From Schmidtea polychroa (Eukaryota): 64,000 nucleotides of DNA. The notes under the pieces were generated by a model. The model did not search any database and was not told where the DNA came from. It worked only from the letters and a program-made list of their open reading frames with translations. Below are positions 1 through 64,000 of this stretch, one piece after another; positions within the stretch are counted from its first letter, which is position 1; the number at the start of each line of letters is the position of its first letter. Made by a program: the position numbers and the translations under genes. The stretch covers positions 247,132,001 to 247,196,000 of the forward strand of contig CM097885.1 in the NCBI GenBank assembly GCA_044892525.1, given 5' to 3'.

Positions 1-4
1 GAAG

Positions 5-3000
5 TTGCCAAATGAAGAGAAACAAATAATAGAAGTTAATCCCGATTGCCAAGTTGACGAGTTAGTGCAAATCATAGATCAAGAGATCATCCAAAAAGCT
101 CGAGAAAATAGTGAGGATGGAATGATCGAAGATGTGATAATAATGTACAACCGGCACATGCTGGAAAGAGGAGACCGAACTGGAATTTACGAACTAGGAA
201 TCTGGGAAGATGGAGCCGTCATCAATATAATCGCGATGGATGAACCATCTGGTGGACACAAAAACGCCACGAAAACCGAGCAACAAGTTAAAAGATTCCA
301 ATGGGGAATGAGAGCAAAGATGGATCGAATAATAGATATTTATAACCATTGGCTAAAGGATGATAAACTAAAACTAGCAGCCTTCAATGACGAAGATTGC
401 AAACTGATACCATGGAAAAAAGTGTGGATCGAAAGTGAAGCTCGATGGGATTGGGAGCAGCAAAAGTTGGAACCAAATTGGATAGATAATATACCCGAAG
501 AGATCGCAGCAGTATGGGTAAGAGAGAAACCGATCGATACTTACCAGGATATATTACCACAAGAATTCCAAAATGAATTACCATCAGGAGAAGATGAGGA
601 GATACGAGAACCGGTAAGGTTAGCACCATTCACGTGGAAAATTGAGAATTGGATGGAAAAGATAAAATCAGCAAAGGAAGAGAAAATCACACGATTAGTA
701 AGTCCACCGTTCTACTCAGGATTAGGTGAGTACAAGATGAAATTGCGAATATACCCGAACGGAGACGGGATAGGTAAAGGAAATTATGTGTCGGCATTCT
801 TCGCCATCTGCAAAGGAAATTATGACGACAAGGTACCATGGCCGTTTAGCAGAAAAGTGACGATAGCAATCGAACCATTGAAAGATAGCCTTAACATGCA
901 TAAAGAAACATTGAAACCAGATCCAAGGAGCGCCTGCTATCAACGACCAACAACATCAGAAAATATCGCTTCTGGGACACCTAAATTAATACGTCTAAGT
1001 TACATTGAGAATGAGCAGTCAAAATTTGTGAAAAACAATGCTATCCAGATCAGAGTAGAAGTTGAAACAGAACAAGAAATGAACCAACGACTGAACATAC
1101 CAGAAAATCAACCGAGAATCTGTATGATGAGGAGAAGAGTGTCTGATTCAGGACATCTACCAATAGACGCCGACGCAGATGAGGAAGAAGCAGCAACATT
1201 GTTGGAAGCACAAAAATGTAAGGAGTTGATGGAGATATTACAAAACGGGGCGAAAAATCGTCGACGAGCGGTGGTAGAACTAGCAAAATGGATAGCCGAA
1301 TCATGCAAAAGGATTCAAAACCTACGAAAAATCGTTAAAGCGATTGAAGAATATCGACGGGTGTACGTATGGTACCCTGAACAATTTGGTGAAATTATCC
1401 GGAAATGGAAACAACAAGAGTGGGCCGAAAACTCACCTGAGAAATATCAATTAAAAATATTCATGCCAGATTTTGAACCAATGGAAAAGGAATTCTATAC
1501 GACAGCTAAAGTCAGAGAAGTTAAAAAGAGAATACCTTATGAACTCCCATTCCACTTACAACACGAGGGACGATCATTAGACGACGATATTGAGATTGGT
1601 GTGACACCACTCCAAGGAGAAATTGTGAACAGATTAACGGTGAGTAAAATTGCAGGTAGAGAGCTAAGGAGAAGAGAGATAAAGCAAAAATCATCCACCC
1701 AACAGCCAGGAAGTTTGGACACACCAGAAGTTCCAAATGCGGTTAGTGAAGTGACGATCGAAACAACGGGAGAAGACGAAATACTGGATGAATTACAAGA
1801 GATAGTAGAAGCCGGCGAGATTATGAGAGCATCGCAATCAGGAGATCTATTTATCGACGAAGGTGAACCGACAACTGATGATTTAGATGGATTTGTATGC
1901 GCGCAGAGACAACCAGTGGAAACGACGGAAGCCGAGACGGATTTAGATAACGTGGAAAGAAGTGCCAATAAAGATGTAACCACAACCGATGAATGGAGCA
2001 ACTGGAGAGTAGATCCAGGAGCGACCACGTCAAAAGATACTACTTACAATCCGCCAAAACGGAAAGAAACCGGAACAGCTATGGATCGACGAACAAGAGG
2101 AAGACCAAAAACAGATAAAGCAGAGATCGAACCAAAATCCAAAGTTCAGGCGCAAATGGAGCAGGTAAAAACTAAAATGGATAAACTAAGTGCATTAGTA
2201 AAACAAGTTAAAGTGAAGACAAGCGTCCGAGAACAAGGGACACGATGGATAAATGACCTATTAGCCAACATGTTAGCATTAGCAAATCCAGATGTGAAAA
2301 GAGTCATGAGGAAGGATAATATTCCGACCGAAGCCAAACAATTATGGGCAGTATTGAAACCGATAATAATGAAAATCATGGATAATAAAATTCGATTAAC
2401 GTTAAAAGATCCCGTGGAACTCAGATTAATTGTGGAACATCTATTAAGCAGATCAGAGGACCAAAATCGATTTTTAGTGGGATTAGCATATTTAGTATAT
2501 AACGTTATCGGTCAATATAAAAAACGAATGCCAAAATATAACGCAACGGGTTACGAATTCACAGTAACAGAAATAATTAAACGATCAATAGAACCATATA
2601 TACTTGAACAAGGGGGATGGAGAAGCTTCATCGAATCAACTGGGAAGAAAGATCAAACGGAAATGATGCAAGCAAAGTTACGCGATTTGCTAACTGAATT
2701 CGAAGGAACAATCAATATAAACGACCCAAGAGCAAGCCGAAAGGGAATGAATGCCATAATAACCACGATATTGATATGGATGATGTGTATCAAAGGAACG
2801 GAGTCATTTGCAGTATACGACTGCGACAACATAAAAATCCATGAGAAATATTCATTAAAGGATACGGAAGACTGTAAAGCGGCAAACCCAAGAAAATTAC
2901 AAACAGTCATGGCATCAGTCTCGTATAACGTATATCAAGAAGCAGATTTCATCAAAACCATGGTCCAAGAATGTACGGTAACCAGAAAGATATTCGCACA

Positions 3001-3220
3001 TCACTGCGGTTCATCCTCACACTCAACAATCATAGAACCAGGATTGGAATCGACAGTAATATTACTATCAAGAGAGGAATGCGAGGAAGGGTTCCGATCG
3101 GGGAGAATCCACTTAAGGCAAGGGATTGAAATTGCTGCAGAACCAGGAAAAATAAAAACGACTCGGCAGGCAGAATCACTAAAGGAGACGGAACATGTGA
3201 GACAGGAACGTACACCTTGA
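5..3220 (+). CDS. Polyprotein part 1 (5'-truncated by the window edge): MATH, ubiquitin-like and Bcl-2-like domains, hydrophobic anchor/signal, N-terminus of glycoprotein
   Basis: 1071-codon open frame already open at base 2 (the listed start is TTG, not ATG); domain motifs given in the sub-features below. Confidence 0.85.
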   Translation: MPNEEKQIIEVNPDCQVDELVQIIDQEIIQKARENSEDGMIEDVIIMYNRHMLERGDRTGIYELGIWEDGAVINIIAMDEPSGGHKNATKTEQQVKRFQWGMRAKMDRIIDIYNHWLKDDKLKLAAFNDEDCKLIPWKKVWIESEARWDWEQQKLEPNWIDNIPEEIAAVWVREKPIDTYQDILPQEFQNELPSGEDEEIREPVRLAPFTWKIENWMEKIKSAKEEKITRLVSPPFYSGLGEYKMKLRIYPNGDGIGKGNYVSAFFAICKGNYDDKVPWPFSRKVTIAIEPLKDSLNMHKETLKPDPRSACYQRPTTSENIASGTPKLIRLSYIENEQSKFVKNNAIQIRVEVETEQEMNQRLNIPENQPRICMMRRRVSDSGHLPIDADADEEEAATLLEAQKCKELMEILQNGAKNRRRAVVELAKWIAESCKRIQNLRKIVKAIEEYRRVYVWYPEQFGEIIRKWKQQEWAENSPEKYQLKIFMPDFEPMEKEFYTTAKVREVKKRIPYELPFHLQHEGRSLDDDIEIGVTPLQGEIVNRLTVSKIAGRELRRREIKQKSSTQQPGSLDTPEVPNAVSEVTIETTGEDEILDELQEIVEAGEIMRASQSGDLFIDEGEPTTDDLDGFVCAQRQPVETTEAETDLDNVERSANKDVTTTDEWSNWRVDPGATTSKDTTYNPPKRKETGTAMDRRTRGRPKTDKAEIEPKSKVQAQMEQVKTKMDKLSALVKQVKVKTSVREQGTRWINDLLANMLALANPDVKRVMRKDNIPTEAKQLWAVLKPIIMKIMDNKIRLTLKDPVELRLIVEHLLSRSEDQNRFLVGLAYLVYNVIGQYKKRMPKYNATGYEFTVTEIIKRSIEPYILEQGGWRSFIESTGKKDQTEMMQAKLRDLLTEFEGTININDPRASRKGMNAIITTILIWMMCIKGTESFAVYDCDNIKIHEKYSLKDTEDCKAANPRKLQTVMASVSYNVYQEADFIKTMVQECTVTRKIFAHHCGSSSHSTIIEPGLESTVILLSREECEEGFRSGRIHLRQGIEIAAEPGKIKTTRQAESLKETEHVRQERTP
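626..1065 (+). other. TRAF-type MATH domain within ORF1
   Basis: FTWKIENW...SPPFYS...YKMKLRIYPNGDG...NYVSAFFAICKGNYDDKVPWPFSRKVT matches the TRAF-C consensus (W.I, SP.FY, Y...LR.YPNG.G, G..D..L.WPF). Confidence 0.92.
1445..1641 (+). other. Ubiquitin-like (beta-grasp) domain candidate within ORF1
   Basis: YQLKIFMPDFEPMEKEFYTTAKVREVKKRI...FHLQHEGRSLDDDIEI...LQGEIVNRLTV aligns by eye to ubiquitin (QIFVK...TIENVKAKI...RLIFAGKQLEDGRTL...IQKESTLHLVL); no C-terminal GG. Confidence 0.5.
2240..2635 (+). other. Bcl-2-like domain within ORF1
   Basis: BH2-like YILEQGGWRSF (cf. WIQENGGWDTF) at ~2597-2629; degenerate BH1 EHLLSRSEDQNRFLVGLAY (cf. EELFRDGVNWGRIVAFF) at the expected spacing; hydrophobic segment about 40 aa later. 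Confidence 0.7.
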
Positions 3221-4640
3221 ACGGACAACTGGTTAGTGGAGTGGTCGTGATAGAAAGCTACGAAGCTAAATTAGAAAGGTATCAAGGTTATTTCGACCCT
3301 GACACGCAAGCAATGAAGAAATACCCAAGTTGTCTCGCATCAGATCGATCATGTTCAACCGGAATGTCAACTCTGGTATACCATGCGGATCAGAAGGTAT
3401 GTCGACTAATGTTGCTCAAAACAGCAATATTCGAAGAAATCCAAGGGAAAGTATACAGTGAACCAAAAGGAGAAGCAGAAAAACGAGCGATGGAAGAGTT
3501 GAGAGCAAGGAAAGGATTCAGAGAAGACGTAATAACATCGAAATTGGAATCGGAAGTAACACCCACAGCGATAATCTCCAAAGACGATGGAATAGGAATG
3601 AGGTTCATAAAGAACAAAATGGTGAGTAAATGCGATGAGATGGTGATCAGCACCAATTATAAAGGGATCTACTTGTCGCGGAGAACCCTAGCAAATGCAG
3701 TCGGAAGACTAAGCGAAAAGGATGTCAAACTATATTTATACGCTAATAATAAGATGGATTTCTTATATCACAGAGGATTAACATCCACGGAAAAAGTCTA
3801 CCATGATCTGTTAAGAAACGATTGCCTGCTCAACAAAGAAATACTGAGAACCAAATTAGCAATGGCGATTACAAATCCAGATAACGCAATTCCGTTACTA
3901 CCATTACAGGAAGGATATTTCGGACGAATCGTGGGCGAAGTGATGTACACCTACCAATGCAAAAAGATAATGGCAAGATTGCCAGAAAACCCTACAATAC
4001 CAAGAGATAAGTGTGCAAACGAACTCGAAATTATCCACGAAGGTAAACCCAGGTTTGTGCAAGCAGTCACTAGGGTAATGAACCCGGTAGGGTTTCAACC
4101 AAATCTGTTTAATTGTAGTAATGCATATGGACCAATGTATGAAAAAGAAGATGGACAATGGGTTCAATTCCCAAGTAAAACAATCGTAGTAACGCCCAAG
4201 AAATTTGGATTGACGGAACTAACAACAGAACTAGAGTTCAAGCCGATAGACGTATCCCAGAGTGGATTATATACACCAAAAGATCTCGAATCAGCAAGAG
4301 CCCACCTGTTATTCCCAGCGCAAAGACAAGCAATCTTATCAAATATAGTGACTATTTCTGGAGGAAATAATTATGGGGAGAGCCCAAATTACGAGCTATT
4401 ATTATCACCAAGTCACTATCAACAAGCAACAGCAAACATGATGAAGGCTATGTGGGGTCGATTTTTGGTATTTGGCCAAATGATGGCAGGAATACTCGGA
4501 ATTATTCTGATAATACAAATAGTCAGAGTAATACTAACCCAGATGCTAGCATGTTTTGACATCTATAAGCGCGAGAGAAAAGTAAATTGGAAACTTGCAA
4601 TTGGATTCTTACCGTTCTTAGCGAAAACAATGGTGTTGCA
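2747..4640 (+). other. Env-like fusion glycoprotein of the chuvirus/Jingchuvirales type (class III-like), split by the frameshift near 3150
   Basis: Signal peptide MNAIITTILIWMMCIKGTES then FAVYDC; AGRITKGDGTCETGTY; YTYQCKKI; MWGRFLVFGQMMAGILGIILIIQIV membrane region, all resembling chuvirus G and its retroelement-borne homologues. Confidence 0.75.
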
Positions 4641-7600
4641 TGGACACTCAAAGGATATTCATCGAATAAAAAGATTGTTGAAAATACTAACGCAAATGAA
4701 AGGGACAGACGAAGAAGTCGGACGTAAGTTCAAAGTGATAATGAGATTAGAAGCAGAAAGAACTCAAGAGAAAGCAAAAAGAACCGGGAAGTGGAAAAAG
4801 TGGATGAACCTCAGACGAGACGATGATAGTGACAACGACAATGATGATTTCGACGACGATGATAATAACCAAGGAGGAGCAATGTTGATAAATAAAAATA
4901 CAGCCACTTGGGAAAACGAAAAAATGAAACCATGGGGATCACCGTATTCACAGACCCCATATTTACAAGCACCAACTAATGGACCAATGCGACGACCAGG
5001 AACAATGAGAGAACGGATAAGAATGGGAACCGGGAGATTGCCCGTACCAAATATTTACCCAACGGCGTATGAACCAAATTGGGCAGCAATGGACCCAACA
5101 ATGATCAAGCCAATTAAAAATGTGGGGCAAGAGGTGGAAACACGAACGATTGCGGTATTGCAGACACCAGCCGGACCATCATTAACCATCACGGTCGAAG
5201 TAAACGGAATAGAAATGGATGCAATGATCGATACCGGAGCAAATATTTCGGCAATAAATATGAATATGCTACCAGGCAGACTATGGCCATGCATTGAAGA
5301 GACAACCATGGATGTAATAACATGCAGCAAACAATCCATAGCGGTGGTAGGAAGAGTATGGTCAACGATTGAATATAAAGGGGTTAAAGTTACAACGTAC
5401 CTCGCAGTCATTAGACAGCTAAGCGTATCATGTATAATTGGAACAGATGTAATGCCGGAATTATTGAAAGAAATTGTGATTGATTTGAGTTCCATGAAAT
5501 TAAAAGATAAAACTGGACAGATATGCACAATGAGAACAGAAGTGAGATGCTCCGAAAAAATGATAATACCAGCACGTACCCAGACAATATGTTATGTCAA
5601 GGTCGATAACGAAGTCAAAGGAGATATGATATTTGAACCAAGTCAAAAATTCGAGAAGAGAAGGGAGCTGCCATTGGCAAGAGAAATTGTCAGTATAAAT
5701 GAGGATAACGAGATACCCATCAATATCACCAATTTTGATGAGGAAGATAAAGTAATCTACGAAAACGAGAGACTTGGAAAACTCACACCAATGATGAACA
5801 TTGAGCTACCGGAGATAAAAAGCGAGGGAGCAGACGAAAAAGAATTATGGACCATCGATAGCGAACTCCTAAATAAAGACGAAAAGGAACAACTCAGACA
5901 ACTACTGATTGAGTTTAAAGATATTTTTGCGGCTTCAGATTTGGAATTGGGTACTAGCGATGTAACTCAACACATTATACCATTAACAGATGAGACACCC
6001 ATAACGTTAAGACCATATCGATTGGCTGAAGCACAAAAAACGGTAGCAGAGGAAGAAGTACAAAAGATGTTAGATGCTGGGGTAATAGAACCTAGTTGCT
6101 CACCATGGCAATTCCCAGTGGTAATGGTCAAAAAGAAAGATGGCACACAGAGATTTTGTATTGACTATCGGAGGTTGAACGCAGTAACAAAAAGAGATAC
6201 ATATCCACTGCCAGACATAAACGAAATGTTACAGATGTTGCATGGAGCAGCATACTTTACATCTTTAGATCTAAAGAGTGGATACTGGCAAATTAAAGTT
6301 AAAGAGGAAGATAGAGAAAAGACAGCCTTTACCATCGGAAAAGATTTATATCAGTTTAAAAAGATGCCATTCGGATTAACAAATGCACCTGCTTCGTTTC
6401 AAAGATGTATGAACTTTGTGACACACGGAATTAAACAATGTATGGTGTATATTGATGATCTGTTAATTTATTCAGGTACTTTCGAGCAACACTTAATCGA
6501 TATCAGAAACGTCTTCATAAGACTGAAACAATGGAAGCTGAAATTGAAACCGTCAAAATGCGATTGGGCAAAGGAGAGAGTCACGTTTTTAGGACATATT
6601 GTGTCGGCAAAAGGAAAGGAACCAGATCCGAGAAACGTTGAAAAGATAAAAAATTGCCCGATACCAAAGACTGTGACTCAGGTACAAGAATTTCTGGGAT
6701 TATGCGGATACTACCGCAAGTTCATCAAAAATTATGCAACTATAGCAAAACCAATTCAGGAACTAACGAAAAAAGACACCCCATTTTTGTGGGAAAGAGA
6801 ACAGCAAATAGCATTCGAATCGTTAAGAGATAAACTAATAGCCTCACCTATTCTAATACACCCAGATTTTAAAAAGCCTTTTCTACTAGCAACCGATGCC
6901 AGTGGATATGCATCAGGAGCTGTGCTAGGACAATGGGATGAGGAGAAACGAGAAAGAGTCATCGGATATTATAGCAAGACGTTCAAAAAGCACGAAAAGA
7001 ATTACTCGGTCACAGAAAGAGAAGCCTTAGCAATAATTCAGGCGATAAAACATTTCAAATATTTATTGTGGGGACACGAGATAATTATTACTACAGACCA
7101 TCAACCTCTAGTTTGGTTGGGCCAACACAAAGAAGCATCTAGCCGATTGATGAGATGGGCAATGCAGTTACAAGAATATTCCCCATACATCAAATTCAAG
7201 TCAGGAAAAGCAAACGCAAATGCAGACTGCATGTCGAGATTTGTATTTGAGGAACTCATGGATCATGACGTCAGACGAATATGCCTGATAATCGCGGAAG
7301 ATATCGATTTTACCAATCTAAAGAACGAACAAAAGGAAGACAATGAATTAAAACTAATAATTGAGTTCCTGGAAAAAAACGATATGAAAATATTCAACAA
7401 CGATGATCGACTAAAAGAACACATGGAGAAAAATCGTCACAGATATACGATCGAGAAAGGATGGCTATTGGTAATGGATGGCGACAAACGATTGATGTGT
7501 CTACCAGAAAGTAGACGGAAAGAAATTATGATTCAATACCACGATGGTAAATTGGGCGGACATATGTCAGCCAAGAAAACAGAAGCAAGGCTCAAACAGA

Positions 7601-10600
7601 AATATTACTGGCCAAATATGAGCGATGACGTGAAAGAATGGATAAAGAACTGCCTGATATGCGCAACCAGAAAAACAACGGGCAGTAAACTAAAGCCACC
7701 ATTGAAACCAATGCCGATACCGCCAGAACCAATGACAATGATTGCAATGGATGTAGTTGGACCACTACCAGAGACTAACAGTGGAAATGTGTATATATTG
7801 GTAATAACTGATTATCTGACCAAGTTCCCTGAAGCATTTGCGATGCCAGACCAGAAAGCACGAACAGTTGCAAGGATATTAGTGGAAGAGATCTGCTGCA
7901 GATATGGGACACCAAAACAAATCTTAACTGATCAAGGAACTAATTTCATGAGCGAGATAATAAATGAAGTGACAAATTATTTTAGAATTGCCAAATTGAG
8001 AACCTCACCATACCACCCGCAAACGAATGGTCAGACAGAAAGATTTAACGGCATACTAATAGACATGATGTCCAATTACGTGAGTAAACATCAAAAGGAC
8101 TGGGATGAATATATTAAGTTGTGTCTAATGGCTTATCGAATGTCAATACACTCAGCAACGAAAATGAGTCCGTTTAAACTCATGTATGGAAGGGAATGCA
8201 ACATGCCGATGGATCTCGAATACCAACCGCCAATCTCACAATATATGGAGATAGATGATTATGTGACAAAGTTCAAGGAGAGAATGCAAGAAATATGGAA
8301 AACCGCAGGGATGAACATCCGATTCAACCAAGAGAGTTATAAGGAATTGCATGATAAAAAGAAGAACGTACAAAACCATCAATTTAAAATCGGAGATTGG
8401 GTTATTATAGAAACACCCGAATTAATCCCAGGAACAGCAAAGAAATTACAACGTAATGGCAGAGGGCCATATGAAGTCATCTATGTAAACGAGAACAACG
8501 CTAGAGTGAAGTTGGTTAACAATCCACTAATTAGACCCATTTATGTGAATACATGTCGATGCAAAGCAGTAGCGAAAACTGCCACTAAAGACCCAGAAAC
8601 AAGAAGGATAATCACGAGATCACAAACAAATGCCACAACGGAACCAGAAGTAAGCGGTAGATTAACTAGATCACAGACAAGACGAATATTCATGTTGAGA
8701 GGAGAAACAAGCAGCAGCGCCCATAAAGGAACTGAAGCAGAAAGCGAAGCTGACGCAATGGCAAGGAGCCAAGCAACATGGAATATGACAGTAAAAATAG
8801 CACGAGAAATTGTACCAGAATGGGCCGATATAACCAATAAATACCAAGTATTGGGCAAACTAATGTTAGTAGCAGAAAGATATGCGAAAGGACGAAGATA
8901 TGCCGAAGGATTACAAATACCGACTCAAATATATGAACTAATCCGGAGATTACCAATCATGTTCCTAACAAGTGATTTGAGTAATAACTGGCCAATCCAT
9001 CATGCAGTGAAAGCAGGACAAGAAAAACGAGCTTTAGAGATTATACGAATAATGGAAAACTGCAAACAATCAACAAACGTCAAAAACAGTAAAGGAAAAA
9101 CTCCACTGATGAAAGCCATAGCAATAGGCGCGTCAAGAGATGTACTCAGAGAATTATTAAGAACGGGATCCACGCTGAAAGAAAAAGACAACAAACAACG
9201 AACCGTATTACGTTATGCCGTCAGGTCAAAAAGACCTAGTATAGTGAACTTTATCACAGGAAATGCAACAACCGAAGAAGCCGAGGTGTTGGGACAGAGC
9301 ATTGAACCAATTCTGGAAGCCATCAGAGGAAACTTAGACAGAACCGCAGCAATATTAATCAAATGGAAACAAAACGAATTAAGAGCGGAAGTAATTGATA
9401 TAAATCAATTCCAAAACAACGAAAATATCGTACTAAGAAGCGCCATATACTCAAGACCACCAATGCCAAAAACCATTAAAGCAATATTACAGAGAAATAG
9501 AACAGAATTGACAGGTAATTGGTGGAAATGCACAAAAACACATGCGATGAAAAAGCAACTAGAAATACTAGTGTGGGAATGGCACCGGAAACAACGGAAA
9601 TATCAAGGAACCAAAGAAGAACGAGAAAGTATCCACAACGACAAAAAAGAGATAATTAAAAAATACGAGGAGATGATCAAAGCAGCAAATGTCGAGGACG
9701 ACATTTTCAGGAAAACCCCGGGTGAGAGGAATGACGACGACGACGACGACGAAAGGATGGGGGATAACGATAACAACCCAGAGGAAAACGACAGAGAACA
9801 GAATCCGGAAGGCGGAGAAACAACGAGTGATGATGAGGAATTGGAAGAAGACGAAGAAGACCAATGTCGAGGTGAAGATCAAGGATTCGACAAAACGGAG
9901 AACAAAAAACGAAAGTCCCCACTACATAGCATAGTGTGTCGAAATCAAATCCAGCCAATCCTACTACAAAGAATATTTATAATATTAACATCCATCTGTT
10001 TAACAGAAACAAAAAATATAAGAATCGTAAGAGAAGCTTCCCAAGAAGGTGAAGCATTTATGATAAAAGTCAGTGATTACGACGGAAATGCCGTCGGAAT
10101 ATGTGTGCAATTAATGGAAGGAACAGGAGTAAGTTGTGATTTCAGATCGATAACAAAAGGAAAGATTTTTAGCAGCCAAAAAAGAGATCCCAGGCTATGT
10201 GGAGATTATGACATCTGTAGAGACATATCAACAGAGGAAATGGAGCTAGAAAGAGCCAACGAAACCGGAGTACATTTTCAACTCAACATTTTGGAAGAAG
10301 GTATCGAAATAGAAGATAAAGGGAGTCGATCAATTACACATGTATGCATCAGAGAAGACAGAGACATATGCATAATAACTGATATGACACAAGACCACAA
10401 ATTCTTCTGGGGAGAGGTCAAACCAAATACCCCTACTGTGGTATGCGCAGGAACACAAGGGATAGTAGTATGTAAAGGAACAAGAACTGCACCAAGAAAA
10501 GACAAGCCAAAGAGTATGGCAATGAAACAAGATCCATTAAGGGGGATAGCAACCAAGAAGCCAAACAAATCAGTTAGTACAAAAACAACAACAGAGCAAA

Positions 10601-11448
10601 ATCAAACCGAATTAATAACAACAACAACATGGATTAACGAAGTAATTAAAGACGAAAGACGGGAAGTGCAGATAACTATTAACCTCAACAAGAAAGGTGA
10701 AGAGGTAATTACAGTCAAAAACCAGGAAGGAGAACCAATCATAAGGATATGTGTAATGGATAAGACGGGAATAATCGACTGTACAACAACACCGATAGAC
10801 AAAGGTACAGACGTTAAAATGGAGACAGGGAAACGGAAAGAACGATACCAAGTATGTATCCTTAAGAAAGGAAGAGGAACCAGCGTATGTCAACCAATAA
10901 CTCGACAAAAACCCCAATTAATAAACATACCATGGATACCCCGAGATCAAGAAGGGGGAGAGAAACGGGAAAATCACAGTCACCTAACAGAAAAAGAGAA
11001 GGAACGATTACATCAAGCATTCAAGAAAATCAAAGCACCAGAAACAAATACCACAGGTAGTACAATATTAACGACAGAAAAAACAAATAATGGAACAACG
11101 ATCATCACAAAGATGATATGGATAACTAGCGCGATAGTAAGCACGATAATAGCGTTAGCAATGATTCAGTGGATAAGAACCACCAAAAGATGTAAACAAA
11201 AACCGAGAAACCAAAGAAAATGGCCCAAAGTGGAAAAATTTGAATACGGTATTCCAACAGAGAATCTGAATCTAGAAGAATACGAGGTGGTAGAGGATCC
11301 CGGATCCAGCGGATTGTGGATGTCGGAACTACCAAGAATACCCACACCGAACGAATGGACACACGAAGTCGATATATACCGAATAACGGACGAAAGATAT
11401 GGGGGAATGCGCACGCTGCATTCCGGCCCCATGGCGACACTGGTATAA
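3217..11448 (+). CDS. pol: Polyprotein part 2: glycoprotein remainder, Pol (PR-RT-RH-IN), ankyrin repeats, C-terminal membrane protein
   Basis: 2743-codon uninterrupted frame, open from 3130; listed start is TTG, so it is probably the continuation of ORF1. Confidence 0.95.
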   Translation: MNGQLVSGVVVIESYEAKLERYQGYFDPDTQAMKKYPSCLASDRSCSTGMSTLVYHADQKVCRLMLLKTAIFEEIQGKVYSEPKGEAEKRAMEELRARKGFREDVITSKLESEVTPTAIISKDDGIGMRFIKNKMVSKCDEMVISTNYKGIYLSRRTLANAVGRLSEKDVKLYLYANNKMDFLYHRGLTSTEKVYHDLLRNDCLLNKEILRTKLAMAITNPDNAIPLLPLQEGYFGRIVGEVMYTYQCKKIMARLPENPTIPRDKCANELEIIHEGKPRFVQAVTRVMNPVGFQPNLFNCSNAYGPMYEKEDGQWVQFPSKTIVVTPKKFGLTELTTELEFKPIDVSQSGLYTPKDLESARAHLLFPAQRQAILSNIVTISGGNNYGESPNYELLLSPSHYQQATANMMKAMWGRFLVFGQMMAGILGIILIIQIVRVILTQMLACFDIYKRERKVNWKLAIGFLPFLAKTMVLHGHSKDIHRIKRLLKILTQMKGTDEEVGRKFKVIMRLEAERTQEKAKRTGKWKKWMNLRRDDDSDNDNDDFDDDDNNQGGAMLINKNTATWENEKMKPWGSPYSQTPYLQAPTNGPMRRPGTMRERIRMGTGRLPVPNIYPTAYEPNWAAMDPTMIKPIKNVGQEVETRTIAVLQTPAGPSLTITVEVNGIEMDAMIDTGANISAINMNMLPGRLWPCIEETTMDVITCSKQSIAVVGRVWSTIEYKGVKVTTYLAVIRQLSVSCIIGTDVMPELLKEIVIDLSSMKLKDKTGQICTMRTEVRCSEKMIIPARTQTICYVKVDNEVKGDMIFEPSQKFEKRRELPLAREIVSINEDNEIPINITNFDEEDKVIYENERLGKLTPMMNIELPEIKSEGADEKELWTIDSELLNKDEKEQLRQLLIEFKDIFAASDLELGTSDVTQHIIPLTDETPITLRPYRLAEAQKTVAEEEVQKMLDAGVIEPSCSPWQFPVVMVKKKDGTQRFCIDYRRLNAVTKRDTYPLPDINEMLQMLHGAAYFTSLDLKSGYWQIKVKEEDREKTAFTIGKDLYQFKKMPFGLTNAPASFQRCMNFVTHGIKQCMVYIDDLLIYSGTFEQHLIDIRNVFIRLKQWKLKLKPSKCDWAKERVTFLGHIVSAKGKEPDPRNVEKIKNCPIPKTVTQVQEFLGLCGYYRKFIKNYATIAKPIQELTKKDTPFLWEREQQIAFESLRDKLIASPILIHPDFKKPFLLATDASGYASGAVLGQWDEEKRERVIGYYSKTFKKHEKNYSVTEREALAIIQAIKHFKYLLWGHEIIITTDHQPLVWLGQHKEASSRLMRWAMQLQEYSPYIKFKSGKANANADCMSRFVFEELMDHDVRRICLIIAEDIDFTNLKNEQKEDNELKLIIEFLEKNDMKIFNNDDRLKEHMEKNRHRYTIEKGWLLVMDGDKRLMCLPESRRKEIMIQYHDGKLGGHMSAKKTEARLKQKYYWPNMSDDVKEWIKNCLICATRKTTGSKLKPPLKPMPIPPEPMTMIAMDVVGPLPETNSGNVYILVITDYLTKFPEAFAMPDQKARTVARILVEEICCRYGTPKQILTDQGTNFMSEIINEVTNYFRIAKLRTSPYHPQTNGQTERFNGILIDMMSNYVSKHQKDWDEYIKLCLMAYRMSIHSATKMSPFKLMYGRECNMPMDLEYQPPISQYMEIDDYVTKFKERMQEIWKTAGMNIRFNQESYKELHDKKKNVQNHQFKIGDWVIIETPELIPGTAKKLQRNGRGPYEVIYVNENNARVKLVNNPLIRPIYVNTCRCKAVAKTATKDPETRRIITRSQTNATTEPEVSGRLTRSQTRRIFMLRGETSSSAHKGTEAESEADAMARSQATWNMTVKIAREIVPEWADITNKYQVLGKLMLVAERYAKGRRYAEGLQIPTQIYELIRRLPIMFLTSDLSNNWPIHHAVKAGQEKRALEIIRIMENCKQSTNVKNSKGKTPLMKAIAIGASRDVLRELLRTGSTLKEKDNKQRTVLRYAVRSKRPSIVNFITGNATTEEAEVLGQSIEPILEAIRGNLDRTAAILIKWKQNELRAEVIDINQFQNNENIVLRSAIYSRPPMPKTIKAILQRNRTELTGNWWKCTKTHAMKKQLEILVWEWHRKQRKYQGTKEERESIHNDKKEIIKKYEEMIKAANVEDDIFRKTPGERNDDDDDDERMGDNDNNPEENDREQNPEGGETTSDDEELEEDEEDQCRGEDQGFDKTENKKRKSPLHSIVCRNQIQPILLQRIFIILTSICLTETKNIRIVREASQEGEAFMIKVSDYDGNAVGICVQLMEGTGVSCDFRSITKGKIFSSQKRDPRLCGDYDICRDISTEEMELERANETGVHFQLNILEEGIEIEDKGSRSITHVCIREDRDICIITDMTQDHKFFWGEVKPNTPTVVCAGTQGIVVCKGTRTAPRKDKPKSMAMKQDPLRGIATKKPNKSVSTKTTTEQNQTELITTTTWINEVIKDERREVQITINLNKKGEEVITVKNQEGEPIIRICVMDKTGIIDCTTTPIDKGTDVKMETGKRKERYQVCILKKGRGTSVCQPITRQKPQLINIPWIPRDQEGGEKRENHSHLTEKEKERLHQAFKKIKAPETNTTGSTILTTEKTNNGTTIITKMIWITSAIVSTIIALAMIQWIRTTKRCKQKPRNQRKWPKVEKFEYGIPTENLNLEEYEVVEDPGSSGLWMSELPRIPTPNEWTHEVDIYRITDERYGGMRTLHSGPMATLV
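5180..5460 (+). other. Retropepsin aspartic protease
   Basis: AMIDTGANISAI (DTG at 5230) and downstream CIIGTDV (IIG.D motif). Confidence 0.93.
6000..6700 (+). other. Reverse transcriptase (Gypsy type)
   Basis: RFCIDYRRLN, YPLP, LDLKSGYWQI, MPFGLTNAPASFQR, YIDD at 6448-6459, FLGHIVS. Confidence 0.97.
6880..7250 (+). other. RNase H (Ty3-type)
   Basis: LATDASG..GAVLGQ, NYSVTEREALAI, TDHQPL, RLMRWAMQLQEY, KSGKANANADCMSR. Confidence 0.96.
7480..8500 (+). other. Integrase with HHCC zinc finger, DDE core and GPY/F module
   Basis: YHD...GHMS...CLIC; AMDVVGPLP; TDQGTNF; YHPQTNGQTERFN; RGPYEV at 8461-8478. Confidence 0.96.
8990..9490 (+). other. Ankyrin repeats (3 clear, up to 5) fused downstream of integrase
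   Basis: WPIHHAVKAGQ; KNSKGKTPLMKAIAIG..DVLRELLRTG; KDNKQRTVLRYAVRS match the G.TPLH.A...G consensus. Confidence 0.85.
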
Positions 11449-11596
11449 CGAGAGGAGGAGTTGTTGTAAATAATGTATAAATGAAATGATAAAAGTAGTG
11501 ATAATAGTAGTGGTATGTACAAAATAAAAGTAGTAAATTAAAACAATATGTAGAAAAATCAAAAACAAGTATGATGACCATGTATTATAAATAGGA

Positions 11597-12052
11597 ATGA
11601 ACCAGAGAAACGAAGAGCAAGAACACCCAAATGGGATACCACATGTTGTTGAAGTAAGAGAACAGCCGCTTATGAATGTACATCCAGTAGACATGATGGA
11701 AATGAACGTGCCAAACCAGCCGAGTCAGCCAACAGGATCCATGTGGAGGGCACAGTGTGAATTAATGACCCAATTGACAAATCAGACTCAAGAGCACTGG
11801 GTACGAAACCAAACGGCGTTGATAGAGAGTATTAATAGAAACGCAATATATATTACAAAAATAGAGGAACAACACCAAATAATCGCGCAACTAGAGTATA
11901 ATAACAATCAGTTAATAAGCCAAATCAGATGGCAAGCGGAAGAAATTAGAAGGTTGCATGAAAATCGACAACATGATGATATTACCAGTTTAGTCGAGTG
12001 GATGACCGGGTTACCAGGAACAGGGGAACCGGACTCGACGGTAGATGTGTAG
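11597..12052 (+). CDS. Cargo ORF, 151 aa, central coiled coil, unknown function
   Basis: ATG start, same strand and composition as the element, heptad pattern ITKIEEQHQIIAQLEYNNNQLISQIRWQAEEIRRL. Confidence 0.7.
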   Translation: MNQRNEEQEHPNGIPHVVEVREQPLMNVHPVDMMEMNVPNQPSQPTGSMWRAQCELMTQLTNQTQEHWVRNQTALIESINRNAIYITKIEEQHQIIAQLEYNNNQLISQIRWQAEEIRRLHENRQHDDITSLVEWMTGLPGTGEPDSTVDV

Positions 12053-12141
12053 GAGAAAAAGGAGTGAAATGTAAATAATCCTGTAAATAAATAGAGTTAT
12101 AATCAAGTAGAAATCCCAAGATTAAAAATCATCATTGTAGA

Positions 12142-13566
12142 ATGCAAAACAAAGCAGAGGAAAACCGGAGAGAAGCAGAGGAACAAAAGATTAACTATGA
12201 GTTGATGAGAAAATACCAAGCCGAGCCGGACGAGTTCGAAGAGAGATTATTATGTGCCGATACAGCATGTAGAAGATTATTAATTGGAGCAAGTCAAACT
12301 CGATGCGGGTGTAGATTGTGCCGAGGGTGTGATATAAGATTAGCCAGACTAAAGCGAGAAACTTGTCCAGGATGTGGAGAAGCATTTAAGTTGGTTCCCA
12401 CTGGTACGATACCGGATAGAGCAATGAACCGAGAAATCAGAGAAGTGAAAATAAGATGCACCCAAAGGTCATGCGAATGGACAGGCCGAGTAAAGGAGTT
12501 AAGAGCCCATACAGACGTATGCGAATATCTAGAATCGGAATGCGAAGCATGCACGGTAAAGTTTTTACGAAAAGAGAAAACCAAACATAAAGGGGAATGC
12601 AAAGCGCGAACGGAAAAATGCGAATTTTGCGGAGAAACTGCTAATTGGAGAGAAATCGAAATGGAACATCGAAACGCAGTAGAAAGACGGATTTGCGACG
12701 AATATACAGGGAAATGCCCAAACGAGTGTGGAGAAATTAACAACGTCAGATTAAATGAACATTGGGAGATATGCACGAGAAAAGCAATAAAATGCCCAAT
12801 GGTGACATTCGACTGTAGAGCACAATTACCAGCAGAAGAAATGAAGAAGCATGTGGAGGAGAATACATTCGAGCACATGCAAAAGATGATGAGAGCAATA
12901 GAGTTAACAGCAAGAGCAATTGAAGACGTCAAAGACGAACTCAAATCACATAAAATCATGATAAAAGAAATGCTGAGCTCACAGGAAAGCTTCGAAAATA
13001 CGAGAGAAGCCGTAACACAAAGGATGTTGAAATTAGACGACAAATTAGTCGAAGTAACTAAATTACAAACCAAATGGACTACAAAGGAACTGACAACAGA
13101 GGAACTACCAATACTACCATACATGTGGAAAATCCAAGGAATAACGGAAATAATGGAGCAAGCAAAGCAAGGAATCCAGACAACGATAGTGAGCAAACCA
13201 TTCTACGCCAAGAAACATGGATACAAGATGAAATTGAGATGGTTTCCAAATGGTGAAGGAAAGTTTAAAGATCGGTGCATGTCCATATATATGCAAATTT
13301 GTAAAGGAGATTTTGACGACCTAATAGCATGGCCATTCCGACATCGATTAAAAATATCTCTCTTAGGAGCAAAAAAGACACATATAATGTGTTTTCGAGC
13401 ATCCAGTCCAGCAGGGAATAAACCGATTACAGAGGTTAATCCTGCGGTAGGAGTAGCAGAGTTTATGCAGCTATACCAATTTAACGAAGGGTCCTACATA
13501 GAAAAGGACACTATATTCTTCCTAATCGAACTAGATGAGGAAGGACCAACAATAGAAATACGATAG
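12142..13566 (+). CDS. traf: Full-length intronless TRAF-family protein (variant RING, TRAF zinc fingers, coiled coil, MATH)
   Basis: RING CADTAC...CGCRLCRGC...CPGC; zinc fingers C...C.W.G....L..H...C; MATH YMWKIQG...SKPFY...YKMKLRWFPNGEG...GDFDDLIAWPF. Confidence 0.93.
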   Translation: MQNKAEENRREAEEQKINYELMRKYQAEPDEFEERLLCADTACRRLLIGASQTRCGCRLCRGCDIRLARLKRETCPGCGEAFKLVPTGTIPDRAMNREIREVKIRCTQRSCEWTGRVKELRAHTDVCEYLESECEACTVKFLRKEKTKHKGECKARTEKCEFCGETANWREIEMEHRNAVERRICDEYTGKCPNECGEINNVRLNEHWEICTRKAIKCPMVTFDCRAQLPAEEMKKHVEENTFEHMQKMMRAIELTARAIEDVKDELKSHKIMIKEMLSSQESFENTREAVTQRMLKLDDKLVEVTKLQTKWTTKELTTEELPILPYMWKIQGITEIMEQAKQGIQTTIVSKPFYAKKHGYKMKLRWFPNGEGKFKDRCMSIYMQICKGDFDDLIAWPFRHRLKISLLGAKKTHIMCFRASSPAGNKPITEVNPAVGVAEFMQLYQFNEGSYIEKDTIFFLIELDEEGPTIEIR

Positions 13567-13706
13567 ACGGATAGAAGGGAACTGTAAATATTTTGTAAAA
13601 ACGATGTAAAGTAAATATAAAGTTATTGTATACAGTAAAGTAACGTGCCAAAACCATAAAAATTAGAAAAAGAAAATGTAAAAAGAAATGATGAAATTTA
13701 TTATAG

Positions 13707-14885
13707 ATGATTAATCAAGAGAGACCGAATATCCGAAAGAAAACGATCACAATGAGAGAGGAAGAGGACAATATGTCACCTAGAGAAAGAGTGAAGGATG
13801 CGGAAGTCAGCAAAACAAAACCAAGTAGTTACGCATATTATCGGAGAATGGGAAACGATTATAATTGGGTACACGAAAATTTGAAACTGGGAAATAATGA
13901 ACAATTCAGATGTGAGAACCAGAGATATCTGTCATTTGAACATCAGACCATTTTTACCAAGGAACAAAGCCGAGCGCTAGCACGCGACGGATTTTTCTTC
14001 TCTGGAAAACCAGAGATACCCGATCAAGTAACATGTCGTTTCTGTAAAGGGAAATTAGCAGAATGGAAAAAAGGAGAACACCCAAAGGAGGAACATCGTA
14101 GACGATTCCCAACTTGTCTATTCGTACTGGGATTTGATGTACACAACAAACCGGAAATCAAATACGAAGCCTTGGAGAAATTGAAAACTGAAGACGAAAA
14201 AGGAGGGAAAATGAGCATCGCGATAACCAGAATCGTTGATGAGTATGTTCCAACTTGTGAAGGGGAATTCCTCACGCAAATAGCAGATAATAGAATGAAA
14301 ACGTTCGGAGATGATACGAGAGGACCTGAATTAGCAATAAGAGGGTTCTACCTAACAGAAAATCAAATACTAAAGTGTGAAAGATGCGAAAGCCAACAGA
14401 GATTACCGGAAGAAGGCATACCAGAAATTAGACATCAAGCATGGTGCCTATATCACAACGAACAAGAAACCGAATATCCGGAAGTACTAGTAACAGAGGA
14501 AGAGGTTGACGAAGTGGTAGACAAACCCAACATGTGCAGAGCGTTGAAAGCAGCCGGAATAGGCACGACAAGGGCAAAGAACATGATTAGAGAGAAACTA
14601 CAGAAAAATGTACATATACCAACAACAACGTACGATATGATCAGAGCGATAACCCAGTATAGAGAAAAACCTGAAACAAAAATAAAAGAAGAATCAATGG
14701 TCAAAACAGCTATCTTACGAGATATCAAATGTACTATGTGTTGGGAGAGGAGTGTAGAAGTTATTCATATGCCATGCGGACATTTGATCGCATGTGCCAC
14801 ATGTAGTAGAAAAGTAAAGGAATGTCCGATGTGCAGACAGAGGATTGCGCAGCGAATCAAAGGATTCCGCTACGCCGATCAATAA
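13707..14885 (+). CDS. iap: Inhibitor of apoptosis (IAP): BIR, degenerate BIR, C-terminal RING
   Basis: BIR1 R..SF...LARDGFFF...VTCRFC-x16-H-x6-C; BIR2 RMKTF...LAIRGFY...CERC...H...C; RING CTMC...PCGHLIACATC...CPMCR. Confidence 0.94.
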   Translation: MINQERPNIRKKTITMREEEDNMSPRERVKDAEVSKTKPSSYAYYRRMGNDYNWVHENLKLGNNEQFRCENQRYLSFEHQTIFTKEQSRALARDGFFFSGKPEIPDQVTCRFCKGKLAEWKKGEHPKEEHRRRFPTCLFVLGFDVHNKPEIKYEALEKLKTEDEKGGKMSIAITRIVDEYVPTCEGEFLTQIADNRMKTFGDDTRGPELAIRGFYLTENQILKCERCESQQRLPEEGIPEIRHQAWCLYHNEQETEYPEVLVTEEEVDEVVDKPNMCRALKAAGIGTTRAKNMIREKLQKNVHIPTTTYDMIRAITQYREKPETKIKEESMVKTAILRDIKCTMCWERSVEVIHMPCGHLIACATCSRKVKECPMCRQRIAQRIKGFRYADQ

Positions 14886-14967
14886 CAAAAATTAAAATTC
14901 CGTGTATAAAGTGTAGATAATAAATGTATGAAATAATAGTGGTAGTAATAGTGTAATTATTTAGACA

Positions 14968-16533
14968 ATGAATAAAGAATCACAAACCTATGTGGAAACC
15001 GAGATGCAACAACTCGAACAGTACAAATCCATCATACAAACATACGAAGCAGAAAGAGTAAAGAGAGAAATAGAAATGTACAAAACCATGTATGAGAAAA
15101 AGCAACAAGAATTAGAAGCGGAGAAGGCGGAAGCACTAGCAACAAAGGAGGAGTGGATGAAACAGGTAGAGGAATTAACCGAGGATGTGAGAAATACCTC
15201 AACATACCAAGAATTGGAGGAAGAGCTCTCGAATTTACGAACTCAGCGGATTATGGAGATAGTTGGGTTATGCGGAGAGATAATAATGCAGAAGGCACAA
15301 ATTAGGGAAGCAAAGGAGCAATACGAGGAGGAACAGCGTAAAACGGAACGAATAAAACTACAAGCGCAACAATGGAAACTAAAGTACGAAACCCTCCAGA
15401 CAAGGCAGAATGATAGTCACGAACATCAAATACGGAATTACAAGGCCGAACTAGAAGAAGTAAAGGGCAAATGCGCAATGATGAAAGAAAAATGGGAAAG
15501 ATGCAAAAAGACCCTAAACGAAGTCAGAGGGCAAGGGAGGAGAACACCGCATAGAGAACCAATTGTTAGAAATAACGTATTAGAGCGAATTAACACACAA
15601 ATAAAGATACAAGCCCAGAAATGGAAGTATAAATACCTAGGAAGTCAAACTCAAGTGCTCTATTGGAAAATCAGTAGCAAGGAACAACTGCGATTACGAA
15701 AAGCAGACCAAGAATTTTACGAAACAAGAGCTGCACAGCGAGAAGAAGAGGAAGTAGAGTGGAGAAAACGACAGCAGAAAACTGAGGAAACCGAAAAGTG
15801 TCTCAAGCATCAAGCCCGAAAATGGAAAAAGAATTGGAAAGAGACCAAAGAGGAGTTAAGACAGTTACCAATAAAACTGATGGAAAGAGACGAATTTAAA
15901 ATATGGGAAACGATAGAAAACCAAAAAGATGAGATCAGCCGATTGAGTAGAGAACATAGAATCAAGACGCGGATCAGCGACGGTAGACAGAGAATCATAA
16001 AGAAACAGACTCGAGAAATAAGAAGGTATGAATTCCAGGAAAAGAGATGGGAACAACAATTGACAGACCAAGATCGACAGATCCGACAATTACAAACCGA
16101 AGTGGAAGAAGCCAATCAAGAGATGAACGGATATAAAGGTATGTACACCCAAAGGGATGTGAATTGGAAGCACCAGATTGAGCTTAATGCGAAATATAGA
16201 GAGGAGTGCGACAAGACAATTCAACAAACCAAACAGGAAACCGAGATAATAAAACGATGCTTCGAAGAAAATGAAGCAAATTTGAGAGCGGAAATTGAGA
16301 AACTAAAAACGCTCGAAAGAACCCAACGATTGGAAGAGGAATTAAACGAAATGATAGAAAACGAAGGTAGATTAACGTTTTTATTGGATGAGGAAATAAA
16401 CATCTCAACGGAACTACGAGAGGAAATAGATCGGTTAAGGAGACAACCACCAATATTATTAATGCCTGCCGAAGTCACCACAGATGAAGGCTTCGATGAA
16501 AATAACGAACAAAATAACGCAACATGGATTTAG
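14968..16533 (+). CDS. Cargo ORF, 521 aa, long coiled-coil protein
   Basis: E/K/Q/R-rich heptads along most of the length; ATG preceded by an acceptor-like TAG. Confidence 0.8.
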   Translation: MNKESQTYVETEMQQLEQYKSIIQTYEAERVKREIEMYKTMYEKKQQELEAEKAEALATKEEWMKQVEELTEDVRNTSTYQELEEELSNLRTQRIMEIVGLCGEIIMQKAQIREAKEQYEEEQRKTERIKLQAQQWKLKYETLQTRQNDSHEHQIRNYKAELEEVKGKCAMMKEKWERCKKTLNEVRGQGRRTPHREPIVRNNVLERINTQIKIQAQKWKYKYLGSQTQVLYWKISSKEQLRLRKADQEFYETRAAQREEEEVEWRKRQQKTEETEKCLKHQARKWKKNWKETKEELRQLPIKLMERDEFKIWETIENQKDEISRLSREHRIKTRISDGRQRIIKKQTREIRRYEFQEKRWEQQLTDQDRQIRQLQTEVEEANQEMNGYKGMYTQRDVNWKHQIELNAKYREECDKTIQQTKQETEIIKRCFEENEANLRAEIEKLKTLERTQRLEEELNEMIENEGRLTFLLDEEINISTELREEIDRLRRQPPILLMPAEVTTDEGFDENNEQNNATWI

Positions 16534-16546
16534 TCGAAGGGAGATG

Positions 16547-16704
16547 NNNNNNNNNNNNNNNNNNNNNNNNNNNNNNNNNNNNNNNNNNNNNNNNNNNNNN
16601 NNNNNNNNNNNNNNNNNNNNNNNNNNNNNNNNNNNNNNNNNNNNNNNNNNNNNNNNNNNNNNNNNNNNNNNNNNNNNNNNNNNNNNNNNNNNNNNNNNNN
16701 NNNN
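16547..16704. other. Assembly gap (N-run) inside the element
   Basis: Run of n. Confidence 1.
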
Positions 16705-16775
16705 AAATTACAAAACCAAAAAATTCAGAATAAAAAGAAGACAAAAGGAAATATGATATGTATATTTTTGTAGAT

Positions 16776-17543
16776 ATGAATTATTTAAAAGAAAGAGAAT
16801 CAACGAGTAACGAAGGAAAGTCAAACGACCAACCTGAACAAAACCAGGATATGATACCAATCAAACAAGAACCGATGAAATATTATAGCAATAAATGGAG
16901 AGTCAGCAAGAAGTTGTTCAAATTAAAGATTGCAAATCAAAATGTAGAGATTACGAGATTGAGGCAGCATATTGTTCAATCAAGACGATTAATAAACACT
17001 GTCAAGCAAGAAATTTTGAGGGAAATAAAGGAATCGAAACGAAAAGAGACAGAAAATAAAAACCTGAGACGAGAGATAGTAGAGTTGAGAGCTCAGGCAG
17101 TAATCGAAGATTATTGGAAATCAGAAACAAGGAAGTTGAAAAAGATTGTGAATATCGACCAAGTCTATATCGAGCAGTTAGAAGCACAATATGCTTATGC
17201 AAAAACAAGAGTGCGAGAAAGTAAAAAAGTCGAGAAGAGAAATGTAAAACTCAAGGAAGAGATCAAGGAACAAAGAGAGGAAACAGAAAAACAATGGAAG
17301 TTGAAAGAAAATTACCGGAGAATCTTAAATCAAAAACGACGAAGCATGCAAGCATTGCAGACGGCAATAACCATCAAGCAGAGAAAATGGAAAAGTAAAG
17401 AGAAGCAATTACAAGAAATACCAGAATTAAAGAGACAGTTGATAGCAACGCAACTCGAAGTAATAAGAATGAACGAGTTGAGCAAAAGACGAGCACCTGA
17501 ACCTCCCGTAAAATTAAGGGATGAGGTCGGTGGCTCCCAATAA
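16776..17543 (+). CDS. Cargo ORF, basic coiled-coil protein (~255 aa; ATG 16776 preferred over 16758)
   Basis: Open frame 16758-17543; TTTTTGTAG acceptor directly before in-frame ATG 16776, matching the other cargo ORFs. Confidence 0.75.
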   Translation: MNYLKERESTSNEGKSNDQPEQNQDMIPIKQEPMKYYSNKWRVSKKLFKLKIANQNVEITRLRQHIVQSRRLINTVKQEILREIKESKRKETENKNLRREIVELRAQAVIEDYWKSETRKLKKIVNIDQVYIEQLEAQYAYAKTRVRESKKVEKRNVKLKEEIKEQREETEKQWKLKENYRRILNQKRRSMQALQTAITIKQRKWKSKEKQLQEIPELKRQLIATQLEVIRMNELSKRRAPEPPVKLRDEVGGSQ

Positions 17544-17619
17544 ATGAGACAAAATAACCGTGTAAATAAATTGTAAATAAAGCCAAGTAATTATTATTAA
17601 CATATATGTATATGTAAAG

Positions 17620-18606
17620 ATGAGAAGCCTAATCGTGATGATGATTATAATGACAATGCCAAAAATCCTGCAAGCAGAAGAATCAATGATCAGATGCCAG
17701 AAAGAATACCCATATCGCAGAGAAGATAGTACATGTAGTAGCTTTAAATCGATCTGCGAAAAACCCAATGAGGAATGCGAACAAATCAAGTTACAATGTT
17801 CGCAATGTCCACAAACAACTGAAAGTTCGACGGAAGTGCAAATGGCTCAGACAATAAAAACAATGTTAGAACAAGAAATGAAAGTTATCAGAACCCAGAT
17901 AGCAACATTAGCCAAACAATGTCAAAGTCAGAAATCAAAGAGAGAATCCCAAACAGATCCAGCCGCAATGAGAATGATGGTAATAATATTAGAGGAAATA
18001 AAACAACAGGTAACAGCAACCGCCTATGGACGTTCAAGCAATTGCGAAACAGTAGTAAAATCTTTGGAGGAAATGAAAGGAAAAATAACTTCCATCATCA
18101 AAGAGGAACCCAGCATTAAAAATGAGGTAACGAAAACCTTGAAAGAAATGACAAGGGAAATCCTAACTACCATAAACAAAAACCCAACGAACTCCGAGAA
18201 GATGATTAAAACCCTTGAGGCAATAAAGAAAGTTGTCACCTCAGAAGAAAACAAATTCAATAAGCCCGAAAAATCAGAAACGGCGGATACAACCCAATTA
18301 AAAGAAATTATGAACAAACCCAAAGTAATAGAACCGAGAGAGTCTGAATCCCTCACAATAGTGATCCTATTAGCGGCGAGCCTAATGATAAACATCACCG
18401 TACTGAGCCTGATTGCACTCAAACCCAATTCCAGTAAAGAAAGAAACAAAACCCTCAAACTAAAGGAACAATCAAGAAGTATTCGTATCCCAATGGAAGA
18501 ACAACTAGTCCAAACAACGAACCAACCAAGCTACTTCAAATCTTCCCCAAACATTGAAACCAGAGCCGTCATCGAGACGAGATCCCGAACAACCGAATTT
18601 TATTAA
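17620..18606 (+). CDS. Cargo ORF, 328 aa type I membrane protein with Cys-rich N-terminus
   Basis: Signal peptide MRSLIVMMIIMTMPKILQA; six-Cys cluster; TM LTIVILLAASLMINITVLSLIAL followed by a basic tail. Confidence 0.8.
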   Translation: MRSLIVMMIIMTMPKILQAEESMIRCQKEYPYRREDSTCSSFKSICEKPNEECEQIKLQCSQCPQTTESSTEVQMAQTIKTMLEQEMKVIRTQIATLAKQCQSQKSKRESQTDPAAMRMMVIILEEIKQQVTATAYGRSSNCETVVKSLEEMKGKITSIIKEEPSIKNEVTKTLKEMTREILTTINKNPTNSEKMIKTLEAIKKVVTSEENKFNKPEKSETADTTQLKEIMNKPKVIEPRESESLTIVILLAASLMINITVLSLIALKPNSSKERNKTLKLKEQSRSIRIPMEEQLVQTTNQPSYFKSSPNIETRAVIETRSRTTEFY

Positions 18607-20959
18607 TGTGACATCACGACAGTATAAACATTTCATGACATTATAAAACATTATCAAACAATCATGATTTCAAAGACTGAGACTGATTGTGACTAATAAC
18701 ATTGATTCTTGAGCATGATAATTTTATTTTTGTGTGGACCGACCTCGGTCGTTCTTTTTCTTCATCTTTCAACCCATCCGTAGAATGTAGTATAATAGTA
18801 GCCTTTTTATGTATGTGGGTATTGAGGTCACGACCCTGTAGCTCGTGGACCCAATTTGCATGTAGGCACTTGTAATATAGTGCAAGTATTCTGAAAATAA
18901 TTTTCTTCATCTTGTGATTTAAATTGCGGGTCGCAATTTTATGGGCCCCCGAGTGTTTTATGTTGGGCTAGAACTGATTTCTAGACCCAAAATACTAATT
19001 GTGACTGAAACGCGTAAGTACACAGCAAGTAAAAAAGCACCAAGTATAGTTAAATATTAAAACCTACACCAAATAAACAATATTAACTAAAGGAGAAAGC
19101 AACAAAAACATAAACAAAGAAATTAAACAAAATTATACAAAAGCAAGAAGTGATGCAAAAATCTAACTCAAAAATAACCAAATAAACACAGGGTTACAAA
19201 AAACAGACTCGAATAACTTAAAAGACGATAAAAACAGTAAAACATTCCAGAAAAACCCAGAACATTCTATAAAAATGGCGATGACCATCACAAAAGTTAT
19301 CTAGAACAACAAAAGTTAAGGAAAATAAATAAATTAGTATTAAAAATAATAAATCTTTAAAAGAAATTCACAAAACATCAGTTAAAATAAAAATTAAATT
19401 AAAAATAAAATAGAATGTTCTGGAACCGTTCCAAATCCATCATGGACGGCAAATTAACGAAAAATAATTAAAAAATAAAAATATAAAAATAAAAACAAAA
19501 ATTATGGCACAAAAATTGTCATTAAAAATAGCAAAATCGCTAAATAGAAAATTCTGGAATAAAAAGAATTCGAGTTTGTTTTAATGCATCAATACATACA
19601 CGTGTACTAAATAGGTATATATACTGACACGTTTCAGTCACAATCAATCACTTTTATGCCAAATTTTTGTGACGAAATTTCCAAAATCGATAGTAAGCAT
19701 TGATCTTTATTTGTATATTAATTGTTTAATTATATAGATGGTATTTTAAATTTATTTTTTGCTTAAAATTTTTTGCGATGTATGAGTGATCAACGGCGTA
19801 CTGGTATTCCTGCGTCGTTGTTCAGTCCTGCATCCAATTTATTAAAATCGCTATTAACAGGACATGCAGACACGCATTATCATTATTATAGTGATATTTA
19901 TTATATGATTTCTTTTTGTTCGGGTCAGCCGGAGGTCGAACTACTTCATGGTCCTGCCATGGAGTTAGGTCGAGGAAACCCTCCGCCTGACTCTTCGTAT
20001 TTATTTAAGGTCAGCCGTAAATGGTTGACTTAGCACACAACACTAAGGTTTGTGGACGTGGTCACAGTGAGGCCATGAAAGCAATATTCTTCCCGACTCA
20101 TTGCGTAATATACAATTAAACTCAACACTTAAAATCCTGAACAATAACTCTACACTAAGGTTCTAATTTGAGTAGAGCTCGTACCTAAAATTACACAATT
20201 CTACACTCACATTAATGTAGCTAGTTGATTCATAATGGTAATTTCAATTATACTTAGACATATGCCGAACTAGATTTTGTAGTAAGGATCTTTGATAAAG
20301 TAATAGAAAAAAGAGAGATATTCGGCATACGTACAGGTATAACTTGATCTAGATATGTTGATTCCGAGTAAAGATAGACATTTTAAATCTAGCTCCCACT
20401 TTAAAATGTTTGTAAATGTGTAGGCTCTTAGTTGCAATATTCTTGTTGTTAACTATAAAACTATAAGTTATAAATAATTACGATAGCTAGGTACAAACCA
20501 CGTCGATCCTGAAAATGTAAATTGTTAATGGAGAAAGTCTGATCAGAGATAGTAGTAAACAATTTTCGTATAAAAATCAACTTAGGATTGGTTACAGATA
20601 GGCGATAGACGCGCTAGAACCCTGAAGTTTAATCCACAAATAGGACCAGGAAATCTGTAAGTACTGCGGAAAACAATGTTGATCATAGAAGGAAGTTGTA
20701 AGAAGTATATTCCGTCGACTAAAAATTTCAAATTATAAAGTATGAAAATACGAATTACAAAAGTATAAATTTTAGATTATAAACTTATAAATTATAAGTT
20801 AAGCAATTATAACTTATAAAAAATGAATGTATAAATTTCAAAATATGAAATTAATTATAAATTACAAGATTGTAAATCCCTAAATGGAAAAATTTTAAAT
20901 TATAAATCGAAAATTATCAAAGTATAAATTATAAAACATGAATTTATAATTCTAAAACA

Positions 20960-21320
20960 TGGATTATAAAATTATAGTTATCATAATCCTGATCATTTCC
21001 CTTGTTATTACTATTAGCAGTATCAACATTATCATTACTATTAGTATTATTATTCTTATTATTATTATATTATTATTATCATTATTATGAATATCATAAT
21101 TAGCATTATTATTATTATCATCATTATCAGTACCATTATAAAAATTTATTATTATTCTTGTTATTACTATTATTAGTATTCTTATTATTACCATTATTAA
21201 AATTTATTATTATTCTTATTATTATTACTATCATTGCTATTATTAATATTATTATTATCATTATTATTACTATTATTAGTATCGTTATTTCATTGTTATT
21301 ATTATTGGTATTATTACAGT
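20960..21320. repeat. Degenerate (ATT/ATC/ACT)n trinucleotide microsatellite
   Basis: About 360 nt of attatt/atcatt/actatt units. Confidence 0.9.
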
Positions 21321-21831
21321 TAACTACAAAAAATCGATATCCCAATCCGATATCGATCACCTGGAAATTTAGAAATTAGCAAATTAAATAAATTACTTGT
21401 ATGCAGAGCAAACCACTCATAACGAGCACAACCGAAGGAAAGGTAAGCAGACGAAGAGCTTAGTTCGTTGCTAGTACCTGTCGCCCCAGCGTGCCCGAAT
21501 TTAGTGGCCTAAGAATGACGATCAAAAAGGAAAAAATTCACATTTTATTAATATGTAAATTAAAATTTATAAATAGTAATTAAAATTACTACTCAGTGGT
21601 AAACAAAATTTTGAATGGAAATGATTAATTTAAACAAACGAATTTTGACGAAAATTTTTTTTGTGTGTTTGTTTTGATAAAGTAGGAAATCTTATTCCAC
21701 TGCTCCTAAACTTATAGATGGTAGTCTTAAAATAAAATATTTTTTTTTAAAGGGAAAAAGGGTCAACAAAATCTTGTGGTTGACGTCGTATCTCAATCAG
21801 TATAGAGGGGCTTGATTATTATTTTGTAGAA

Positions 21832-22197
21832 ATGTCCTACTCTGACAGCGATAGCCACGAAGAAGCCGACCGACAGATGCTTACCAGACTCCGTACACGG
21901 TACATATGGCACCGTATCCATGATTGGAATCGGGGTTTGGACCTCGACAACTTTGGCCCAGTAATCAGGAGTGGGCCGGAGCCGGACGCTCCGGCGTGGG
22001 TAAAAACAGAGCCCACAAACGATTTTTTGCAAGAGGCCCGCGACCGAGCGGCCATCGAGGTAGAAGCAGCTCAGATGCGACTCAAGAAGATCGAGCTACA
22101 AATCCAAGCAGAAAAAGAGGGAAAAACCGTGGAGGACCTAGAAGAGGCCGAGGCAACCCCGCGGAAGAGGGGAAGGCCTCGCAAGCGACTGAACTGA
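21832..22197 (+). CDS. 121-aa protein with C-terminal AT-hook
   Basis: GC-richer island; PRKRGRPRKR; TTTTGTAG acceptor 2 nt before ATG. Confidence 0.6.
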   Translation: MSYSDSDSHEEADRQMLTRLRTRYIWHRIHDWNRGLDLDNFGPVIRSGPEPDAPAWVKTEPTNDFLQEARDRAAIEVEAAQMRLKKIELQIQAEKEGKTVEDLEEAEATPRKRGRPRKRLN

Positions 22198-22408
22198 CTC
22201 ATCGTCAAAAATTTTGTTTTTTGCAAATTAACATTCAGTTGCGATTTTATTAAACTTTGATTTTAGTGATAATTATTTCAGTCCTTTTAATAAATCATCT
22301 TGTGTATTGCGTGCTTAACATCCGAAACTATGTTTATTTATAATATTGATTTTATTTTATAATTGAATGAATAGTATGCTGCAAGAATATAATCGTTGAA
22401 TTTATCTA

Positions 22409-22879
22409 GTGTTCAGACTATTGGAAAATCTGCGAAGAGATAGGGCAGAAGCTCAAAAACAGTCCGAGGAGCTCCGCATACGAGTAGACAAGCTCAAGGG
22501 ACGGTGCCGGGAACTAGAAAGCACCTGGTTTAGTCCCGAGGATATGAAAAAGAAGGTGGCGCAGGTCCTTCAACTGCAGACTCAAGCCGCGCAGGATCAG
22601 ATGGAGATCCGGGCACTGAAGCTCCAGCTCCGCGCGCTAGAAACCGAGCGAAATGAACAAGTAGTTCACGGAGCCGCCATAAGCCAAATCCGGCCGTTGA
22701 CCGTGGAACTAGCAGCAATATACCCCCCGGCCGCGAAAGAGAAACCCAAAAGAAAGCGGTTAGGCCGAAATATTCGGGAAAAATTGAAGAAAGCTAGACT
22801 GGCCGAATACGAGCGACAAGCAAATTTGTCACTAGCAGCTGCGACGAAATTGGCCAGTCCTACCAATAAGCCTGTTTGA
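22409..22879 (+). CDS. Coiled-coil protein with basic NLS-like C-terminus (5' end probably supplied by splicing)
   Basis: 156-codon frame without ATG at its start; TTTATCTAG acceptor at 22401-22409; KPKRKRLGRNIREKLKK. Confidence 0.55.
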   Translation: MFRLLENLRRDRAEAQKQSEELRIRVDKLKGRCRELESTWFSPEDMKKKVAQVLQLQTQAAQDQMEIRALKLQLRALETERNEQVVHGAAISQIRPLTVELAAIYPPAAKEKPKRKRLGRNIREKLKKARLAEYERQANLSLAAATKLASPTNKPV

Positions 22880-25038
22880 ACTTATATTCGGTTTTAGGTG
22901 TTTTGTAGTATTTTTATGTATTGTGGTAGTCTTCAAATAATATGTTCCTTGTTAAAATACTGCACGTTTTGTAGTGATAAAATAATGACTAGTACAGTTT
23001 ATGATTGCCTGGGAAATGAGAGTTTGTGCATAAGGTTGGGAAAACAATTTTGATAAAGGGACCTGAGAAATCGGACACACACCTTCTATCGGTAGTCCGT
23101 GAACCCACGGAGTACTCGACAACTATAGTGCTTTGATGCGCTCACTTTTTGCGAGTACTCAACCCTTGGTACAGTACCAACGTTGATCACTCAACGGGTA
23201 CCAAGCGGAAAAACAATGTTGTATTTTGGGTTACGCTGGTAACAGCACTCAATCATTCAACCACCAGTAACCCACCAATAGAAAATAAAAATTCAAAACA
23301 AAATTCAAGCACTTTATTTGAAATCATAATTTCCACTAAAAATTAATATTTTATGCAGTAACACAAAATGTCAAATACAAGAAAATTTATAAAAAATATA
23401 TATTTCAAAGCATAAATTTCAAGATTCGATAATCAAAACCATATCCGAATTGTTTCAAAGTGTTGACACATAAATCCAACAATTAATGGATATTGAAAAT
23501 CCACCATTGAATTTGAAAACAATTAAATTAGAAAAATAACTACTCAGCAATTATAATGGCATTTTAAAAACAGTAATTAATTATAAATCTAAATATAAAA
23601 AATTAAGAAACTTTCGAGTTTTTTCTGTACACTGGGATTCAGTAATACATTTAAATGCATATACTTAATTAAATATTTTATAGTTTTTTAATAGTTTCAT
23701 TATCGTTAAATTTTCTCTTTTTGTTTTGATTATCAATAATATAACTATTTGAATAATTATTTACATCACTATTGGAATAAACACTTGTAATCCTATAAGG
23801 TTGATTGACTTTGATCTTTTCAATAGGATTTACTCGATAATGATTAATGCTAGTCCTGAACAATAGGCCGTATTAAATAAACATTAAAAAAATAGATAAA
23901 AGCGAATAGCAATACGGGACCGTGAATTGATAAGATGGTTAATAGTTTTTCTTATTACAAGATTATTCCTATATTAAATCGACAAAATTAATAATTATAT
24001 CGACAATATTACTATTTATATCGACAATATTAATTATTATGGACAATATTAATTATTATCAATAATATAAATAGTTATTAGTAATGACAAAATTATTTAT
24101 TAAAAAGTTTGAAGACTGAATCAGTAAATATATCAAAATATATCGATATATTTACTGATTCGTAGTCTTTAAGCTTTTTACAATGGAAATACAATGGGAA
24201 AGAAATCAGTGGTGAAATTTGAAAAAAAGTTCTTATAATACAAAATTATTTATTTAATCTTTCTCTCTAAATCGTAGCGATATCCCGGAAGCAATTGCTC
24301 CAGTTATCATACGTATGCTCTTATTTTAGTTAATGAAAAATCCGAATCAAAAGAATTTAATAAAACAAATCAGCTATAAAAGATGTCATATAAATTCCTG
24401 ATATCTAACATATAGTGAAGCTTAATTTGCATCAACATTCGTCTATTACTGGTCTGCAAATCATCGAACATTCCAATGACATATAACAGTGCAGCTCTTT
24501 GATGAGCTGTGTGGCTCCCAATATCAGAGCAGTAGCTAGGGATGGCAAATGGGGCGACCGCCCCGGGCGCCGAGTCGAAGGGCACCAAAACTGTGAAATG
24601 ATCATTTAAATTTTTTTTGCTTTTCTTTCTTTTTTTCATATTAAATTTTTATATTCTGCTTTCGATGTTTACTGTTTTCAAAAGTTAAACTAAAACAAAA
24701 CTGTTTTGCTAGTCTATCTAAAGGTTTTTGCAAACAGGTGACTAAATCCGAAAGTGGCTGATCATGAAAACAGTCATGAGCATAAAAAACGCTATTTAGC
24801 CTGGAAAGATCTTGAAAATCGTTTGAAAGAATGAAGGACAATTAATGATAATGGTTATAGATATCGATATGCCCGATACAGTAGTCTATATATAAAAACG
24901 AGAAATCGGAGAATAGCCTATTCAATATTGAGAAAAGAATCAGAATTATTTTTTCATAGTAATGGAAATTTTGTAAAACATGGCGACTCATTTCTTGTAA
25001 ACTCGGCCACCCGCTGATATATTATAACGAAAACCAAC

Positions 25039-25203
25039 NNNNNNNNNNNNNNNNNNNNNNNNNNNNNNNNNNNNNNNNNNNNNNNNNNNNNNNNNNNNNN
25101 NNNNNNNNNNNNNNNNNNNNNNNNNNNNNNNNNNNNNNNNNNNNNNNNNNNNNNNNNNNNNNNNNNNNNNNNNNNNNNNNNNNNNNNNNNNNNNNNNNNN
25201 NNN
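25039..25203. other. Assembly gap (N-run)
   Basis: Run of n. Confidence 1.
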
Positions 25204-25824
25204 TTAGTTGGTTTTCGTTATAATATAAGTTTGGTTAAGCAATGTATAGCTTTGCATCTTAATTTGACTCTCAGATTGATATTCTTAACTATATACATGT
25301 AAATAGTAAATAGTCGTTAACTACGAATTCTTTTCAAATTCAATCTTCCATTATATCAAATTGGCATAATGTTATAAAGCCTCCTTTAAAGCAACCTCTA
25401 TAAAAAATACGGCAAAATTATGATTTAACCAGCTGCAGCAGAAAAATTTATCTTAATATATTCCAAACTGAAATTGCCCAATTGATGAGGCCTATCATCG
25501 ACATTACAAATAAATTTTAATTAAAGAAATAGAATAACAAGATATTAAAGCAGAAAAATATTCTATCTAAATATAGCTTCATATCGCTATTGAAATTTCA
25601 GTAAGTTAAATTAATGTCGTTATTTATTTCCGCAATACATTACCAATGATGTCCTGCACATTTCTGATTTATAACCTAATCCTTTGGTGTTTCGACTTGA
25701 CGACACTAAAAACCTCAGTCGAAAAAGCTGAATGCTATATGGAAGAATGTATTTCATAATGATATGATTAAGAATCAGCTTTATTTTTACTTCCTAAGAC
25801 TGTGCGAAAAATTATACTCATTGG

Positions 25825-26805
25825 CAGAGCCGGATTTAGATGAAAAGAGGCCCTACACTATTCCACTTATGAAGCCCTTTCACCTCTAATTTTTAAGTTT
25901 GTAAGTTACATGATAGATAATAAAATACATCAATATGCATCAATATACATCGATATGCATAAATATGTAAAAAATATCAAATTGTATGTTATATTAAATC
26001 TTATGTTAATACTTATTTTATTTAAAAACTGATTCAATCCATGTAAGGCTAAATATACACTTAAAACAAAATAATAGATTAAAAGAATTTCTTTCAAACC
26101 TTTTTCGTACAGAATTCTTCTACAAGTTCATCTAAATTTATGTCTCATTTTCGATGCATAAAATACTCAATAATCCCTTTTAGCGTGTATTTTTTCTTTC
26201 ATTCGATATGTTATGTTGTCCTGGCAAAATAAAATGTTTTTAAGCGAAAATTCCTATGCTATTTTCGTATTAACACGAGTTTACTCGGGACGCACGACAC
26301 ACATATACTTTTACATCTGATGACGAGTTAACTCGTGATGCACGGTTAAGTCCAACATTTTTTATGACGAGTTAACTCATGACACACTGTAAATGGGTTA
26401 AGACAACCTCTTCTGAGTCATTGTGATTCTTAATTGATTTTTAATATTTTTAAGTCTTAAAAATAACCTTTACCCAGTACAATTAGTGAAAAGATCGTGT
26501 ACGCAATCTTAAAATTAAAATCTTTTCTAATAACACGTGTTTCATATATTACCAAACTAACATGAATATAAACGATATTCGGGATATCAATGAGCCGAAT
26601 GCGTTGATCTTAACTTTTACATTTTTAATGTTTATTTATTAGTAATGTGAGTAGAATTTCTTCTTATTTCCGGTCCAGTGTTTCAGTGTTCACTGTTTTT
26701 AGAATAGTGTAATTTTAATTTTGCTAACAATTTAAAAATAAGCCCCTTTTTGATCTTGAGGTCCTAGACTGAATCCTAGATAGCATATAAGGAAATCCTT
26801 CTCTG
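25825..26805. mobile_element. Non-autonomous hAT-type element
   Basis: Termini CAGAGCCGGATTT / AAATCCTTCTCTG; 8-bp TSD CTCATTGG / CTCAGTGG. Confidence 0.75.
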
Positions 26806-26877
26806 CTCAGTGGCAAGTTGTCATAAATTAACGTCATATAAACTCATTAAACTATTTTGCTATCTTAACAAACTTAA

Positions 26878-27096
26878 CCTTTCATATCCTGTGTATGTAA
26901 AATGATGACCAAAAAATTTTGCTTGCGTTATCCTCTGTCTGTAAAAAATGACATTTTCTTCTTATTCATATCAAATCCACTTTCTATAAAAATATTACAA
27001 ATTATTTACAATGAGTTTATCTTATTTTTTATTTTTGGGCAATTATATTGGGATTGGAATGGGCGGGGCGCAGAAAATAATGAGGATATGAAATGG
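26878..27096. mobile_element. piggyBac-type MITE (copy 1)
   Basis: TTAA on both sides; TIR CCTTTCATATCCT / AGGATATGAAATGG; shares TCCTCTGTCTGTAAAAAATGACATT and GGATTGGAA.GGGCGGG with 55877-56052. Confidence 0.8.
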
Positions 27097-28299
27097 TTAA
27101 AGGAAATATTGCAAAATAGAGTGATGATAACTGTATTATAAATTTAGAAAATAAATGTAAAATTTAAATGTACAGAGCGATTCAAAGGAATATCAGTCTA
27201 TTGGTCCTTATATGGAACATACTTTTATAAATATATTTATCAATTTACGTTACCAGAGATACGGCAAAATCTCTTATAGTTTACTTTATCATTTTCATTC
27301 TGGGAAAAAATCAAATAATAACACTTGATAACAAAAACTAAACCAAAAATTTGAGTTGCGTAAAATTATTGTATATTTTGATCTTTGGTCCAATGAAAAT
27401 TAATGAAATATCAAAAAAACAAGAAAAATTATGGAATGGAGTCTAAATAGTCTCTAAATTTTCGTTGTAATTGTAAATTTCATTTTTCTACGCTACATTA
27501 CAGCCTTCTTATGATGGGTAAAAATCTGATTTGTTGAATAAAATTTTAACAATATAATTGGTTAAAATCATTTTTAAATAAAGCATGTGAAAATTTGTAA
27601 AATCGAACAAAAATTACATTGGATTTTTTAATTAAAATTTTAATTAAACTAAGGTTTTTATGTATTTTAATAAAAATAATGTTTGGAACCCAAATACAAA
27701 ATCAATTTACCTATTCAATGATTCTTGGGTTGATTTAACGGTATTAGTTACTGCTTGGTTAATATATTGAAGTTGACTTAACAGAACTTCTTTTTCAGTT
27801 TCCAGCTTCTTTATAATAGCAGTTTTTTCCCGATTTTCAGAGGTTAACTATAATTGTAACCAATTTCATTTAAAAAAATCAATATATGCACTTTATGTTT
27901 ATCAGCTAATATGAACATATATAATCTTAAATCAGATGAGTAATAAATGTTATAAGGTCACCTTTTAAATTAATAATAAAACATTATTATTTAAAAATAT
28001 TAATCAGAAATATTTATGTTTTTATTTCCGGTTATTTTTTTTTAAATTTAATTTTTTAAATGAAATAATATTAATTTTTTTAAATTTAAATAAAAACTCT
28101 CATAATTTCCAAGTTTTTAGTATTCATAAGATTTACTTATTGTTAAACTTTGTTATATTGAACATTGATGAAAAATTAAATCCTTTTACTAACTCGAATA
28201 CTGCATGATTTATTTTTAGACAAAAAATAATTTAAAACTATACAGACTTTTGGAGTAATTGAATCAAAGAAACTTAAATTTTTTAATCAATAATATGTA

Positions 28300-28511
28300 C
28301 TTCCTCTGTCCAAAAATGATAGTCCAGTTGCATTTTAGCCTTTTTCCCAAAATAATTGTCAATAGATAATATAAAAAACCTTTTACAGTAAAAACATATT
28401 AAATAATTTTATTTTATTGATTAAACAAATAACAAAACTGCATTTTAAGTATCACTGTTACGTATAAATGAATTACGATTTAAAGTCAAACCGGACTATC
28501 ATTTTTGGACA
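28300..28511. mobile_element. Tc1/mariner (Stowaway-like) MITE
   Basis: Perfect 19-bp inverted repeat TGTCCAAAAATGATAGTCC / GGACTATCATTTTTGGACA; left end TA-CTTCCTCTGTCC. Confidence 0.65.
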
Positions 28512-28858
28512 TTGTAGAATTGTAGATAACATATAACTGAAAATTTATAAAATTAAAATTTTATTTCGAATAAATTTCCGATGCAAAAGAAATATTTTTT
28601 TCCAAGAACATTTGTACATTTTTTTGATTTTAAATGGTTTGCAAAAATATCAAGTGCAATATCAGTTAACTGTAAAAATATTTCCCCCCCCCTATTTCAA
28701 AGTAATATAATTCACATAAAATGACAAGTCTAAAACAAAGATTAGAAATAAATTATCAACTAGAATTATGGGATTTGTAGAAAATTAAATGTCAGTGTAT
28801 ATCATGTGATATGTAATACGGATACTTGGGAAATTATATTAAACAATTAATTTATAAG

Positions 28859-31800
28859 CAGTGACGTCACTAGGGGTTTCGGACCGCGTCGGTAACACCA
28901 AAATGCAAAATATGACTGTATATGATTCTATATCGCTCCATGAAATTATTCTTATACGTTGTTTCGGCCCAGCGCTCAGCGACAGAAATGTATTATATTA
29001 TTGAAATATAAAAATTTCTCTCTTCGGTTTGTTATAAACACAAAAATGTGTTATAGTTTTGCGTTTATAATAACTATTTCAGAATATAACATTTGGTTTG
29101 TTCGTTTCTTTGTACTGGTCAGTACTTGACGTTTTGAAATTCATAGCTGAATGGGACTTCCTAGAATCTCTCCAATATCTCTAAGTGAGCTTACAATTAT
29201 TTCTTACGATCTGTGTGTATGGCTTCGTGTGATAGGAATTTTTCAAAGTTAAAGTTTATAAAGAACTATTTGCGATCTACCATGGCACAGTCAAGCCTTT
29301 TTGATCTTGCAATATTATCAATGGAAAGTCATTTTGGTGAAAGAAGTTGATTTTGACTAGTTTTGCAGCTCGAAAGTTCAAGAAAGGAAATTTCTTATTT
29401 AGTCAAGATTTAATGTTAAAATAACAATTAAAAAGTAACATATTTTTATGTAATGTTTAGTAAGGCTTTGAAAAAACCGGAAAATTTCGAAAACCGGTTT
29501 TTGGTTTTCGACCAAGTGTAAAACCGGTTAACCAGTTTTTTAATATAATATTTTAGAAAGACTAGTGAGTGCAACAGATCGAATTTCAATGATGAACGTA
29601 GTTTTGTGTGCAGAAATTTCCGGCGATTGAAAAAACTCTCTCGCTTCCTGTTGATGTAGGTTGCATCGATTGTAAAGCATTTAATAAGTTTTCGACAGTT
29701 GTCGATTTTTTTTTAGTGACACTAAACAATTTTAGTTGATTTTTAAAGGATGAAACAAAACTGCTTTCTCTTGCTTTTGCACATGTTTTGCACCATCCAA
29801 CACTTCAGAAAATGATTGCGGTAATTGTTAAACTAAAGATGCCGATCCTGATAGTGTTGCAATTGTCTCGACTTCACTTTCTTTCATATCCTCTTTCATA
29901 CTTGATCTTGGATCTCGATTACCAAATAATCTTTCAGCTAATATCATGTAGCCACCTTAGGCGAGTATGGAAGTTCCACCAACTGCGTTTGTGGAAAAGT
30001 TCCACTTTGCAAGAATTTAAACAATGTAGTTAATTCTTAATTTCGCCATTCTGTAATTCTTATTTTCAAAGAATTATAATATTTATTCCCCAAACTTCGA
30101 CAGCTTTGTTTCATTTGAGTAAATAAAAATGCCAGTACTTCTTCTGGAGTGAGTTAAGTTGAAGTGGTTTGGCTTAGTTCTTTTACTGCCGACTCTGTTG
30201 GGTTTAATATTTGAATTAAATTTACCAAGATAGGAAAGTCATTTTCATTGTATAAATCCTCACGCCCTATGCGTTTTTATGCACACTTTAAGTTGGACTA
30301 ATCACTTCATCATTGGTATAAGGGAATTCCATCTGGTTCTACAGTCTAATATATAAGTCAAAGTTTTTTATCTTCTTTCTCTTCAACATTTCTTTGCAAT
30401 AGGTCGTTTATTACGAGTGATTTTCTGAAAAATCTGACAATCTTTCTTGAGTTTTGTAGAATTCTATTAATGTTTGCATCTTCTAAATTGTATTCAATTT
30501 CATTTTTACCAGCAACATTATCTATATTTAGATTATGGTCGCTTGCAAAATAATTAAACTGTTTTCAATTTCCTTATCAGAATCCGAAATTTTATCGACT
30601 GACTCATCGACTACATCACATTTTTTGTAAACAGCATCTACTACAGCCAAATGAAATGCATGATTGATGCAAAATTAGTTTTCAATTCTATTTAATAGTG
30701 TATATTTTTTCATAGTGCTCGCTCATTCTTGTGTTGATGTTAAAATATGACCAAGTCTAAAACCGTTCTCCCTCAGTTTTTGTTCAACTAATGACTGAAC
30801 CTTGTATGCATCGCATGGACCTTCTATGACAATAAAGGCTAATTTATAACTATCCTCCTGAGAATCCAATGTTACATTTAAATACCTTTGGCATTACACC
30901 TAGTTCATTCGTTTGTTGTTATTGAGAAACGTGTTCCAGATTCAGTCATTTTTGTGAACTTATCTTTAAATTCCAATTTTTTTCTTTAGCAAAATCTATG
31001 ATAAATTTTTTAGTTATTTTTTCTCTCATAGCCACGTTTTGTAATAAACTCTGTGATAGCGCTTGAATGTCTCATATCATGAATAGAAAACCCGTTATAC
31101 GTTGCGCATTTGGCCAATAATTCTCCCATTGATGTTCTTTGTATGAAATTTAACATACTTGAAGTTTCTTTGGCTTTTTTCTGGGTAGGCTGAGTAGGAT
31201 ATCCTGTTTATTAATATCGATCTTATGTTTATCTCGAAGATGATTTGTCAAATTTGAACCTGCACATTTTAAAACAGAATTGCATATGGTATATTTTGCA
31301 CCATTTTGTTTCTTTTTGAAATATTTTTCAAACTCCTGATTTTTTGCTATTCATATTTAAGCTAAAATAAAAATTTTTTCAATATATTTTAAAATAGATA
31401 TTTTTTGAATAAATTAATTTGGTAGAACACTAAATTCATATTTTAAAATAAATATAGTTTAAATAAATATATAAAACAATATATTTTAATAAAATGAGCT
31501 AAATATTAGAAAACTATATTTTAATGTTTTTATGATTTGTTTTTAGTGCGTGAATATTGTTCTATTTTAAAATATATTGAATTTCGTGTTCTATCAAGTG
31601 TATTTATTAAAAAAATTTATCAATTTAAAAATATATAATTAATAATAGGTTTTTCGGTTTTACGAATAGAAAAAATCGGTTTTCGGTTTTCAAAAATTTG
31701 AACACAAAACCGGTTAACCGGTTTCGGTTTCCACCGGTTTACAAGCCCTAGTTCTTAGTTCTTAACTTCTTACAATCTTTTACTTTTTTCTTCTATTTCC

Positions 31801-31930
31801 TTTGTAAATATAGGACCTATATTTATAAACTTTACTAAGGATTCTGTATATTTCCGTTATTTGGCACTGGCGGACTTGGAGGAGGTCTATGAGGTGTCAT
31901 GAGCTGCCACCAACCCTAATGACACAACTG
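28859..31930 (+). mobile_element. hAT deletion derivative carrying a C-terminal dimerisation-domain remnant
   Basis: Perfect 8-bp TSD TTTATAAG; imperfect TIR CAGTGACGTCACTAGGG; decayed NFSKLKFIKNYLRSTMAQ at ~29245-29290. Confidence 0.85.
29461..31750 (-). mobile_element. Nested decayed hAT transposon with BED zinc finger
   Basis: Termini TAAGGCTTTG / CAAGCCCTA with AACCGG subterminal repeats; minus-strand MNSKKSGV(W)KYF...ICNSVLKCAGSNLTNHLRDKH (with a frameshift) near 31225-31355. Confidence 0.8.
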
Positions 31931-32705
31931 TTTATAAGTAATAATTGGCTAAGTTGAAATTTTAATATTCCGGAATGAGAGACAAATATAATTAATAATA
32001 ATATAATTGAATATATAAATTAGCATATATCCAATTATTTATTTACTTAAACCTTAAAAATTTCTCATCGTAAACAATCTGTTCCAAATATTTCATATGA
32101 TTTACAAATCACAAATTTAGTTGAGATATTAATCACAAGACAGGTATTAAACTGATTAAGTGAAAATGTAAATACGAACAATGCAATGTTCAGATATGGT
32201 GCGATATCGAGGCGACCAAGGCCATCGGTATTTATATTATTAATTTTGTAAAATTTTAGCCAAATTTTCTTTGGGAATACAATTAACAGGATTTGAAAAT
32301 AAATAGAAAACATTGTAAATTTAGATGTAGGAAAATAAATTATTACGGGGCAGTAAGTATGTCTTATAATTTCAATTCAAGATCATACTTATAATTACTT
32401 TGGACATTTATCGCGAAGTTAATGGATATGAATTTACAGTATATACCGAATATACTTACGTTTAAATCAAGAAATTTACGTCAAATGTTCAAGTCAAAAT
32501 AGCCACTTCGACTTATATGATTGTCAAAAAAAGTACAAATTAATTTTTAACGAAATTATTAAATTGGTAATAATTTGTGGTGTTAATTTTTTAATTATAT
32601 ATTACTTTTTTTTCATTAAATAATTAATTAAAATTCTTAATAAAATTGTAATTTATCAATATTTTCAAGCATCATGATCCAACAAATAATAAACTTGAAA
32701 ACTTA

Positions 32706-32874
32706 AGTAGACAGATGTGTGAACTCAGGCTCAATAGGAATCCTCAAGTCTCATATGTTTTTTTGGACAAATAAGGGGAAGGGTCATCTAAAAAAGGTAA
32801 TTTCCTATTCGCCCAAAAATAATTTGTGATAGTTCATGATTCCTGTTGGGCTGGAGTCCACACATCTATCTACT
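32706..32874. mobile_element. Small MITE of unclear family
   Basis: Inverted repeat AGTAGACAGATGTGTGAACTC / GAGTCCACACATCTATCTACT (19 of 21 nt). Confidence 0.55.
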
Positions 32875-33192
32875 AACATATTATTTCCAATCAGATTGTT
32901 TTTATCAAAAACTGAACAAAAAGCTGCAGAGCAGTGCAAAACTGAAACTAAGTCGAAATTCTCATGAATGGGTGGTGAATTTCGCTTAGATTAATATCAA
33001 CTCAAAAGCTGTCAGAGAAAATAACGTCAATGAGAAGCTTGGTCAAAACTGGCGAAAAAATAAAAAGCTTAATGAAATACCAAAAACTAAATGTACAAGG
33101 CGAAGAGATATTGCATAATTTGTAGTCTATCTTAAATTTTGTTTACTTTTTCGACTTATAAGCGAGTATGTACGGTATACCTGGTGTATATC

Positions 33193-33195
<3 letters not shown>

Positions 33196-33256
<61 letters not shown>
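33196..33256. repeat. (TA)n microsatellite, about 30 units
   Basis: Pure TA run. Confidence 0.98.
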
Positions 33257-33258
<2 letters not shown>

Positions 33259-33544
33259 CCATTCGTACATCTTTTTCACTATATACTTGGATAGCATCAC
33301 TATAATCATCAGGTTACCTATATAATGATAATATATAAACAAATTATAAAATCTATGAATTTTAAAGCATAAATACAAATTTTAAACAATTAATTTTTAA
33401 AAATAATTTTCAATAATCAATTATATTTAAACTTTTAATATTATTTAAAAATATTATTTTACTTATTTTTTTTTAATTATTTTACATAACTATTATTAAT
33501 ATACATCAACATACAAAAACTTAATTAAAAACATTCAACACACA

Positions 33545-34160
33545 CGTATTCACTGCATTCTGCACATTGATTTTAGGATTAAAAGTTCTTATCAATAATG
33601 CTTCACATATCACACGCTCAAAAGGCTCTCCAATGTATGTGGCCTTACACCATTACATGAGAATGGAGAAACGAGATCCGAACAAAAACCAACCGGCGTT
33701 TGAGATTTACTAAAAAACATACTACGTACTTTGCACGATTTTGAAACAATTCTATAATTCAATGTTCTTCTCTTATGTGTTATAGGTTCTTTTAAGTTTC
33801 TGATCTTGCCATTGAGTCTTTGAATCTCCAGTGTCGCATTTCATTTCGAGTGCTCCACATCAAGAATATTCTTTCTTCTCATTAATCATTCCCTGAACAA
33901 TCTCAATAAACATCCGCAAATACCATTACATCAGTTTCGATTTTTTTCCAAAGTCTTCCCTTAATTCAATCTCGAATAAAATCTCTGAATCGAAATATCG
34001 TCTTAATAAACGAACTTTATACACCATCCTTCATTTCAGACATAATCTGATATTCTTCTTGCATCTTCTTGTAAATAAATATAAAGATCCGTCTATTTCT
34101 TGTGCAAGAAGATTTTTAATAAAGGAATTGTAAAATGTGACTGCTTATGACGCCATGCTA
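33545..34160 (-). pseudogene. Penelope-like element remnant (GIY-YIG endonuclease fragment)
   Basis: Minus strand FSCNG/KATYIGE followed by CEALLIRTFNPKINVQ, typical of the PLE endonuclease C-terminus; internally deleted, many stops upstream. Confidence 0.6.
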
Positions 34161-34603
34161 GCTTAATCACTAATAACAACAATCTTCAAAAAATTATTTA
34201 AACAGTTTAATTATTGTTAGTCTCACAAAATTAAATATTATTAATAATTAAATAAATATTCTCTTTTACAGTATCAATTCAGCAATTATCCATCGTTCTT
34301 TGTCCATCAATTTCCTTATATCAAATTCAAACTTGATTTCAAAATGATTTCAAAAATCCCTTTTTATGCATGGTCATCAGAACATTTTAATAAATTAAAA
34401 ACACAAACATTTACTTACAAGAGTAGTCACATTAAGTAATACGTAGAAATTATACAATTTTATTTAGTGACCAAATTTCCTTATTATCCCTATCAATAAT
34501 TATGAATTTAACAACAACATTTAATTTTACTCATTTTACATATTTTGTTATCACTTATTTACTTCAAGGCATTTTAATTTAAATAGATATAATTTAAACA
34601 AAC

Positions 34604-37600
34604 TTTTTCACATGTAGCTTGTACTTCGCTAAACTGGTCTGTCTGTACTCTGAAGTAATCATAAACAGCTTTCAATATGTGACTTTTACTACGATTTAAA
34701 GTCATTTTTTCATTGTTCGGTAACATATTTTGTAATTCACTAATCCAAGTATTAATGCGATCTCGACGACGCCTTTCGACTTTATTAAAAGTCATGAGAA
34801 TGAAATTGTAAAATAACTATAGAAATAATACCTTCATTGTGACTTGATTTTCTCTTCATTTCTTTAAATTCTCCCTCGCCGTTTATGTATTCTTTATTTG
34901 GACTGTGATCTGCTTGTGACGCTAAACGTTAATGAGAATCATTTTTGGATATTTGAATTTTTATCATTGGAAATCTCTGTGTTCATTCCAATTTTAATAA
35001 TTAGGCACAGGGCTGGTTCTGAGCTTTTATATGTGTGTATGTGTATGTTGGCATTACAATATTACCCTTTCTAAGGCAAAGGAAACTAAAAGTGATGTAA
35101 AATTCAAACTTTATTAATAAAAATATAGCGGGAAAACACATCTATGGTTTCAAATACTATAAATTTGTTCTCTTGTGGATCAATATATGTCAGTAGTTGT
35201 ACCAAAAGTAAAAATGATTACCGACAGCGTTACATTTAGATATTTTTATTAGTTTAAAATGGTGTACAGTATATTGCCATCACCTTAGAAAGGGTTAAAC
35301 AACTAGTTCTCATTCAAATCTGAATGTGATGAGCTGAGTAACCATTAAAGGACATCAAAACACGAAGATAACGAAATTAAATACAACTTGAGTTTACCTA
35401 GATACTTTTTTAGTATTACTATGGTAAAATGTAGTGAAAATAAATACCTACTTGGATACCAAGTAAATACTAAAAAATTAGCTTTTAAAGATTTCATGTT
35501 TAGAGAATCTTTTAAAGTTTACCAGACTTTAAATGTTTTTTAAAAACATCTTTTAATGAAATTAGAATTTTTTGTTGAGTGCAAAATCAAAATAAAACCA
35601 ATCAAGGATAATCTTAAACCGGATAAGCATTATTTTCACAAGAAAATATAAAGTTGCAGACAGTGTAAAGAAAAATGAAAATCTTTTGGTTTCTATATTT
35701 TAGATCGAGATTCATATTTTTATTAAATAACAATTCTCGAGTCATTTATTTTTTGTTTTCAAGTTGTTTACACTTAAAACCAGCCCTGATTAGACCTAAT
35801 TCTTGAAATTGAAATTTTAATTATATATTGCTTCTTTTCGATTAATGAATTACGTTATCTATAAACGTTTTAAAAAACGGTATGTGAATGATATTTTTCT
35901 ATTGTTTGAGGCCCATTAAGACGTTTTTGCATTATATAAACAGTGTACACATTTTTAAGTACCATTATCCGCAAGCTTTAACAAAAATATATATTGTGAG
36001 AAAAACAATCGGATACTTGAAGAAGTACTTAAACATATTTTTAATTCTTTTATAATTCATATAGCTTGTTTTTAGCATTTTTAGTAGATGATATATCCCA
36101 CAAAATGTTTTTAAATTAGTTCGAATCTTTAGATGAGAGTTTATTGAAAAACTAAATAGATTCTTATCAAAAAATGTTGCATTTAAGTGATTTTTGGCGT
36201 CACTTACAAAATTATGCCTGAAAACTGATCATAATGAAAATATTTTGGGAGCAACAAATTTAAAAATTAGTTTGTATCGAAAATAAAATTTTAATTTTGT
36301 TTGGTGCCCAAAAAGGAATTTAAATTGGTGATGAAACACTAAATTAAAGTAATAATTCTTTAATTTATAAATTGATAAATACGGCTGAACATTTTTAAAT
36401 ATTTGAATTGACATTAATGTGTAAAAATATTGATAAAATTTGTTTCCTGATAATTTATCAATGATTATGGTTATTTATTGACATTAAAAACAATGCTTTT
36501 TTCTGTTAAAAGAACAATAGAGATAATAATTATGAGATTTAATTATTGCATATTAAATGTTTCAGTGGAATCAACCAAAAATCCGTGTTTTTAAAAACTT
36601 TTTTATAACCATTTTAAATGAAAAATTCAAAATATAATTTACATCACCATTATTTTTTCGCTGCTTCCATTTGTGTAGATATTTTATTTAAAAACAGATT
36701 TTTCTACTTTAACGCAATTGCAAAAATAGCCACATAATATATTGGAAAATTAAAATTATCTTCATTGAATTCTTCGCACATTCCAGATTTGATGAAAAAA
36801 TAATTAAAGTTTTTGATTGATCTTATATTTCGTGGGAATTTTGTTTATTTATATTGTGAATAAAAATGGCTATTCTGTATATTGAGTATTCTGTGAACAA
36901 TTCGATATAAAGTCTCCAGATAATTTATAATTATTCGATGAATTTCCTTGATTTGTGATACTCATTTACCACAAATTTTATACAAACTACTAATCAACCA
37001 AGACAATACTGATGAATCTATCTGATCAGAGTCACTGACAATTCAGAAAATGGACAGGAGCTTTGGAATGGATTTTATAATATCTTTCTAACTCTTGCTG
37101 TTGTATATTTTCTTAAAGGCATACTTCATACTGGACATTATCCAAATGCAAATACGGGTACAGGAATAATATAGCCGTTCAAATAATTTGGTTAAGATTA
37201 TTCTTTTAAGAACCATTGACAATTTTTCCAGTTAAAAATAATTCCAGTCGAACTCGGTTATTACGAACTCTTATGACTATAGCGGAAAAAAAATCTTGAT
37301 TTGGTTCAAGCTATTTTAACAGAATTTTCCTGCTTACAACGAAACAAAACCGGTTAAAATGAACAAAATGAACAATTCAAGAGAAAGTCGAAATTATTCA
37401 TGAATTGGAAAACGGAGATAAAAATTTACAGGTTTGTAAAAAATACAATCTTTCAAAATCAACAGTTTCAACATTTTGGAGAAATAAAGACACAATATTA
37501 TCGACATTAGAAACTAAAGTCCCAAATAAAATTAAAACTTGTGAAAAAGGTGGTGTTGATCGTGCACTAATTTGATGGATAACCAATTAATGGCCCAATT

Positions 37601-40600
37601 TTAAAGATTCAGGCAGAAAAGTTTGCCGAACAATTGGGTCATGAAAACTTTACTTGCAGCAATGGATGGCTAGATCGATTTAAAAACAGATGCTGCAATC
37701 GATTGGACAAAATCAGTTTGGTCAGAGCTAAAAAGAGGATATGATATCTACAATGCAGGTGAAACTGGTTTGTTTTATAACTTAACACCTGAAATGACTT
37801 TCAAATTTAGTAATGAAAAATGTGATTGTGGGAAAAAAATTAGAAATCATTTTGGTTTGTGCGAACATCACTGTAACAGACAAAAAGCAGCTTGTTGTCA
37901 TTGGGAAATCTCTAAAACCACGCTGCTTTAAAAATGTCAAAAAATTTCCTGTTGAATATACAGCAAACAAAAAGGCATGGATGACATCTGAAATCTTTAA
38001 AAATTACTTTTTAAAGTGGAACAGAGATTTATTCACCAAAAAAAGGAAGATTTTATTGGTAATTGACTACCCAGCTCATCCAAAAATTCCCAATTCAACC
38101 AACATTAAGTTGGTTTTTCTACAACCAAATGCAACATCAATCTTGCACCCAATGGACATGGGGGTAATCAAAAATCTGAAAGATTATTTCCAAAGATTTC
38201 TTGTTTTGCTGTTGATTGAAAGAAGAGAAAATGGCAAAGATGACAAAATAACTGTTCTGGATGCAATTCGCCTGATAAAGGATGCTTGGGAGAGTGTCAA
38301 ACCTTTAACTATATCACACTGTTTTAATAAATCTGGTTTGAATTACTAGTCAGTTTCCACCTATCAATATTCTGAGGAAGATCTTCCCTTGTCACAATGG
38401 TTAAAGGTAGAAAGAATAAACAATTTTTCACATGTTGAAGACTTGGATGACTTTGCTTCCATTGATGAGGATCCGGTGACATCTGGAATCCCCTCGGAGG
38501 AAAACATCCTTCAAGCCATTCTTCAACAAGAGGACAGTGAAGATGAAGATGAAAGTGTCGAAAAAATACTACCTATTGTTATGTATTCATAAGCTCAAGA
38601 AGCTTTGGAGATCTTGACTCAATTTTCAGGAAACAACAATACACCATAATCTGTTTTTACAGCACTCTTTGTCATTCGAGGCACATCAGAGACATCAAAT
38701 TGAATTCTATGAAGCAAACTAGTATTTTAAATTATATAAAAAAATGATCGAACAAAAAATAAAATAACAATAATAATCATTTTTGATGTTTTTATAATAA
38801 TTTTAAAAAAACGTTTTTTCTTCTTTTTTTTGTTTCCTGGTTATATCGAACCCCGGTTACAACGAACCAATTTTTCTGGTCCCAAGCAGTTCGTTATAAC
38901 CGAGTTCGACTGTATTTCATCACAGTCAGATCTCTTTATCTTGCAAAAATTATTTTTATTTTAAATAATTGGAAAAGCACCTGTAGAATTTTTAACTTAA
39001 TACATTTGTGATATAACATAGGACAAAACAAATTTTAACCTTGTAAAAAACAGCGAACACTTATGGTTATCTTTATTAAATCAAACGTGCTGATTCCAAA
39101 TCTATATTCTGTTTTGTTTCACATTTTCTTGTTAAACCGATATGAAGAATTGTAACAAAGGTATAATTTGATGTATACAAACAAGTCTGTTAAGACACAT
39201 CAAATCACTAAATATATTGTGATATTATATCACACAGATGATTAAAATAGTTGTTTAAGAACCAGCATTAGGTTCATCACACTGTAAATTCCAGCAGAAT
39301 TCCGCAAACATGACATTCCCTTGTTCCTCTTTTCCATTCTGGAAATACTCTGGTGAAAGCGCTCTTCATTCTCGGGGGAAAAGGAAAGATGAGAATGAAG
39401 AAAGTGGAGCTTAAGTCACATGTTGCAATACAAATGTTGATAAGATTCGATCAATCTGTCTACTGAAGCTGTGGAATTTGCTGCTTTATATTCTTCCAGA
39501 AATTCTAGGCAGATCTGTTTGAAAGTTCATGGTCATCCATCATTCAACATCATTTATCATATTTGTAGCCTACAAAAATACCTTTCTTAATATTTGCTTC
39601 ACTGATTTTAGGAAACTTGTTCTTCAAATACTGAAAACTTGGTTTATTATGAACTAACGCCTTAAAAAGCAGCTTCATGAAGTCAAGCTTAATGTGAAGA
39701 TTTTGTACGATGATCTTCTCTTTCTCAACAAGAGGTTCATAAATGACGTTATGAGAATCAAGTTTATATGTGGTGGCCATTTTCTCATTGTGTTATGATC
39801 CGATTTCATCCTGTTGCCACATTTGCCGAGAAAACCCATGAACTTTGTATAACCACTTTTCAATCCGATTGGAATAGCAACGAATTCCAAATCTGCACAT
39901 ATATCAGTAATTTATTATCTTTCTATTTTATTTTGTCTAAAATAAATGCTAGATTTTCATATGTTTCTCTCAGGGTTTCCAAATATGCAATCGGAATTGA
40001 AGGCAGCGCATTTCCAGTATAAAGTAATAGTGCCTTGATGCTGCAGTGATGTATCTATGAACAAACTCCATTGAGAAGAATCATATTGCATTCCTAGATC
40101 ATCAAACAATCTCATGGTATTATTGAAGCAGCAGAGACCTTTATCTATAGAAAAGTACTGTTGCAGTTTCCAGGATCGCTTTTTAAATGATGAAACTTTT
40201 GCGTCATCGGCCAAAAGATGCTACTGTTGAATACGTGAAGTCAACAGCTCACTTCTATGCTTAGTCAAATACAAATCGCGAACAAGATCATTCAGATCAG
40301 GTTTTGTTATGAAGTGTGGTTCACATTCAGTATTCTTCAGCAACTCGTAATTTTCATCGAGACTTCCCGTTTCTGATGCGGATGAACTGTATTTTCTTAA
40401 AATTTCTAATGGAGGTTCAAGAACTTAAATTTAAGCCGAATGTCGATTGGGATAGACAATAGCCTTCTTACACTAATTTAATTATTATGTTGATATGTCG
40501 ATTAAATACAAGTATCAGTCTGTTCAGTGATCTTTCGGCTCTCGCCACACCATTGACACTTACATTTTAGTGCACTATCAAACCTGTTTGTCCATGGCCC

Positions 40601-43600
40601 ACTATTTTTTTTTAAAACTGAAAACCTTCGCAAATATATTAATAATTTTAAAGTCGCTTCAAAAATTATTTTTTTTTAATTTTATTATCGATATTTTAAA
40701 AACTGAATTCTCAAATAAGGAGCCAATAAAGTTTCATATAATTCATTTATGTTATATTCTTTTCTCTGACATTCTTTTCTCTTTAACGCATTTTTAGGAA
40801 TGTGCTTTTTTGTTTATTAAAACATTTTTTTTCATCTTTCGTAAATCATTAAATAATATTTTAATAAATAAATTTAAAAACTTTCAAAAATAGATAATTT
40901 AATATAATGTTAGTAAATATAGGTATTGATAAAATTTTTACTTTATTGTAAATATAATCATACCAGTGCATTACCATTAAACTTCGCTTTAATTCGAATT
41001 CTCATGTTTACAATAAAATTAACGAAATTCATGCTTCAATCTAATGATTAGTAAATATTTATGTTTTATGAAAATTATACGAGAAATTTAAATTATTTTA
41101 ATCTTACTTGAAAAAACCGGCGAATTCGAAGAATAGGCTTTAGAACTGCAATCAGACAGTGCACTGGTTTCGTTAGTTTTCGATGGTTTAATTTTCAATC
41201 GTTTTTGAACTTTACTCTGAGAAAGATCCTTTTTCATTCCAACAGATATATTAGAAGTTGGATTTGATTGGTTGAAATTATTAGAAACTCCATTATAGAT
41301 CTCCCTGTTCATATCTAAAGTATTGTTTTGATTGGAAAATAACTGATCTTTTATCGACTCCCCGACTACGCGACCATTGACTAACATAGATTCTATCTCT
41401 GAATTTCCTTTTAAAATAAGAATTTGTTTTTCCTGTTTAATCGATTGAGAAGTGTGAGGAAACTGGGAATTCGATATTGAATTTTCATCATCTGCTAACA
41501 AAGTTACTTCTGCTTCATTGTTCGAATCTACAGAACATTCATAATACTGATTGTTCATATTATCATTCTGTATAGAATCTCTGAACGTTTGCACTAATGA
41601 AGATATAGAAGATTCATCGAGCTTTCGATTTGTCATTATAGACTCTAAGTTGTTGCCAGAAATCGTGGATTGTGGCGATTCAAACAATTTCTGAATCAAT
41701 TCAGCAGTTGAGAGATTATTTGATATTTGCAATTGGTGTGCAGCTAACATTAAATTTGAATTATTTAAATTTGTACAATTATCTGATGACGCCATTTCAA
41801 CACCTAGGAAATTTTAAAATTTATCATAAAGTGATAAATTATAATTTAGAAAATAATTCAAGCAATAAATCTCATAGTAAATCATCACAAAACGCTTGCG
41901 TTTTCAAGTGTTTGATGTATTCAATTGTTTTTAGCATAAGAGGACCACGAATACAAAATTTGCATTGAACCCAAAAAGGTTTCATGAATCGGTTTAGAAA
42001 ATGAGAACTGTTTGATGGACGAGATTAATAAACAAAAACTAAATATGCTTAACATTGATATTGAGATATTCCAGATTATTTATATTACTTTGAATTAAAT
42101 TCATGATTTTGAAGAAAAATTTCACATATCATGATTGTTTTGATTTTAGGAAATGGTAAAATGAATTTTTAAATGAAATTCAATTCTACATCCTCTTAAT
42201 GAAAGCTTTATGTTGCCATTTTTAAACTCCTCGATATAGCTCAAAAGATTCTCAAATACGTGTTTGTGTAGTAAACACTAACTCTATAATTTAACCAACA
42301 AGTACTGGAATTCGAATTTTACGAATTAGGTGATTGGTTCGTTTTGCGTGATAATACACTATGACATTCCTCCATTATCGCATCACAGATTTTGATAAAG
42401 AAAACAGTGGCAATGATCAAATAATTACCATAAACACTCAATCTAACACCAGAAAACTATTTTCTATTTAAGGAGATCAAGACTGATTGATGACATAGAA
42501 ACAAAATGTTACTGATTTCCTTAAGTCAATGTCACCGAGAGTTTGTATGAATGTTGCAAGAAATATATTGAATAACGTTTGACATGTTAAAAAATTTGCG
42601 CTTTAACAGGGCCATTTTTGGAACTTTTAGAGCACCCTATATTCTATGACCTATTCTATGTAACCTATGACCCGTGGGTCCCTCTTTGACCCATAAACCT
42701 ACTTTATGTTACCCACATAGATTTAGTAAGGCGCAACACAATTAATTATATAAAAAAATTTATATTGAAAATGAATAAACGATGCATATTAATAATTAAA
42801 TTTTATTATACTCAAGCGAAAGATTTTTACTTTATATTTTTAATGTTTAATTTATAACTTATTGTTTATAAAATAGCATTCTACATTTTAAAACTAAATA
42901 AAATCAGATTTATATACATTTTTTACTTTTTCAATTATCGGTCCGCCATTTGATTAGAATAAAATCAAACTCAATTTGACCCACTCAATTTGACCTTCAG
43001 AAACTTTTGTAAAATTATAAATTGATAGATAGAAGTTATTAGACTAAATTTTCAAAGTTTTGCATTTAATTTAATATATAAGTTTCAAATTGAAAGAGGG
43101 ATTATAAAAAATCAAGATATTCAAAATGTATCGGTGTATCTACAAAATATTGAATCAAATATAAAAAAACGAATTATTAGATTTTATCGAGGATTATCCT
43201 GTAGTTCCATACAAAATTACTATTAAAATATTATATTAAAATATTACTATTAATATATGAAAAATAAAAAATTATTTTAAGCATGTAATTTAATAATCCA
43301 TAAACGTAAAATTGTATAAGATTTGAAATAAAGGTCCAGGTTACAGAGTTAGATAATATAATATATGCTTCGTATGATTTTAGTTTATTAACCTTTGATA
43401 AATTATAATGATTTAGTCAAAGCCAGAGAATATCTATTACTATTATCAATAAAATATTGATTTCTAATAAACTATAGCACTTATAAATCACTACAATTAT
43501 ATTCAATAATTATGAAAAATAAACGAAGTCTTCTTGATAGAAAAAAAGTTGTCGGTTTAATAAAATAATACTCCATTGTTATCATCAATAATACTATTCT

Positions 43601-46600
43601 TGATTACAAATTAATGTGAAAATTTTGGAGTCTCACTAGATATAATTATGGCTATTTACATAAGTATAAAAATATTTACTATATTCAATTTATAAGAATA
43701 AACCTTATCTACGTGAAAATTAAAACCCTTTAGTATTTTTAATATTTTCGTTCGATGTCTGAACTTTTGTTTAAATGCTAAATTTATCTTGTTTTCGCAC
43801 ACAGACATTGAAATTATAAACCATTGCCGAGATCATATTGAACTTGAATCACTTCAATAAAAATGCCTTCGTGGATTTAGTACGTAGCAATTTTAGAATA
43901 ATTTGTGGATCATGAGCTATATTTCTAGTTTATAGATTCTTTCCTAAAATTCTAAGTTCCTTTATTATATAGACATAAAATGATGGATCGATAAAAATTA
44001 GATTAATGAGAAGCATTTGTTGTAAAGGGATTTTAAGTTTTAGTTTTCTTTATACCTTCAAACTTCAGTTTAATTCTACTCGATAATTTAGAAATAAATT
44101 TTTATTCATTTAAAAATTATTTTATGTTAACAATTTTTATCAAGTTTAGTTTGTTAAATTCGTATGTCTATCTATAACTTCATCGGTTGCTTTGATTTAT
44201 TCAACAATTTCGGTGATTTAATTTGACATAGGGTTGAATTTTAATTAAATACGGAATATTTAAGTAAAATAATTAAAAATTATAAATTTTAACCATTATC
44301 TAGTGTGTTACTCCCGGGATTTTCTTTGTGATAACATTTAGTCGTGTCTGGTAAAAATCCAAGTTAAATTTACTATTTTCGCACAAAACTCTGAAATAAA
44401 AAACAAATTGGCATCAGTGACTTTTGTATTTTTCTAATGACAATTAACATTTGACTCTTGAGAATTTCAATTCAATATTTACCAGTTTAAATATTCTAGG
44501 ATTGTAGCTACATTTCAATTTAATGCTCTTAATTATATTCAACCAACATTTATGGAGAGAGAACGAGTGTTTTCCACTTCATCAAAATTTTGCTTCAAAA
44601 AACGATCAAATTTAACCGACAAGTAAATTAATGAATTATATTTCCTTAAAACTTATTTTATATAAGAACTGATAATATATATTATAAGAACATTTTTTTT
44701 CAAATTTCTCCACTGATTTCTTTTCCATTGTATTTATTAAAAATCTTAAAGACTATGAATCAGTAAATATATCGATGTTTTTGATATTCACGAATTTTTG
44801 GCACTGCCTTTTTCAAGTGAAATTCGATATCTATTATTTTGTTATATTAAAATTTAAGTATATTCAATATTAAATGTATAATATAAATGTATAATATAAA
44901 CTAAAGTAGGACACAAACACAATAGGTATCATACTAGGTGAGGTATTCAATATTCAATAGGTACCATAATTTTGCTGTGTTCCATGATTTTTAATTTTTT
45001 CCCTTACATGAATCAAATTTAAATGAATTAAGCCAGTAACGCCCAAAAGGAAATATTTACAAACAAACCGACATTAATGACGGTTGTCACTGCGTTGCCG
45101 CCATATTGAATTTATTCGTAGACTACTAGTGCCATCTATTGTTGAAATGGGGCACTACATCAAAATAATCATTATAAAAAAACATGAAATTACGCCTTTA
45201 AACAAGTGTACTCATGGGAGTACAGTGGAAGGTAATGGGTTAAATTCATTCAATTTTTTTATTGTTTGCTTTGTTATTAATTTTTTGATTTAAATCAAAC
45301 TTAAGTGATTTGATGTGATTGAATGGAATTGAGATTTAAATATATTATTCATATTTCTATTAAATTCTGCCTAATAAAATTTAAATAAACATATGTTTAT
45401 GATTTGTGTTCTCATTTTAAACAAACCCAAATTTTTTTATTGTAGAAATTAATAAATGAAATCCTAGGACCCGGGAATTTCCCGAGAAACAACTTTTTCC
45501 AATCCCGAATACTGGGAGTCAAAAAATGTAGGAAAAACATACACACTACCCTTATCGGACTCTATCTTTGTATTTTGTATATATTGTTGTCAAGTCAGAG
45601 GTGACTTATGACCGTCAAGGGTTAATATATTTTACTGTTATTTAAATGCGATCAGTGAAAGTTGACTTAAATTTTTAAGTAACATAATAACTGAAATAAA
45701 GTCTCCTGTATGGATGAAAAGCATGTCTCCTGAGATTGAAATTGATACTAAATGCAACAATGATTTACTCGAGTACGTCTCACAGAATATTCTAAATTTA
45801 GCCTAAATTGTGGGATATTTTTAGGGAATTAAATGATACTTTACTTGTGACATGAAAATACGAATTAATTTTTTGCATTGATCTTCACTTCAATCATTAA
45901 AAGTAATCCTAAAAACTACAAGAGAAGATATTTAGATATGAAATTTAAGTATATCTGTGAGTAGTATTAATTTGCAGTAATTTGAAGCTACATTAACAGG
46001 AAAGAGAATGATTATATGAAACAATCTGGATGGGGTAATTCATCATTCCCACCGAGTTCAATTAATTTGAATATTGATTGGCGTTAAAAATAAATTTCAA
46101 GAAAAATCTTAATGTTTTATATTGATTAACTGGATGGCAATTCATTAAAAATGAAAATAGTACATAACTATTAAGCTATTGTGACGTCATCATTATAAAG
46201 TAATTCTTGACCCATATCTCTCCTTCAGTGTGATGATGTCATTTGGGTAATGTGAGAATTGACAAATCCATTGTGCTGGAGTAAACACTCACCATATTAT
46301 TTATTTGTTTTATGATTATTTCAATTTTGTCGATTTTCTAAAATTTCCTATATCGAACATTTATTTTCGCGCTTATAAATTACTAATTTATATATTTTTT
46401 AAGTTTTTAAATATAGTATTTCGAGAGCTTTGGATATAATGGGTTTGTGTAATAAAGACTTTTGATCAGCGTTATTTAAAATATACTGTTTGTAGTTTTC
46501 ATAATTTTATTTTTTATCAAACTATATATCAATATTATTTAACACGAATTTTTGACACATTTTTAAGTGTTTGAAAGAAATTTTGATTGTGATTTTTAGA

Positions 46601-49600
46601 ACTTAAGGAACAAATCCAGCTACTTTATTAGTCATTATTTGGTTTTGAAAAACGATGAAAAATTGAAAAACCATAATGATCTGTAAATATGGCAAGGATG
46701 GGAGTTTGCATGATTGAGTGTAATATAAGTACAGAAATTACGATAAGCCTGTCTAATATATATGGTGTTACATCCATTCCATTTAATTTGTATACAATAT
46801 TGTAACTAAATTCGACCGGTGTTTGAGATTTTTTAATAAACATAGTATACTTTCCACAAATTAAAGAAAATCCTATAATTTAGATTACCTAACTGCTTAA
46901 TAATATTTCTCTTTTAATATTTCCAACCCCTCATTATGGTAATGTTAAAACAAACTTAAGCTCATCATGTTTAAAAGATCTATTAATGTAGTTTACTATA
47001 CTGTCAGATTTACACGTACTGGTCGAATTTCACATTTTTCAAATTTTACTTTAGAATTCTAACATAATATTTTAAACCAATAGAATTAACCCGTTTTCTT
47101 TCAGATATATTTTTGTTTCTACAAGTAATAGTTGCTAATTATTTAAAAGATAACTTTATTATTTGCTCATATTAGACACTTTTTAAGAAAGGGAAAATAT
47201 AACTACAAGAAAGATTAAACTCACGATGTTAATGTATACAATAAATTATATAAAATTATAAAATATGAAATACTTTTCAATAAAATTGTGAAAGAACATG
47301 AGATTTATTTATAAATTTACAATTATAAATTATGTTTCCCAGAAGACTTCATGATGTTGATGTTTGTAAATTAAAAGTAAATGTTTATCAAAATTGTAAA
47401 GATTTGTCATTTGAAATAAGCAATAATTTTCACATTTCCAATCCAAAATACGAATTATAAAATGACTTTCAAAATTCGAATAATAAAGGCTATCAATTTT
47501 TATAAAGCAAAGCGATGTTTAAAAGCATTTTGATATAATTTAAACTGGAGGTCGACTACCTTTTCGTACCCTTTAATAATATTACTTTTGTGAATAAACA
47601 TCTCATTCGTTTTCAAAATAATTTAAAAACACGAAGGAAGCTTTTTATTTAGATTGTATAACCTTGAAGTACAACTAGAAAAGGGGATATTTAAACGAAT
47701 CATTTTTATTTTTAGTTTTATTTACAAATATAAAATATAAGATGATCCTAATTTAAGTTTGAAAATTCTCATTTGTGGAAATTCACAATATATGTGAGTT
47801 ACATAATGTCTTTCTTGTTATATACAATTCGATTGGTGATAAGATAATCTGACTGAAAAGTCAGATGAAATGATACATATTTAACTTAAAGTCCATTATC
47901 ACTAATTATCACTAATTTCCTTTTATAACTAACCATATTTATCAAGAAATACTACTTAATGAATACATTTCCACTCTATTTTCATGATCCCAAATCCTTC
48001 ATTTAAACAATTGTTAGTGTTAGGATCTCTTCAAAAAACCTCACAAAGGAAATCAGAATTTTGCGATTTAATGATATTTGGAAATTTTTATCCATGTACA
48101 TATTTATGCTCTGATTTTTGTAAACTGATCAAATAAATTTCGATACCCTTGACTAGTAATTACTAGTTATTTATAATTTCCGTTTTTAATATATTTTTTA
48201 CTACTACATTGCATTTAGCCAAGTAAATTCTCTTTCAAAACCATAGGACACATTGTACAAGCTATTTATTTAAGAGACCATACAACGTATTGTACAAAAT
48301 TAGTATTTTATTGATGTTCCTGAGTTTTTCAGTACCTCTAGACAACTTGTAGTCATCGAATTAATTAATGTATTTACACTTTTTATTTCAATCTTTTCCA
48401 AGCATCCAATATTGCATTTTTAACACAGATATTTTGTTATACTGTTTCCCTTGACGGTACACCAGTGGTTCTCAACCTGTGTTCCGCGATTACGCTTCTA
48501 GTGTTCCGCGAAAAAAATGACATTTTATCTTTAAATTTGCATTTAAGATACATGTCATCAAAAACCTCAATTAATGTTTTTATAAGATGATTCAATAAGA
48601 AAGCCGTTACACAGATATATAAACATACAAATATATAAGTGTTTTTATTGCTTGTTATTGTTGCGCGTGGTATTTTCTTTGCTTATAAGAAGGCATTGTT
48701 TACGTTTTAGACAGATTTATAGTAATTTGTGATTGGTCACTCATTATGGGCAAGTATTTTTTTGTCAGTGTTCCGCGTAAAAAAAATCATGTGAATGGTG
48801 TTCCGCGCAAAAAAAATCATGTGAATGGTGTTCCGCGCTTTTATATTAATTGAGAATCACTGCTGTACACCATAAAATTTCTATTGGATTTAAGTCAAGG
48901 GATCCAAATTAAAAATTTTATGAATTTTTTGATATTGGTATTGGATTTATATTTATATTAATTAATGAAAATTATGGAAATGAAAATTAAATTTATGACA
49001 TTTCCAACTACAGCCAAATTTCCTTATCTCTATAAAATTTTGCTTTCCCCAAGCATCGAAATAAGCAATATTTTTTTCATTTTATAAGATAAAACAATTT
49101 GCTATATATTTTCCTATATTATATTGAGATAAAACTATAAGTAAATTTGTTTTAAATTTGCATTTTTGCATTAATTGAAAATGAAAATATTCTATAAAAT
49201 ATCTTTAAATAAAAATAGACGTCGTAATTTGCATTTGAATAAAAAGAACATTGTATTATTTAATGATTTTAATTTATTTATATTTTCTTTCTAATTTTTT
49301 GATTTACAAATCTATTAATTATCTCTTCAAACTCAATTTTCTCTAAAACTTCGTGTTCGATGTACATAATCGAAATGTCATTTAATTTTGTTTCTTTCAT
49401 TTGTGAACGAAGATAGCTTTTTATTCTTTCTAAACAAGAAAAGGATATTTCAGCACAACAATTTGTTACTGCTAGTGACAGATAGATTCTGAAGATGATT
49501 TCCAAATTTCGAAAAACGTTATTATATTTTTTTATAAATAAAAATTGTACAGATATATCAATTTTTTGTAGAAGCTGTTTAAAATGAAAAATTGACATTA

Positions 49601-52600
49601 TATAAACATTTTCTATACATTCATTTTTAAAATTATTTTTTTTAAAAATTTGAATTTTATTTATCGGTTACATGCTATTTTTTTGCCGCCCTAGGCATGT
49701 GGCTATTTGTAAATCCAGGGCTGGAGGTCGAGATAAAAATATGACTGCGAAAAAATTTACAAAATATAATAAATTATAGTATATGAGGGCAAAGGTCAAT
49801 AATACATAATAATACATGGAGATTACGTAATCGCATATAAATTATATGAATTCATCCCCTTTTCGGGATACGCTTATAACTATTGCGTAATAATATATAC
49901 CTGGGATATACCTGGTTTATACTTCTCATTTATCACTACTTTATAACTATTGTCAATGAAATTCACTTCGGCTTACTGGTTAAATAATGGAATTGAATAT
50001 CACTGAATGAATAACATAATATCTTTAGATATTTGTTGGGTTTATTGCTTGGGTCACAGTTGCTATGGATACTTGAAATGGTCTTAATGCTCATTGTATG
50101 CTCATTTCCGGCATTATCATGTTAGACTCGTAGAATGCAATATATAATTATACCAAAGATGAAGAAATCTTATTAATGAATATGTCAGAACAAGACTCAT
50201 CACAGATGCCTGGGATCTTACTCAAAACCGTTTCCGTCCGTATTTATATTAACGGTTAGTGAGACAATATCGATTTAAACGTGAGCGGCAAAACCAACAA
50301 ATGTCGATACGTCATGGCCGGTAAGATATGCCTCCTTAAGGTCACAAATGCTTCAAGAGAAATATATGGATAAATGTGAATATTTACAAACGACAACGAG
50401 TGAAGAGGAAAATCAAATTTAATGTTGATTTCAAGAGTTGTTGTAGTGAGCCGTTACACGGCCTTAACAAAATCTATATAAATATTATATACAAAAACGT
50501 AACGTAGCGTAAATGGGCGATCATCGGCGAATAATGATCAATTAGAACACAATTATGGCCAATCAAATATCATGTGTAACAGCACATTAGTTGGAACATC
50601 TCAGTCTACCCTAACTCATTCCTATAGTCAATCAAAATTCATGCAATCAGCTAATACTTCTTCTTGTCCATCAGGCCCTATTAATCAATCTCAGACGAGT
50701 AAACCAAATTCGATGCCATGTTATTATTATCAAGATTAACTGTATTTGGTTTCTAATTGTTTTAAGGTTAGCTCTCATAGACCAACATCTTCATCCATTC
50801 CCCGTTCGCAATCACCACAATTTCATATGGGAAAGACACAGTCAAATTTAGTAATTCTATTTCAGAAGTAATTCAGCCAAGTAGTGTAGAATCTGGCATT
50901 CGAATTCATGAACATGTAAATTCCCAAAATCTCTCCAATTGAGCCAAGCTGTCGAAAGTGTTCCGTATTTTCAAAGATATTCCATATGCTTATAATTCGC
51001 GAAATATTTAATAAATCCTAACAATAATATGAACCCAAATAGATTTGTTATCCAACTACTACACAGATCAATTATGGATCCAAGAAATAACGAACAAATA
51101 ATTTGATTGGGATGTCTGAATAAATTGAAGGCTTGATAATTAATTGTTACTTTTTATGATCAGTAGTGAACTATTAAATTCATTTTTTGTTGATCAAGGA
51201 ATATCGTATAATTTTGATTTATAAATAAATCTTTTTTTATTGATGTTTGTTTATTGATTGTTTTACTTTTACCTGTAAATTTGTGAATTTTAAAAAACTT
51301 GTAAATACTGGTGAACCAGAGCTGTAAAATTAAAAAGTTTTCTCTTTTATTTTGTAGTTCTATTAATATTTGTGACTTCATGACTTCATTATCTAATTCT
51401 ATAAAAGCAAGGAAACCAGATTTGCTTAATAAATTTGAAAAATGTGAGTGTGATATTAACTATGCATTTATTATTCCCAATGAAGATATTTTAATTGTTC
51501 TTGTCGAGGATAGCAGTGTTAGAATCTATATTAAAAGAGAGGCTGGTGGCTATTGGCCTGGGACATGTTTGCAATATTGTAATGTCAGGAAACATATTTT
51601 CATTGGGTGCGATAAATCTATGGAGTTCAGTGGCGTAGCTAGAGTACTTGGCGCCCGGGGGCAGGGATATTTTTGGCGCCCTGGGCTTACTATAAAAATT
51701 TTTTTGTGATATTAAAATAGACATAGGTAAAAACGCCAAATATAAAATTACATTAATAAATTCTAAAATAATATTTTTAAAAAATATAAAATATAAAAAT
51801 ATAACAAAACTAGAAAAAAACTGGAAAACAGAAAAATAAAATCTCTTTTTCATCGTTTATTTTAAAAAATTTTCAATACTTGACTATATTTATATATTTT
51901 ATATATATTGCGTTCAATCCGGCGCCCCAAAAATTGTGGCGCCCGGGGCAACTGTCACCCCTCGCCCCCACCTCGCTACGCCACTGATGGAGTTTAAATT
52001 AAAAGATGATTTCAATGCTAAAGTACATAGACGTGACTGCTTGTCTCATGTAGCAAGAGTTACGGGCCTGATTATATCACAAAAATCTAATTGGTTGCTT
52101 TCATATAGTAAAGACAAATTATTTACTAGATATTCGTCGGAATCACTCGAATCATTTAGTATAGCGTTTTTAAAAATGATTAAATCCAACACCACCACAT
52201 TGGTGTCAGAAGTGAAATATGAAAAATTTTCTAATGAATGAATTTTCATAAATGTTATTGATCCTGACTACGGATCAGAATATTCCATGCTTCAATTTTG
52301 ATGTGGTAGAGAAACTCATATCGCCCCTGTAGCATCAAATAGTGGGTAAATACAGTTAATTAAATATAATCAATTGGTTTTTAGTTTTCGAATGACTAGC
52401 CCGAATCTGACCTCTTTGTTACCAGGACGCATCAAATATCATGATAAATGTATAATAAGATTATGGGGTTTGGTCACATAGTTGCCGAGTCCAATTCCAG
52501 ACTGGTAATAACCATATTCTCGGTAACGGTTTGGCTATCCATATGTATTACGTAATCATTGAATTAGGGAGAACTTGCTTATGGGGAGGGGAGAGAGGTC

Positions 52601-54030
52601 ATGACAGAATGTGTACTGCAACTTTGAAATTCTGACAGTTCATAAGAACTCATTTGTACGTACGAATAAGATTAGAAGGGTCCTAAAATGTACTGGGTGC
52701 AATAGAAGTATAAAAATATTGACTTTTTTGGCGTACGTAATACATAAATGGTCCCCATATAATCATAGTAATCTAATTAAAAGTCAAAATTGTAATTTTT
52801 CAAATTTTTCTGCGGCCTATTCAATAAAAAATAAAATCAATAAACAGAAATAACACTTAAAATGTTTAATATTAGCAAATTTATGTTTTATTGATTTTTT
52901 TTAATGAGTTTTGAATAAAACATTTTCAATTTCAAACGAATATTTAACAAAATTTCATTAAATTTATATTTATCGTAAATTTTTTCTACAGAATTTACCA
53001 TTAAAATGTGTTTATCAATTGATTGGATAATACTCGAAACAACAAAAGACAAAATAATATGAAAAATCTTCTCCAGTTGCATGTGATTACTATTTTGGCT
53101 AGAATTCAAAAAACCTTCAAATGATATTTTCACATTTAATTTCGAAAATTTTCATAATAAAAATTATTTTAATTAAATATTTTAATTTTTAATGATAAAA
53201 TTATTTATTAATTGTTCATTAATATTTGCTGTAATAAATCAAATAATTAAGTTTAACTTTAAAATTAGATAAAAATTTTTTAAAAATAAAATACTAATTG
53301 CGAAAAAATACAAAATTTAAATTATGAATTCTTAAAAAACAATAATTATTACCCATATCTGATGAAAACTGAACAGGCGAAGAATAATTATTTGATTGCA
53401 ATAAATTCGTAAAGTTATTAGAGTCAATAGCTTGAACAGCATCACTTTTTACTAATAAATAAACTTGGCCACTCTAAAGGAAAATTTTGTTGAGGATTTT
53501 TTTTCAATTTTGTTAATTACTTGATTGTCTAATAGCGACTTTATAGCCGATATGTTTTGCATCGAGTTTAATGTATTGTTATTATTTGATGAAAATCTAG
53601 TGTTAGTTAATTTGGATATAAGCTTAACATTTTGTAATGACTTGTTGATCTCAGCATCGTATTGAGATTTATTTCGTTTTCCATTTATATAATCTATATT
53701 GAGCATACGATCATTGCTAGCGAGTTGATTAAGAAATGATTCTGATTTAACTTCCCCGAAGTCTTCACCTTCTTATCGAGGCAAAAAGTAATAAATTTTT
53801 CATAGATGCGTCAATTACTTACCTGATTTGTTTCGGTGAATATTTTGATCGTAGTTTTCAATATCAAGATTTATTTCAGAGATAGAAGTAACCGGGGTTT
53901 CACAAATGGAAACTGAATTTTGTGATAAACTTTTCAACAAACTCGCTAAATTTATGGATATATCGTTTGAAAGATCATTTGAATTAATTTTCATAGGTTT
54001 GTTATTATTACTATTATTTTCATCGTCCAT
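34604..54030 (-). CDS. usf: USF-like bHLH transcription factor; exons 54030-53823, 53771-53353, 41803-41108, 34921-34832, 34779-34604 (3' end not resolved)
   Basis: Splicing across the 52-nt intron restores [29 protein letters not shown] (cf. USF HNEVERRRRDKINNWI); all four introns are GT-AG and phase 1; exons of 696 and 90 nt preserve frame. Linking the distal N/S-rich exons is inferred from phase compatibility. Exon 2 carries a net frameshift. Confidence 0.7.
35008..35788. mobile_element. Non-autonomous hAT-type element in USF intron
   Basis: TIR CAGGGCTGGTT / AACCAGCCCTG; imperfect 8-bp TSD ATTAGGCA / ATTAGACC. Confidence 0.7.
37245..38912 (+). mobile_element. Tigger/pogo DNA transposon with pseudogenised transposase
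   Basis: 25-bp TIR CAGTCGAACTCGGTTAT(T/A)ACGAACT, 3' TA; CENP-B HTH ([12 protein letters not shown]) and DDE_1 ([30 protein letters not shown]) broken by frameshifts. Confidence 0.92.
39300..40529 (-). mobile_element. Decayed DNA transposon, Chapaev-like transposase
   Basis: Minus-strand [38 protein letters not shown]; terminus CACTGAACA at 40529. Family assignment is from memory of these motifs. Confidence 0.65.
44301..45548. mobile_element. Non-autonomous hAT-type element
   Basis: Termini TAGTGTGT / ACACACTA with CCCGGG subterminal motifs; 8-bp TSD CCATTATC / CCCTTATC. Confidence 0.75.
48463..48862. mobile_element. hAT-Charlie MITE
   Basis: TIR CAGTGGTTCTCAA / TTGAGAATCACTG; TSD CGGTACAC / CTGTACAC; internal GTTCCGCG repeats with a ~30-bp tandem duplication. 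Confidence 0.85.
49278..49598 (-). pseudogene. hAT transposase C-terminal dimerisation domain remnant
   Basis: [45 protein letters not shown]. Confidence 0.8.
51380..52241 (+). pseudogene. wdfy: Intronless WDFY1/2-like (WD40-FYVE) pseudogene fragment interrupted by a MITE
   Basis: After removing 51628-51994: [11 protein letters not shown]...[19 protein letters not shown]...EFKLKDDFN...SHVARVT...[11 protein letters not shown] matches WDFY2 TRKPILLQRME...SEDRTVRVWLKRDSGQYWP...EFILSEDYN...AHQSRVT...WVLSTGQDKQF; internal deletions. Confidence 0.8.
51628..51986. mobile_element. hAT MITE
   Basis: Perfect 12-bp TIR CAGTGGCGTAGC; perfect 8-bp TSD ATGGAGTT. Confidence 0.95.
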
Positions 54031-55239
54031 ATCAGGCACAATTTTTGCCTGTTATTAGCTAAATTAATTTACATCCAGTTAAAATTATTTGCAACCAAGA
54101 GAATAACATTAATTTTACTCAAAGGACATTAAAGGACATTTAGTAAAGTAAATTATCACCTGATTGCAATTTTTAGTCAAGTGACTTCTACAAAAAGTCA
54201 CGGGAACAAACCGAAACAGAAAGAATATAAACAATAATAGAAATTTTTAAATTTATCTATATAAAATTTATTTTTCTAAATTAGTTAAACATTTTTTATA
54301 AAAAAATTTTTTAAATACTTTGTAAAATTATATAATTTTAAATAGATTATTTTGAAGTTAGTATTTCATAATAAAAACTACAAATTTGACAATATCAATT
54401 ATATAAATAAAAATTTGAAGTATTTTCATAAGATATATATTATCTGATATGCTAAAACAGATAGAAGCAAATTTTGTTTAGAGCCGGTTACCAAGAATTA
54501 TGAAGTAGGTATTGAAATGAATGCAAAAACTGTTATCTTCATTCAATGCATAAATATTGTAATATAGTAAATCAAATTCTCGTCAATATTTTAGTTATTA
54601 TTATGACATGTTTTCTTTTAAAAATTTCTTCAGAATATCAAGAATTAGGTGACCTGAAGAAAAAATAAAATGATTTTAACATGTAGATTAAAATTCCAAA
54701 GAAAAAGGAATTGGGTTATTCAGTGAAGCATAATGTGTACTCCCATGTAATTTAGATCAACTTATTCACTTGTATTATTGTTAGTCCATTAAACAAATCT
54801 AAAAATACATATTGTTCACCTTACCTCGTTTGAAATAGTCTCCACTTCCTTTGCCGGGTTTCAGTGGTTACTTGAATCAGTCTAATTCTAGGGATTACAC
54901 CTAAGAAGTGTGGGCGTTTGCAAAAAAAGATGGAAGAAGAACAAGGTATATATAATGTATATATATAGATGTTTCCCATTTACTATTTTAAATAAAGAAA
55001 CTCTTTTGAAACTTTAGCAAATTGATCTGAATAACAATGTAACTCTGTTCAAAGAACAAAATGCAATTAATTTTTATTAATAAGAAATTTAAATTCACAT
55101 GAAGATCAAATATTTGAAATACCAAACAATGTCATTTATGTAGCTGACTAAAGCCATTCACAAGTTTTTTCAAATTAGGTGTCAAGTTTCCTGTGCTGAT
55201 TATTAACACTAACTGAAGATTTGAGTCTGTGAGAAGCAA

Positions 55240-55545
55240 TCTGTTTTTTTACTTATAAATTTTCAATTTTGAGAATGTCTGCTCACAAATATAAGTTGAT
55301 GCACAAACAACACAAACATCTTGGAAATATTTTCAGATCTAAATATTTTTCTTAGTGCAGAGGTGCATAAAACTCGATAAGCAGTTTATTTTCAAACATC
55401 CTCTTTAAAGAGTTGTCAGCTTGCAAACAAATCAAGTCCATTTGAAGTTCTTCAGCAGTTTTTTCAATGTCACAGACAAAAGGTGAGCTGAGCAAATCGA
55501 ACTGTCCTTCAATTGCCTTGAAATGAGCAAATTTCTTGATCAATT
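55240..55545 (-). pseudogene. hAT Charlie/Buster (GTF2IRD2-like) transposase C-terminal remnant
   Basis: QFDLLSSPF...EELQMDLICLQADNSLKRMFENKLLIEFY. Confidence 0.7.
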
Positions 55546-55876
55546 CCTTTTTTAACCTCCTAAGTGTTTTATTTAGTCAAACAAAATGCGCTCCTCAGCG
55601 TATCTATATGTCTTGGGCATAGTGGTACAAAAAATAAAATAATATCTTACTGGATGATATTTATTAAGATAATATGTTATTCGTCTTATGCTTTCTGTAA
55701 TTCATATGTTGATGACGTATATATCCGTCATAGACACTTAAGAGGTTAAAGCCATCAACTGGGAACTGTACTTTTCTGTTAATACTCTTGTAACAGTTCG
55801 TGTTTTCAACAGAGGAAAATGAAAAAAGTTTTCCTTTCCTATCTTGTGTTTATAAAAATAAGACAAAAAAAATTAA

Positions 55877-56052
55877 CCATTCTATCCTCTGTCTGTAAAA
55901 AATGACATTATTTTTGAATAGTTTATTTCCCATGCACTGTCGATTATATTATGACCAACTGTTTATAGAGCGATAGGCTGTAGGCTATTTTTTGAAAATT
56001 TTATTAGGATTGGAACGGGCGGGACACATAAAATAAAGAAGATAGGAAAAGG
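55877..56052. mobile_element. piggyBac-type MITE (copy 2)
   Basis: TTAA flanks; internal identity to 26878-27096. Confidence 0.75.
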
Positions 56053-56905
56053 TTAAGCTGCTTCACAAAAAGTTTAAGTTTCGATATAAACAATTTAACT
56101 TCCAGGTACAGATCACGAGCAAATACACTTTTGACTTGTAGTTTTATGTTAAGATCATTCAGCTTTTATATTAAATCCGCAACAAATGCAAAATCACAAA
56201 CACATTCGGCTTTCTCCATTTTCTTTGAAAAGTCCCAAGAGATGTCTTTCATATTGAAAACAGAACAATCTCTGTTTTGAGGCCCCACACCCTCTTTAAT
56301 ACTTTTCCCACTCTTAATCAACGGACATTTGTGTGGTACAATACATCAGTAAAATCTGCCTCCATGTCTTCCAAGAAACTTCGGTATTGCCTGTCGTTCA
56401 ATATTTGTGGCCTTATTAAATTTTTCGCTTTTTAGATATCTTTGAACAAGTCATTTTGTGTAATTTGTTTTAGATAATAAAGCTATTATAAATTAAAATG
56501 ACCCACTCCTTTTTTCTTTACTAAAATTCTATATTTGGATAGCAGTATAAGAGCAGCTTATCATGTAGAAACACATCTTAATCACTTCGTTAGGTGTGCG
56601 AGTCAGTTGCTAAATTAGCCATTTTCGGGTAACATGTTAATGCATAATATGCATTATGTTATTAGTTATTTTGTATTTACTTTTTAAAATCTAAATTGAC
56701 TTTAGCGGGCCTTTAGGGCCCGCGGCTCTTAGTTATCCCGTCTCTGAACTAGATTATAGAATCGGAAATCTAAATTTAAAAAACTAAGTTTAAATTAGCA
56801 TAAGAAATCAAATGAGCTCAATACATATTATTAAAAATACAGAGGATTATCTAATAAATCACTGAAAAATTGTCATACGTTGGTACTACAGAACTTTCCA
56901 GTGGT

Positions 56906-57480
56906 TCACCGCCCATTCAGCTCGATGTCTGCCAGTAATTCATCTAGCTAGACAACGTTAGCTCCATTCGGCAAATAGAAATCCAGATCTGCTACATCCA
57001 AATCCAGCTCGGGTGGATTAATATCGGCGCACAATTGATTGAGCGCGGCCACTTTCATTTTTCATTTTTTCGCATTTCGCTCCGATCGCATCAGATTTCG
57101 TCGCTTAGGTTTGCTGGCCTGGGGGTTTGGAGTGGCGACGCTAAAGTCGATGGCCGGGGTGAGTGTTGAAGTTCCGCCGAGGTTGGACGTCATTGGAACC
57201 TATTATGCGGTCGCGATAGATGAACATCCAGTGCAGGAGAAGGATGGCAAAAAAAAACAAAGTTTTATTTTAAAGACAAATAGGCCACTCGGGCATAAGG
57301 GGAGATATTCTGGACCCTTGAGTTTTCTAAAGCTATTGATTTGAATTCTCAGAACGCTGTGCCGAGGGTCAAGCGTTAAACTTGGATAGGTTAGATTAAG
57401 ATTTACAGGTGTTTGATTTGAGAGGACTGATTTGTTGTTAATTGGAAGATTGGGTTTGGGTTTTTGTTGGGACTGGATTG
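56906..57480 (-). pseudogene. Decayed ORF related to the 22409 and 58648 ORFs
   Basis: One frame with four internal stops: ...KPKRRNLMRSERNAKK*KMK...LDLDVADLDFYLP...LDELLADIE; continues upstream into the tandem repeats. Confidence 0.5.
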
Positions 57481-57966
57481 AGTTGTTTTATTGTAGTTAG
57501 GATAGGCTGAAGTTGGATTTGTTGTTGTAGCTGGTTTCCGGGTGTTTGAACTTGATTGAATTGCTGTGGTTGAGTTATGATAGCTGTTTAATTGGTGTTG
57601 GGACTGGATTGGGTTGTTGTAATATAGACTGAGCTAGTATATTAGCTGGTTTACGGATGTTTTAACTTGATTGGATAATTGTGGTTGGGTTAGGATAGCT
57701 GTTTAATTAGATGATTGAATGGTGTTGGGACTGGATTGGGTTGTTGTATTAGCTGTAATGAGTTAGTATATGCAGAAGCATGATTGAAGTTAGTATTGGA
57801 TGCTTGAGATGGATTGAATGAGTTGAGTTGCGATAGCTGTTAAATTGAATGATTTGACTGAATTTGGTTGTTGTAGTGTGGATTGAACTTGATTGCATTA
57901 TTGTGGTTGAGTTGGGATAGCTGTTTAATTGGATGATTGAATGGCGTTGGGACTGGATTGGGTTAT
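57466..57966. repeat. Imperfect tandem repeat, four copies of GTTGGGACTGGATTG(G/A)GTT (encodes PNPVPT-like units on minus strand)
   Basis: Copies start at 57466, 57597, 57724 and 57946; companion GATAGCTGTT motif also repeated. Confidence 0.8.
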
Positions 57967-58647
57967 TGTATTAGTTTTAATAAGTTAGTGTAGGCTGAAG
58001 CATGATTGGAGTTAGTATTGGATGAGTATCGATATAATACTAATTTATAGTCTTCAAGCTCTCTTTTTAATAAATTCAATGGAAAAAATAATCAGTGGTG
58101 AAATTGGAAAAAAGATTTCTGACAATATAAAATGTTTGTCGGAATCACTTAGGGCATTATTGAAGAATATTTCATTTAACATTAGGAGAAAGCTAAAACT
58201 TTGAACGTGCATTAACAAAAGTACTTTTGTATTATTTCCATCCCACCGAATAATGTGCGCAATGATGCTGCTGAATGTTAACCACTTAGCATAAATATTG
58301 CATCGAACAGTAGTACGGTCTAACTCCAAGGTAGGAAACATTGAGCTTGCTCTCTCCATAGTTTGTTTTTCATTATCGGAGAAAAATGCGTGCAAATTTT
58401 CATTTTGTTTTCCCATTGTATTTATGATTAAACTAATCTATAGGGGTTTAGTTATCAGGGTTCATCACCAGTCTGGAATTCTTTCCGATTCTGGAATTCT
58501 TTTACGATTCTGAGATCGCAATAATTAAAGTCGAGCGACTATATACCGACGTGTATTTGCGAACTTCGTTTGTTCCGTCCTTCTGTCACCTATGATTGTG
58601 ATCTGACACACCTACATTTATCATGTCATCTTCTATTTTCCTAGGAA

Positions 58648-59255
58648 ATGTCCTCATCAAAATACCATATTTCTCCAGAGGACATTCGCCTCTTACGCCA
58701 GAAAGTCGACCGTTTCGTGGGTATGTGATTCAATCCGGTCCAAATGAAGGAGGCATCCAAGAAAATACTGCGGTAGGAACATTGCCGGAATAATCTATTG
58801 GAAGAGATCCAGGTCGCAGGCGCTCCATCAAGTCATACCAAACGGAATTAAAATCATGTATCCGGGAGCTGCCGGTCATAAACTCAACGAACATCTTTGC
58901 AAGCCATCATCTAGTGGATGATCCTCCCAGCAGCGGGTGCTTGCCAACCATCAGTGCAGCCCCGACCCCAATCCTCAAGGCCAGTGAACCTACATAGGAT
59001 CATCTCAACACTGCCCAAAGTATCGTTCGAGAAGTCCCATCGTCTGACGCTCCCGGCCCGACGCGACATCAACTCTCGCGAGTGGAGCGTACACGTAGAG
59101 GAGGTCAAACTCACTGTGTCTACCGTCTCAGCCTGGTAGGTCAAGTAATTCTCCCAGCGAATCTGCCCTGGGAAGAGGTAGTCGATATAGACTTCGACCT
59201 GGATGAGCTATTAGTCGAAGCCGAGGCCGCCTCTTTCTGGAGCAATGTCATATGA
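58648..59255 (+). pseudogene. Decayed ORF related to the 22409 ORF
   Basis: TTTTCCTAG-GAA-ATG start; KVDRFVGM*FNPVQMKE (cf. RVDKLKG...WFSPEDMKK); PTRHQLSRVER...DFDLDELLVEAE; stops and frameshifts. Confidence 0.5.
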
Positions 59256-60535
59256 GTCTCCATGGCCGGTCACGGCTAGCAAATTTGAAAAGACATGGTC
59301 AACTCAATAATCTTACCGTTGGCTGAATAACTTTCAGTGTTATTTCTGATCCTGATTTATGCATTGCTCGTTTTAGTTGATTCTAAAGTCGTAACATAAT
59401 CAATGGACGCTTTCCTGTTATCTAGGTCAATATGTTGTCGATGTGTCTGTGTCATGCATGATGTGAATAAAATGTTTACTGGTAGTTGAATCTTGTGTTT
59501 TGTTTCGAATAGGCGATTTCTATAGAAAACAGTGATGATATAACGATGCAGAACCGCGAATCTGGTAGAACGTACTGGTTCAACTCGTATTGTTCTATGC
59601 GAAGACGTAAGTCCTTCTAGCGCAATCAGGAACCGAATGGGAAGCACATGAGGGAGTAGTACTAAAATTGGCGGAATCGACCAGGCAACAATAAGTGTCC
59701 AAGAAGTTGCCGATTATAGTTTACAAAGGTACGCTCACTTTTCGCTGGAACTCATTCACTTGATGCAGTTCCAACGTTGATCACTGAAGGGGCTTTGAGC
59801 GATATAAAATCTTTGTATTCTGGGTACACTGGAGACAACACGAAAGGGTAAAATGTGACCTGTAACCCACCAATTTTATTTCGACTTGGTGTGGTTTCCA
59901 TCCTATGTATTTCAGACGTATTTAAGTTCTCAATTTTAAAGCTTTAGCCCAAAACAAACATCAATTTTCCAAAAATTTCAAAATCTACCCTTGTATGTTC
60001 AAATTTAAATTAATATATATTAAACGTTTTCAAAAATAGATGACAGAGTTTGTTTTGATCACGGGTAGACACGATTTTCCAAATTAATAGAAAATTATGT
60101 AGTCACAAATCTATTTTCTTAGTTATCCCTAAATAATGATGTATTAATTAATATAAACTATGCCCAAGCGGAAAACCCTATATTGCTCAATTTAAAAAAT
60201 ATCATAATAATATTTGATTTTTTGGCATTCTCTTCAAAAAGTGTATTAATTTAAATATTCAATAAAAACTCAACCAATGTACTATATATACATATGCTTC
60301 AAGGCAATATTTTATATTTGGAATAAACTATAATTTAGAAAATTATTATTTTTATGAAATGACAAATATATGTCAGAATTTTTTAAATTATCGAATTTCT
60401 ATTATTTTCTTTTATTAAACTAATAACATCTTTCATAACCTTAACTCACACTCGTAACTTATAATTACTGAATTATAACTTCAAATTGAAATTTCAACAA
60501 CTCTTAAATTTCAAGATTTCTATTAAAACTGAGAT

Positions 60536-61171
60536 ATGCAAAAGGAGGTTGTCTATGACGCACTGGATGAATATAATCCATTTAGTGGTTTGTTGAGTTT
60601 TTTAAGTTCTATTTTCAAGTAATTCTATTTTAATTAGAAAATAATAAAGCTCAGCAGCCTGCAGTCATAAATGTTACAAATAATGTCGAAGAAGTTGATG
60701 GAACTAAGAAATCACTATTATCTAATTCTGGAGACAAAGCAAATTTCCAGGGTGACCGGGAAGATGGATCTTACAAAGAGACGACAAAGCTTATTGATAG
60801 TTAGTAATAGAAATATTTTTTGTTAATAACTTTTACTAGTTTTTATTAATAAAATATATATGTTATCTATTTTTAGGCCCAGGAAACAATTGGCCACCAT
60901 TTCCAGCTTGTTGTCCGATACGGCCTTGTTTCTACATTGATTTCGAATTAGATATTCCAGAAAACCATAGAGGATTATTAAAATTTGCGTACTATATCTG
61001 GATGGCATATGCAGTAGTGATGACTCTCAATATATTCGGAAGTTTAGCTTACTATATAAAGTCAAATTCTATGATATCTGGTTCAACTTTTGGAATAGCC
61101 TTAATATTCGGGATTCTATTTCCTGTCATGAGTTTTCTATTGTGGTTTTGGCCATTATATAAGGCAATACG
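60536..61171 (+). CDS. scamp: Secretory carrier membrane protein, exons 60536-60587, 60638-60799, 60877-61171 (remaining exons not found in window)
   Basis: N-terminal DEYNPF; NNWPPFPACCPIRPCFYIDFELDIP...YYIWM...WFWPLYKAIR; GT-AG introns of 50 and 77 nt with compatible phases. Confidence 0.92.
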
Positions 61172-61244
61172 GTAATCATTTTTATAATAGTAAAATACAA
61201 TTTTTTTATCTTTTTTTATTTTTTTGGAAAAATCTTTATTTTAA

Positions 61245-61510
61245 TAAAAAAAATTTTAATATTTTTTTGTATAATTTTTCGTTTTTTTAAATTTTTAATA
61301 AAATTATTTTTTAATATTTTTATTATATAATTTATTGTATTTTGATTTTTTTTAATTTTTAATAAAAATTTTTTAATATTTTGTATAATTTTTTGTATTT
61401 TTAAATTTTTAATAAAATTATTTTTTAATATTTTTATTATATAATTTATTGTATTTTGATTTTTTAAAATTTTTAATAAAATTTTTTTAATATTTTTTTT
61501 GTATAATTTG
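61245..61510. repeat. A/T-rich tandem duplication, period ~114 nt
   Basis: Two near-identical copies of TTTTTAATAAAATTATTTTTTAATATTTTTATTATATAATTTATTGTATTTTGATTTTT. Confidence 0.75.
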
Positions 61511-63346
61511 TTGTACTTTTATTATTTTAAGAGTGTTCTTAAATTTTAAAAATTTCTTAAAAATTCTTAAAATGTCAAAAATGCGATTTTACCTCACACT
61601 TTCTGTTTGGGTAACGTAACAAAATTTTCCTTGAACTTTCAAGACGTTTAATATAAATATGTATATTAGTTGTATGTCGATTTCAGTTTATATGGATTTT
61701 AATTCGGCCAGGGTCCTGCACTATGAGATCTAATCTTTATCGTTTAAGTAGACCATAAATACCCGTTCAAAACGTACTTAAATAACCAAAAGGAGCGTTT
61801 TAAATGATTTTTATCATATAACTTCAAGCAGAATAAAAGCAAGCCATGTATATAAATTCGAAGAATCATTGAAGCAACATAAATTTTATATAAACTGAAT
61901 AGCTCTTTCCACACAAATGTTGCTACGTGTAGTATCTATAGCAGAAGCCTCACGGCTCCAAGGAGTCTAAGAACACTCCTTGGCTTTCGGATAATTTTGC
62001 AGAGCATTTATAAGATCAGAAAACCATAAATTCATCAATATATACACAAAACGAACATGAGGTAATAATCGGTCTCTTTCGCGTCACAGTAGAATAAATT
62101 CCATAATCGCAAAACTTCCTCAAGAATTCCAACTTGAGTTACTCAAATTTGACGTTTTTGAAATGGATGAACGGAAAATAGTTACCAGAGTGATTTACAA
62201 AGCTCGAACAAGAATTGCATATCATTTTCCGAGCTAATAGCAGGGACTTTGCATTGCTCTTTTAGCATCTCATAATTGTGCATATTATCCCTATAATTAT
62301 AAGTCTATATGGCGAATGAATTCGATCTCCTACAACTGCATAATATTGACAGCCAACATATTATGGAACTGGTGAATTTGATGACATAAAATGATGTTGT
62401 AAGTGGCAGATAATGCCATTTTGCTTACTGATATTGATGACAGTTTTGTAAGTAATAATCATTTTTTTTTGCTGGCCACAATTCAAAATAAATAAAATGT
62501 TTCTTCGATGCCACACTTAATAGTTTGTGCTCTTAAATTTGCTAAAGTGATAACTACCAATCTAACTTCGTTTTTTATCATTCTTTAACACAAACACTTA
62601 GCGTTCTTTTCCGTGCATTTATCCTATCAAAATGCAAACCTCATTCTTTTATCTTCAATGTTTAGAAAACTATAAATCCATCGATGCACGAAATGAACTT
62701 GGAATCTGATAGTTATCGGTCTCCTTCACGTAACATTGTATATGTATTATATATGTGAGTGTATTATATATATAATTCCATCTATTGTAAACTAGTAAAT
62801 AGAAATCGAGTATTTATTTATATTTTCATTCTTTTTATTTCATTTCACATAATTATTCATTTTCCCATGGACATTGAACATGCTTATGCAATTACATTCT
62901 GCTTTTCCTTTTTTTCAGAAATTGATTTTGTCGCAAAATTGATAGCATTGCTTAAATTCAAATCATTTCCATCAATCTCCATTCACAAATCACTAATCCT
63001 TCATATTCTCCAGTGAGAATGATGTACTCATCCTCTCGCGTTCGAATGGGTTTATTAGATTCCATTCTTGTTTTTGATATTTATTTTTCTTTTCAATGTG
63101 AGTGATGCAAAATAAATATTACATTTTAAAAAATTTCATGATTTTAAACTGTGACAATTTTATTAAATTAAAATCGTCCAACATTTATTTATTAATTACA
63201 ATTTTAAATTCTCTTGTTTTTTATGAAAATTTAAACAACTAAGGCGTGGTAATCATTAATATTGATAAACTATTAGTCATAAATATAATTAGTTAATTTA
63301 AACTAGCTGATTAGTTATAACATTGAAATTTTAAACTATATTAATT

Positions 63347-63673
63347 TTAAATAGGGGGTTTCATATTCCTTACTGTTGTGATGGTTCTCTTTTTCAATCT
63401 TTCAGGAGATTCACACATTTCTATATCCTTTGCATCGAGTAAAGATGGAATTCCAAAATGTATTCCTGTAGATTTAAAAGCCTTATAATTATTATAAAAA
63501 ACTTGACTAGAATCTAATCCATGATAGTTTATATGATCTGGTTGAAATTTGTGAATTAAAGCATTAAATGCCAAACCATTTTTGCAAGAAGTACTAAAAT
63601 TTTGAATTGAGATGTTAGGATCTTCACTCAATTGATTTTGGCACCATTTTAATAAGCCTTCAATTCTATTCAT
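63347..63673 (-). pseudogene. Calponin-homology domain fragment (MICAL-like/EHBP1/spectrin type)
   Basis: LLKWCQ...IQNFSTSCKNGLAFNALIHKFQPDHINY...AF...GIPSLLDAKD; conserved W replaced by C, homology lost after PERL. Confidence 0.75.
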
Positions 63674-64000
63674 AATATTAAAATTATATTCAAATGATTT
63701 ATTTAACAGTATTTAACAAATAAAATAAAATTTGCGCTTTTCCTTATTTATATTTTTCGAAATTACTTTAAAACAAACAACTTGTAAAAAATACACCTGA
63801 TAATCTGTTAAGCAATAATTTCTTGAAACTAAAGTAGAATAATAATAACACCAATTGAGTGATAGATTGGTAGAGTGGATTTAAAAGTTGAACATTATCC
63901 AAATTTCATGTTTATACATTATTATGCCTTTGCTATCGACGTGAAATGAATACGGCTTGATTTCATCCTTTAAAAATTCGAGGTTTGCTTTAATAGTGGC

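Follow-up and report, generated by a model that had tools for sequence, protein, structure and literature searches.

What joins a Bcl-2-like domain, an IAP and a TRAF to the genes of a retroelement on a planarian chromosome, and what might such a cargo do there? The question is raised by a 64,000-nt stretch of the Schmidtea polychroa genome (GCA_044892525.1, CM097885.1, 247,132,001-247,196,000, forward strand; hereafter the window), in which the original prediction had placed an env-bearing Gypsy element at 1..18606. All parts claimed for this region are encoded on the + strand, and the Bcl-2-like, IAP, TRAF, MATH, ankyrin and ubiquitin-like (Ubl) domains, Pol and the glycoprotein were recovered at the predicted places by Pfam and family profiles. 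The limits had to be redrawn, as the element begins about 11 kb further upstream and extends to 23,277. Pairing of the LTRs places the 5′ LTR between 11,062 and 6,746 bases before window base 0 and the 3′ LTR at 18961..23277 (+), followed at 23278-23281 by the 4-bp target-site duplication that flanks the element. Each LTR spans 4,317 bp with TG..CA ends, and the pair differs by 1 mismatch. With an internal region of 25.7 kb the element measures 34,340 bp, of which the window contains the 3′ two thirds. Its domain order is Gag-Ubl-MATH-Ubl-Bcl2-Env-PR-RT-RH-IN-ankyrin, and the TRAF and IAP genes come after. The primer-binding site presumably resembles the tRNA-Pro type; none of the 6 examined among 1,074 pattern matches was a tRNA gene. 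Among the 150 genome matches listed for the Bcl-2-like domain, 77 belong to open frames no shorter than 4,770 aa and 60 to frames of 4,791 aa (stop to stop), and the element accounts for 123 of the 150 top-scoring MATH matches and 116 of the 150 top-scoring BIR matches listed. The locus is a single element with defined limits and domain order, many young open-frame copies and a selected cargo, namely a recently inserted copy of a young, high-copy, env-bearing Gypsy retroelement that is in all likelihood of the Burro1 type.

Stop to stop, the polyprotein's first frame measures 2,087 aa, and its 3′ half lies at 2..3220 (+). The frame opens some 3 kb before the window with Gag, which has three CCHC knuckles and a retrotrans_gag match just under the Pfam cut-off (E = 1.7e-4), and a first Ubl domain. 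Within the window follows a TRAF-type MATH domain (629..1063, +; Pfam E = 1e-29) with 48% identity to the best TRAF locus outside the element and 34% to the element's other MATH domain. The MATH tree resolved the origin of neither (support 30/14), and we therefore name no donor. The second of the two Ubl domains (1430..1651, +) had no direct match in a Pfam search of the present copy. A profile built from it and its element-borne relatives matched ISG15, NEDD8 and ubiquitin (E = 2.5e-6), and the Protein Atlas gave clusters of the ubiquitin type at 0.86-0.88, which is lead level only.

The predicted Bcl-2-like domain (2240..2650, +) is borne out by a profile match, but it is divergent, lacks the NWGR motif and is not matched in a Pfam search of the present copy. 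The profile of the domain and its element-borne relatives detected human Bcl-2 with E = 4e-5, and all 60 matches listed from this search were Bcl-2 or Bcl-xL. The BH2 motif and the helix 5-6 region are present; at BH1, NWGR is replaced by QNRF here and by NRDK, DRDV and DKEV in the relatives, and is thus missing from 4/4 aligned domains. Two relatives match PF00452 (E = 6e-5 and 8.5e-5), though these matches fall short of the curated cut-off. Fold models reached a pLDDT of 42 from the single sequence and of 60 from ten rows; with the latter, Foldseek returned nothing under E 0.001, and a wide structure search returned only generic helical bundles, with Bak ranked 43. The Protein Atlas gave no lead for this domain.

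Env (2750..4569, +) is a chuvirus/gB-type fusion glycoprotein, matched in both frames by PF24664 (Monjiviricetes fusion glycoprotein; E = 1e-16 and 6e-46). Hydropathy places its transmembrane helix at about 4480-4536; a signal segment is likely at its start, where hydropathy stays below the threshold used. The expectation of an intact Pol holds, its frame being open, but a frameshift within env splits the polyprotein of the present copy into frames overlapping at 3130-3220; in 10/10 siblings examined the frame runs continuously across this site. Pol (5188..8229, +) comprises, by Pfam, an aspartic protease, RT (YIDD), RNase H and integrase, and ankyrin repeats lie 3′ of the integrase (8995..9300, +; ankyrin, E = 3e-8; Ank_2, E = 7.5e-9). 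In an RT tree of 7 rows the element groups with other env-before-pol families (support 95/93). The C-terminal part of the polyprotein, set between two hydrophobic segments (9949..11448, +; hydropathy), had no Pfam match above cut-off and probably forms a second protein of the surface, outside any known family.

Downstream of a 151-aa accessory ORF that belongs to no family (11597..12052, +; omega 0.08) lies a full-length intronless TRAF (12142..13566, +) with RING, zinc fingers, coiled coil and MATH (Pfam: zinc fingers and MATH, E = 8e-27). Outside the element, four intronless TRAF-like loci are collinear with it and have the same CGC motif in the RING, in which C stands where H is usual. The adjacent IAP (13707..14885, +) had been described as BIR-BIR-RING. 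Pfam confirms the first BIR (E = 9e-16; C-x2-C-x16-H-x6-C) and the C-terminal RING (E = 3e-12), but not the second BIR, a degenerate zinc site (C-x2-C-x15-H-x3-C) whose best BIR match has E = 0.59. In 20/20 copies all zinc ligands of BIR1 and RING are conserved, as are the four ligands of the second BIR. At the set thresholds, a homologue search returned two mollusc IAPs for the IAP, none for the TRAF and none for the Bcl-2-like domain.

Three further ORFs follow. A charged ORF of 521 aa (14968..16533, +; omega 0.26), with a sub-threshold Pfam match only, likely encodes a coiled coil of the type annotated as Smc-like, judged by its sequence. It was clean in 9/20 copies by a crude frame test, which counts too many breaks for this ORF, and a 533-aa frame was found in 8/10 copies. 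A second charged ORF of 261 aa (16758..17543, +; omega 0.36), with an uncertain start owing to an N run just upstream, is likewise probably a coiled coil, and a 328-aa ORF (17620..18606, +; omega 0.42; hydropathy 2.6 at 18358) is likely a type I membrane protein. The element also has a leader RING gene. A TAG lies 0-3 nt upstream of the ATG in 5/7 accessory ORFs compared to 8% in the background (p = 6e-5), a count that becomes 6/7 with a post hoc choice of the second Met. These motifs hint at production of the accessory proteins from putative spliced subgenomic mRNAs.

That the parts form one element is confirmed by the siblings, as the cargo is present and collinear in 20/20 copies (best-scoring copies, 18 picked by Pol and 2 by MATH). 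Omega, derived from counts of shared, phylogenetically non-independent variants, was 0-0.02 for Pol, 0.12 for the Bcl-2-like domain (adjacent linkers equally constrained, 0.09-0.12), 0.14 for ankyrin, 0.18 for the IAP, 0.22 for the TRAF, 0.28 for the C-terminal polyprotein part and 0.46 for the polyprotein MATH (p = 0.035); the Ubl estimate rests on 1 shared variant, and BIR1 alone reached only p = 0.06 in this first copy set. Against 12 more diverged copies, values were 0.32 for the IAP, 0.06 for RING and 1.00 for a spacer. The proposed dN/dS check came out in favour of purifying selection on the cargo, with values of 0.12-0.46 where informative versus 0.81-1.17 for non-coding controls (shifted frames, 1.2-3.9 where defined). 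It is virtually certain that the cargo is protein-coding and under selection. Conserved order and a dN/dS well below 1 together mean neither chance adjacency nor decay. The selection data show that the cargo performs a function for the element and make assays of individual genes worth doing.

The architecture has a published counterpart. Burro1/GYPSM1 of S. mediterranea (Jurka 2007, Grohme 2018), as described in section 7 of the review by Arkhipova & Yushenova 2019 (PMC6431247), exceeds 30 kb, with long LTRs, roughly 25 kb of internal sequence, a retrotrans_gag with three CCHC knuckles as here, and a polyprotein of 4,873 aa versus 4,791 aa in most open siblings of our element. The order MATH-Ubl-BCL2-Env-PR-RT-RH-IN-ankyrin plus BIR is common to both, and for Burro1-4 that text lists MATH/TRAF-C, Ubi/SUMO-like, BCL2, env between gag and pol, ankyrin and BIR. 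By this description, rather than by sequence, the element is almost certainly of the Burro1 type. The same review proposes that the Burro domains meddle with host apoptosis and ubiquitination, and calls the idea worth testing; the literature searched yielded no published test. The original prediction had considered the combination a candidate novelty unless an identical architecture had been published, and since that of Burro1 has been, with the same order and proposed role (PMC6431247), neither architecture nor hypothesis is new. The separate downstream RING-zinc finger-MATH TRAF, leader RING ORF, second Ubl and extra membrane proteins found here are unnamed in the part of the review covered, and may appear in the figures of Grohme 2018; the literature covered, which excludes Grohme 2018, yielded no full-length host-like TRAF, leader RING or TAG-ATG pattern. 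The dUTPase-like domain placed by HHpred in the Burro1 PR-RT interval had no Pfam match here at E up to 10. A further likeness is to Smed_errantivirus_1 to 6 (eLife 2026, PMC13524379), GAG-ENV-POL errantiviruses of Platyhelminthes with an HSV/gB-type env before pol and many intact copies in the Ty3/gypsy group. They differ in size (about 15 kb in two supplement rows versus 34,340 bp here), and the main text does not mention Burro, BCL or TRAF. To a transposon specialist, the architecture by itself will be unsurprising.

What is the cargo for? Large DNA viruses (baculo-, pox- and asfarviruses) carry viral IAPs and Bcl-2 mimics of tested activity. Our element resembles them as a mobile agent with BIR-RING and Bcl-2-like genes and differs in its eroded BH1 and its putative activity. 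Host survival or signalling, including the TNF/NF-κB signalling of the original prediction, is the putative target, a view we favour slightly. The overall explanation, held at a probability of roughly 0.6, is that the cargo likely keeps the producing cell alive and dampens stress and immune signalling. Judged by topology, a polyprotein of about 4,800 aa would be threaded through the membrane, with the portion from Gag to the Bcl-2-like domain in the cytosol, a hydrophobic stretch serving as anchor and as Env signal, Env in the lumen, and protease, Pol and ankyrin back in the cytosol. The accessory genes, to go by their TAG motifs, would be translated from subgenomic RNAs made by splicing. Family knowledge suggests that the BIR-RING of the IAP could bind and ubiquitylate caspases or caspase antagonists, and that the TRAF/MATH domains may compete for receptor tails with the TRAFs of the host.

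A possible, clearly less probable explanation is that the cargo works chiefly in assembling the element itself and hardly affects the death of host cells, the Bcl-2-like domain being a membrane-bound spacer before Env and Ubl/RING controlling polyprotein processing or turnover. The eroded BH1, a constraint no stronger than that on the neighbouring linkers, and the position of the Bcl-2-like domain directly before Env in three other S. polychroa families and in 6/14 library matches all fit this, yet it does not account for a complete TRAF gene and a BIR-RING gene that stand alone and are under selection. Maintenance for host benefit, as domesticated survival genes, is improbable: TRAF-like genes are required for cell survival in S. 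mediterranea, according to PMC7586133, and the element supplies the bulk of the MATH and BIR matches listed above, but selection is seen here among the lineages of a family that is scattered and still copying, its LTRs near-identical, rather than on one fixed locus, and BURRO1 is PIWI-silenced (PMC8532177). A neutral passenger role, chance proximity or an artefact of assembly, for which the frameshift in the present copy is the only support, has a negligible probability, being refuted by the 20/20 collinearity and omega values far below controls; independent public contigs that cover the stretch also speak against it. Against the cell-survival role favoured above stand the missing BH1 motif, the degenerate second BIR and the finding that smaller env-bearing relatives in the S. 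polychroa genome spread as well; TRAF, MATH and IAP matches were absent from those examined, so this cargo is dispensable for spread. It also counts against that role that in S. mediterranea, according to PMC8532177, loss of the PIWI protein SMEDWI-2 raises BURRO1 RNA and BURRO1 RNAi did not improve the SMEDWI-2-loss phenotype.

A more far-reaching reading is doubtful, namely a putative active planarian retrovirus, infectious from cell to cell, with seven accessory genes expressed from alternatively spliced subgenomic RNAs and with a host-derived TRAF and IAP that join a second RING ligase in a single module, blocking death and NF-κB/JNK signalling in the cells where the element is active. If true, the element would also account for part of the planarian TRAF expansion that has been reported and of the RNA-seq signals after injury or infection. 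In any case, the near-identical MATH and BIR copies carried by the element number in the hundreds and may confound read mapping, the counting of gene families and the design of RNAi in planarians. Contigs covering the stretch wholly or partly (six putative-RNA runs and one unclassified) contained no splice joints. In one contig, LTR-like sequence is fused to position 13606; a splice is disfavoured, as the joint lacks GT-AG, and the contig looks more like a deleted copy. Contigs of one run have oligo-A ends, one of which coincides with an A-rich genomic stretch.

The element is real, and it extends beyond the window. Completed with own-genome DNA upstream (stretch L003), it measures 34,340 bp, with TG..CA-ended LTRs of 4,317 bp each that differ by one mismatch, and a 4-bp target duplication. 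Assuming that the S. mediterranea rate of 1e-8 applies, this single mismatch would place the insertion, very roughly, about 10,000 generations ago. The upstream part encodes Gag with three CCHC knuckles and a further ubiquitin-like (Ubl) domain. Its leader also has a tandem repeat of 131 bp (4,139-3,825 bases before base 0 of the window), and the coding region after Gag has a duplication of 126 bp (1,334-1,083 bases before base 0). Some 6 kb before the window starts, the 5' leader carries an ORF of 160 aa (L003:3975-4454) that has an IAP-type RING (E 5e-12); this ORF is conserved across copies, recurring as a 160-aa frame in nearly all of the 150 matches listed. Within the window, positions 1-18,606 are A-rich with about 39% G+C (flank, about 27%). 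On their plus strand, a long frame at 2-3220 overlaps a second one at 3130-11,448, and there are six more ORFs. A planarian host is suggested by the element type, the A+T-rich DNA and four large contigs. Two small ORFs occupy the LTR (21832-22197 and 22400-22879), with no Pfam family for the one scanned.

Pfam matched MATH, protease, RT, RNase H, integrase, ankyrin, a TRAF with zinc fingers and MATH, and BIR plus RING. A Pfam scan of the present copy gave no match for the Bcl-2-like or ubiquitin-like domains; a profile built from four element-borne domains matched Bcl-2 over BH1-BH2 (E 4e-5), and one built from six ubiquitin-like domains matched ISG15/NEDD8 (E 2.5e-6). All families of the apoptosis and TNF/NF-kB toolkit named in the original prediction were thus seen, but the second BIR of the IAP is degenerate and the Bcl-2-like domain lacks NWGR, which makes a pro-survival Bcl-2 of the classic kind less likely. 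The Pol domains predicted as intact were likewise matched, whereas the Monjiviricetes-type fusion glycoprotein (Pfam) is divided between both long frames by a frameshift in this copy that is absent from 10/10 siblings examined.

Pol matches were 97-100% identical in all 40 listed, and 77 of the 150 genome matches listed for the Bcl-2-like domain fell within frames open for 4,770 aa or more. MATH, Ubl, Bcl-2-like, ankyrin, TRAF and IAP were each found in 20/20 siblings, free of stops and frameshifts in 20, 20, 20, 20, 19 and 18 of them, respectively. Omega (dN/dS) was computed from variants common to at least two copies; these were the best-scoring copies and have common ancestry, which makes p-values optimistic. 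It was 0-0.02 for the enzymes, 0-0.05 for env, 0.12 for the Bcl-2-like domain, 0.14 for ankyrin, 0.18 for IAP, 0.22 for TRAF and 0.46 for the polyprotein MATH, against 0.81-1.17 in non-coding controls and 1.2-3.9 in shifted frames where defined. Ubl had one shared variant only, and BIR1 by itself reached p 0.06. Against 12 more diverged copies, omega was 0.32 for IAP, 0.22 for BIR1, 0.08 for BIR2 and 0.06 for RING, with 1.00 in the spacer. The cargo travels with the element, is under constraint wherever informative, and is functional for the element.

The proposed novelty of the combination did not survive comparison with the literature: both architecture and hypothesis are already known. Arkhipova & Yushenova 2019 (PMC6431247) describe Burro1/GYPSM1, of the same size, with three knuckles, an ORF1 of 4,873 aa, an env that lies in frame behind gag and ahead of pol, and Smc, MATH, Ubi/SUMO-like, BCL2, ankyrin and BIR domains, and propose that it meddles with apoptosis and ubiquitination. 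By description, our element resembles it in size, knuckles, MATH, Ubl, BCL2, env position, ankyrin and BIR. In the accessible portions of further papers, gB-type GAG-ENV-POL errantiviruses include six S. mediterranea entries (PMC13524379); smedwi-2 RNAi raises gut-enriched BURRO1 RNA, and BURRO1 RNAi gives no rescue (PMC8532177); TRAF/MATH abundance is reported in PMC6109357 and PMC7586133, the latter with no occurrence of 'transposon' or 'Burro' in the part available; and Burro is mentioned a single time in each of PMC11410931, PMC13309565 and PMC10175614. The present analysis contributes the evidence of selection, a full TRAF of host-like type, the RING of the leader and a hint of splice acceptors that can be tested.

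In the same genome, at least three smaller families (L085-L086, L055-L056, L100-L101, L060; frames of 3,053, 3,334 and 3,361 aa, LTR-like repeats of 0.6-1.1 kb) likewise place Gag, a Bcl-2-like domain and Env ahead of Pol, and carry Ubl; two have Pfam Bcl-2 matches below cut-off, and none of those examined matched TRAF, MATH or IAP. A Bcl-2-like domain precedes the same Env in 6/14 library matches. Outside the element, four intronless TRAF-like loci are collinear with the TRAF that it carries, at 27-32% identity and with the same CGC RING motif, which fits capture from a host family; the MATH tree did not resolve the origin of the element MATH domains. Among the top 150 MATH matches, 123 lay in frames of at least 600 aa, assigned to the element family by frame length alone, and 27 in short host-like frames, so that a host TRAF expansion also exists. 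For BIR, 116 of the top 150 matches were in 392/393-aa frames. TRAF-like genes that do not belong to the element, some with two exons and some intronless, form clusters at G000:C2 114-121 Mb and 3-32 Mb (own genome; L058, L062-L073).

That the polyprotein would be threaded through the membrane is suggested by hydrophobic segments, one following Env and others on either side of the C-terminal part, together with a stretch ahead of the Env start in relatives; the segment preceding Env is below the hydropathy threshold set. From family knowledge only, IAP and TRAF would act on caspases and receptor signalling. TAG lies 0-3 nt ahead of ATG in 5/7 accessory ORFs, versus 8% background (p 6e-5; spacers, window 11590-17620); these TAGs may mark splice acceptors, and two or three of them also act as in-frame stops. 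A donor-like AG/GTAAG occurs at LTR nt 2480, and no splice joints were present in the contigs examined.

Two Polinton-like elements with a chromodomain-bearing integrase and Pox_A32 ATPase were also observed. The first (L088-L091, G000:C1:247,538,600-247,555,200) has 1.5-kb inverted ends, a free-standing 152-aa Bcl-2 ORF (PF00452, E 1.3e-7) and a TBP-like ORF; the second (L094-L095) has an IAP-type RING ORF. Repeated Bcl-2 matches suggest several such families with Bcl-2; on Polinton and Bcl-2 in planarians, only Arkhipova & Yushenova 2019 was found. Outside the element, a DDE_1 transposase fragment (Pfam) lies at window 37798-38346.

Follow-up and report, generated by a model that had tools for sequence, protein, structure and literature searches.

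A 64,000-nucleotide stretch of Schmidtea polychroa DNA (contig CM097885.1; referred to here as the window) overlaps a Burro-type giant LTR retroelement whose Gag-Env-Pol polyprotein contains a diverged Bcl-2-fold domain. We propose, with moderate confidence, that the predicted internal signal peptide of Env itself tethers the Gag-MATH-Bcl-2 precursor to the endoplasmic reticulum (ER) only until proteolysis.

The 3' part of the element occupies the first 23.3 kb of the window, an A-rich coding stretch; Gag, with its zinc knuckles, is encoded upstream of the window (Table 1). Equivalent LTR ends lie 30.0 kb apart and the LTR spans at least 3.26 kb, which puts the length of the element at 33 kb or more, beyond the 30 kb that Burro-type elements exceed; the near-identity of the LTRs indicates a young insertion. 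The window copy carries a short frameshifting deletion near nt 3160, inside the glycoprotein gene, and the alignment shows a gap at this deletion for 18 of the 19 other fetched copies. By hand count, about 60 of the 150 sister copies that were scored, out of 784 candidates, have a single 4,791-codon open frame, with no in-frame stop from Gag to Pol in intact copies, and all 150 are 98 to 100% identical over the Bcl-2/signal region, which contains no stops. The layout, a single Gag-MATH-BCL2-Env-PR-RT-RH-IN-ankyrin polyprotein plus a BIR accessory gene, is that of Burro, and the element is assigned to the Burro type by layout and length. The "ORF1" of an initial annotation of this DNA does exist as frame 2..3220, but it is the middle part of a longer frame, in which Gag lies farther upstream.

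Table 1. Features of the retroelement in the window (nucleotide positions count from the first base of the window; aa numbers refer to frame 2..3220)
Feature	Position	Strand	Basis and remarks
MATH/TRAF-C domain	629..1063	+	Pfam MATH_2, E 1e-29, aa 210-354; same polyprotein, upstream of the Bcl-2-like domain
Bcl-2-fold domain, helices 1-8	2225..2650	+	aa 742-883; profile and model
BH1-equivalent DQNR, aa 820-823	2459..2470	+	Aligned to NWGR jointly with host Bcl-2 genes; Arg kept, Trp and Gly lost
BH2 GGW, aa 871-873	2612..2620	+	Sequence; GW invariant in 16/16 rows
Linker: predicted low-confidence helix, then basic n-region RASRK	2651..2746	+	Model pLDDT under 50-57
Predicted internal signal peptide of the glycoprotein, core about aa 918-930	2747..2806	+	Pfam PF24664, hydropathy, register; predicted cut after nt 2806
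Monjiviricetes/chuvirus-type (gB-like) fusion glycoprotein	2807..4536	+	Pfam PF24664, E 1e-16 and 6e-46 on two frames
C-terminal membrane helix of the glycoprotein	4480-4536	+	Hydropathy
Protease, reverse transcriptase, RNase H, integrase	5188..8019	+	Pfam; in frame downstream of the glycoprotein
Ankyrin repeats in polyprotein	8995..9258	+	Pfam Ank_2, E 3e-8
Accessory TRAF-like gene (zinc fingers and MATH), downstream of polyprotein	12103-13566		Pfam
Accessory BIR and RING (IAP-like) gene	13707..14885	+	Pfam BIR, E 9e-16; RING, E 3e-12
3' part of 3' LTR	20024..23284	+	99.9% identity over 3,261 bases with a stretch upstream of the window

Other parts of the element and its relatives show further features. 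A RING ORF lies upstream of Gag (L021:3975-4457), and relatives P0005, P0008, P0010, and P0012 encode two or more tandem aspartyl-protease domains after the glycoprotein. At the end of the polyprotein, after the integrase and ankyrin repeats, a hydrophobic segment (9949-10005) and a later membrane helix (11113-11169) suggest a second internal signal followed by a putative second surface protein, with no Bcl-2 domain preceding it.

The initial annotation had called the domain Bcl-2-like, and both profile and structure searches agree. A profile built from element sequences only matches Bcl-xL (E = 2e-7, positions 62 to 144), and all 60 among the matches listed are Bcl-xL or Bcl-2. With a profile that omits both the window family and its nearest sister, the window domain scores 35.6 bits, compared with a maximum of 6.2 in 200 shuffles. 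A genome search with the Pfam Bcl-2 model identified a second element family, with matches near or over the cut-off (a sister-family score of 31.9 versus 31.4 bits), directly before the same glycoprotein; this second family aligns with the window domain (E = 2e-7). The arrangement of Bcl-2 before the glycoprotein is common to seven families in the genome, and seven more relatives came from the protein library. Taken alone, the window domain has no Pfam Bcl-2 match and reaches Bcl-xL by phmmer only at E = 0.47, a profile built from host Bcl-2 only is weak on the window frame (6.5 bits versus a shuffle maximum of 4.6), and protein searches with alignment A2 returned only three proteins, all already found.

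We modeled the domain from 16 element sequences with no cellular Bcl-2 in the alignment, and the resulting model has moderate confidence (mean pLDDT 58, pTM 0.48). The Bcl-2 fold packs about eight helices around a central hydrophobic helix 5. In a VIA-align search, ranks 1 to 28 are all Bcl-2-fold structures, the best with Z = 11.2 (140 residues aligned, rmsd 3.3, model residues 6 to 147), a value in the range (Z < 13) that, by the warning of the tool, can reflect a common helical arrangement; the first unrelated row has Z = 7.2 with 76 residues aligned. The best 40 Foldseek rows contain Bcl-2-family chains only, with top E values of 0.013 to 0.055 and none under 0.001. A single-sequence fold prediction (pLDDT 43.6) was uninformative and was discarded. 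Despite the Z scores below 13, we accept the Bcl-2 fold because the match covers the full domain, a single family occupies the top ranks, and an independent sequence profile agrees. Together, the profile searches and the model indicate that the domain is a real, diverged Bcl-2 fold. It also appears to be maintained: dN/dS is 0.04 to 0.27 in five sister-family pairs and 0.45 in a distant pair that includes the window family. These estimates, rough because dS is near saturation in several pairs, show that the domain is under purifying selection in the sister families.

The hydrophobic segment after the domain is, by its predicted features, a signal peptide in build and weaker than a usual membrane helix. 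M916 (nt 2747) lies 42 residues past GGW, GTES ends at nt 2806, and FAVYDC starts at nt 2807. A 20-residue hydrophobic segment about 40 residues after GGW had been annotated here; the position is right, but the length is not, as the 20 residues from M916 to S935 include an apolar core of only about 13 and an uncharged run of 16. The best 11-residue Kyte-Doolittle mean is 2.35, and the best 19-residue mean only 1.35. The basic n-region gives a net charge of +3 before the core and a polar c-region follows it, with Thr at -3 and Ser at -1; a basic n-region, a core of 7 to 15 residues, and such residues at -3 and -1 are the build of a signal peptide. A tail anchor, by comparison, is a protein's own C-terminal helix of about 17 to 22 residues that inserts posttranslationally, whereas this segment is internal and its core is shorter. 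The low-confidence helix in the linker bears a faint likeness to a BH3 helix; it lacks the Gly-Asp pair, and we rejected the likeness as probably due to chance.

The cleavage site proposed at 2806/2807 is supported by both the -3/-1 rule and conservation. With a cut three residues before YDC, positions -3 and -1 both hold small residues in 24 of the 28 relatives compared; none of 11 other registers achieves this in more than 7 of 28. This test disallowed Ile and Leu at -3 and thereby disfavors an alternative cut directly before YDC, which has a small -1 residue in 25/28 relatives but Val in the window. Of 44 library proteins, 21 entered the register test and the tree described below; the 23 excluded were fragments starting at or after the signal, proteins with no YDC match, and P0038 and P0041, in which YDC is present with no hydrophobic segment before it.

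Does this segment belong to the Bcl-2 domain or to the glycoprotein? Position 1 of the Pfam glycoprotein model (PF24664) is M916. The segment occurs in the same register in nine in-frame relatives without Bcl-2, each with at least 144 in-frame residues upstream, and also at the N terminus of five stand-alone glycoproteins. The nine were chosen as lacking GGW, and none matches the Bcl-2 profile (best, -0.3 bits or no score); two of them (P0010 and P0025) carry a Gag zinc knuckle in frame upstream. Nor is the segment more hydrophobic where Bcl-2 is present: the mean best 19-mer hydropathy, calculated by hand, is 1.75 in 14 rows with Bcl-2 and 1.88 in the nine rows without. Across the 14 Bcl-2-bearing relatives, the linker between BH2 and the segment varies from 26 to 58 residues, and it is under the weakest constraint, relative to Bcl-2 and G, in all three estimable pairs of one clade. 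Judged from these alignments, the segment belongs to the glycoprotein and is not the tail of Bcl-2. The initial title, in which a Bcl-2 tail anchor doubles as the glycoprotein signal, is therefore not supported by the Bcl-2-free relatives and the stand-alone glycoproteins or by the hydropathy and linker comparisons, and it overstates the case: an envelope signal may serve as an anchor, rather than a tail anchor having become a signal.

Because no Met is present between BH2 and the core in 4 of the 14 Bcl-2-bearing lineages, the signal must work internally in these four. Seven of the 14, including the window, do have a Met 22 to 28 residues before YDC, and stand-alone glycoproteins start at 21 to 32, as would be expected if the glycoprotein were mostly made alone from M916, by a spliced or shorter RNA or a leaky start, with Bcl-2 coupled to it only in a minority full-length product. 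We regard this as very improbable given the four lineages that lack such a Met, the uninterrupted frame between Gag and Pol in intact copies, and the lack of a pyrimidine-rich acceptor within 200 bases before M916 (best, 7 of 14). Among the matches listed from contigs of four runs of uncertain kind, none has a joint or a loose end at M916. An internal signal would, by its topology, leave the Bcl-2 part facing the cytosol and, initially at least, tethered; that portion of the earlier reading is retained. Its further claim of a 1:1 output of Bcl-2 and Env follows from the single frame, but it is not special to this pair, since it holds for Gag, MATH, and Pol alike.

To place the domain and the signal in the history of the element, we built a tree from the first 330 residues of the glycoprotein (25 rows; four rows with a short glycoprotein were excluded). 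One starred clade (97/94) unites all 11 Bcl-2-bearing rows with five rows that lack the domain, among them the sister of the window family; outside this clade, four rows have the signal and no Bcl-2. In a tree of the domain, the element sequences lie on one side of a branch that separates them from seven host-type Bcl-2 sequences (SH-aLRT 88, not starred). These patterns fit a single gain of Bcl-2 followed by several losses, with neither tree proving one origin. Relatives without Bcl-2 carry this same signal, as do the outer rows of the tree, so it likely predates and outlasts the domain. A host Bcl-2 was thus likely captured once, without its own tail, immediately upstream of a preexisting signal and was lost again in some lineages. 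In 14/14 Bcl-2-bearing lineages, the domain is directly before the signal and never elsewhere, a fixed position that is expected either from selection for anchoring or from one inherited insertion.

In the mechanism that we favor, the ribosome would make Gag-MATH-Bcl-2 in the cytosol, and the signal segment would then insert N-in/C-out, sending the glycoprotein into the ER lumen. Signal peptidase would cut after GTES and free the glycoprotein, whose C-terminal membrane helix would return Pol to the cytosol. The precursor would keep a stub of the signal as a short anchor, as does hepatitis C virus (HCV) core, until the stub is removed by the element protease acting in the loose linker or by signal-peptide peptidase. 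Release of the Bcl-2 part is an assumption of this scheme, as no protease site was identified in the linker; in its favor are the brevity of the core and a linker that varies in length and is weakly constrained, whereas the fixed position speaks for retention.

N-in/C-out is also the orientation of a tail anchor, and the stub might instead be kept as a permanent, functional one, with Bcl-2 fixed at this site for its ER anchor and retaining Bax/Bak-like proteins of the host at the ER, the site of particle budding. The invariable placement of the domain directly before the signal and the purifying selection on it would agree with such a role, as would the observation that nearly all antiapoptotic viral Bcl-2 proteins are membrane anchored (PMC5691641). 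We nevertheless consider permanent anchoring unlikely. The segment has a core of only about 13 residues and a low 19-mer mean, and the presence of Bcl-2 brings no gain in its hydrophobicity; the linker is of variable length, and a single inherited insertion also explains the fixed position. An ER signal would, moreover, not deliver the domain to mitochondria, described as the main destination of viral Bcl-2 anchors (PMC5691641), and the NWGR Trp and Gly are absent from all 13 element domains. The corresponding evolutionary scenario, in which a Bcl-2 captured once without its tail was kept where the envelope signal supplies a new ER tail anchor, and the mature stub-anchored protein guards the ER membranes of particle budding in at least 14 lineages, is to our mind just as doubtful.

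The alteration of BH1 noted at the outset is confirmed by a joint alignment: the window carries DQNR in place of the NWGR of canonical prosurvival proteins, which bind BH3 helices and block Bax/Bak, and across element domains Trp and Gly are each retained in 0/13 and Arg or Lys in 11/13. Helix 2 of the element domains has no BH3 Gly-Asp. Host-type planarian Bcl-2 sequences also deviate at BH1, with Gly in only two of seven. The groove of the domain most likely no longer follows the NWGR rule, as these alignments suggest. DQNR is also found in a distant relative, P0013, and the two are not grouped on either tree. A local cluster of seven near-identical host-type Bcl-2 genes in this genome (L022-L028, G000:C4 89.9-90.8 Mb) has NWGR intact.

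Both BH3 binding and a poxvirus-like scaffold role are possible for such a domain. As a scaffold resembling A52, B14, and K7, it would block TRAF/NF-kB-type signaling without binding BH3 and its anchoring would be irrelevant, a reading that can coexist with the precursor topology proposed above. The complete loss of NWGR and of the helix 2 Gly-Asp is consistent with a scaffold, and the element also encodes MATH, TRAF, and ankyrin modules; in addition, mouse Boo, with SWSQ at this site, binds no proapoptotic protein (PMC5691656), and B14, A52, and K7 have the same fold without BH3 binding (PMC5691641). However, most element domains retain the BH1 Arg or Lys, the partner of the BH3 Asp, the best structural matches are BH3-binding proteins and not the A52 group, F1L binds Bak without obvious BH motifs (PMC2836074), and host-type planarian Bcl-2 sequences deviate as well. 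We therefore rate the scaffold reading as a credible minority view. Whichever way it acts, the most likely job of the domain is to damp cell-death or stress signaling in the particle-making cell, alongside the IAP, TRAF/MATH, and ankyrin cargo of the element.

Elsewhere in the genome, multicopy compact Bcl-2 genes (L045:3778-4233 on the minus strand, L046, and L037-L041) adjoin a TBP-like ORF; an A32/AAA-like ATPase is also near the Bcl-2 gene at L046, and the L045 protein ends in a hydrophobic tail of its own. From this gene content, these copies are possibly the cargo of a second, DNA-type mobile element.

The Bcl-2 domain and its place in the element are already known. A BCL2-like motif in Burro elements was noted by Grohme et al. 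2018, as cited in Arkhipova and Yushenova 2019 (PMC6431247), where Env is placed in frame between BCL2 and the protease. Our finding is thus mostly a rediscovery, to which we add a structural case for the fold, evidence that the domain is under purifying selection, the family-wide loss of NWGR, and a likely history of gain and then loss in which the signal predates Bcl-2. We found no paper on a Bcl-2/envelope anchor, a weak blank since the same searching missed even PMC6431247. Burro1 is transcribed in planarians (PMC8532177), and its IAP cargo is reported, second-hand (PMC13465017), to protect planarian stem cells from caspase-mediated death; the Bcl-2 domain would be a second putative death regulator in the same element. 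Were the stub a lasting anchor, it would illustrate how a soluble domain, once captured into a polyprotein, can become a membrane protein at no extra cost, and the product would be a chimeric, anchored death regulator assembled from a host gene and the signal of an RNA virus glycoprotein.

The arrangement at this junction has counterparts in RNA viruses. In flaviviruses, the capsid anchor is an envelope signal that likewise anchors an upstream cytosolic protein. At the HCV core-E1 junction, too, the envelope protein has an internal signal peptide that, once cut by signal peptidase, keeps the cytosolic protein before it anchored in the ER (PMC5402940). In HCV, as described there, that protein is the capsid and is later freed by signal-peptide peptidase, whereas in the element a Bcl-2 fold lies between Gag and the signal. 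The closest known relatives are Burro and GYPSM1 (Jurka 2007, cited in PMC6431247), which likewise exceed 30 kb and encode one polyprotein of about 4,800 aa with the same domain order and a BIR gene; the Burro report gives 4,873 aa (PMC6431247), compared with 4,791 codons from stop to stop here, and the accessible part of this description is silent on any signal peptide or anchor where BCL2 meets Env. The GAG-ENV-POL errantiviruses of the HSV/gB type from Platyhelminthes, Nematoda, and Bryozoa (Chary and Hayashi 2026, PMC13524379), among which Schmidtea elements are included, also have Env between gag and pol and, according to the accessible portion of that study, a gB/chuvirus-type ectodomain with a membrane helix on one side and a signal peptide or membrane segment on the other; unlike for the element described here, the string "Bcl" is absent from the main text and from seven supplementary files. 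The eight-helix fold is likewise carried on virus-like entities by the viral Bcl-2 proteins ASFV A179L, BHRF1, KsBcl-2, and N1L, at 10 to 16% identity. Bcl-2 family proteins typically have a C-terminal anchor (PMC6540150), and large DNA viruses encode theirs as separate genes, whose products mostly bring a mitochondrial anchor of their own (PMC5691641); the Bcl-2 of this element, in contrast, is a polyprotein domain with no tail of its own and with NWGR replaced.

Follow-up and report, generated by a model that had tools for sequence, protein, structure and literature searches.

How can a gypsy element express eight or nine separate genes? This question is raised by a locus of Schmidtea polychroa that we analysed over 64,000 nucleotides of contig CM097885.1 (hereafter the window). 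The element found there is a Burro1-like giant Ty3/gypsy retrotransposon of planarian, 34.3 kb long (window coordinates -11062 to 23284), whose 5' LTR is outside the window, 11062-6740 bases upstream of its start. The polyprotein also starts upstream of the window and, in this copy, is split over two frames around 3130-3220. The parts inside the window are:

2..11448, + strand: polyprotein, 3' part (MATH, env-like fusion glycoprotein, protease, RT, RNase H, integrase, ankyrin)
18961..23284, + strand: 3' LTR, 4324 bp like the 5' LTR, to which it is 99.93% identical

Few LTR retrotransposons reach the size of Burro elements; their hallmark of more than 30 kb in total with long LTRs was found here. 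The Pfam order in the polyprotein (MATH, env-like fusion protein, PR-RT-RH-IN, ankyrin) matches the Burro layout, and the hallmark cargo is present as well, with PF00653 and RING in the ORF named c3 below and zf-TRAF and MATH in c2. The 150 env-like proteins among the matches listed were left out of the argument. Burro1/GYPSM1 are described in the available passages of PMC6431247 as giant Ty3/gypsy LTR retrotransposons of planarians; according to the same passages they have in common with this element the size above 30 kb and the long LTRs, a single ~4,800-aa polyprotein, MATH, an env-like region between gag and pol, PR-RT-RH-IN and ankyrin, accessory TRAF, BIR and coiled-coil ORFs, and copies in hundreds. 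The element is assigned as Burro-like by architecture and domains.

Looking at the region between the polyprotein and the 3' LTR, we found six accessory ORFs, c1 to c6, each with an acceptor-like AG immediately ahead of its ATG:

11592..11594, + strand: acceptor-like TAG of c1, 2 nt before the c1 ATG
11597..12052, + strand: accessory ORF c1, 151 aa, no Pfam family
12138..12140, + strand: acceptor-like TAG of c2, 1 nt before the c2 ATG
12142..13566, + strand: accessory ORF c2, 474 aa, TRAF-like (TRAF zinc finger and MATH)
13704..13706, + strand: acceptor-like TAG of c3, 0 nt before the c3 ATG
13707..14885, + strand: accessory ORF c3, 392 aa, IAP-like (BIR and RING)
14962..14964, + strand: acceptor-like TAG of c4, 3 nt before the c4 ATG
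14968..16533, + strand: accessory ORF c4, 521 aa, no Pfam family; by eye charged and coiled-coil-like
16771..16773, + strand: acceptor-like TAG of c5, 2 nt before the c5 ATG
16776..17543, + strand: accessory ORF c5, 255 aa, no Pfam family
17617..17619, + strand: weak acceptor-like AAG of c6, 0 nt before the c6 ATG
17620..18606, + strand: accessory ORF c6, 328 aa; by eye a hydrophobic N-terminus

The start of c5 is the second in-frame ATG, the first being at 16758; position 16776 is favoured because related copies have no ATG at the upstream place. Beyond the window, on its upstream side, lies a RING ORF that is absent from the earlier note and also has a TAG-ATG start. The earlier note had described an AG before eight ATGs, the six of the cargo and those at 21832 and 58648, and all eight contexts are indeed present. 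The two outlying ones were confirmed in sequence (TAG at 2 and 3 nt, respectively); their position is another matter, since 21832 is in the 3' LTR and 58648 in a separate decayed Burro-like LTR remnant. The ORF at this last site is 26 codons long.

We then asked whether this arrangement exceeds chance. Within 0-3 nt, a distance chosen post hoc with the data already seen, an AG precedes 6/6 cargo ATGs, whereas among the element's remaining 780 ATGs on the sense strand 248 (31.8%) have one (p=1.0e-3). For YAG the figures are 5/6 versus 87/780 (p=9e-5), and 7/8 when the RING ORF and the first LTR ORF (LTRa) are added (p=1.6e-6). When the spacers were shuffled, six AGs out of six were reached in 0.1% of 5000 shuffles. 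When 2239 AGs were scored with a matrix built from 24 other acceptors, the ranks were 36-79 for five cargo sites, 404 for the RING site and 859 for the c6 site, and in five of the six spacers the putative acceptor was the best-scoring AG. The sites are weak by this measure: the best cargo acceptor is outscored by 35 other sense AGs, and the cargo acceptors score far under those of LTR type. Five of the six spacers also contain 2-4 upstream ATGs at 60 nt or less from the AG; splicing would remove them, and this was counted in favour of acceptor use.

Conservation among copies, on which the earlier note had made its proposal depend, bore the pattern out. The AGs of c3 and c4 are kept in 29/29 aligned copies at 90-97% identity (30 loci, one of them unrelated), further copies keep the AG at c1-c5 in 6/6 cases and at c6 in 5/5, and at the c3 acceptor the T at -3 is found in 182/182 matched genomic copies; in one decayed copy those of c2 and c4 are gone. 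A sister family, E, has cargo proteins of 23-37% amino acid identity and no BIR ORF. Among 20 loci of this family the AG is present at all recognisable starts (c1, 14/14; c2, 13/13; c4, 15/15; c5, 20/20; c6, 20/20), these starts having been chosen by motif and that of c6 taken at the second Met; the AG is thus kept at all five ORFs in common, with a spacing of 1-4 nt and with TAG, CAG and AAG interchanged. As the copies share ancestry, they should not be counted as independent events. Two further env-bearing families, B and C, are shorter and lack a cargo array on the sense strand.

The LTR was examined as a possible source of a leader, and the following features were identified in its 3' copy:

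19616..19692, + strand: TATA-like box (at 19616) and predicted leader exon 1 (37 nt, phase 1, weak-context ATG at 19656)
19693..19698, + strand: conserved splice donor A|GTAAGC, candidate common donor; its 5' LTR copy would be the functional one
21832..22197, + strand: LTR ORF a, 121 aa, RGRP motif by eye; acceptor TAG at 21827-21829, d=2, in frame with exon 1
22407..22879, + strand: LTR ORF b, conserved coding from its acceptor TAG (22407-22409), phase 1; first own ATG at 22544

In each of 16 LTRs from families A and F, exon 1 ends in A|GT(A/G)A within diverged flanks. Exon 1 is open in phase 1 in 11 of these 16 LTRs, with lengths of 37, 43 and 49 nt, and is in phase 2 in one; four have an early stop, and there the A|TG junction itself would make a start codon. 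At ORF b the AG is the start of conserved coding in three families. The F-type LTRs have YAG at this place in 13/14 cases, followed by TG in 12 and TT in 2, and in the two TT copies exon 1 is open in phase 1. Since the phase of exon 1 fits the ATG-less ORF b, whereas the planarian spliced leader (SL), which ends in ATG, would be out of frame for it, these data favour cis-splicing from a common LTR leader; the argument applies to ORFs a and b, not to c1-c6. Family E leaders contain a pair of strong donors, of which the first ends in G; the predicted exons of this family lack an AUG, and its ORF b homolog has its own ATG 5-9 nt past the AG. Two other candidates were dropped: the donor first considered, at 21443 (AAG|GTAAGC), which is in phase 0 to the upstream ATG and whose conservation was not shown, and a 34-39 nt micro-intron ahead of ORF b, whose donor is not kept among F copies.

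The spacers contain a second recurrent feature, a Pumilio-like TGTANATA module that begins 17-18 nt past each stop codon:

11465..11477, + strand: TGTA pair after pol, TGTAAATA first, beginning 17 nt past the pol stop
12070..12091, + strand: two TGTAAATA motifs after c1, beginning 18 nt past the stop, the second running into AATAAA
13583..13610, + strand: three TGTAAA after c2, beginning 17 nt past the stop
14903..14928, + strand: three TGTA after c3, beginning 18 nt past the stop
17561..17581, + strand: two TGTAAATAAA motifs after c5, beginning 18 nt past the stop

The module would likely serve as a binding site for a Pumilio-type RNA-binding protein just past the ribosome as it terminates, or else belong to an internal signal for 3'-end formation. 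An ordinary host poly(A) element is disfavoured, since planarian poly(A) signals are described in the available part of PMC5068929 as lacking UGUA on their upstream side. An Rfam search of 11400-23400 gave no match. The TATA-like box, the short LTR exon with its conserved donor and the TGTANATA module after the stops are new in this analysis.

Transcripts were sought in the assembled contigs of six runs, which are only guessed to be RNA and in which rare forms are lost. Among the matches listed for these runs no junction between leader and ORF was seen, and the contigs had neither a joint nor a leader-like or SL loose end at the acceptors of c1, c2 and c3; they pass unspliced across c2, c3, c4 and c6. 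In one run (X5) contig depth piles up at the end of c2 and in the c2-c3 spacer, and the c1-c2 spacer is without cover. One poly(A) end of this run is in the pol-c1 spacer, 31 nt upstream of the c1 start codon, and two fall within coding sequence of c2. The ends inside c2 mean that this is not proof of internal polyadenylation, as priming on A-rich tracts may explain the pattern. Cover is low in the middle of the LTR, probably through subfamily divergence, and was left out of the argument. Spliced genomic copies gave 0 matches for donors 21443 and 19693 and for the ORF b and c3 acceptors, in a search with a positive control for the c3 acceptor only (182 copies); no spliced cargo copies are expected under either splicing model because the primer-binding site would be lost with the splice. 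In the family E copy E106 a large deletion at the 5' end starts elsewhere than at the donor, so that this copy does not count as spliced. The Schmidtea SL has 41 exact genomic matches, which points to a planarian host; seven of them continue as GT and the SL-RNA body and are SL RNA genes, and 0/41 run into a Burro exon.

Taken together, it is well supported by the sequence comparisons that the AGs would be real splice acceptors separating a gene array. We consider it probable (about 0.6) that they are true, deliberately weak 3' acceptors and that each accessory gene would obtain its own mRNA by alternative cis-splicing from a leader exon of the 5' LTR. A conserved donor soon after a promoter-like motif of the LTR and an acceptor before each ORF, as such splicing implies, were both found. 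Transcription would start near 19635, exon 1 would be joined to LTR ORFs a and b, and c1-c6 would use the same or a nearby LTR donor across 22-28 kb. The weak-context AUG of exon 1 would share its frame with c1, c5, LTRa and LTRb; it is out of frame for five of the nine ORFs (RING, c2, c3, c4 and c6), for which leaky scanning past it would be needed. The conserved donor and the exon phase at the LTR ORFs favour the common leader; the use of the c1-c6 acceptors and their 5' partner are predictions. The earlier note had left the choice between LTR cis-splicing and the SL for an operon-like array: its acceptors are conserved and the phase-matched donor at 19693 backs the cis route, but the SL found no support in the sequence, and no spliced junction of either kind was seen.

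The 3' cargo might instead be a true operon, in which the spacers would be cleaved and polyadenylated and the host SL trans-spliced to the next acceptor, the LTR donor acting in cis for the LTR ORFs only. SL RNA genes do exist in this genome, and the spacers, 76-148 nt long and with AATAAA in four of five readable cases, resemble those of SL2-type operons as described in the available part of PMC12582326, where parasitic-flatworm acceptors are also said to serve often in both cis and trans splicing; Cer1, according to the excerpt of PMC3315495, makes an SL1-spliced mRNA. Such an operon would need neither introns of 22-28 kb nor an out-of-frame leader AUG, and the X5 depth pile and the poly(A) end before c1 could be taken as its products. 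However, AATAAA is not enriched (5 versus 4.5 in shuffles), the X5 poly(A) ends also fall in coding sequence next to a bare spacer, the AG-ATG distances have no bias to the frame of the SL AUG, no SL loose end was seen at c1-c3 in the contigs, and none of the 41 genomic sequences with an SL runs on into a Burro exon. We regard this operon as possible but doubtful. Slightly more doubtful is its fuller form, a genuine six-gene operon using the planarian SL machinery, possibly with a stem-cell-enriched SL, that would yield single-gene mRNAs for IAP, TRAF and the other cargo, a Pumilio-type site 17 nt past every stop coupling each message to host stem-cell translational control.

That no splicing occurs at these sites, the ORFs being expressed from spacer promoters or by termination-reinitiation through the stop-anchored TGTANATA and the AG being an initiator or start-codon context, seems improbable to us. 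The unspliced contigs and the weak matrix scores agree with it, as does the fixed distance of the TGTA module from the preceding stop, a hint of some role linked to translation; yet a start-codon context would fix the AG-ATG distance, and 0-4 nt are seen with YAG kept, five of the six spacers are crowded by upstream ATGs, and the same AG arrangement at ORF b is a coding boundary. Least credible of all is chance, or a relic of gene capture in which host exons came with acceptors that are now unused. AG is frequent on this purine-rich strand (it precedes 32% of ATGs) and c6 has only AAG, but the p values of about 1e-3 to 1e-6 speak against it, and it is largely refuted by the retention of the AG in family E, whose spacers otherwise differ.

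Splicing from a common leader has well-known counterparts. In complex retroviruses such as HIV and the foamy viruses, as in the adenovirus major late unit, a single promoter is followed by a short leader that holds the major donor, and numerous weak acceptors each stand just ahead of an ORF. The leader donor and the weak acceptor proposed before each Burro ORF are alike; unlike these viruses, Burro is a gypsy element whose acceptors, up to nine of them, are spread across about 28 kb; two of its ORFs sit in the LTR itself, past the donor, the junction can split a start codon, and a stop-anchored TGTANATA comes after each ORF. Another counterpart is the C. elegans gypsy element Cer1, which makes a cis-spliced subgenomic mRNA that occurs both with SL1 and without it, the sites being skipped in its genomic RNA; there, as far as the excerpt of PMC3315495 goes, one spliced product stands against the array of separate genes in Burro. 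In nematode SL2-type and flatworm operons, as presented in the available part of PMC12582326, same-strand genes less than 300 nt apart have an acceptor before each downstream gene, and close same-strand genes with an acceptor-like site before each are likewise seen in Burro; in contrast to those operons, the Burro array is within a mobile element with its own conserved donor, and SL addition would be hypothetical. No description of splicing of Burro accessory genes was found in the literature searched, which mostly excluded subscription journals; the Burro passages available from PMC6431247 contain nothing on accessory-ORF expression, 'trans-splic' having 0 matches there and the shown ones of three 'splic' mentions not concerning Burro.

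For one cargo gene of Burro1, B-IAP, a protective effect on planarian stem cells has been reported (Lee 2026, cited in the accessible part of PMC13465017). Burro1 is up-regulated in smedwi-2 RNAi animals. The stop-anchored TGTANATA module is of interest by itself, as a regulatory feature yet to be explained. If the SL operon were true, a retrovirus-like element would be running a host-style SL operon. If splicing from a common leader is true, Burro would have converged on the strategy of complex retroviruses and adenovirus, and the gain of cargo would be explained, each gene needing only a spacer of 76-150 nt with an acceptor.

The window opens with a giant LTR retrotransposon, of which the 3' two-thirds (23.3 kb) are inside it; the LTRs, 4324 bp each, are 99.93% identical to one another. 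Its parts and the related features are as follows.

5' LTR: 11062-6740 bases upstream of the window
RING ORF: in the 5' leader of the element
Polyprotein: MATH, env-like fusion glycoprotein, protease, RT, RNase H, integrase and ankyrin domains
Cargo ORFs, 3' of the polyprotein: six, namely c1, TRAF-like c2, IAP-like c3, c4, c5 and c6
LTR ORFs: two, inside the LTR
58500-59872: 3' remnant of a further Burro-like LTR, in which a decayed ORF follows an acceptor at 58644
11465, 12070, 13583, 14903 and 17561: starts of a TGTA(N)ATA module, each 17-18 nt past the stop codon upstream of it

The element family is already known: this copy matches the description of planarian Burro1/GYPSM1 in PMC6431247. 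A first look gave 436 candidate copies, and the 40 that were scored are all near 100% identical: a young and abundant family. This copy has its polyprotein split over two reading frames in the env-like region (3130-3220). Two further families, B and C, consist of shorter elements (13-17 kb, LTRs of about 0.8-1 kb) with the env-like region within a 3319-aa polyprotein, and the sense-strand cargo array is absent from them; the env family has 2580 first-look candidates in the genome. Outside the element, inverted repeat arms flank a masked stretch (25018-25227).

The earlier note had claimed that an AG stands 0-3 nt before the ATG of every cargo ORF, and each context it quoted was found in the sequence. 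Of the element's other sense ATGs, 780 in all, 31.8% are preceded by AG and 11.2% by YAG at this distance; compared with these, AG at 6/6 cargo starts gives p=1e-3 and YAG at 5/6 gives p=9e-5. With the RING ORF and the first LTR ORF (ATG at 21832) included, YAG is found at 7/8 starts (p=1.6e-6), the RING ORF being a blind test of the pattern since it lies outside the sequence on which the note was based. The AG-ATG at 58648 is present too, but in the separate, decayed LTR remnant. In scoring by a matrix derived from 24 acceptors of other families, five sites rank 36-79 among 2239 AGs, and the RING and c6 sites rank 404 and 859; the acceptor-like sites are weak. Conservation of the AG among copies was confirmed for c3 and c4, where, one of the 30 loci taken being unrelated, it is kept in 29/29 aligned copies (90-97% identity). 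It is also found at c1-c5 in 6/6 and at c6 in 5/5 further copies, and one decayed copy lacks it at c2 and c4. The sister family E, with 23-37% protein identity, carries the same cargo array minus the IAP gene and among 20 loci has the AG at all recognisable starts (c1 14/14, c2 13/13, c4 15/15, c5 20/20 and c6 20/20, the c6 start being set at the second Met); like the preceding counts, these come from related copies and hence are not independent events. In this family the AG-ATG distance varies from 1 to 4 nt, and TAG, CAG and AAG interchange. Since the AG is retained while its distance to the ATG shifts, it behaves like an acceptor and not like a start-codon context.

We then considered the LTR itself. 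When the LTRs are aligned, a TATA-like box is seen at 19616, and after it a short segment that runs up to a donor; the donor is conserved, unlike its flanks. This predicted leader exon (exon 1) has A as its last base, followed by GT(A/G)A, in 16 distinct LTRs from families A and F, the donor of one LTR being taken from the alignment in preference to an earlier match. The frame of the exon 1 AUG leaves in phase 1 in 11/16 LTRs (37, 43 or 49 nt) and in phase 2 in 1/16, and meets an early stop in 4/16. The conserved coding of the second LTR ORF (ORF b) begins at the AG of 22409, in phase 1, in three families, and its first ATG comes only at 22544; as judged from sequence, ORF b needs exactly such a phase-1 leader exon. 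In F-type LTRs its acceptor is YAG in 13/14; the next two bases are TG in 12 LTRs and TT in 2. The final A of exon 1 joined to TG would create an ATG, and in both TT copies exon 1 is open in phase 1 and would supply the start codon. The spliced leader (SL), which ends in ATG (PMC10899757, Fig. S6 of the supplement), would not be in frame. The first leader exon of family E has G as its last base; this family has no AUG in the predicted leader exons, and its ORF-b homolog has an ATG of its own 5-9 nt past the AG. This covariation of leader and ORF b is, we infer, the strongest argument for cis-splicing from a common LTR leader, one of the two mechanisms that the earlier note had proposed, and it bears directly on the LTR ORFs.

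In family E LTRs, CCAAT and TATA boxes precede a donor. The intron that follows measures about 46-48 nt and repeats the end of exon 1 in its 3' part; after it comes a second exon, about 150 nt long, with a donor of its own. A self-complementary block (CATGG...CCATG core, 19915-19990), conserved among family A LTRs and lying inside the predicted first intron, has no Rfam match and is a candidate export or packaging element; family E LTRs contain a related hairpin-like block.

For the 3' cargo, we favour cis-splicing from the LTR leader, with a probability of about 0.6. Were the LTR donor to serve c1-c6 as well, the introns would be 22-28 kb long, and RING, c2, c3, c4 and c6 would need leaky scanning past the leader AUG. 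An operon resolved by SL trans-splicing needs neither, and SL genes do exist, accounting for 7 of the 41 exact matches to the Schmidtea spliced leader in this genome; moreover, the gypsy element Cer1 is known to have an SL1-spliced mRNA (PMC3315495, in part), and acceptors of parasitic flatworms are often common to cis- and trans-splicing (PMC12582326, in part). We consider the SL operon rather unlikely. Not one of the 41 genomic sequences bearing the SL leads into an exon of Burro. The other 34 matches are not SL RNA genes: many share a similar short upstream motif followed by varied sequences, one downstream type recurs about nine times, and they are possibly captured or retroposed trans-spliced mRNAs.

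Contigs of six sequencing runs that are only guessed to be RNA cross c2, c3, c4 and c6 unspliced, and among their listed loose ends no joint or leader was found at the acceptors. Expression by unspliced mechanisms seems improbable to us, and chance as the origin of the AG pattern, which is a real feature, hardly credible. No spliced genomic copy was found in a search whose positive control covered c3 only (182 copies). In one of the runs (X5), a poly(A) end lies 31 nt ahead of the c1 ATG and depth piles up at the c2-c3 spacer, a pattern that may reflect internal priming because poly(A) ends also fall inside c2. A single, possibly chimeric X5 contig connects letters resembling an LTR start with the c2-c3 spacer. 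One family E copy (E106) has a deletion that begins 15 nt past the first LTR donor and stops shortly before gag; we rejected it as a spliced copy since the deletion ends are not at splice sites.

We found no published account of Burro accessory-gene expression, and Lee et al. 2026 (Burro1 B-IAP) may contain one; new here are the phase-locked leader exon and a module anchored to stop codons. TGTA begins 17 or 18 nt past the upstream stop in 5/5 fully readable spacers, all of which have a second TGTA at 26-30 nt. With the partly masked c4-c5 spacer excluded from the motif counts, TGTANATA occurs 7 times versus 0.83 in shuffles (p≈0.001), and AATAAA is not enriched (5 versus 4.5). The corresponding distances in family E, measured to the first TGTA, are 14 nt for pol, 18-19 for c1, in most cases 16-17 for c2, again in most cases 17-19 for c5, but 35-92 for c4. 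The pol-c1 spacer of this family also has a perfect donor-like GTAAGT about 30 nt past the pol stop (14/14 spacers shown), which could act in suppression of a nearby poly(A) site or in further splicing. Within the module, TGTAAATA and TGTATATA interchange. The Pumilio element is UGUANAUA; the alternation fits it, and the module would be Pumilio-site-like. Planarian poly(A) sites reportedly have no upstream UGUA, according to the available part of PMC5068929. Since its position is fixed to the stop codon, the module suggests a cytoplasmic protein bound just past the terminating ribosome, and this putative protein might, for example, keep mRNAs with long 3' ends stable or repress them.

Follow-up and report, generated by a model that had tools for sequence, protein, structure and literature searches.

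How can six downstream genes be expressed from one promoter in a 30-kb retroelement? The question is raised by an element on the forward (+) strand of a 64,000-nucleotide stretch of Schmidtea polychroa DNA (the window), and all features located below lie on that strand. Its gag-env-pol polyprotein frame, broken between 3220 and 3313 in the window copy, continues as a 3' part (3313..11448) encoding a fusion glycoprotein, protease, RT, RNase H, integrase and ankyrin, and spacer 1 (11449..11596, 148 nt) begins at the stop of this frame. Then come cargo ORF A (11597..12052, 151 aa), which is without a Pfam family and shows 30-32% identity to its counterpart in sister family F, a TRAF cargo ORF (12142..13566, 474 aa) with zinc fingers and MATH (Pfam), an IAP cargo ORF (13707..14885, 392 aa) with BIR and RING (Pfam), and cargo ORF cc1 (14968..16533, 521 aa), which is charged, without a Pfam family and probably a coiled coil. 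Spacer 5 (16534..16775), mostly N in the window copy, leads to cargo ORF cc2 (16758..17543, without a Pfam family), whose start is likely the second ATG, at 16776, and to the last cargo ORF (17620..18606, 328 aa). The 3' LTR (18961..23277, 4317 bp, TG..CA) is 99.98% identical to the 5' LTR 30.0 kb upstream, with ATAG at both flanks; the element is therefore LTR-bounded, longer than 30 kb (34.3 kb in total) and flanked by a target-site duplication.

The fusion glycoprotein precedes PR-RT-RH-IN, and the cargo includes MATH, ankyrin and BIR domains (Pfam). Placed by this architecture and by published description, the element is a Burro-type giant gypsy element, a known flatworm kind; no Burro protein was among the matches of a protein search and metagenome scan for relatives. 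Burro, or GYPSM1, comprises giant gypsy-like LTR retrotransposons of planarians that likewise exceed 30 kb, with env between gag and pol (PMC6431247, available text). They also share accessory ORFs with MATH, ankyrin, BIR/RING and coiled-coil cargo, and young copies by the hundreds, but the spacer design and accessory-ORF expression considered here are not treated in the description available from PMC6431247. The B-IAP of Burro1 is reported to be protective for planarian stem cells (as cited in the available text of PMC13465017).

A tandem motif tied to the stop codon

The sequence TGTA-N-A-(T/A)-A starts 17-18 nt after the stop in 5/5 gap-free spacers (first TGTA at +17, +18, +17, +18 and +18, in order), within the 15-18 nt of the original prediction, all of whose sites are present (TGTAAATA at 11465, 12070, 12082, 13583, 17561 and 17572, TGTATAAA/TGTAGATA at 14903/14912). 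In every gap-free spacer the motif is tandem, with two or three copies 9-12 nt apart. Spacer 1 has TGTAAATA at +17 and TGTATAAA at +26 (11465..11481), and spacer 2 (12053-12141) has two TGTAAATA, at +18 and, fused with AATAAA, at +30 (12070..12091). The block of spacer 3 (13567-13706) consists of TGTAAATA at +17, TGTAAAAA at +28 and TGTAAAGT at +39 (13583..13612), with no AATAAA in the whole spacer; that of spacer 4 (14886-14967) has TGTATAAA at +18, TGTAGATA at +27, AATAAA at +34 and TGTATGAA at +40 (14903..14932), and spacer 6 (17544-17619) has TGTAAATAAA at +18 and +29 (17561..17581). All tandem blocks fall within +14 to +47. Other copies have the spacer 5 motif at +17 or +19 (36/39). The motif was not found in the 354 nt after the last cargo ORF stop, nor behind an upstream RING-like ORF, though much RNA follows that stop. 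Neither the tandem arrangement nor the acceptor-like AG before each downstream ORF, described below, is remarked on in the original prediction.

The enrichment is strong: six TGTAAATA stand in the spacers, where 20,000 dinucleotide shuffles contain 0.39 on average and none of them reaches six, and TGTANATA lies at most 35 nt from the stop in 5/5 spacers against 0.22 expected. We found no TGTAAATA in 17,634 nt of coding sequence, and in the spacers the motif is strand-specific (13 sense vs 1 antisense). Only 1/50 host genes has it at the same stop-proximal place. Spacer RNA folding is nothing special (z 0.06-1.01). Every spacer is out of frame and holds 1-8 extra ATGs, which excludes read-through. 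A further claim, that spacers 1 and 4 share ATAATAGT(A)GTGGTA, is borne out by an alignment score of 32 against 14.9, with motifs masked, that 0/500 shuffles match. The purine tract said to precede the motif is weak (76% purine vs 64% in the element's coding sequence, p 0.013), and spacers 4 and 6 lack it.

We compared 41-44 diverged copies, depending on the spacer. Variants found in at least two copies affect 4/96 motif columns, 27/83 columns of the filler (the purine tract before the motif), 42/260 other spacer columns and 156/436 four-fold sites (motif vs four-fold p 1e-11; filler vs four-fold p 0.62). Across diverged copies the motif is under strong purifying selection; the filler changes as fast as neutral sequence, and only its length is preserved. 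The first motif stands at +17/+18 in 199/211 copy-spacers and is identical in 41/41 copies of spacer 1; motif variants change position 5. That shared indels are rarer in the filler (1 in 83 nt vs 18 in 320 nt, p 0.07) is only suggestive.

Sister families extend this pattern. Family F, whose TRAF shows 30-34% identity to that of the window family, carries the motif between +14 and +23 in 4/5 internal spacers, without purine tracts, and in two F copies with TRAF identity of 69% the motif letters agree at 47/48 positions and the filler letters at 32/47. Because the two-part code of motif and acceptor-like AG was retained while cargo proteins diverged to ~30% identity, it matters to the element, although the spacers of the window family (A) and F may be homologous and hence incompletely independent. 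Family G has the motif at +29 and family B at +21 (TGTATAAA). It is absent near the stop of the F cc1 spacer in 3/3 copies, and none was found in family H. After the last ORF, single motifs occur in F1 (+25), F2 (+55) and G (+44), and family B has no stop-proximal site there. The distance from motif to next ATG ranges from 18 to 203 nt among the families compared, against a narrow stop distance; the position of the motif is tied to the upstream stop, not to the downstream ATG.

Acceptor-like spacer ends

The other end of each spacer resembles host splice acceptors, with a conserved (Y)AG, a T-rich stretch and a branch-like word. In spacer 1 (11572..11594), TGAC and a T-rich stretch lead to a TAG 2 nt from the ATG (AG in 40/41 copies); in spacer 2 (12127..12140) the TAG is 1 nt from the ATG (42/42 copies). 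Spacer 3 (13689..13706) ends in TGAT, a T-rich stretch and a TAG adjoining the ATG (YAG in 43/44 copies, with one TAG-to-CAG variant among the 44; A at -2 in 210/210 genomic starts). The TAG of spacer 4 (14946..14964) is 3 nt from the ATG (43/43 copies), the readable end of spacer 5 has TTTTTGTAG 2 nt from the ATG at 16776, and spacer 6 (17598..17619) has the only non-YAG end, an AAG adjoining the ATG (41/41 copies). An AG lies 0-3 nt before the ATG in 7/7 spacers tested (six here, one from family B), with a chance product of 2e-4 by a criterion set after looking, and a branch-like word is present in 6/7. The acceptor AG is retained in 209/211 copy-spacers. We further note TGTA(T/C)ATA-like words directly before several family F acceptors, which hint at a splicing role.

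The conserved AG probably serves as the splice site at which each cargo gene receives its 5' end, as judged from these sequence features; no splice junction at the acceptors was among the rows listed from contigs of presumed RNA runs. In complex retroviruses and the adenovirus major late unit, a common leader is alternatively spliced to one acceptor per accessory ORF, as could be the case here; we know of no counterpart of the stop-tied tandem motif in either system. Head-to-tail genes, gaps of ~100 nt and acceptors before downstream ATGs also recall the SL trans-spliced operons of flatworms (PMC8629364, available text). The present arrangement differs in lying inside an LTR element that needs full-length RNA too. 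Nematodes also have SL trans-spliced operons. Neither a spliced-leader junction nor an internal poly(A) site was seen among the contig rows listed.

What the stop-tied sites may do

We consider it moderately probable that the motifs are protein-binding sites that act during translation of the mRNA, immediately beyond the terminating ribosome, and that would shield nested mRNAs from nonsense-mediated decay (NMD) or limit them. Each cargo spacer would be two-ended, with tandem UGUANA(U/A)A at a fixed stop distance on one side and the acceptor-like AG of the following ATG on the other. Splicing to the spacer acceptors, from a common leader in cis or a spliced leader in trans, would yield separate cargo mRNAs; host Pumilio would bind UGUANA(U/A)A on the translated mRNA, setting the stability of each, and the filler would keep these sites just clear of the terminating ribosome, whose shadow is roughly 15 nt.

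Of the three readings originally proposed (poly(A) sites, Pumilio elements and relics of the PPT/U3 junction), the Pumilio element fits best. The residues in the recognition motifs of Pumilio repeats read RNA bases, and the single host Pumilio gene is canonical: each of its eight repeats agrees in the recognition motif with human PUM1 or PUM2 or with fly Pumilio. Among 23 motif instances from four lineages, position 5 is free, A occurs at position 6 in 21/23 and at position 8 in 21/23, and 15/23 are strict matches to UGUANAUA, the PUM1/2 element (PMC5758885, available text). At least one strict sense-strand match is present in 5/5 gap-free spacers; the first motifs of spacer 4 and family B (TGTATAAA) are non-strict, and the family B spacer has no strict match. 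These predicted sites share with Pumilio response elements their sequence with its free fifth position, their presence in several copies on the sense strand and their location behind the stop, but differ in their fixed distance of 14-23 nt from the stop, in their presence in each spacer of a polycistronic retroelement, and in having A at position 7 in about one third of instances.

PUM1/2 are described mainly as destabilisers (PMC5758885, available text). For mRNAs whose stop precedes further cistrons, we nevertheless slightly prefer an NMD shield over Pumilio repression through deadenylation, by analogy with the RSV RNA stability element, which does likewise with PTBP1. PTBP1 bound at most 50 nt from the stop protects from NMD, and at 50-100 nt it does not (PMC4764554, available text). 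Sites at most ~50 nt from stops with long downstream RNA are found here in the five gap-free spacers, in spacer 5 of 36/39 copies and in 4/5 family F spacers, but are lacking in the four cases noted above (F cc1, family H, the upstream RING-like ORF and the family B last ORF). The two systems share retroelement RNA, several putative or known protein sites directly after a stop, long RNA downstream and a dependence on position, but the RSV element is 400 nt, CU-rich and single (PMC4764554, available text). The present element has UGUA blocks of 20-30 nt behind up to six stops. We found no direct precedent for a Pumilio shield, and the full combination, in which nested spliced cargo mRNAs carry tandem Pumilio sites at every internal stop that turn a stem-cell repressor into an NMD shield, is put forward tentatively.

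Rather unlikely, in our judgement, is that the tandem UGUA direct 3'-end formation inside the element, where a CFIm25 dimer would recognise them together with an overlapping AAUAAA (or a variant of it) and so give short monocistronic cargo mRNAs, whether as alternative last exons or from an operon resolved by trans-splicing; such signals would be compatible with Pumilio binding. CFIm25 binds two UGUA at once, and the host genome has a well-conserved CFIm25 gene. The fused TGTAAATAAA makes up 6/23 motifs and, in 50 host 3' regions, occurs three times where 0.29 would be expected (antisense 0), AATAAA lies at +18 to +49 in 11/19 host TRAF 3' ends (mainly those of a single clade), and the motif is mostly missing after last ORFs. 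The spacers, at 76-148 nt, also match the ~100-nt operon gaps of Macrostomum (PMC8629364, available text). The overlap with AATAAA that had been claimed holds for 3/6 TGTAAATA, but AATAAA is not enriched in the spacers (5 vs 4.6 expected, P 0.50) and spacer 3 lacks it; position 10 is A in just 11/23 instances, and family F TGTATATA variants disrupt the hexamer yet retain the Pumilio element. Nor does a nuclear signal explain the stop gap: such signals need none, since host AATAAA is often at +2 to +14 (first sites, 7/36), and the motifs never start before +14. Planarian poly(A) signals are, moreover, reported to have no UGUA upstream of them (PMC5068929, available text). Contigs of presumed RNA runs span spacers 2, 4 and 6, as full-length RNA does in any model, and no A-tailed loose end lay in a spacer among the 24 listed of 230 loose contig ends.

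We think it quite improbable that the motif acts as a 5' splice site (T|GTAAAT) or decoy donor, making the spacer an intron or the ORF a cassette exon, or damping the acceptor to spare full-length RNA. GTAAATA is donor-like, each spacer ends in AG, a junction less than 50 nt behind a stop escapes NMD, the last ORF needs no donor, and better donor words lie deeper in pol spacers (GTATGT at +65 here, GTAAGT at +32/33 in two F copies); but T at -1 is invariant and A at +5 nearly so, the variants GTATAA, GTATAT and GTAGAT make poor donors, and placeable host donors are mostly GTAAGA (one TRAF clade). Precise GT..AG deletions number 0 among the 41-44 copies, and spacer removal 0 among the 9 joints listed for four runs. 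Very unlikely is a DNA-level internal promoter element for the downstream ORF: GTAAATA fits the forkhead word and TATAAA/TATATA a TATA box, but one DNA motif cannot cover both TGTAAATA and TGTATATA, and both the strand bias and the attachment to the upstream stop speak against it. We give almost no credence to now functionless PPT/U3 relics copied at each gene capture, despite purine-rich stretches before TGT in spacers 1-3, an ordinary PPT followed by TGT in family B and the sequence shared by spacers 1 and 4, since the LTRs of families A and B start TGTTG (TGTTGGG in the window family), 50/50 junctions of the window family have no purine tract before the 3' LTR, spacers resemble the PPT/LTR junction no better than shuffles do (P 0.30-0.99), the tract is neutral while the motif is strongly constrained, and family F fillers are not purine tracts. 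The idea of spacer-to-spacer duplication keeps some support from spacers 1 and 4, but not its PPT/LTR origin.

Returning to stop-tied sites on translated mRNA, the spacers form a compact, conserved two-part code of a 5'-end acceptor and a stop-tied, putatively protein-binding block, and they point to a candidate host factor, Pumilio or alternatively CFIm, in an experimentally tractable species. Should the shield reading be true, it would carry the principle seen with RSV and PTBP1 over to a further protein family and to a polycistronic element, and would give Pumilio a new role and the element a reusable cassette for adding whole genes one after another. It would also link Pumilio to the element's anti-apoptotic IAP.

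The family A element and its relatives

The window starts within a giant Ty3/gypsy element of the Burro-type family A, which spans 34.3 kb in total and is bounded by 4317-bp LTRs with 99.98% mutual identity, TG..CA ends and ATAG at both flanks. Pfam matches identify MATH and a Monjiviricetes fusion glycoprotein, followed by protease, RT, RNase H, integrase and ankyrin; further downstream, a TRAF and a BIR-RING IAP have ORFs of their own among four that fit no family convincingly. This gene layout is that of planarian Burro/GYPSM1 elements (PMC6431247). The IAP start occurs in at least 210 genome copies; env matches on C52 and at C2:120.4 Mb are decayed. A protein search with the IAP query returned two mollusc IAPs only, and a metagenome scan 10 generic gypsy loci, none with such cargo.

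One copy (L096, G000:C2:172575001-172585000) carries a ~10.7-kb internal tandem duplication from env to the IAP start, which represents a local duplication rather than a splice product; head-to-tail element copies ~30 kb apart are also present. The LTR itself carries ORFs (window 21832-22197 and 22544-22879). An acceptor-like AG immediately precedes the first of these and a RING-like ORF in the leader (6025-5543 nt before the window, in L023, the upstream part of the element including the 5' LTR), and a related LTR ORF in locus L042 likewise begins directly after one. Some family A BIR matches are followed, at a distance of ~9-10 kb, by matches to a different LTR-ORF type (G000:C1:75212569, C1:168735876, C2:10410139 and C84:125443), which suggests that the family A internal region carries more than one LTR type; cargo was absent from 20 loci upstream of a second LTR-ORF type. 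In the AT-rich flank, we note a 105-nt inverted repeat across the second N run (window 25018-25227) and two tandem arrays (window 57450-58024 and 61247-61538).

Family A has no polypurine tract. In its place is a stretch (window 18931-18960) able to base-pair with the element's own primer-binding-site-like sequence, in the 30 nt that follow the 5' LTR (L023), at -24.9 kcal/mol versus -13.7 for shuffles, with 4 of 1000 shuffles as good. The pairing may circularise the RNA or replace the plus-strand primer. The related family B has an ordinary polypurine tract.

A tandem motif behind stop codons

Six spacers separate the polyprotein, ORF A, TRAF, IAP, cc1, cc2 and last ORFs. The original prediction placed a motif, here TGTA-N-A-(T/A)-A, 15-18 nt behind the stop in all five gap-free spacers, and its coordinates all check (window 11465, 12070, 12082, 13583, 14903/14912, 17561 and 17572). 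The first TGTA begins 17, 18, 17, 18 and 18 nt behind the stop in the five gap-free spacers, each of which carries the motif in tandem (+17/+26, +18/+30, +17/+28/+39, +18/+27/+40 and +18/+29). Spacer 5 is mostly N in the window; of 39 other copies, 36 carry the motif in this spacer, at +17 or +19. Behind the stop of the last ORF no motif occurs. The motif is enriched in the spacers, with six occurrences of TGTAAATA versus 0.39 in 20,000 dinucleotide shuffles, and with none in 17.6 kb of coding sequence. Two further TGTAAATA, 24 nt apart, lie in the leader ~320 nt behind the 5' LTR (L023, ~6420 and ~6400 nt before the window) and are tied to no ORF of at least 45 aa.

Conservation was assessed in 44 copies picked from the BIR match list with preference for diverged ones (90-97% identity), 41-44 being aligned per spacer. 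We counted columns with a variant common to at least two copies, a measure that excludes private decay but ignores the tree, related copies not being independent. Shared variants occupy 4 of 96 motif columns, 27 of 83 columns in the filler between stop and first motif, and 42 of 260 in other spacer sequence, compared with 135 of 1341 second codon positions and 156 of 436 four-fold sites. By these counts, constraint on the motif is no weaker than on protein sequence, and the purine tract varies neutrally. The filler, in which the original prediction saw purine tracts in several spacers, is 76% purine versus 64% in the element's coding strand. Filler length is held: of 211 copy-spacers (one spacer in one copy each), 199 have the first TGTA at the same offset as in the window. 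Shared indels number 1 in 83 nt of filler versus 18 in 320 nt, a difference that is not significant (p 0.07).

The motif recurs in related families, for which 9 of 20 extracted loci were informative (L228, L229, L230, L232, L236, L237, L241, L244 and L245) and 11 uninformative. In family B (45% identity in the part of pol that was compared), the pol stop is followed at +21 by TGTATAAA, in a 176-nt spacer that ends in TTTCAG 3 nt ahead of an 81-aa ORF, itself without a motif behind it. Family F, with cargo of 25-34% identity, keeps the same order except that the IAP is missing. In copy L229 the motif stands in tandem at +14/+25, +20/+30, +16/+29 and +19/+29, and the cc1 stop has none nearby; L232 and L241 agree with this copy where intact. 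Family F fillers are not purine tracts. Between two copies whose TRAF is 69% identical, three spacers agree at 47 of 48 motif letters, 32 of 47 filler letters and 269 of 380 other letters. Family G has a single motif at +29, and none was seen in family H. Across families, first-motif offsets are narrow (14-23, or 29 in family G) while the distance to the next ATG is wide (18-203 nt), which argues that the motif belongs to the upstream stop.

A stop-proximal motif is not a habit of host genes: it falls within this range in 1 of 50 GPCR genes (70 loci, of which 20 without an in-frame helix 7 were dropped) and in 0 of 19 host TRAF 3' ends. One host GPCR gene (L193, G000:C4:87170501-87172900) has two TGTAAATA in tandem behind its stop, at +10 and at +22, with AATAAA fused to them. 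As originally proposed, the likeness between spacers 1 and 4 extends past the motif (window 11501-11515 and 14933-14944). Together with the lack of the IAP in family F, this suggests that the IAP may have arrived along with a copied spacer.

Acceptor-like spacer ends

At every downstream ORF, an AG lies 0-3 nt ahead of an ATG after a T-rich stretch, usually with a branch-like word near -20, and the spacer ends resemble host acceptors; spacer 2 fails one criterion of the acceptor test. Host donors could be inferred in a single clade. Of 211 copy-spacers, 209 retain the AG, and one shows a TAG-to-CAG change. At position -2 of the IAP start, all 210 genomic copies have A. TGTA(T/C)AT words lie 10-25 nt ahead of several acceptors, most clearly in family F (L229, L232), and also in the window (17604-17619 and 16758-16773).

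No spacer is in frame and each contains extra ATGs, which argues against read-through and scanning; both stop-codon read-through and structured re-initiation signals were rejected. Flatworm operons have gaps near 100 nt, and neoblast genes are heavily trans-spliced (PMC8629364), so the partner of these putative acceptors may be a spliced leader in trans or a common LTR leader in cis. No processed, precisely spliced copies occur among the 41-44 aligned. The pol spacer contains a consensus donor word: two family F copies have GTAAGT, at +33 (L229:1944) and +32 (L232:1833), and the window has GTATGT at +65 (11513). With such a donor, the polyprotein mRNA could have a shorter 3' UTR.

Contigs from four sequencing runs (X1, X3, X4 and X5), guessed to be RNA, are ~5% diverged and unable to show ends. 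Among the 24 of 230 loose ends listed, A-tailed ones occur only at 18804-18856 and 19314-19353 and may be due to priming within the RNA; no splice junction or cleavage site appears among the rows listed. Beyond ~20236 cover declines in each of the four runs, beside a donor-like ATG|GTAATT at 20237/8, and one contig departs from the reference at 20229; as divergence in this stretch is already ~11%, neither is counted as evidence. Two backward joints that include inserted letters (20854 to 12077, 19082 to 13606) may be chance matches.

Readings of the motif

In 23 instances from four lineages, A occupies position 6 of the motif 21 times and position 8 equally often, and T occupies position 7 in 16; position 5 may be A, T or G, and position 10 is free. 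The proposal that these are Pumilio elements is supported by the 15 instances that are strict UGUANAUA, the PUM1/2 element (PMC5758885), and by a Pumilio encoded in the genome, in which the aligned recognition motifs of all eight repeats are those of human or fly repeats; the other 8 are not strict.

That the motifs are instead internal poly(A) signals is credible. CFIm25 is present in the genome, 6 of the 23 instances are fused as TGTAAATAAA, and host 3' regions contain this fused word more often than by chance (3 versus 0.29 expected). Against this reading are the chance-level frequency of AATAAA in the spacers (5 versus 4.6 expected), the TGTATATA variants, and a report of planarian poly(A) sites without UGUA (PMC5068929). 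Both functions could coexist within a 50-nt 3' UTR. A splice-donor role fails on the invariant T at -1, on variants that make poor donors, and on the lack of precisely spliced copies and of such joints among those listed for the four runs. The suggestion that the spacers are PPT/U3 relics fails outright, as the LTR begins TGTTGGG, the purine tract is absent at 50 of 50 family A junctions, and the spacers show no resemblance to the PPT/LTR junction.

Sites for bound factors are known to be ineffective when within ~15 nt of a stop. The gap of at least 13 nt, filled with neutral sequence, therefore points to a factor acting on translated RNA; host AATAAA signals lie as near as +2. The motif's upper distance limit fits the rule for PTBP1, whose sites protect from NMD at up to 50 nt from the stop and do not at 50-100 nt (PMC4764554). 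Nested cargo mRNAs with a common LTR end would have a long 3' UTR behind every stop but the last, the same pattern as motif placement in family A. The pattern is imperfect elsewhere, the motif being absent at family F cc1, in family H, and behind the upstream RING-like ORF and the family B last ORF; AATAAA lies close behind the latter two stops. As Pumilio is mostly described as a destabiliser (PMC5758885), plain repression would be about as likely as shielding from NMD.

Neither splicing nor planarians are treated in the main text of PMC13524379, and the searchable full-text literature, beyond whose reach most subscription papers lie, holds no report on Burro spacer motifs. The spacer motif is a real, conserved regulatory feature of a known element kind, apparently undescribed before. 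It most likely represents tandem Pumilio-type sites tied to termination and paired with putative splice acceptors.

Follow-up and report, generated by a model that had tools for sequence, protein, structure and literature searches.

A conserved, predicted RNA structure at the U5 end of Burro-like gypsy LTRs in Schmidtea polychroa, likely to help start reverse transcription

Two stretches in a 64,000-nt piece of the Schmidtea polychroa genome (contig CM097885.1; hereafter the window, whose own numbering is used below) resemble each other, and the locus raises the question of whether they hold a selected nucleic acid structure and, if so, what that structure does. The original prediction, made from the sequence alone, took 23138-23280 and 59731-59873 for copies of a selected cis-acting RNA or single-stranded DNA element. 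The similarity was confirmed, since 23139-23279 and 59732-59874 are 70.8% identical over 144 nt (E 1.5e-11) and the window contains two instances of a 20-nt core common to them where none is expected. Both copies terminate in the CA that ends a long terminal repeat (LTR), at 23277 and 59872. When the first and the second copy were used as queries in genome searches, 40 matches each were scored out of 2,569 and 1,912 candidates, respectively, and in the 30 loci fetched per search (29 of 30 located in the second) the similarity breaks off at one and the same motif ending in CA, with differing flanks. From modelled folds and pair counts, we conclude that the copies hold a genuine RNA structure, kept by selection, at the U5 end of retroelements of a known kind.

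The first stretch is the end of the 3' LTR of a young, full-length, Burro-like gypsy element of about 34 kb (Table 1), whose 5' LTR lies 30 kb upstream (L082:8938-10000 continued in L081:1-3254) and whose 3' LTR is followed by the 4-bp target duplication ATAG at 23278-23281. The element shows two direct LTRs, the PR-RT-RH-IN order and a tRNA primer site, as in Ty3/gypsy elements. According to Pfam, the ORFs of its internal region, in which a split interrupts the large polyprotein frame near 3130-3220, encode MATH, fusion-glycoprotein env, PR-RT-RH-IN, ankyrin, TRAF-like and BIR-RING domains, and gag is located upstream of the window. The internal region is common to all 12 fetched copies of this family (family A) at about 97-99.5% identity, and 12 of 12 fetched copies contain the 9 kb upstream of the first copy wholly or for the most part. 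A length of 34.3 kb, the MATH/TRAF, BIR and ankyrin cargo and an env placed between gag and PR are the marks of Burro/GYPSM1. In the sections of the planarian report on which we draw, Burro/GYPSM1 elements likewise exceed 30 kb, have multi-kb LTRs and hundreds to thousands of copies, and carry MATH/TRAF, BIR and ankyrin domains with an in-frame fusion-glycoprotein env before PR-RT-RH-IN (PMC6431247), a likeness of described layout and not of the Burro1-4 sequences. Besides the window element, we were able to identify four further full-length elements with LTRs of 1.6-4.2 kb and 4-bp duplications. TG...CA ends, identical LTRs and 4-bp duplications are found in all five full-length families (A to E), whose LTRs all begin TGTTGGGCT and whose U5 ends vary.

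Some further features of these LTRs were recorded. Two small basic ORFs without a Pfam match lie inside the window LTR (21784-22197 and 22400-22879), the latter with tblastn relatives in the LTRs of families C, D and E and of an older family. At LTR positions of about 390-620, families C, D and E (L180, L185 and L190) contain a direct repeat of 26-30 nt with 50-nt spacing, which was looked for and not found in families A and B; a donor-like GTAA ends its first copy, and this arrangement suggests a start near the 5' LTR end and a very long R. In four RNA runs available as contigs only, which carry no information on transcript starts, ends or level, L081:1500-4300 has a depth peak over the motif, pooled from many families.

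Table 1 Location of the elements described in the text, in window coordinates
Feature	Position	Strand	Basis
Internal region (3' part) of the full-length Burro-like Ty3/gypsy element	1..18960	+	ORFs, Pfam, family-A copies
Motif in place of a polypurine tract (hairpin and G/C run)	18923..18960	+	5/5 full-length families
Predicted 6-bp hairpin of this motif	18923-18937	+	motif before the 3' LTR
G/C run, with predicted pairing to the primer site and to the two U directly before it	18943-18953	+	duplex prediction
3' LTR, 4,317 bp, TG...CA	18961..23277	+	99.97% identity to the 5' LTR
13-nt antisense match to domain II within the family-A LTR, unexplained	19783..19795	-	shuffles
Domain I (helix 23109-23118/23152-23160 around a small hairpin and CTCAC)	23109..23160	+	folds, alignment
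Domain II, lower stem	23165-23172/23198-23205	+	pair counts, 20 natural copies
Domain II, 8-nt bulge	23173-23180, opposite single G 23197	+	composition in 58 copies
Domain II, upper stem	23181-23186/23191-23196	+	pair counts, 20 natural copies
Domain III, terminal U5 hairpin	23219..23277	+	folds, spacer pairing
Decayed LTR end of an older related family	59604..59872	+	bulge at 59767-59774

The second stretch is a decayed LTR end left by an older, related family. Members of this family are 79-84% identical to the stretch and have little in common beyond the last 230 nt. The 3' strands of its domain II are mutated, and neither an LTR start upstream of it nor a primer site after it was found. Degenerate tandem repeats of about 130-260 bp occupy 57465-58024, upstream of this copy, and at L074:8610-9091 the conserved 230-nt LTR end is tandemly duplicated in one old copy. 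A search of metagenomes for relatives returned 16 matches with a GC content of 46-67%, none of them followed by an LTR start, and these were taken as chance.

The structure that we predict comprises three domains and, unlike the base pairs drawn in the original prediction, is kept across diverged families. The helix of domain I forms at the same position from differing sequences in 13 of 13 single-copy folds from families A to E and encloses a near-invariant CTCAC motif (23141-23145), which stands out as invariant columns in the alignment. Domain III corresponds to the terminal hairpin that had already been proposed, and this hairpin proved to be real. In the case of the 5' LTR, the predicted partner of its base is the 8-nt spacer behind the LTR (L081:3255-3262), the spacer bases being mostly paired, with a probability of about 0.9-1, in 16 of 16 folded copies, and the complementary sequences differ between family A and families B to E. 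In prediction, therefore, U5 pairs with LTR-adjacent sequence by the primer site, as in a U5-IR-type structure, and since this pairing is available only at the 5' LTR, domain III would act in the leader of the genomic RNA. The CAACGTTG/TGATCA palindromes were considered as dimer signals and rejected, as the TGATCA part forms stem and loop, both of which vary among families.

The remaining pairs of the original drawing fared worse. Its inner stem is replaced in our folds, where the GTACT strand pairs upstream within the domain I helix and the AGTACCAA segment bulges out unpaired, and its outer stem clashes with a covarying stem and uses a partner strand that is absent from the diverged families. 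The T-A to A-T change claimed as compensatory is a private mutation of the window's second copy, because the changed 5' base occurs in one of 30 second-family copies, namely the window copy itself, the other 29 mostly having a T.T mismatch at this pair. That the second copy folds in the way originally drawn is explained by the broken 3' strands of its domain II. Nor is there support for an LTR end-to-start junction, which had been suggested from a GGGTTAC segment: in the terminal hairpin, this segment makes up the 5' arm, and none of 11 matches to an end/spacer/start pattern had an LTR end upstream. Two partial motifs had also been reported on the minus strand. The one at 56869-56890 is an 11-nt match at chance level (at least 11 nt in 19 of 100 block-shuffled windows). 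The other is a 13-nt antisense match whose length was reached in 2 of 100 shuffled windows and in none of 200 shuffles of the family-A LTR, but it is confined to family A and absent from the four other families. What stands of the idea of a selected cis-acting element is the structure itself, tied to priming and LTR ends; its base pairs and its compensatory change do not.

Searches for primer sites returned 407, 4, 10 and 668 matches (the 407 and 668 partly overlapping), from which 84 junctions, 63 of them distinct and belonging to at least five diverged families, were obtained. Domain II is present in 58 of the 63; the other five comprise two interrupted LTRs, one unrelated element and two damaged copies. 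The structural support consists of single-copy folds and of pair counts, the latter made in 20 natural copies. These were picked by hand to span families, out of a pool of 26 distinct cores together with both window copies and a single copy of family 2. In these, 97.5% of 240 cells are paired, both sides change in 10 of 12 pairs and 64 cells are double changes against 20 in shuffles, counts that overstate independence, because the fold was drawn from the same sequences and the families are related. None of 500 shuffles reaches either the paired fraction or the covariation score of domain II, and controls in which the pairing was slid along are 28-53% paired. In the stems of the 58 junction copies, 14 cells are G.U and none is A.C, which favours plus-strand RNA over minus-strand single-stranded DNA.

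The eight positions of the domain II bulge read, in the 58 copies, A58, G52/T6, T48/C9/G1, A53/T4/G1, C58, C57/A1, A58 and A58; positions 1, 5, 7 and 8 are thus invariant and position 6 is C in 57 of 58. A genome-wide pattern, which leaves out family B, was run both for C and for any other base at bulge position 5. With C, 4,039 matches were obtained (control 7), and the bulge reads CCAA in 98 of the first 100 listed; with another base, which amounts to a genome-wide screen of the first base of the bulge codon, there were 101 scattered matches (control 22), and the 30 that were inspected are decayed copies or chance. The distance from bulge to CTCAC is 32-36 nt (24 in one copy) and that from bulge to primer site varies between 113 and 174 nt; nearly fixed in one direction and variable in the other, this spacing suggests that domains I and II may form a unit serving a different purpose.

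Immediately behind the 5' LTR, after the 8-nt spacer, a tRNA-Pro primer site starts at L081:3263; the TGG segments inside the hairpin, earlier put forward for comparison with tRNA 3' ends, are therefore not the primer site. In 61 of 61 junctions, chosen by a 15-nt primer-site match, the site is complementary over 18-24 nt to the genome's own tRNA-Pro(UGG) gene. Among 13 near-identical family-A copies, three different sequences (10, 2 and 1 copies) directly follow position 18. Sequence differing after this position is expected where a modified tRNA is copied, and the divergence right after base 18 thus fits copying of the tRNA primer. The spacer between the CA of the LTR and the primer site measures 7-8 nt at all primer-site loci (L081:3255-3262 in the window element), the usual spacer being about 2 nt, and would leave a long overhang for the integrase to remove. 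A T almost always precedes the primer site (four exceptions against the partly overlapping 407 and 668 matches).

Other primers were sought with a pattern built on the spacer of families B to E, which would miss families with other LTR ends, and its 18 matches were all mutated Pro sites or unrelated sequence. One locus, L131, has a tRNA-Pro primer site without the three-domain fold and is probably another gypsy family. A tandem tRNA-Pro(UGG) array with a 475-bp period was noticed at L086 (G000:C1:130901009 onward), and a 3' tRNA pattern has 2,164 genomic matches. GAACCC, a candidate primer-activation signal directed at the T arm, is found within local hairpins in families A, B and C and is absent from D and E.

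Textbook LTR replication needs a polypurine tract. Ty3 and retroviruses prime their plus strand from such a tract, which the parts of the literature used here treat as a usual feature of LTR elements (PMC5371799). In all five full-length families no polypurine tract was found before the 3' LTR, the longest purine run in the last 30 nt being 3-4 nt. Its place is taken by a conserved motif consisting of a predicted hairpin and a G/C run, which also precedes the 3' LTRs at L176, L182, L187 and L192. It has 1,177 exact genomic matches against 0 for the control, and among the first 100 listed, 99 continue into the G/C run. For this run, a duplex with the primer site and the two preceding U is predicted, of 12 bp in families A, D and E and of 10 bp with one mismatch in B and C. 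Shuffled primer sites did as well in 5, 8 and 7 of 500 cases for A, D and E and in 69 and 42 for B and C, so that this predicted pairing is moderately supported in the former three families and weakly in the latter two, in which self-pairing of the run competes and is equally strong. The pairing is kept mostly through changes that G.U pairs tolerate. We regard the missing polypurine tract as a departure in replication signals and not as grounds against the Ty3/gypsy class, which is based on the enzymes. In family A, a long hairpin spanning the U3 boundary is also predicted at 18887-18998 (z -2.2).

From the predicted folds and their place, we conclude that the LTR-end structure likely helps to start reverse transcription rather than acting as a ribozyme. 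The specific role that we propose, and that we consider to have a little better than an even chance of being correct, is that of a leader for tRNA-primed initiation, which would set the primer tRNA in place and govern the onset of minus-strand synthesis. The three domains would fold in the genomic RNA directly before the tRNA-Pro primer site. Domain III would fold away 60-120 nt of U5 and pair with the spacer outside the LTR, and would for this reason work at the RNA 5' end and hold domain II by the primer site; the same LTR end, as DNA, would also serve as the integrase attachment site. In the weakest step, the bulge of domain II would present CCAA to the anticodon loop (U33-G36) of tRNA-Pro(UGG). 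CCAA is the complement of these four bases; its 5' neighbour, which would lie opposite G37, is variable. Judged from the modelled bulge and by analogy, a contact with the primer anticodon is tentative and more doubtful than not. Still more speculative, and in our opinion rather unlikely, is the joint reading in which the bulge would grip the anticodon of tRNA-Pro and the polypurine tract would be replaced by a hairpin and an anti-primer-site run pairing the genome ends.

One alternative is a protein-binding site. Proteins typically bind internal loops whose bases are fixed and whose stems covary freely, and domains I and II have two such loops, with a nearly constant CTCAC-bulge spacing and a variable distance to the primer site. 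They could accordingly be bound by Gag/nucleocapsid for packaging, or by a basic protein encoded in the LTR that would control export or splicing of the full-length RNA, leaving domain III for priming and integration. The small basic ORFs of the LTR, one with relatives in C, D, E and the older family, would suit the second variant. A poly(A) site about 410-430 nt before the LTR end, where signal-like hexamers with G/T-rich downstream sequence occur in A, D and E but not in B and C, would place the domains in U5 and hence only at 5' ends. Compact family B, however, keeps all three domains with an LTR devoid of any ORF of at least 70 aa, and the match of CCAA to the primer anticodon loop would have to be a coincidence; overall we deem a protein site unlikely. 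The anticodon is also not the only partner that CCAA fits, as UGG begins every primer site and these LTRs, and the UUGG present both at the primer-site edge and at the LTR start is an equally good complement of CCAA. The bulge might then pair with the element's own RNA, at the primer-site edge or at the UGUUGG of the U3 start, as a switch or as a 5'-3' circle aiding strand transfer. In line with this, the LTRs of all five families share their start despite variable U5 ends, the T before the primer site is almost constant, and some family-C folds (L123 and L148) pair the bulge with the primer-site edge. Such a pairing would be only 4-6 bp, though, the bulge is open in most folds, pairing with the motif in place of the polypurine tract would equally account for the U's ahead of the primer site, and three copies with A for that U (L132-L134) retain CCAA, which makes this reading improbable.

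The conserved bases might, alternatively, be splicing or promoter signals modulated by the stems, with GTAAG as a donor-like, CTCAC as a branch- or initiator-like element, a pyrimidine tract and the CAG at the bulge. GTAAG does occur in families B to E and in the window's second copy, at about 250 nt from the LTR end, and CTCAC lies about 30 nt before CAG; but family A is without GTAAG, AT stands in place of the AG in 6 of 58 copies, which come from several subfamilies, and CCAA and the single G are left unexplained, so that we rate this as highly improbable. Invariant loop bases in two neighbouring covarying domains would also be compatible with a self-cleaving ribozyme of a new class, acting through docking of the two internal loops. 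No Rfam match was obtained (comparison with the family covariance models gave 0 matches at gathering score in the window, and six loci gave two chance matches, E 3.7 and 4.1, both off the motif), no pseudoknot consistent among families was seen, and a cut just before the primer site would sever the strong-stop DNA template; a ribozyme is, on these grounds, hardly credible.

With thousands of copies in many diverged families, these elements constitute a natural covariation set for the leader fold of an env-bearing gypsy clade, and a clade without a polypurine tract permits a direct test of alternative plus-strand priming. In the literature searched, which lay outside subscription papers and Repbase, we found no description of the LTR-end fold or of the missing polypurine tract in these elements. 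Should the joint reading be true, it would imply a new plus-strand priming and 7-9 extra bases at the cDNA ends, and the bulge would be a T-box-like specifier in an animal retroelement. Should the structure be only a U5-IR variant with a protein site, the result would be a useful annotation and nothing beyond that.

The predicted structure shares individual traits with several known systems. The hepadnavirus epsilon element, with lower stem, bulge and upper stem in the leader of a reverse-transcribed RNA, templates protein priming. Unlike epsilon, the LTR end is accompanied by a full tRNA primer site. CCAA stays constant in the bulge and the U5 end differs among families, on which ground priming of the epsilon type at the U5 end was rejected. 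In the T-box riboswitch, the specifier loop is an internal loop displaying a codon. The bulge resembles it in showing a codon (here CCA, for proline) followed by A. The T-box is bacterial and requires elbow-binding T-loops and an antiterminator, modules that were not seen in the LTR-end structure, which also had no Rfam match. As for a codon that tracks the tRNA, all primer sites found are tRNA-Pro, and no family with another first codon base turned up among the inspected matches of the genome-wide screen. Contacts of the primer tRNA beyond the primer site are known from a few retroviruses and from yeast Ty elements. The A-rich loop of HIV-1, in the portions of the reports used here, is similarly unpaired, located 5' of the primer site and complementary to the primer anticodon loop (PMC2691828; PMC3185550); it is apical, near the primer site and shown experimentally, whereas ours is a predicted 8x1 bulge 113-174 nt away. 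The contact of the HIV-1 loop with the tRNA-Lys3 anticodon depends on the isolate, according to the excerpted account (PMC3185550). Domain III, for its part, is paralleled by the U5-IR of Rous sarcoma virus and by LTR/flank stems, in which, as far as the source extracts go, U5 likewise pairs outside the LTR, adjoins the primer site and overlaps the integrase attachment end (PMC3601003). Unlike the U5-IR, the structure described here combines a spacer of 7-8 nt between CA and primer site with two more conserved domains upstream.
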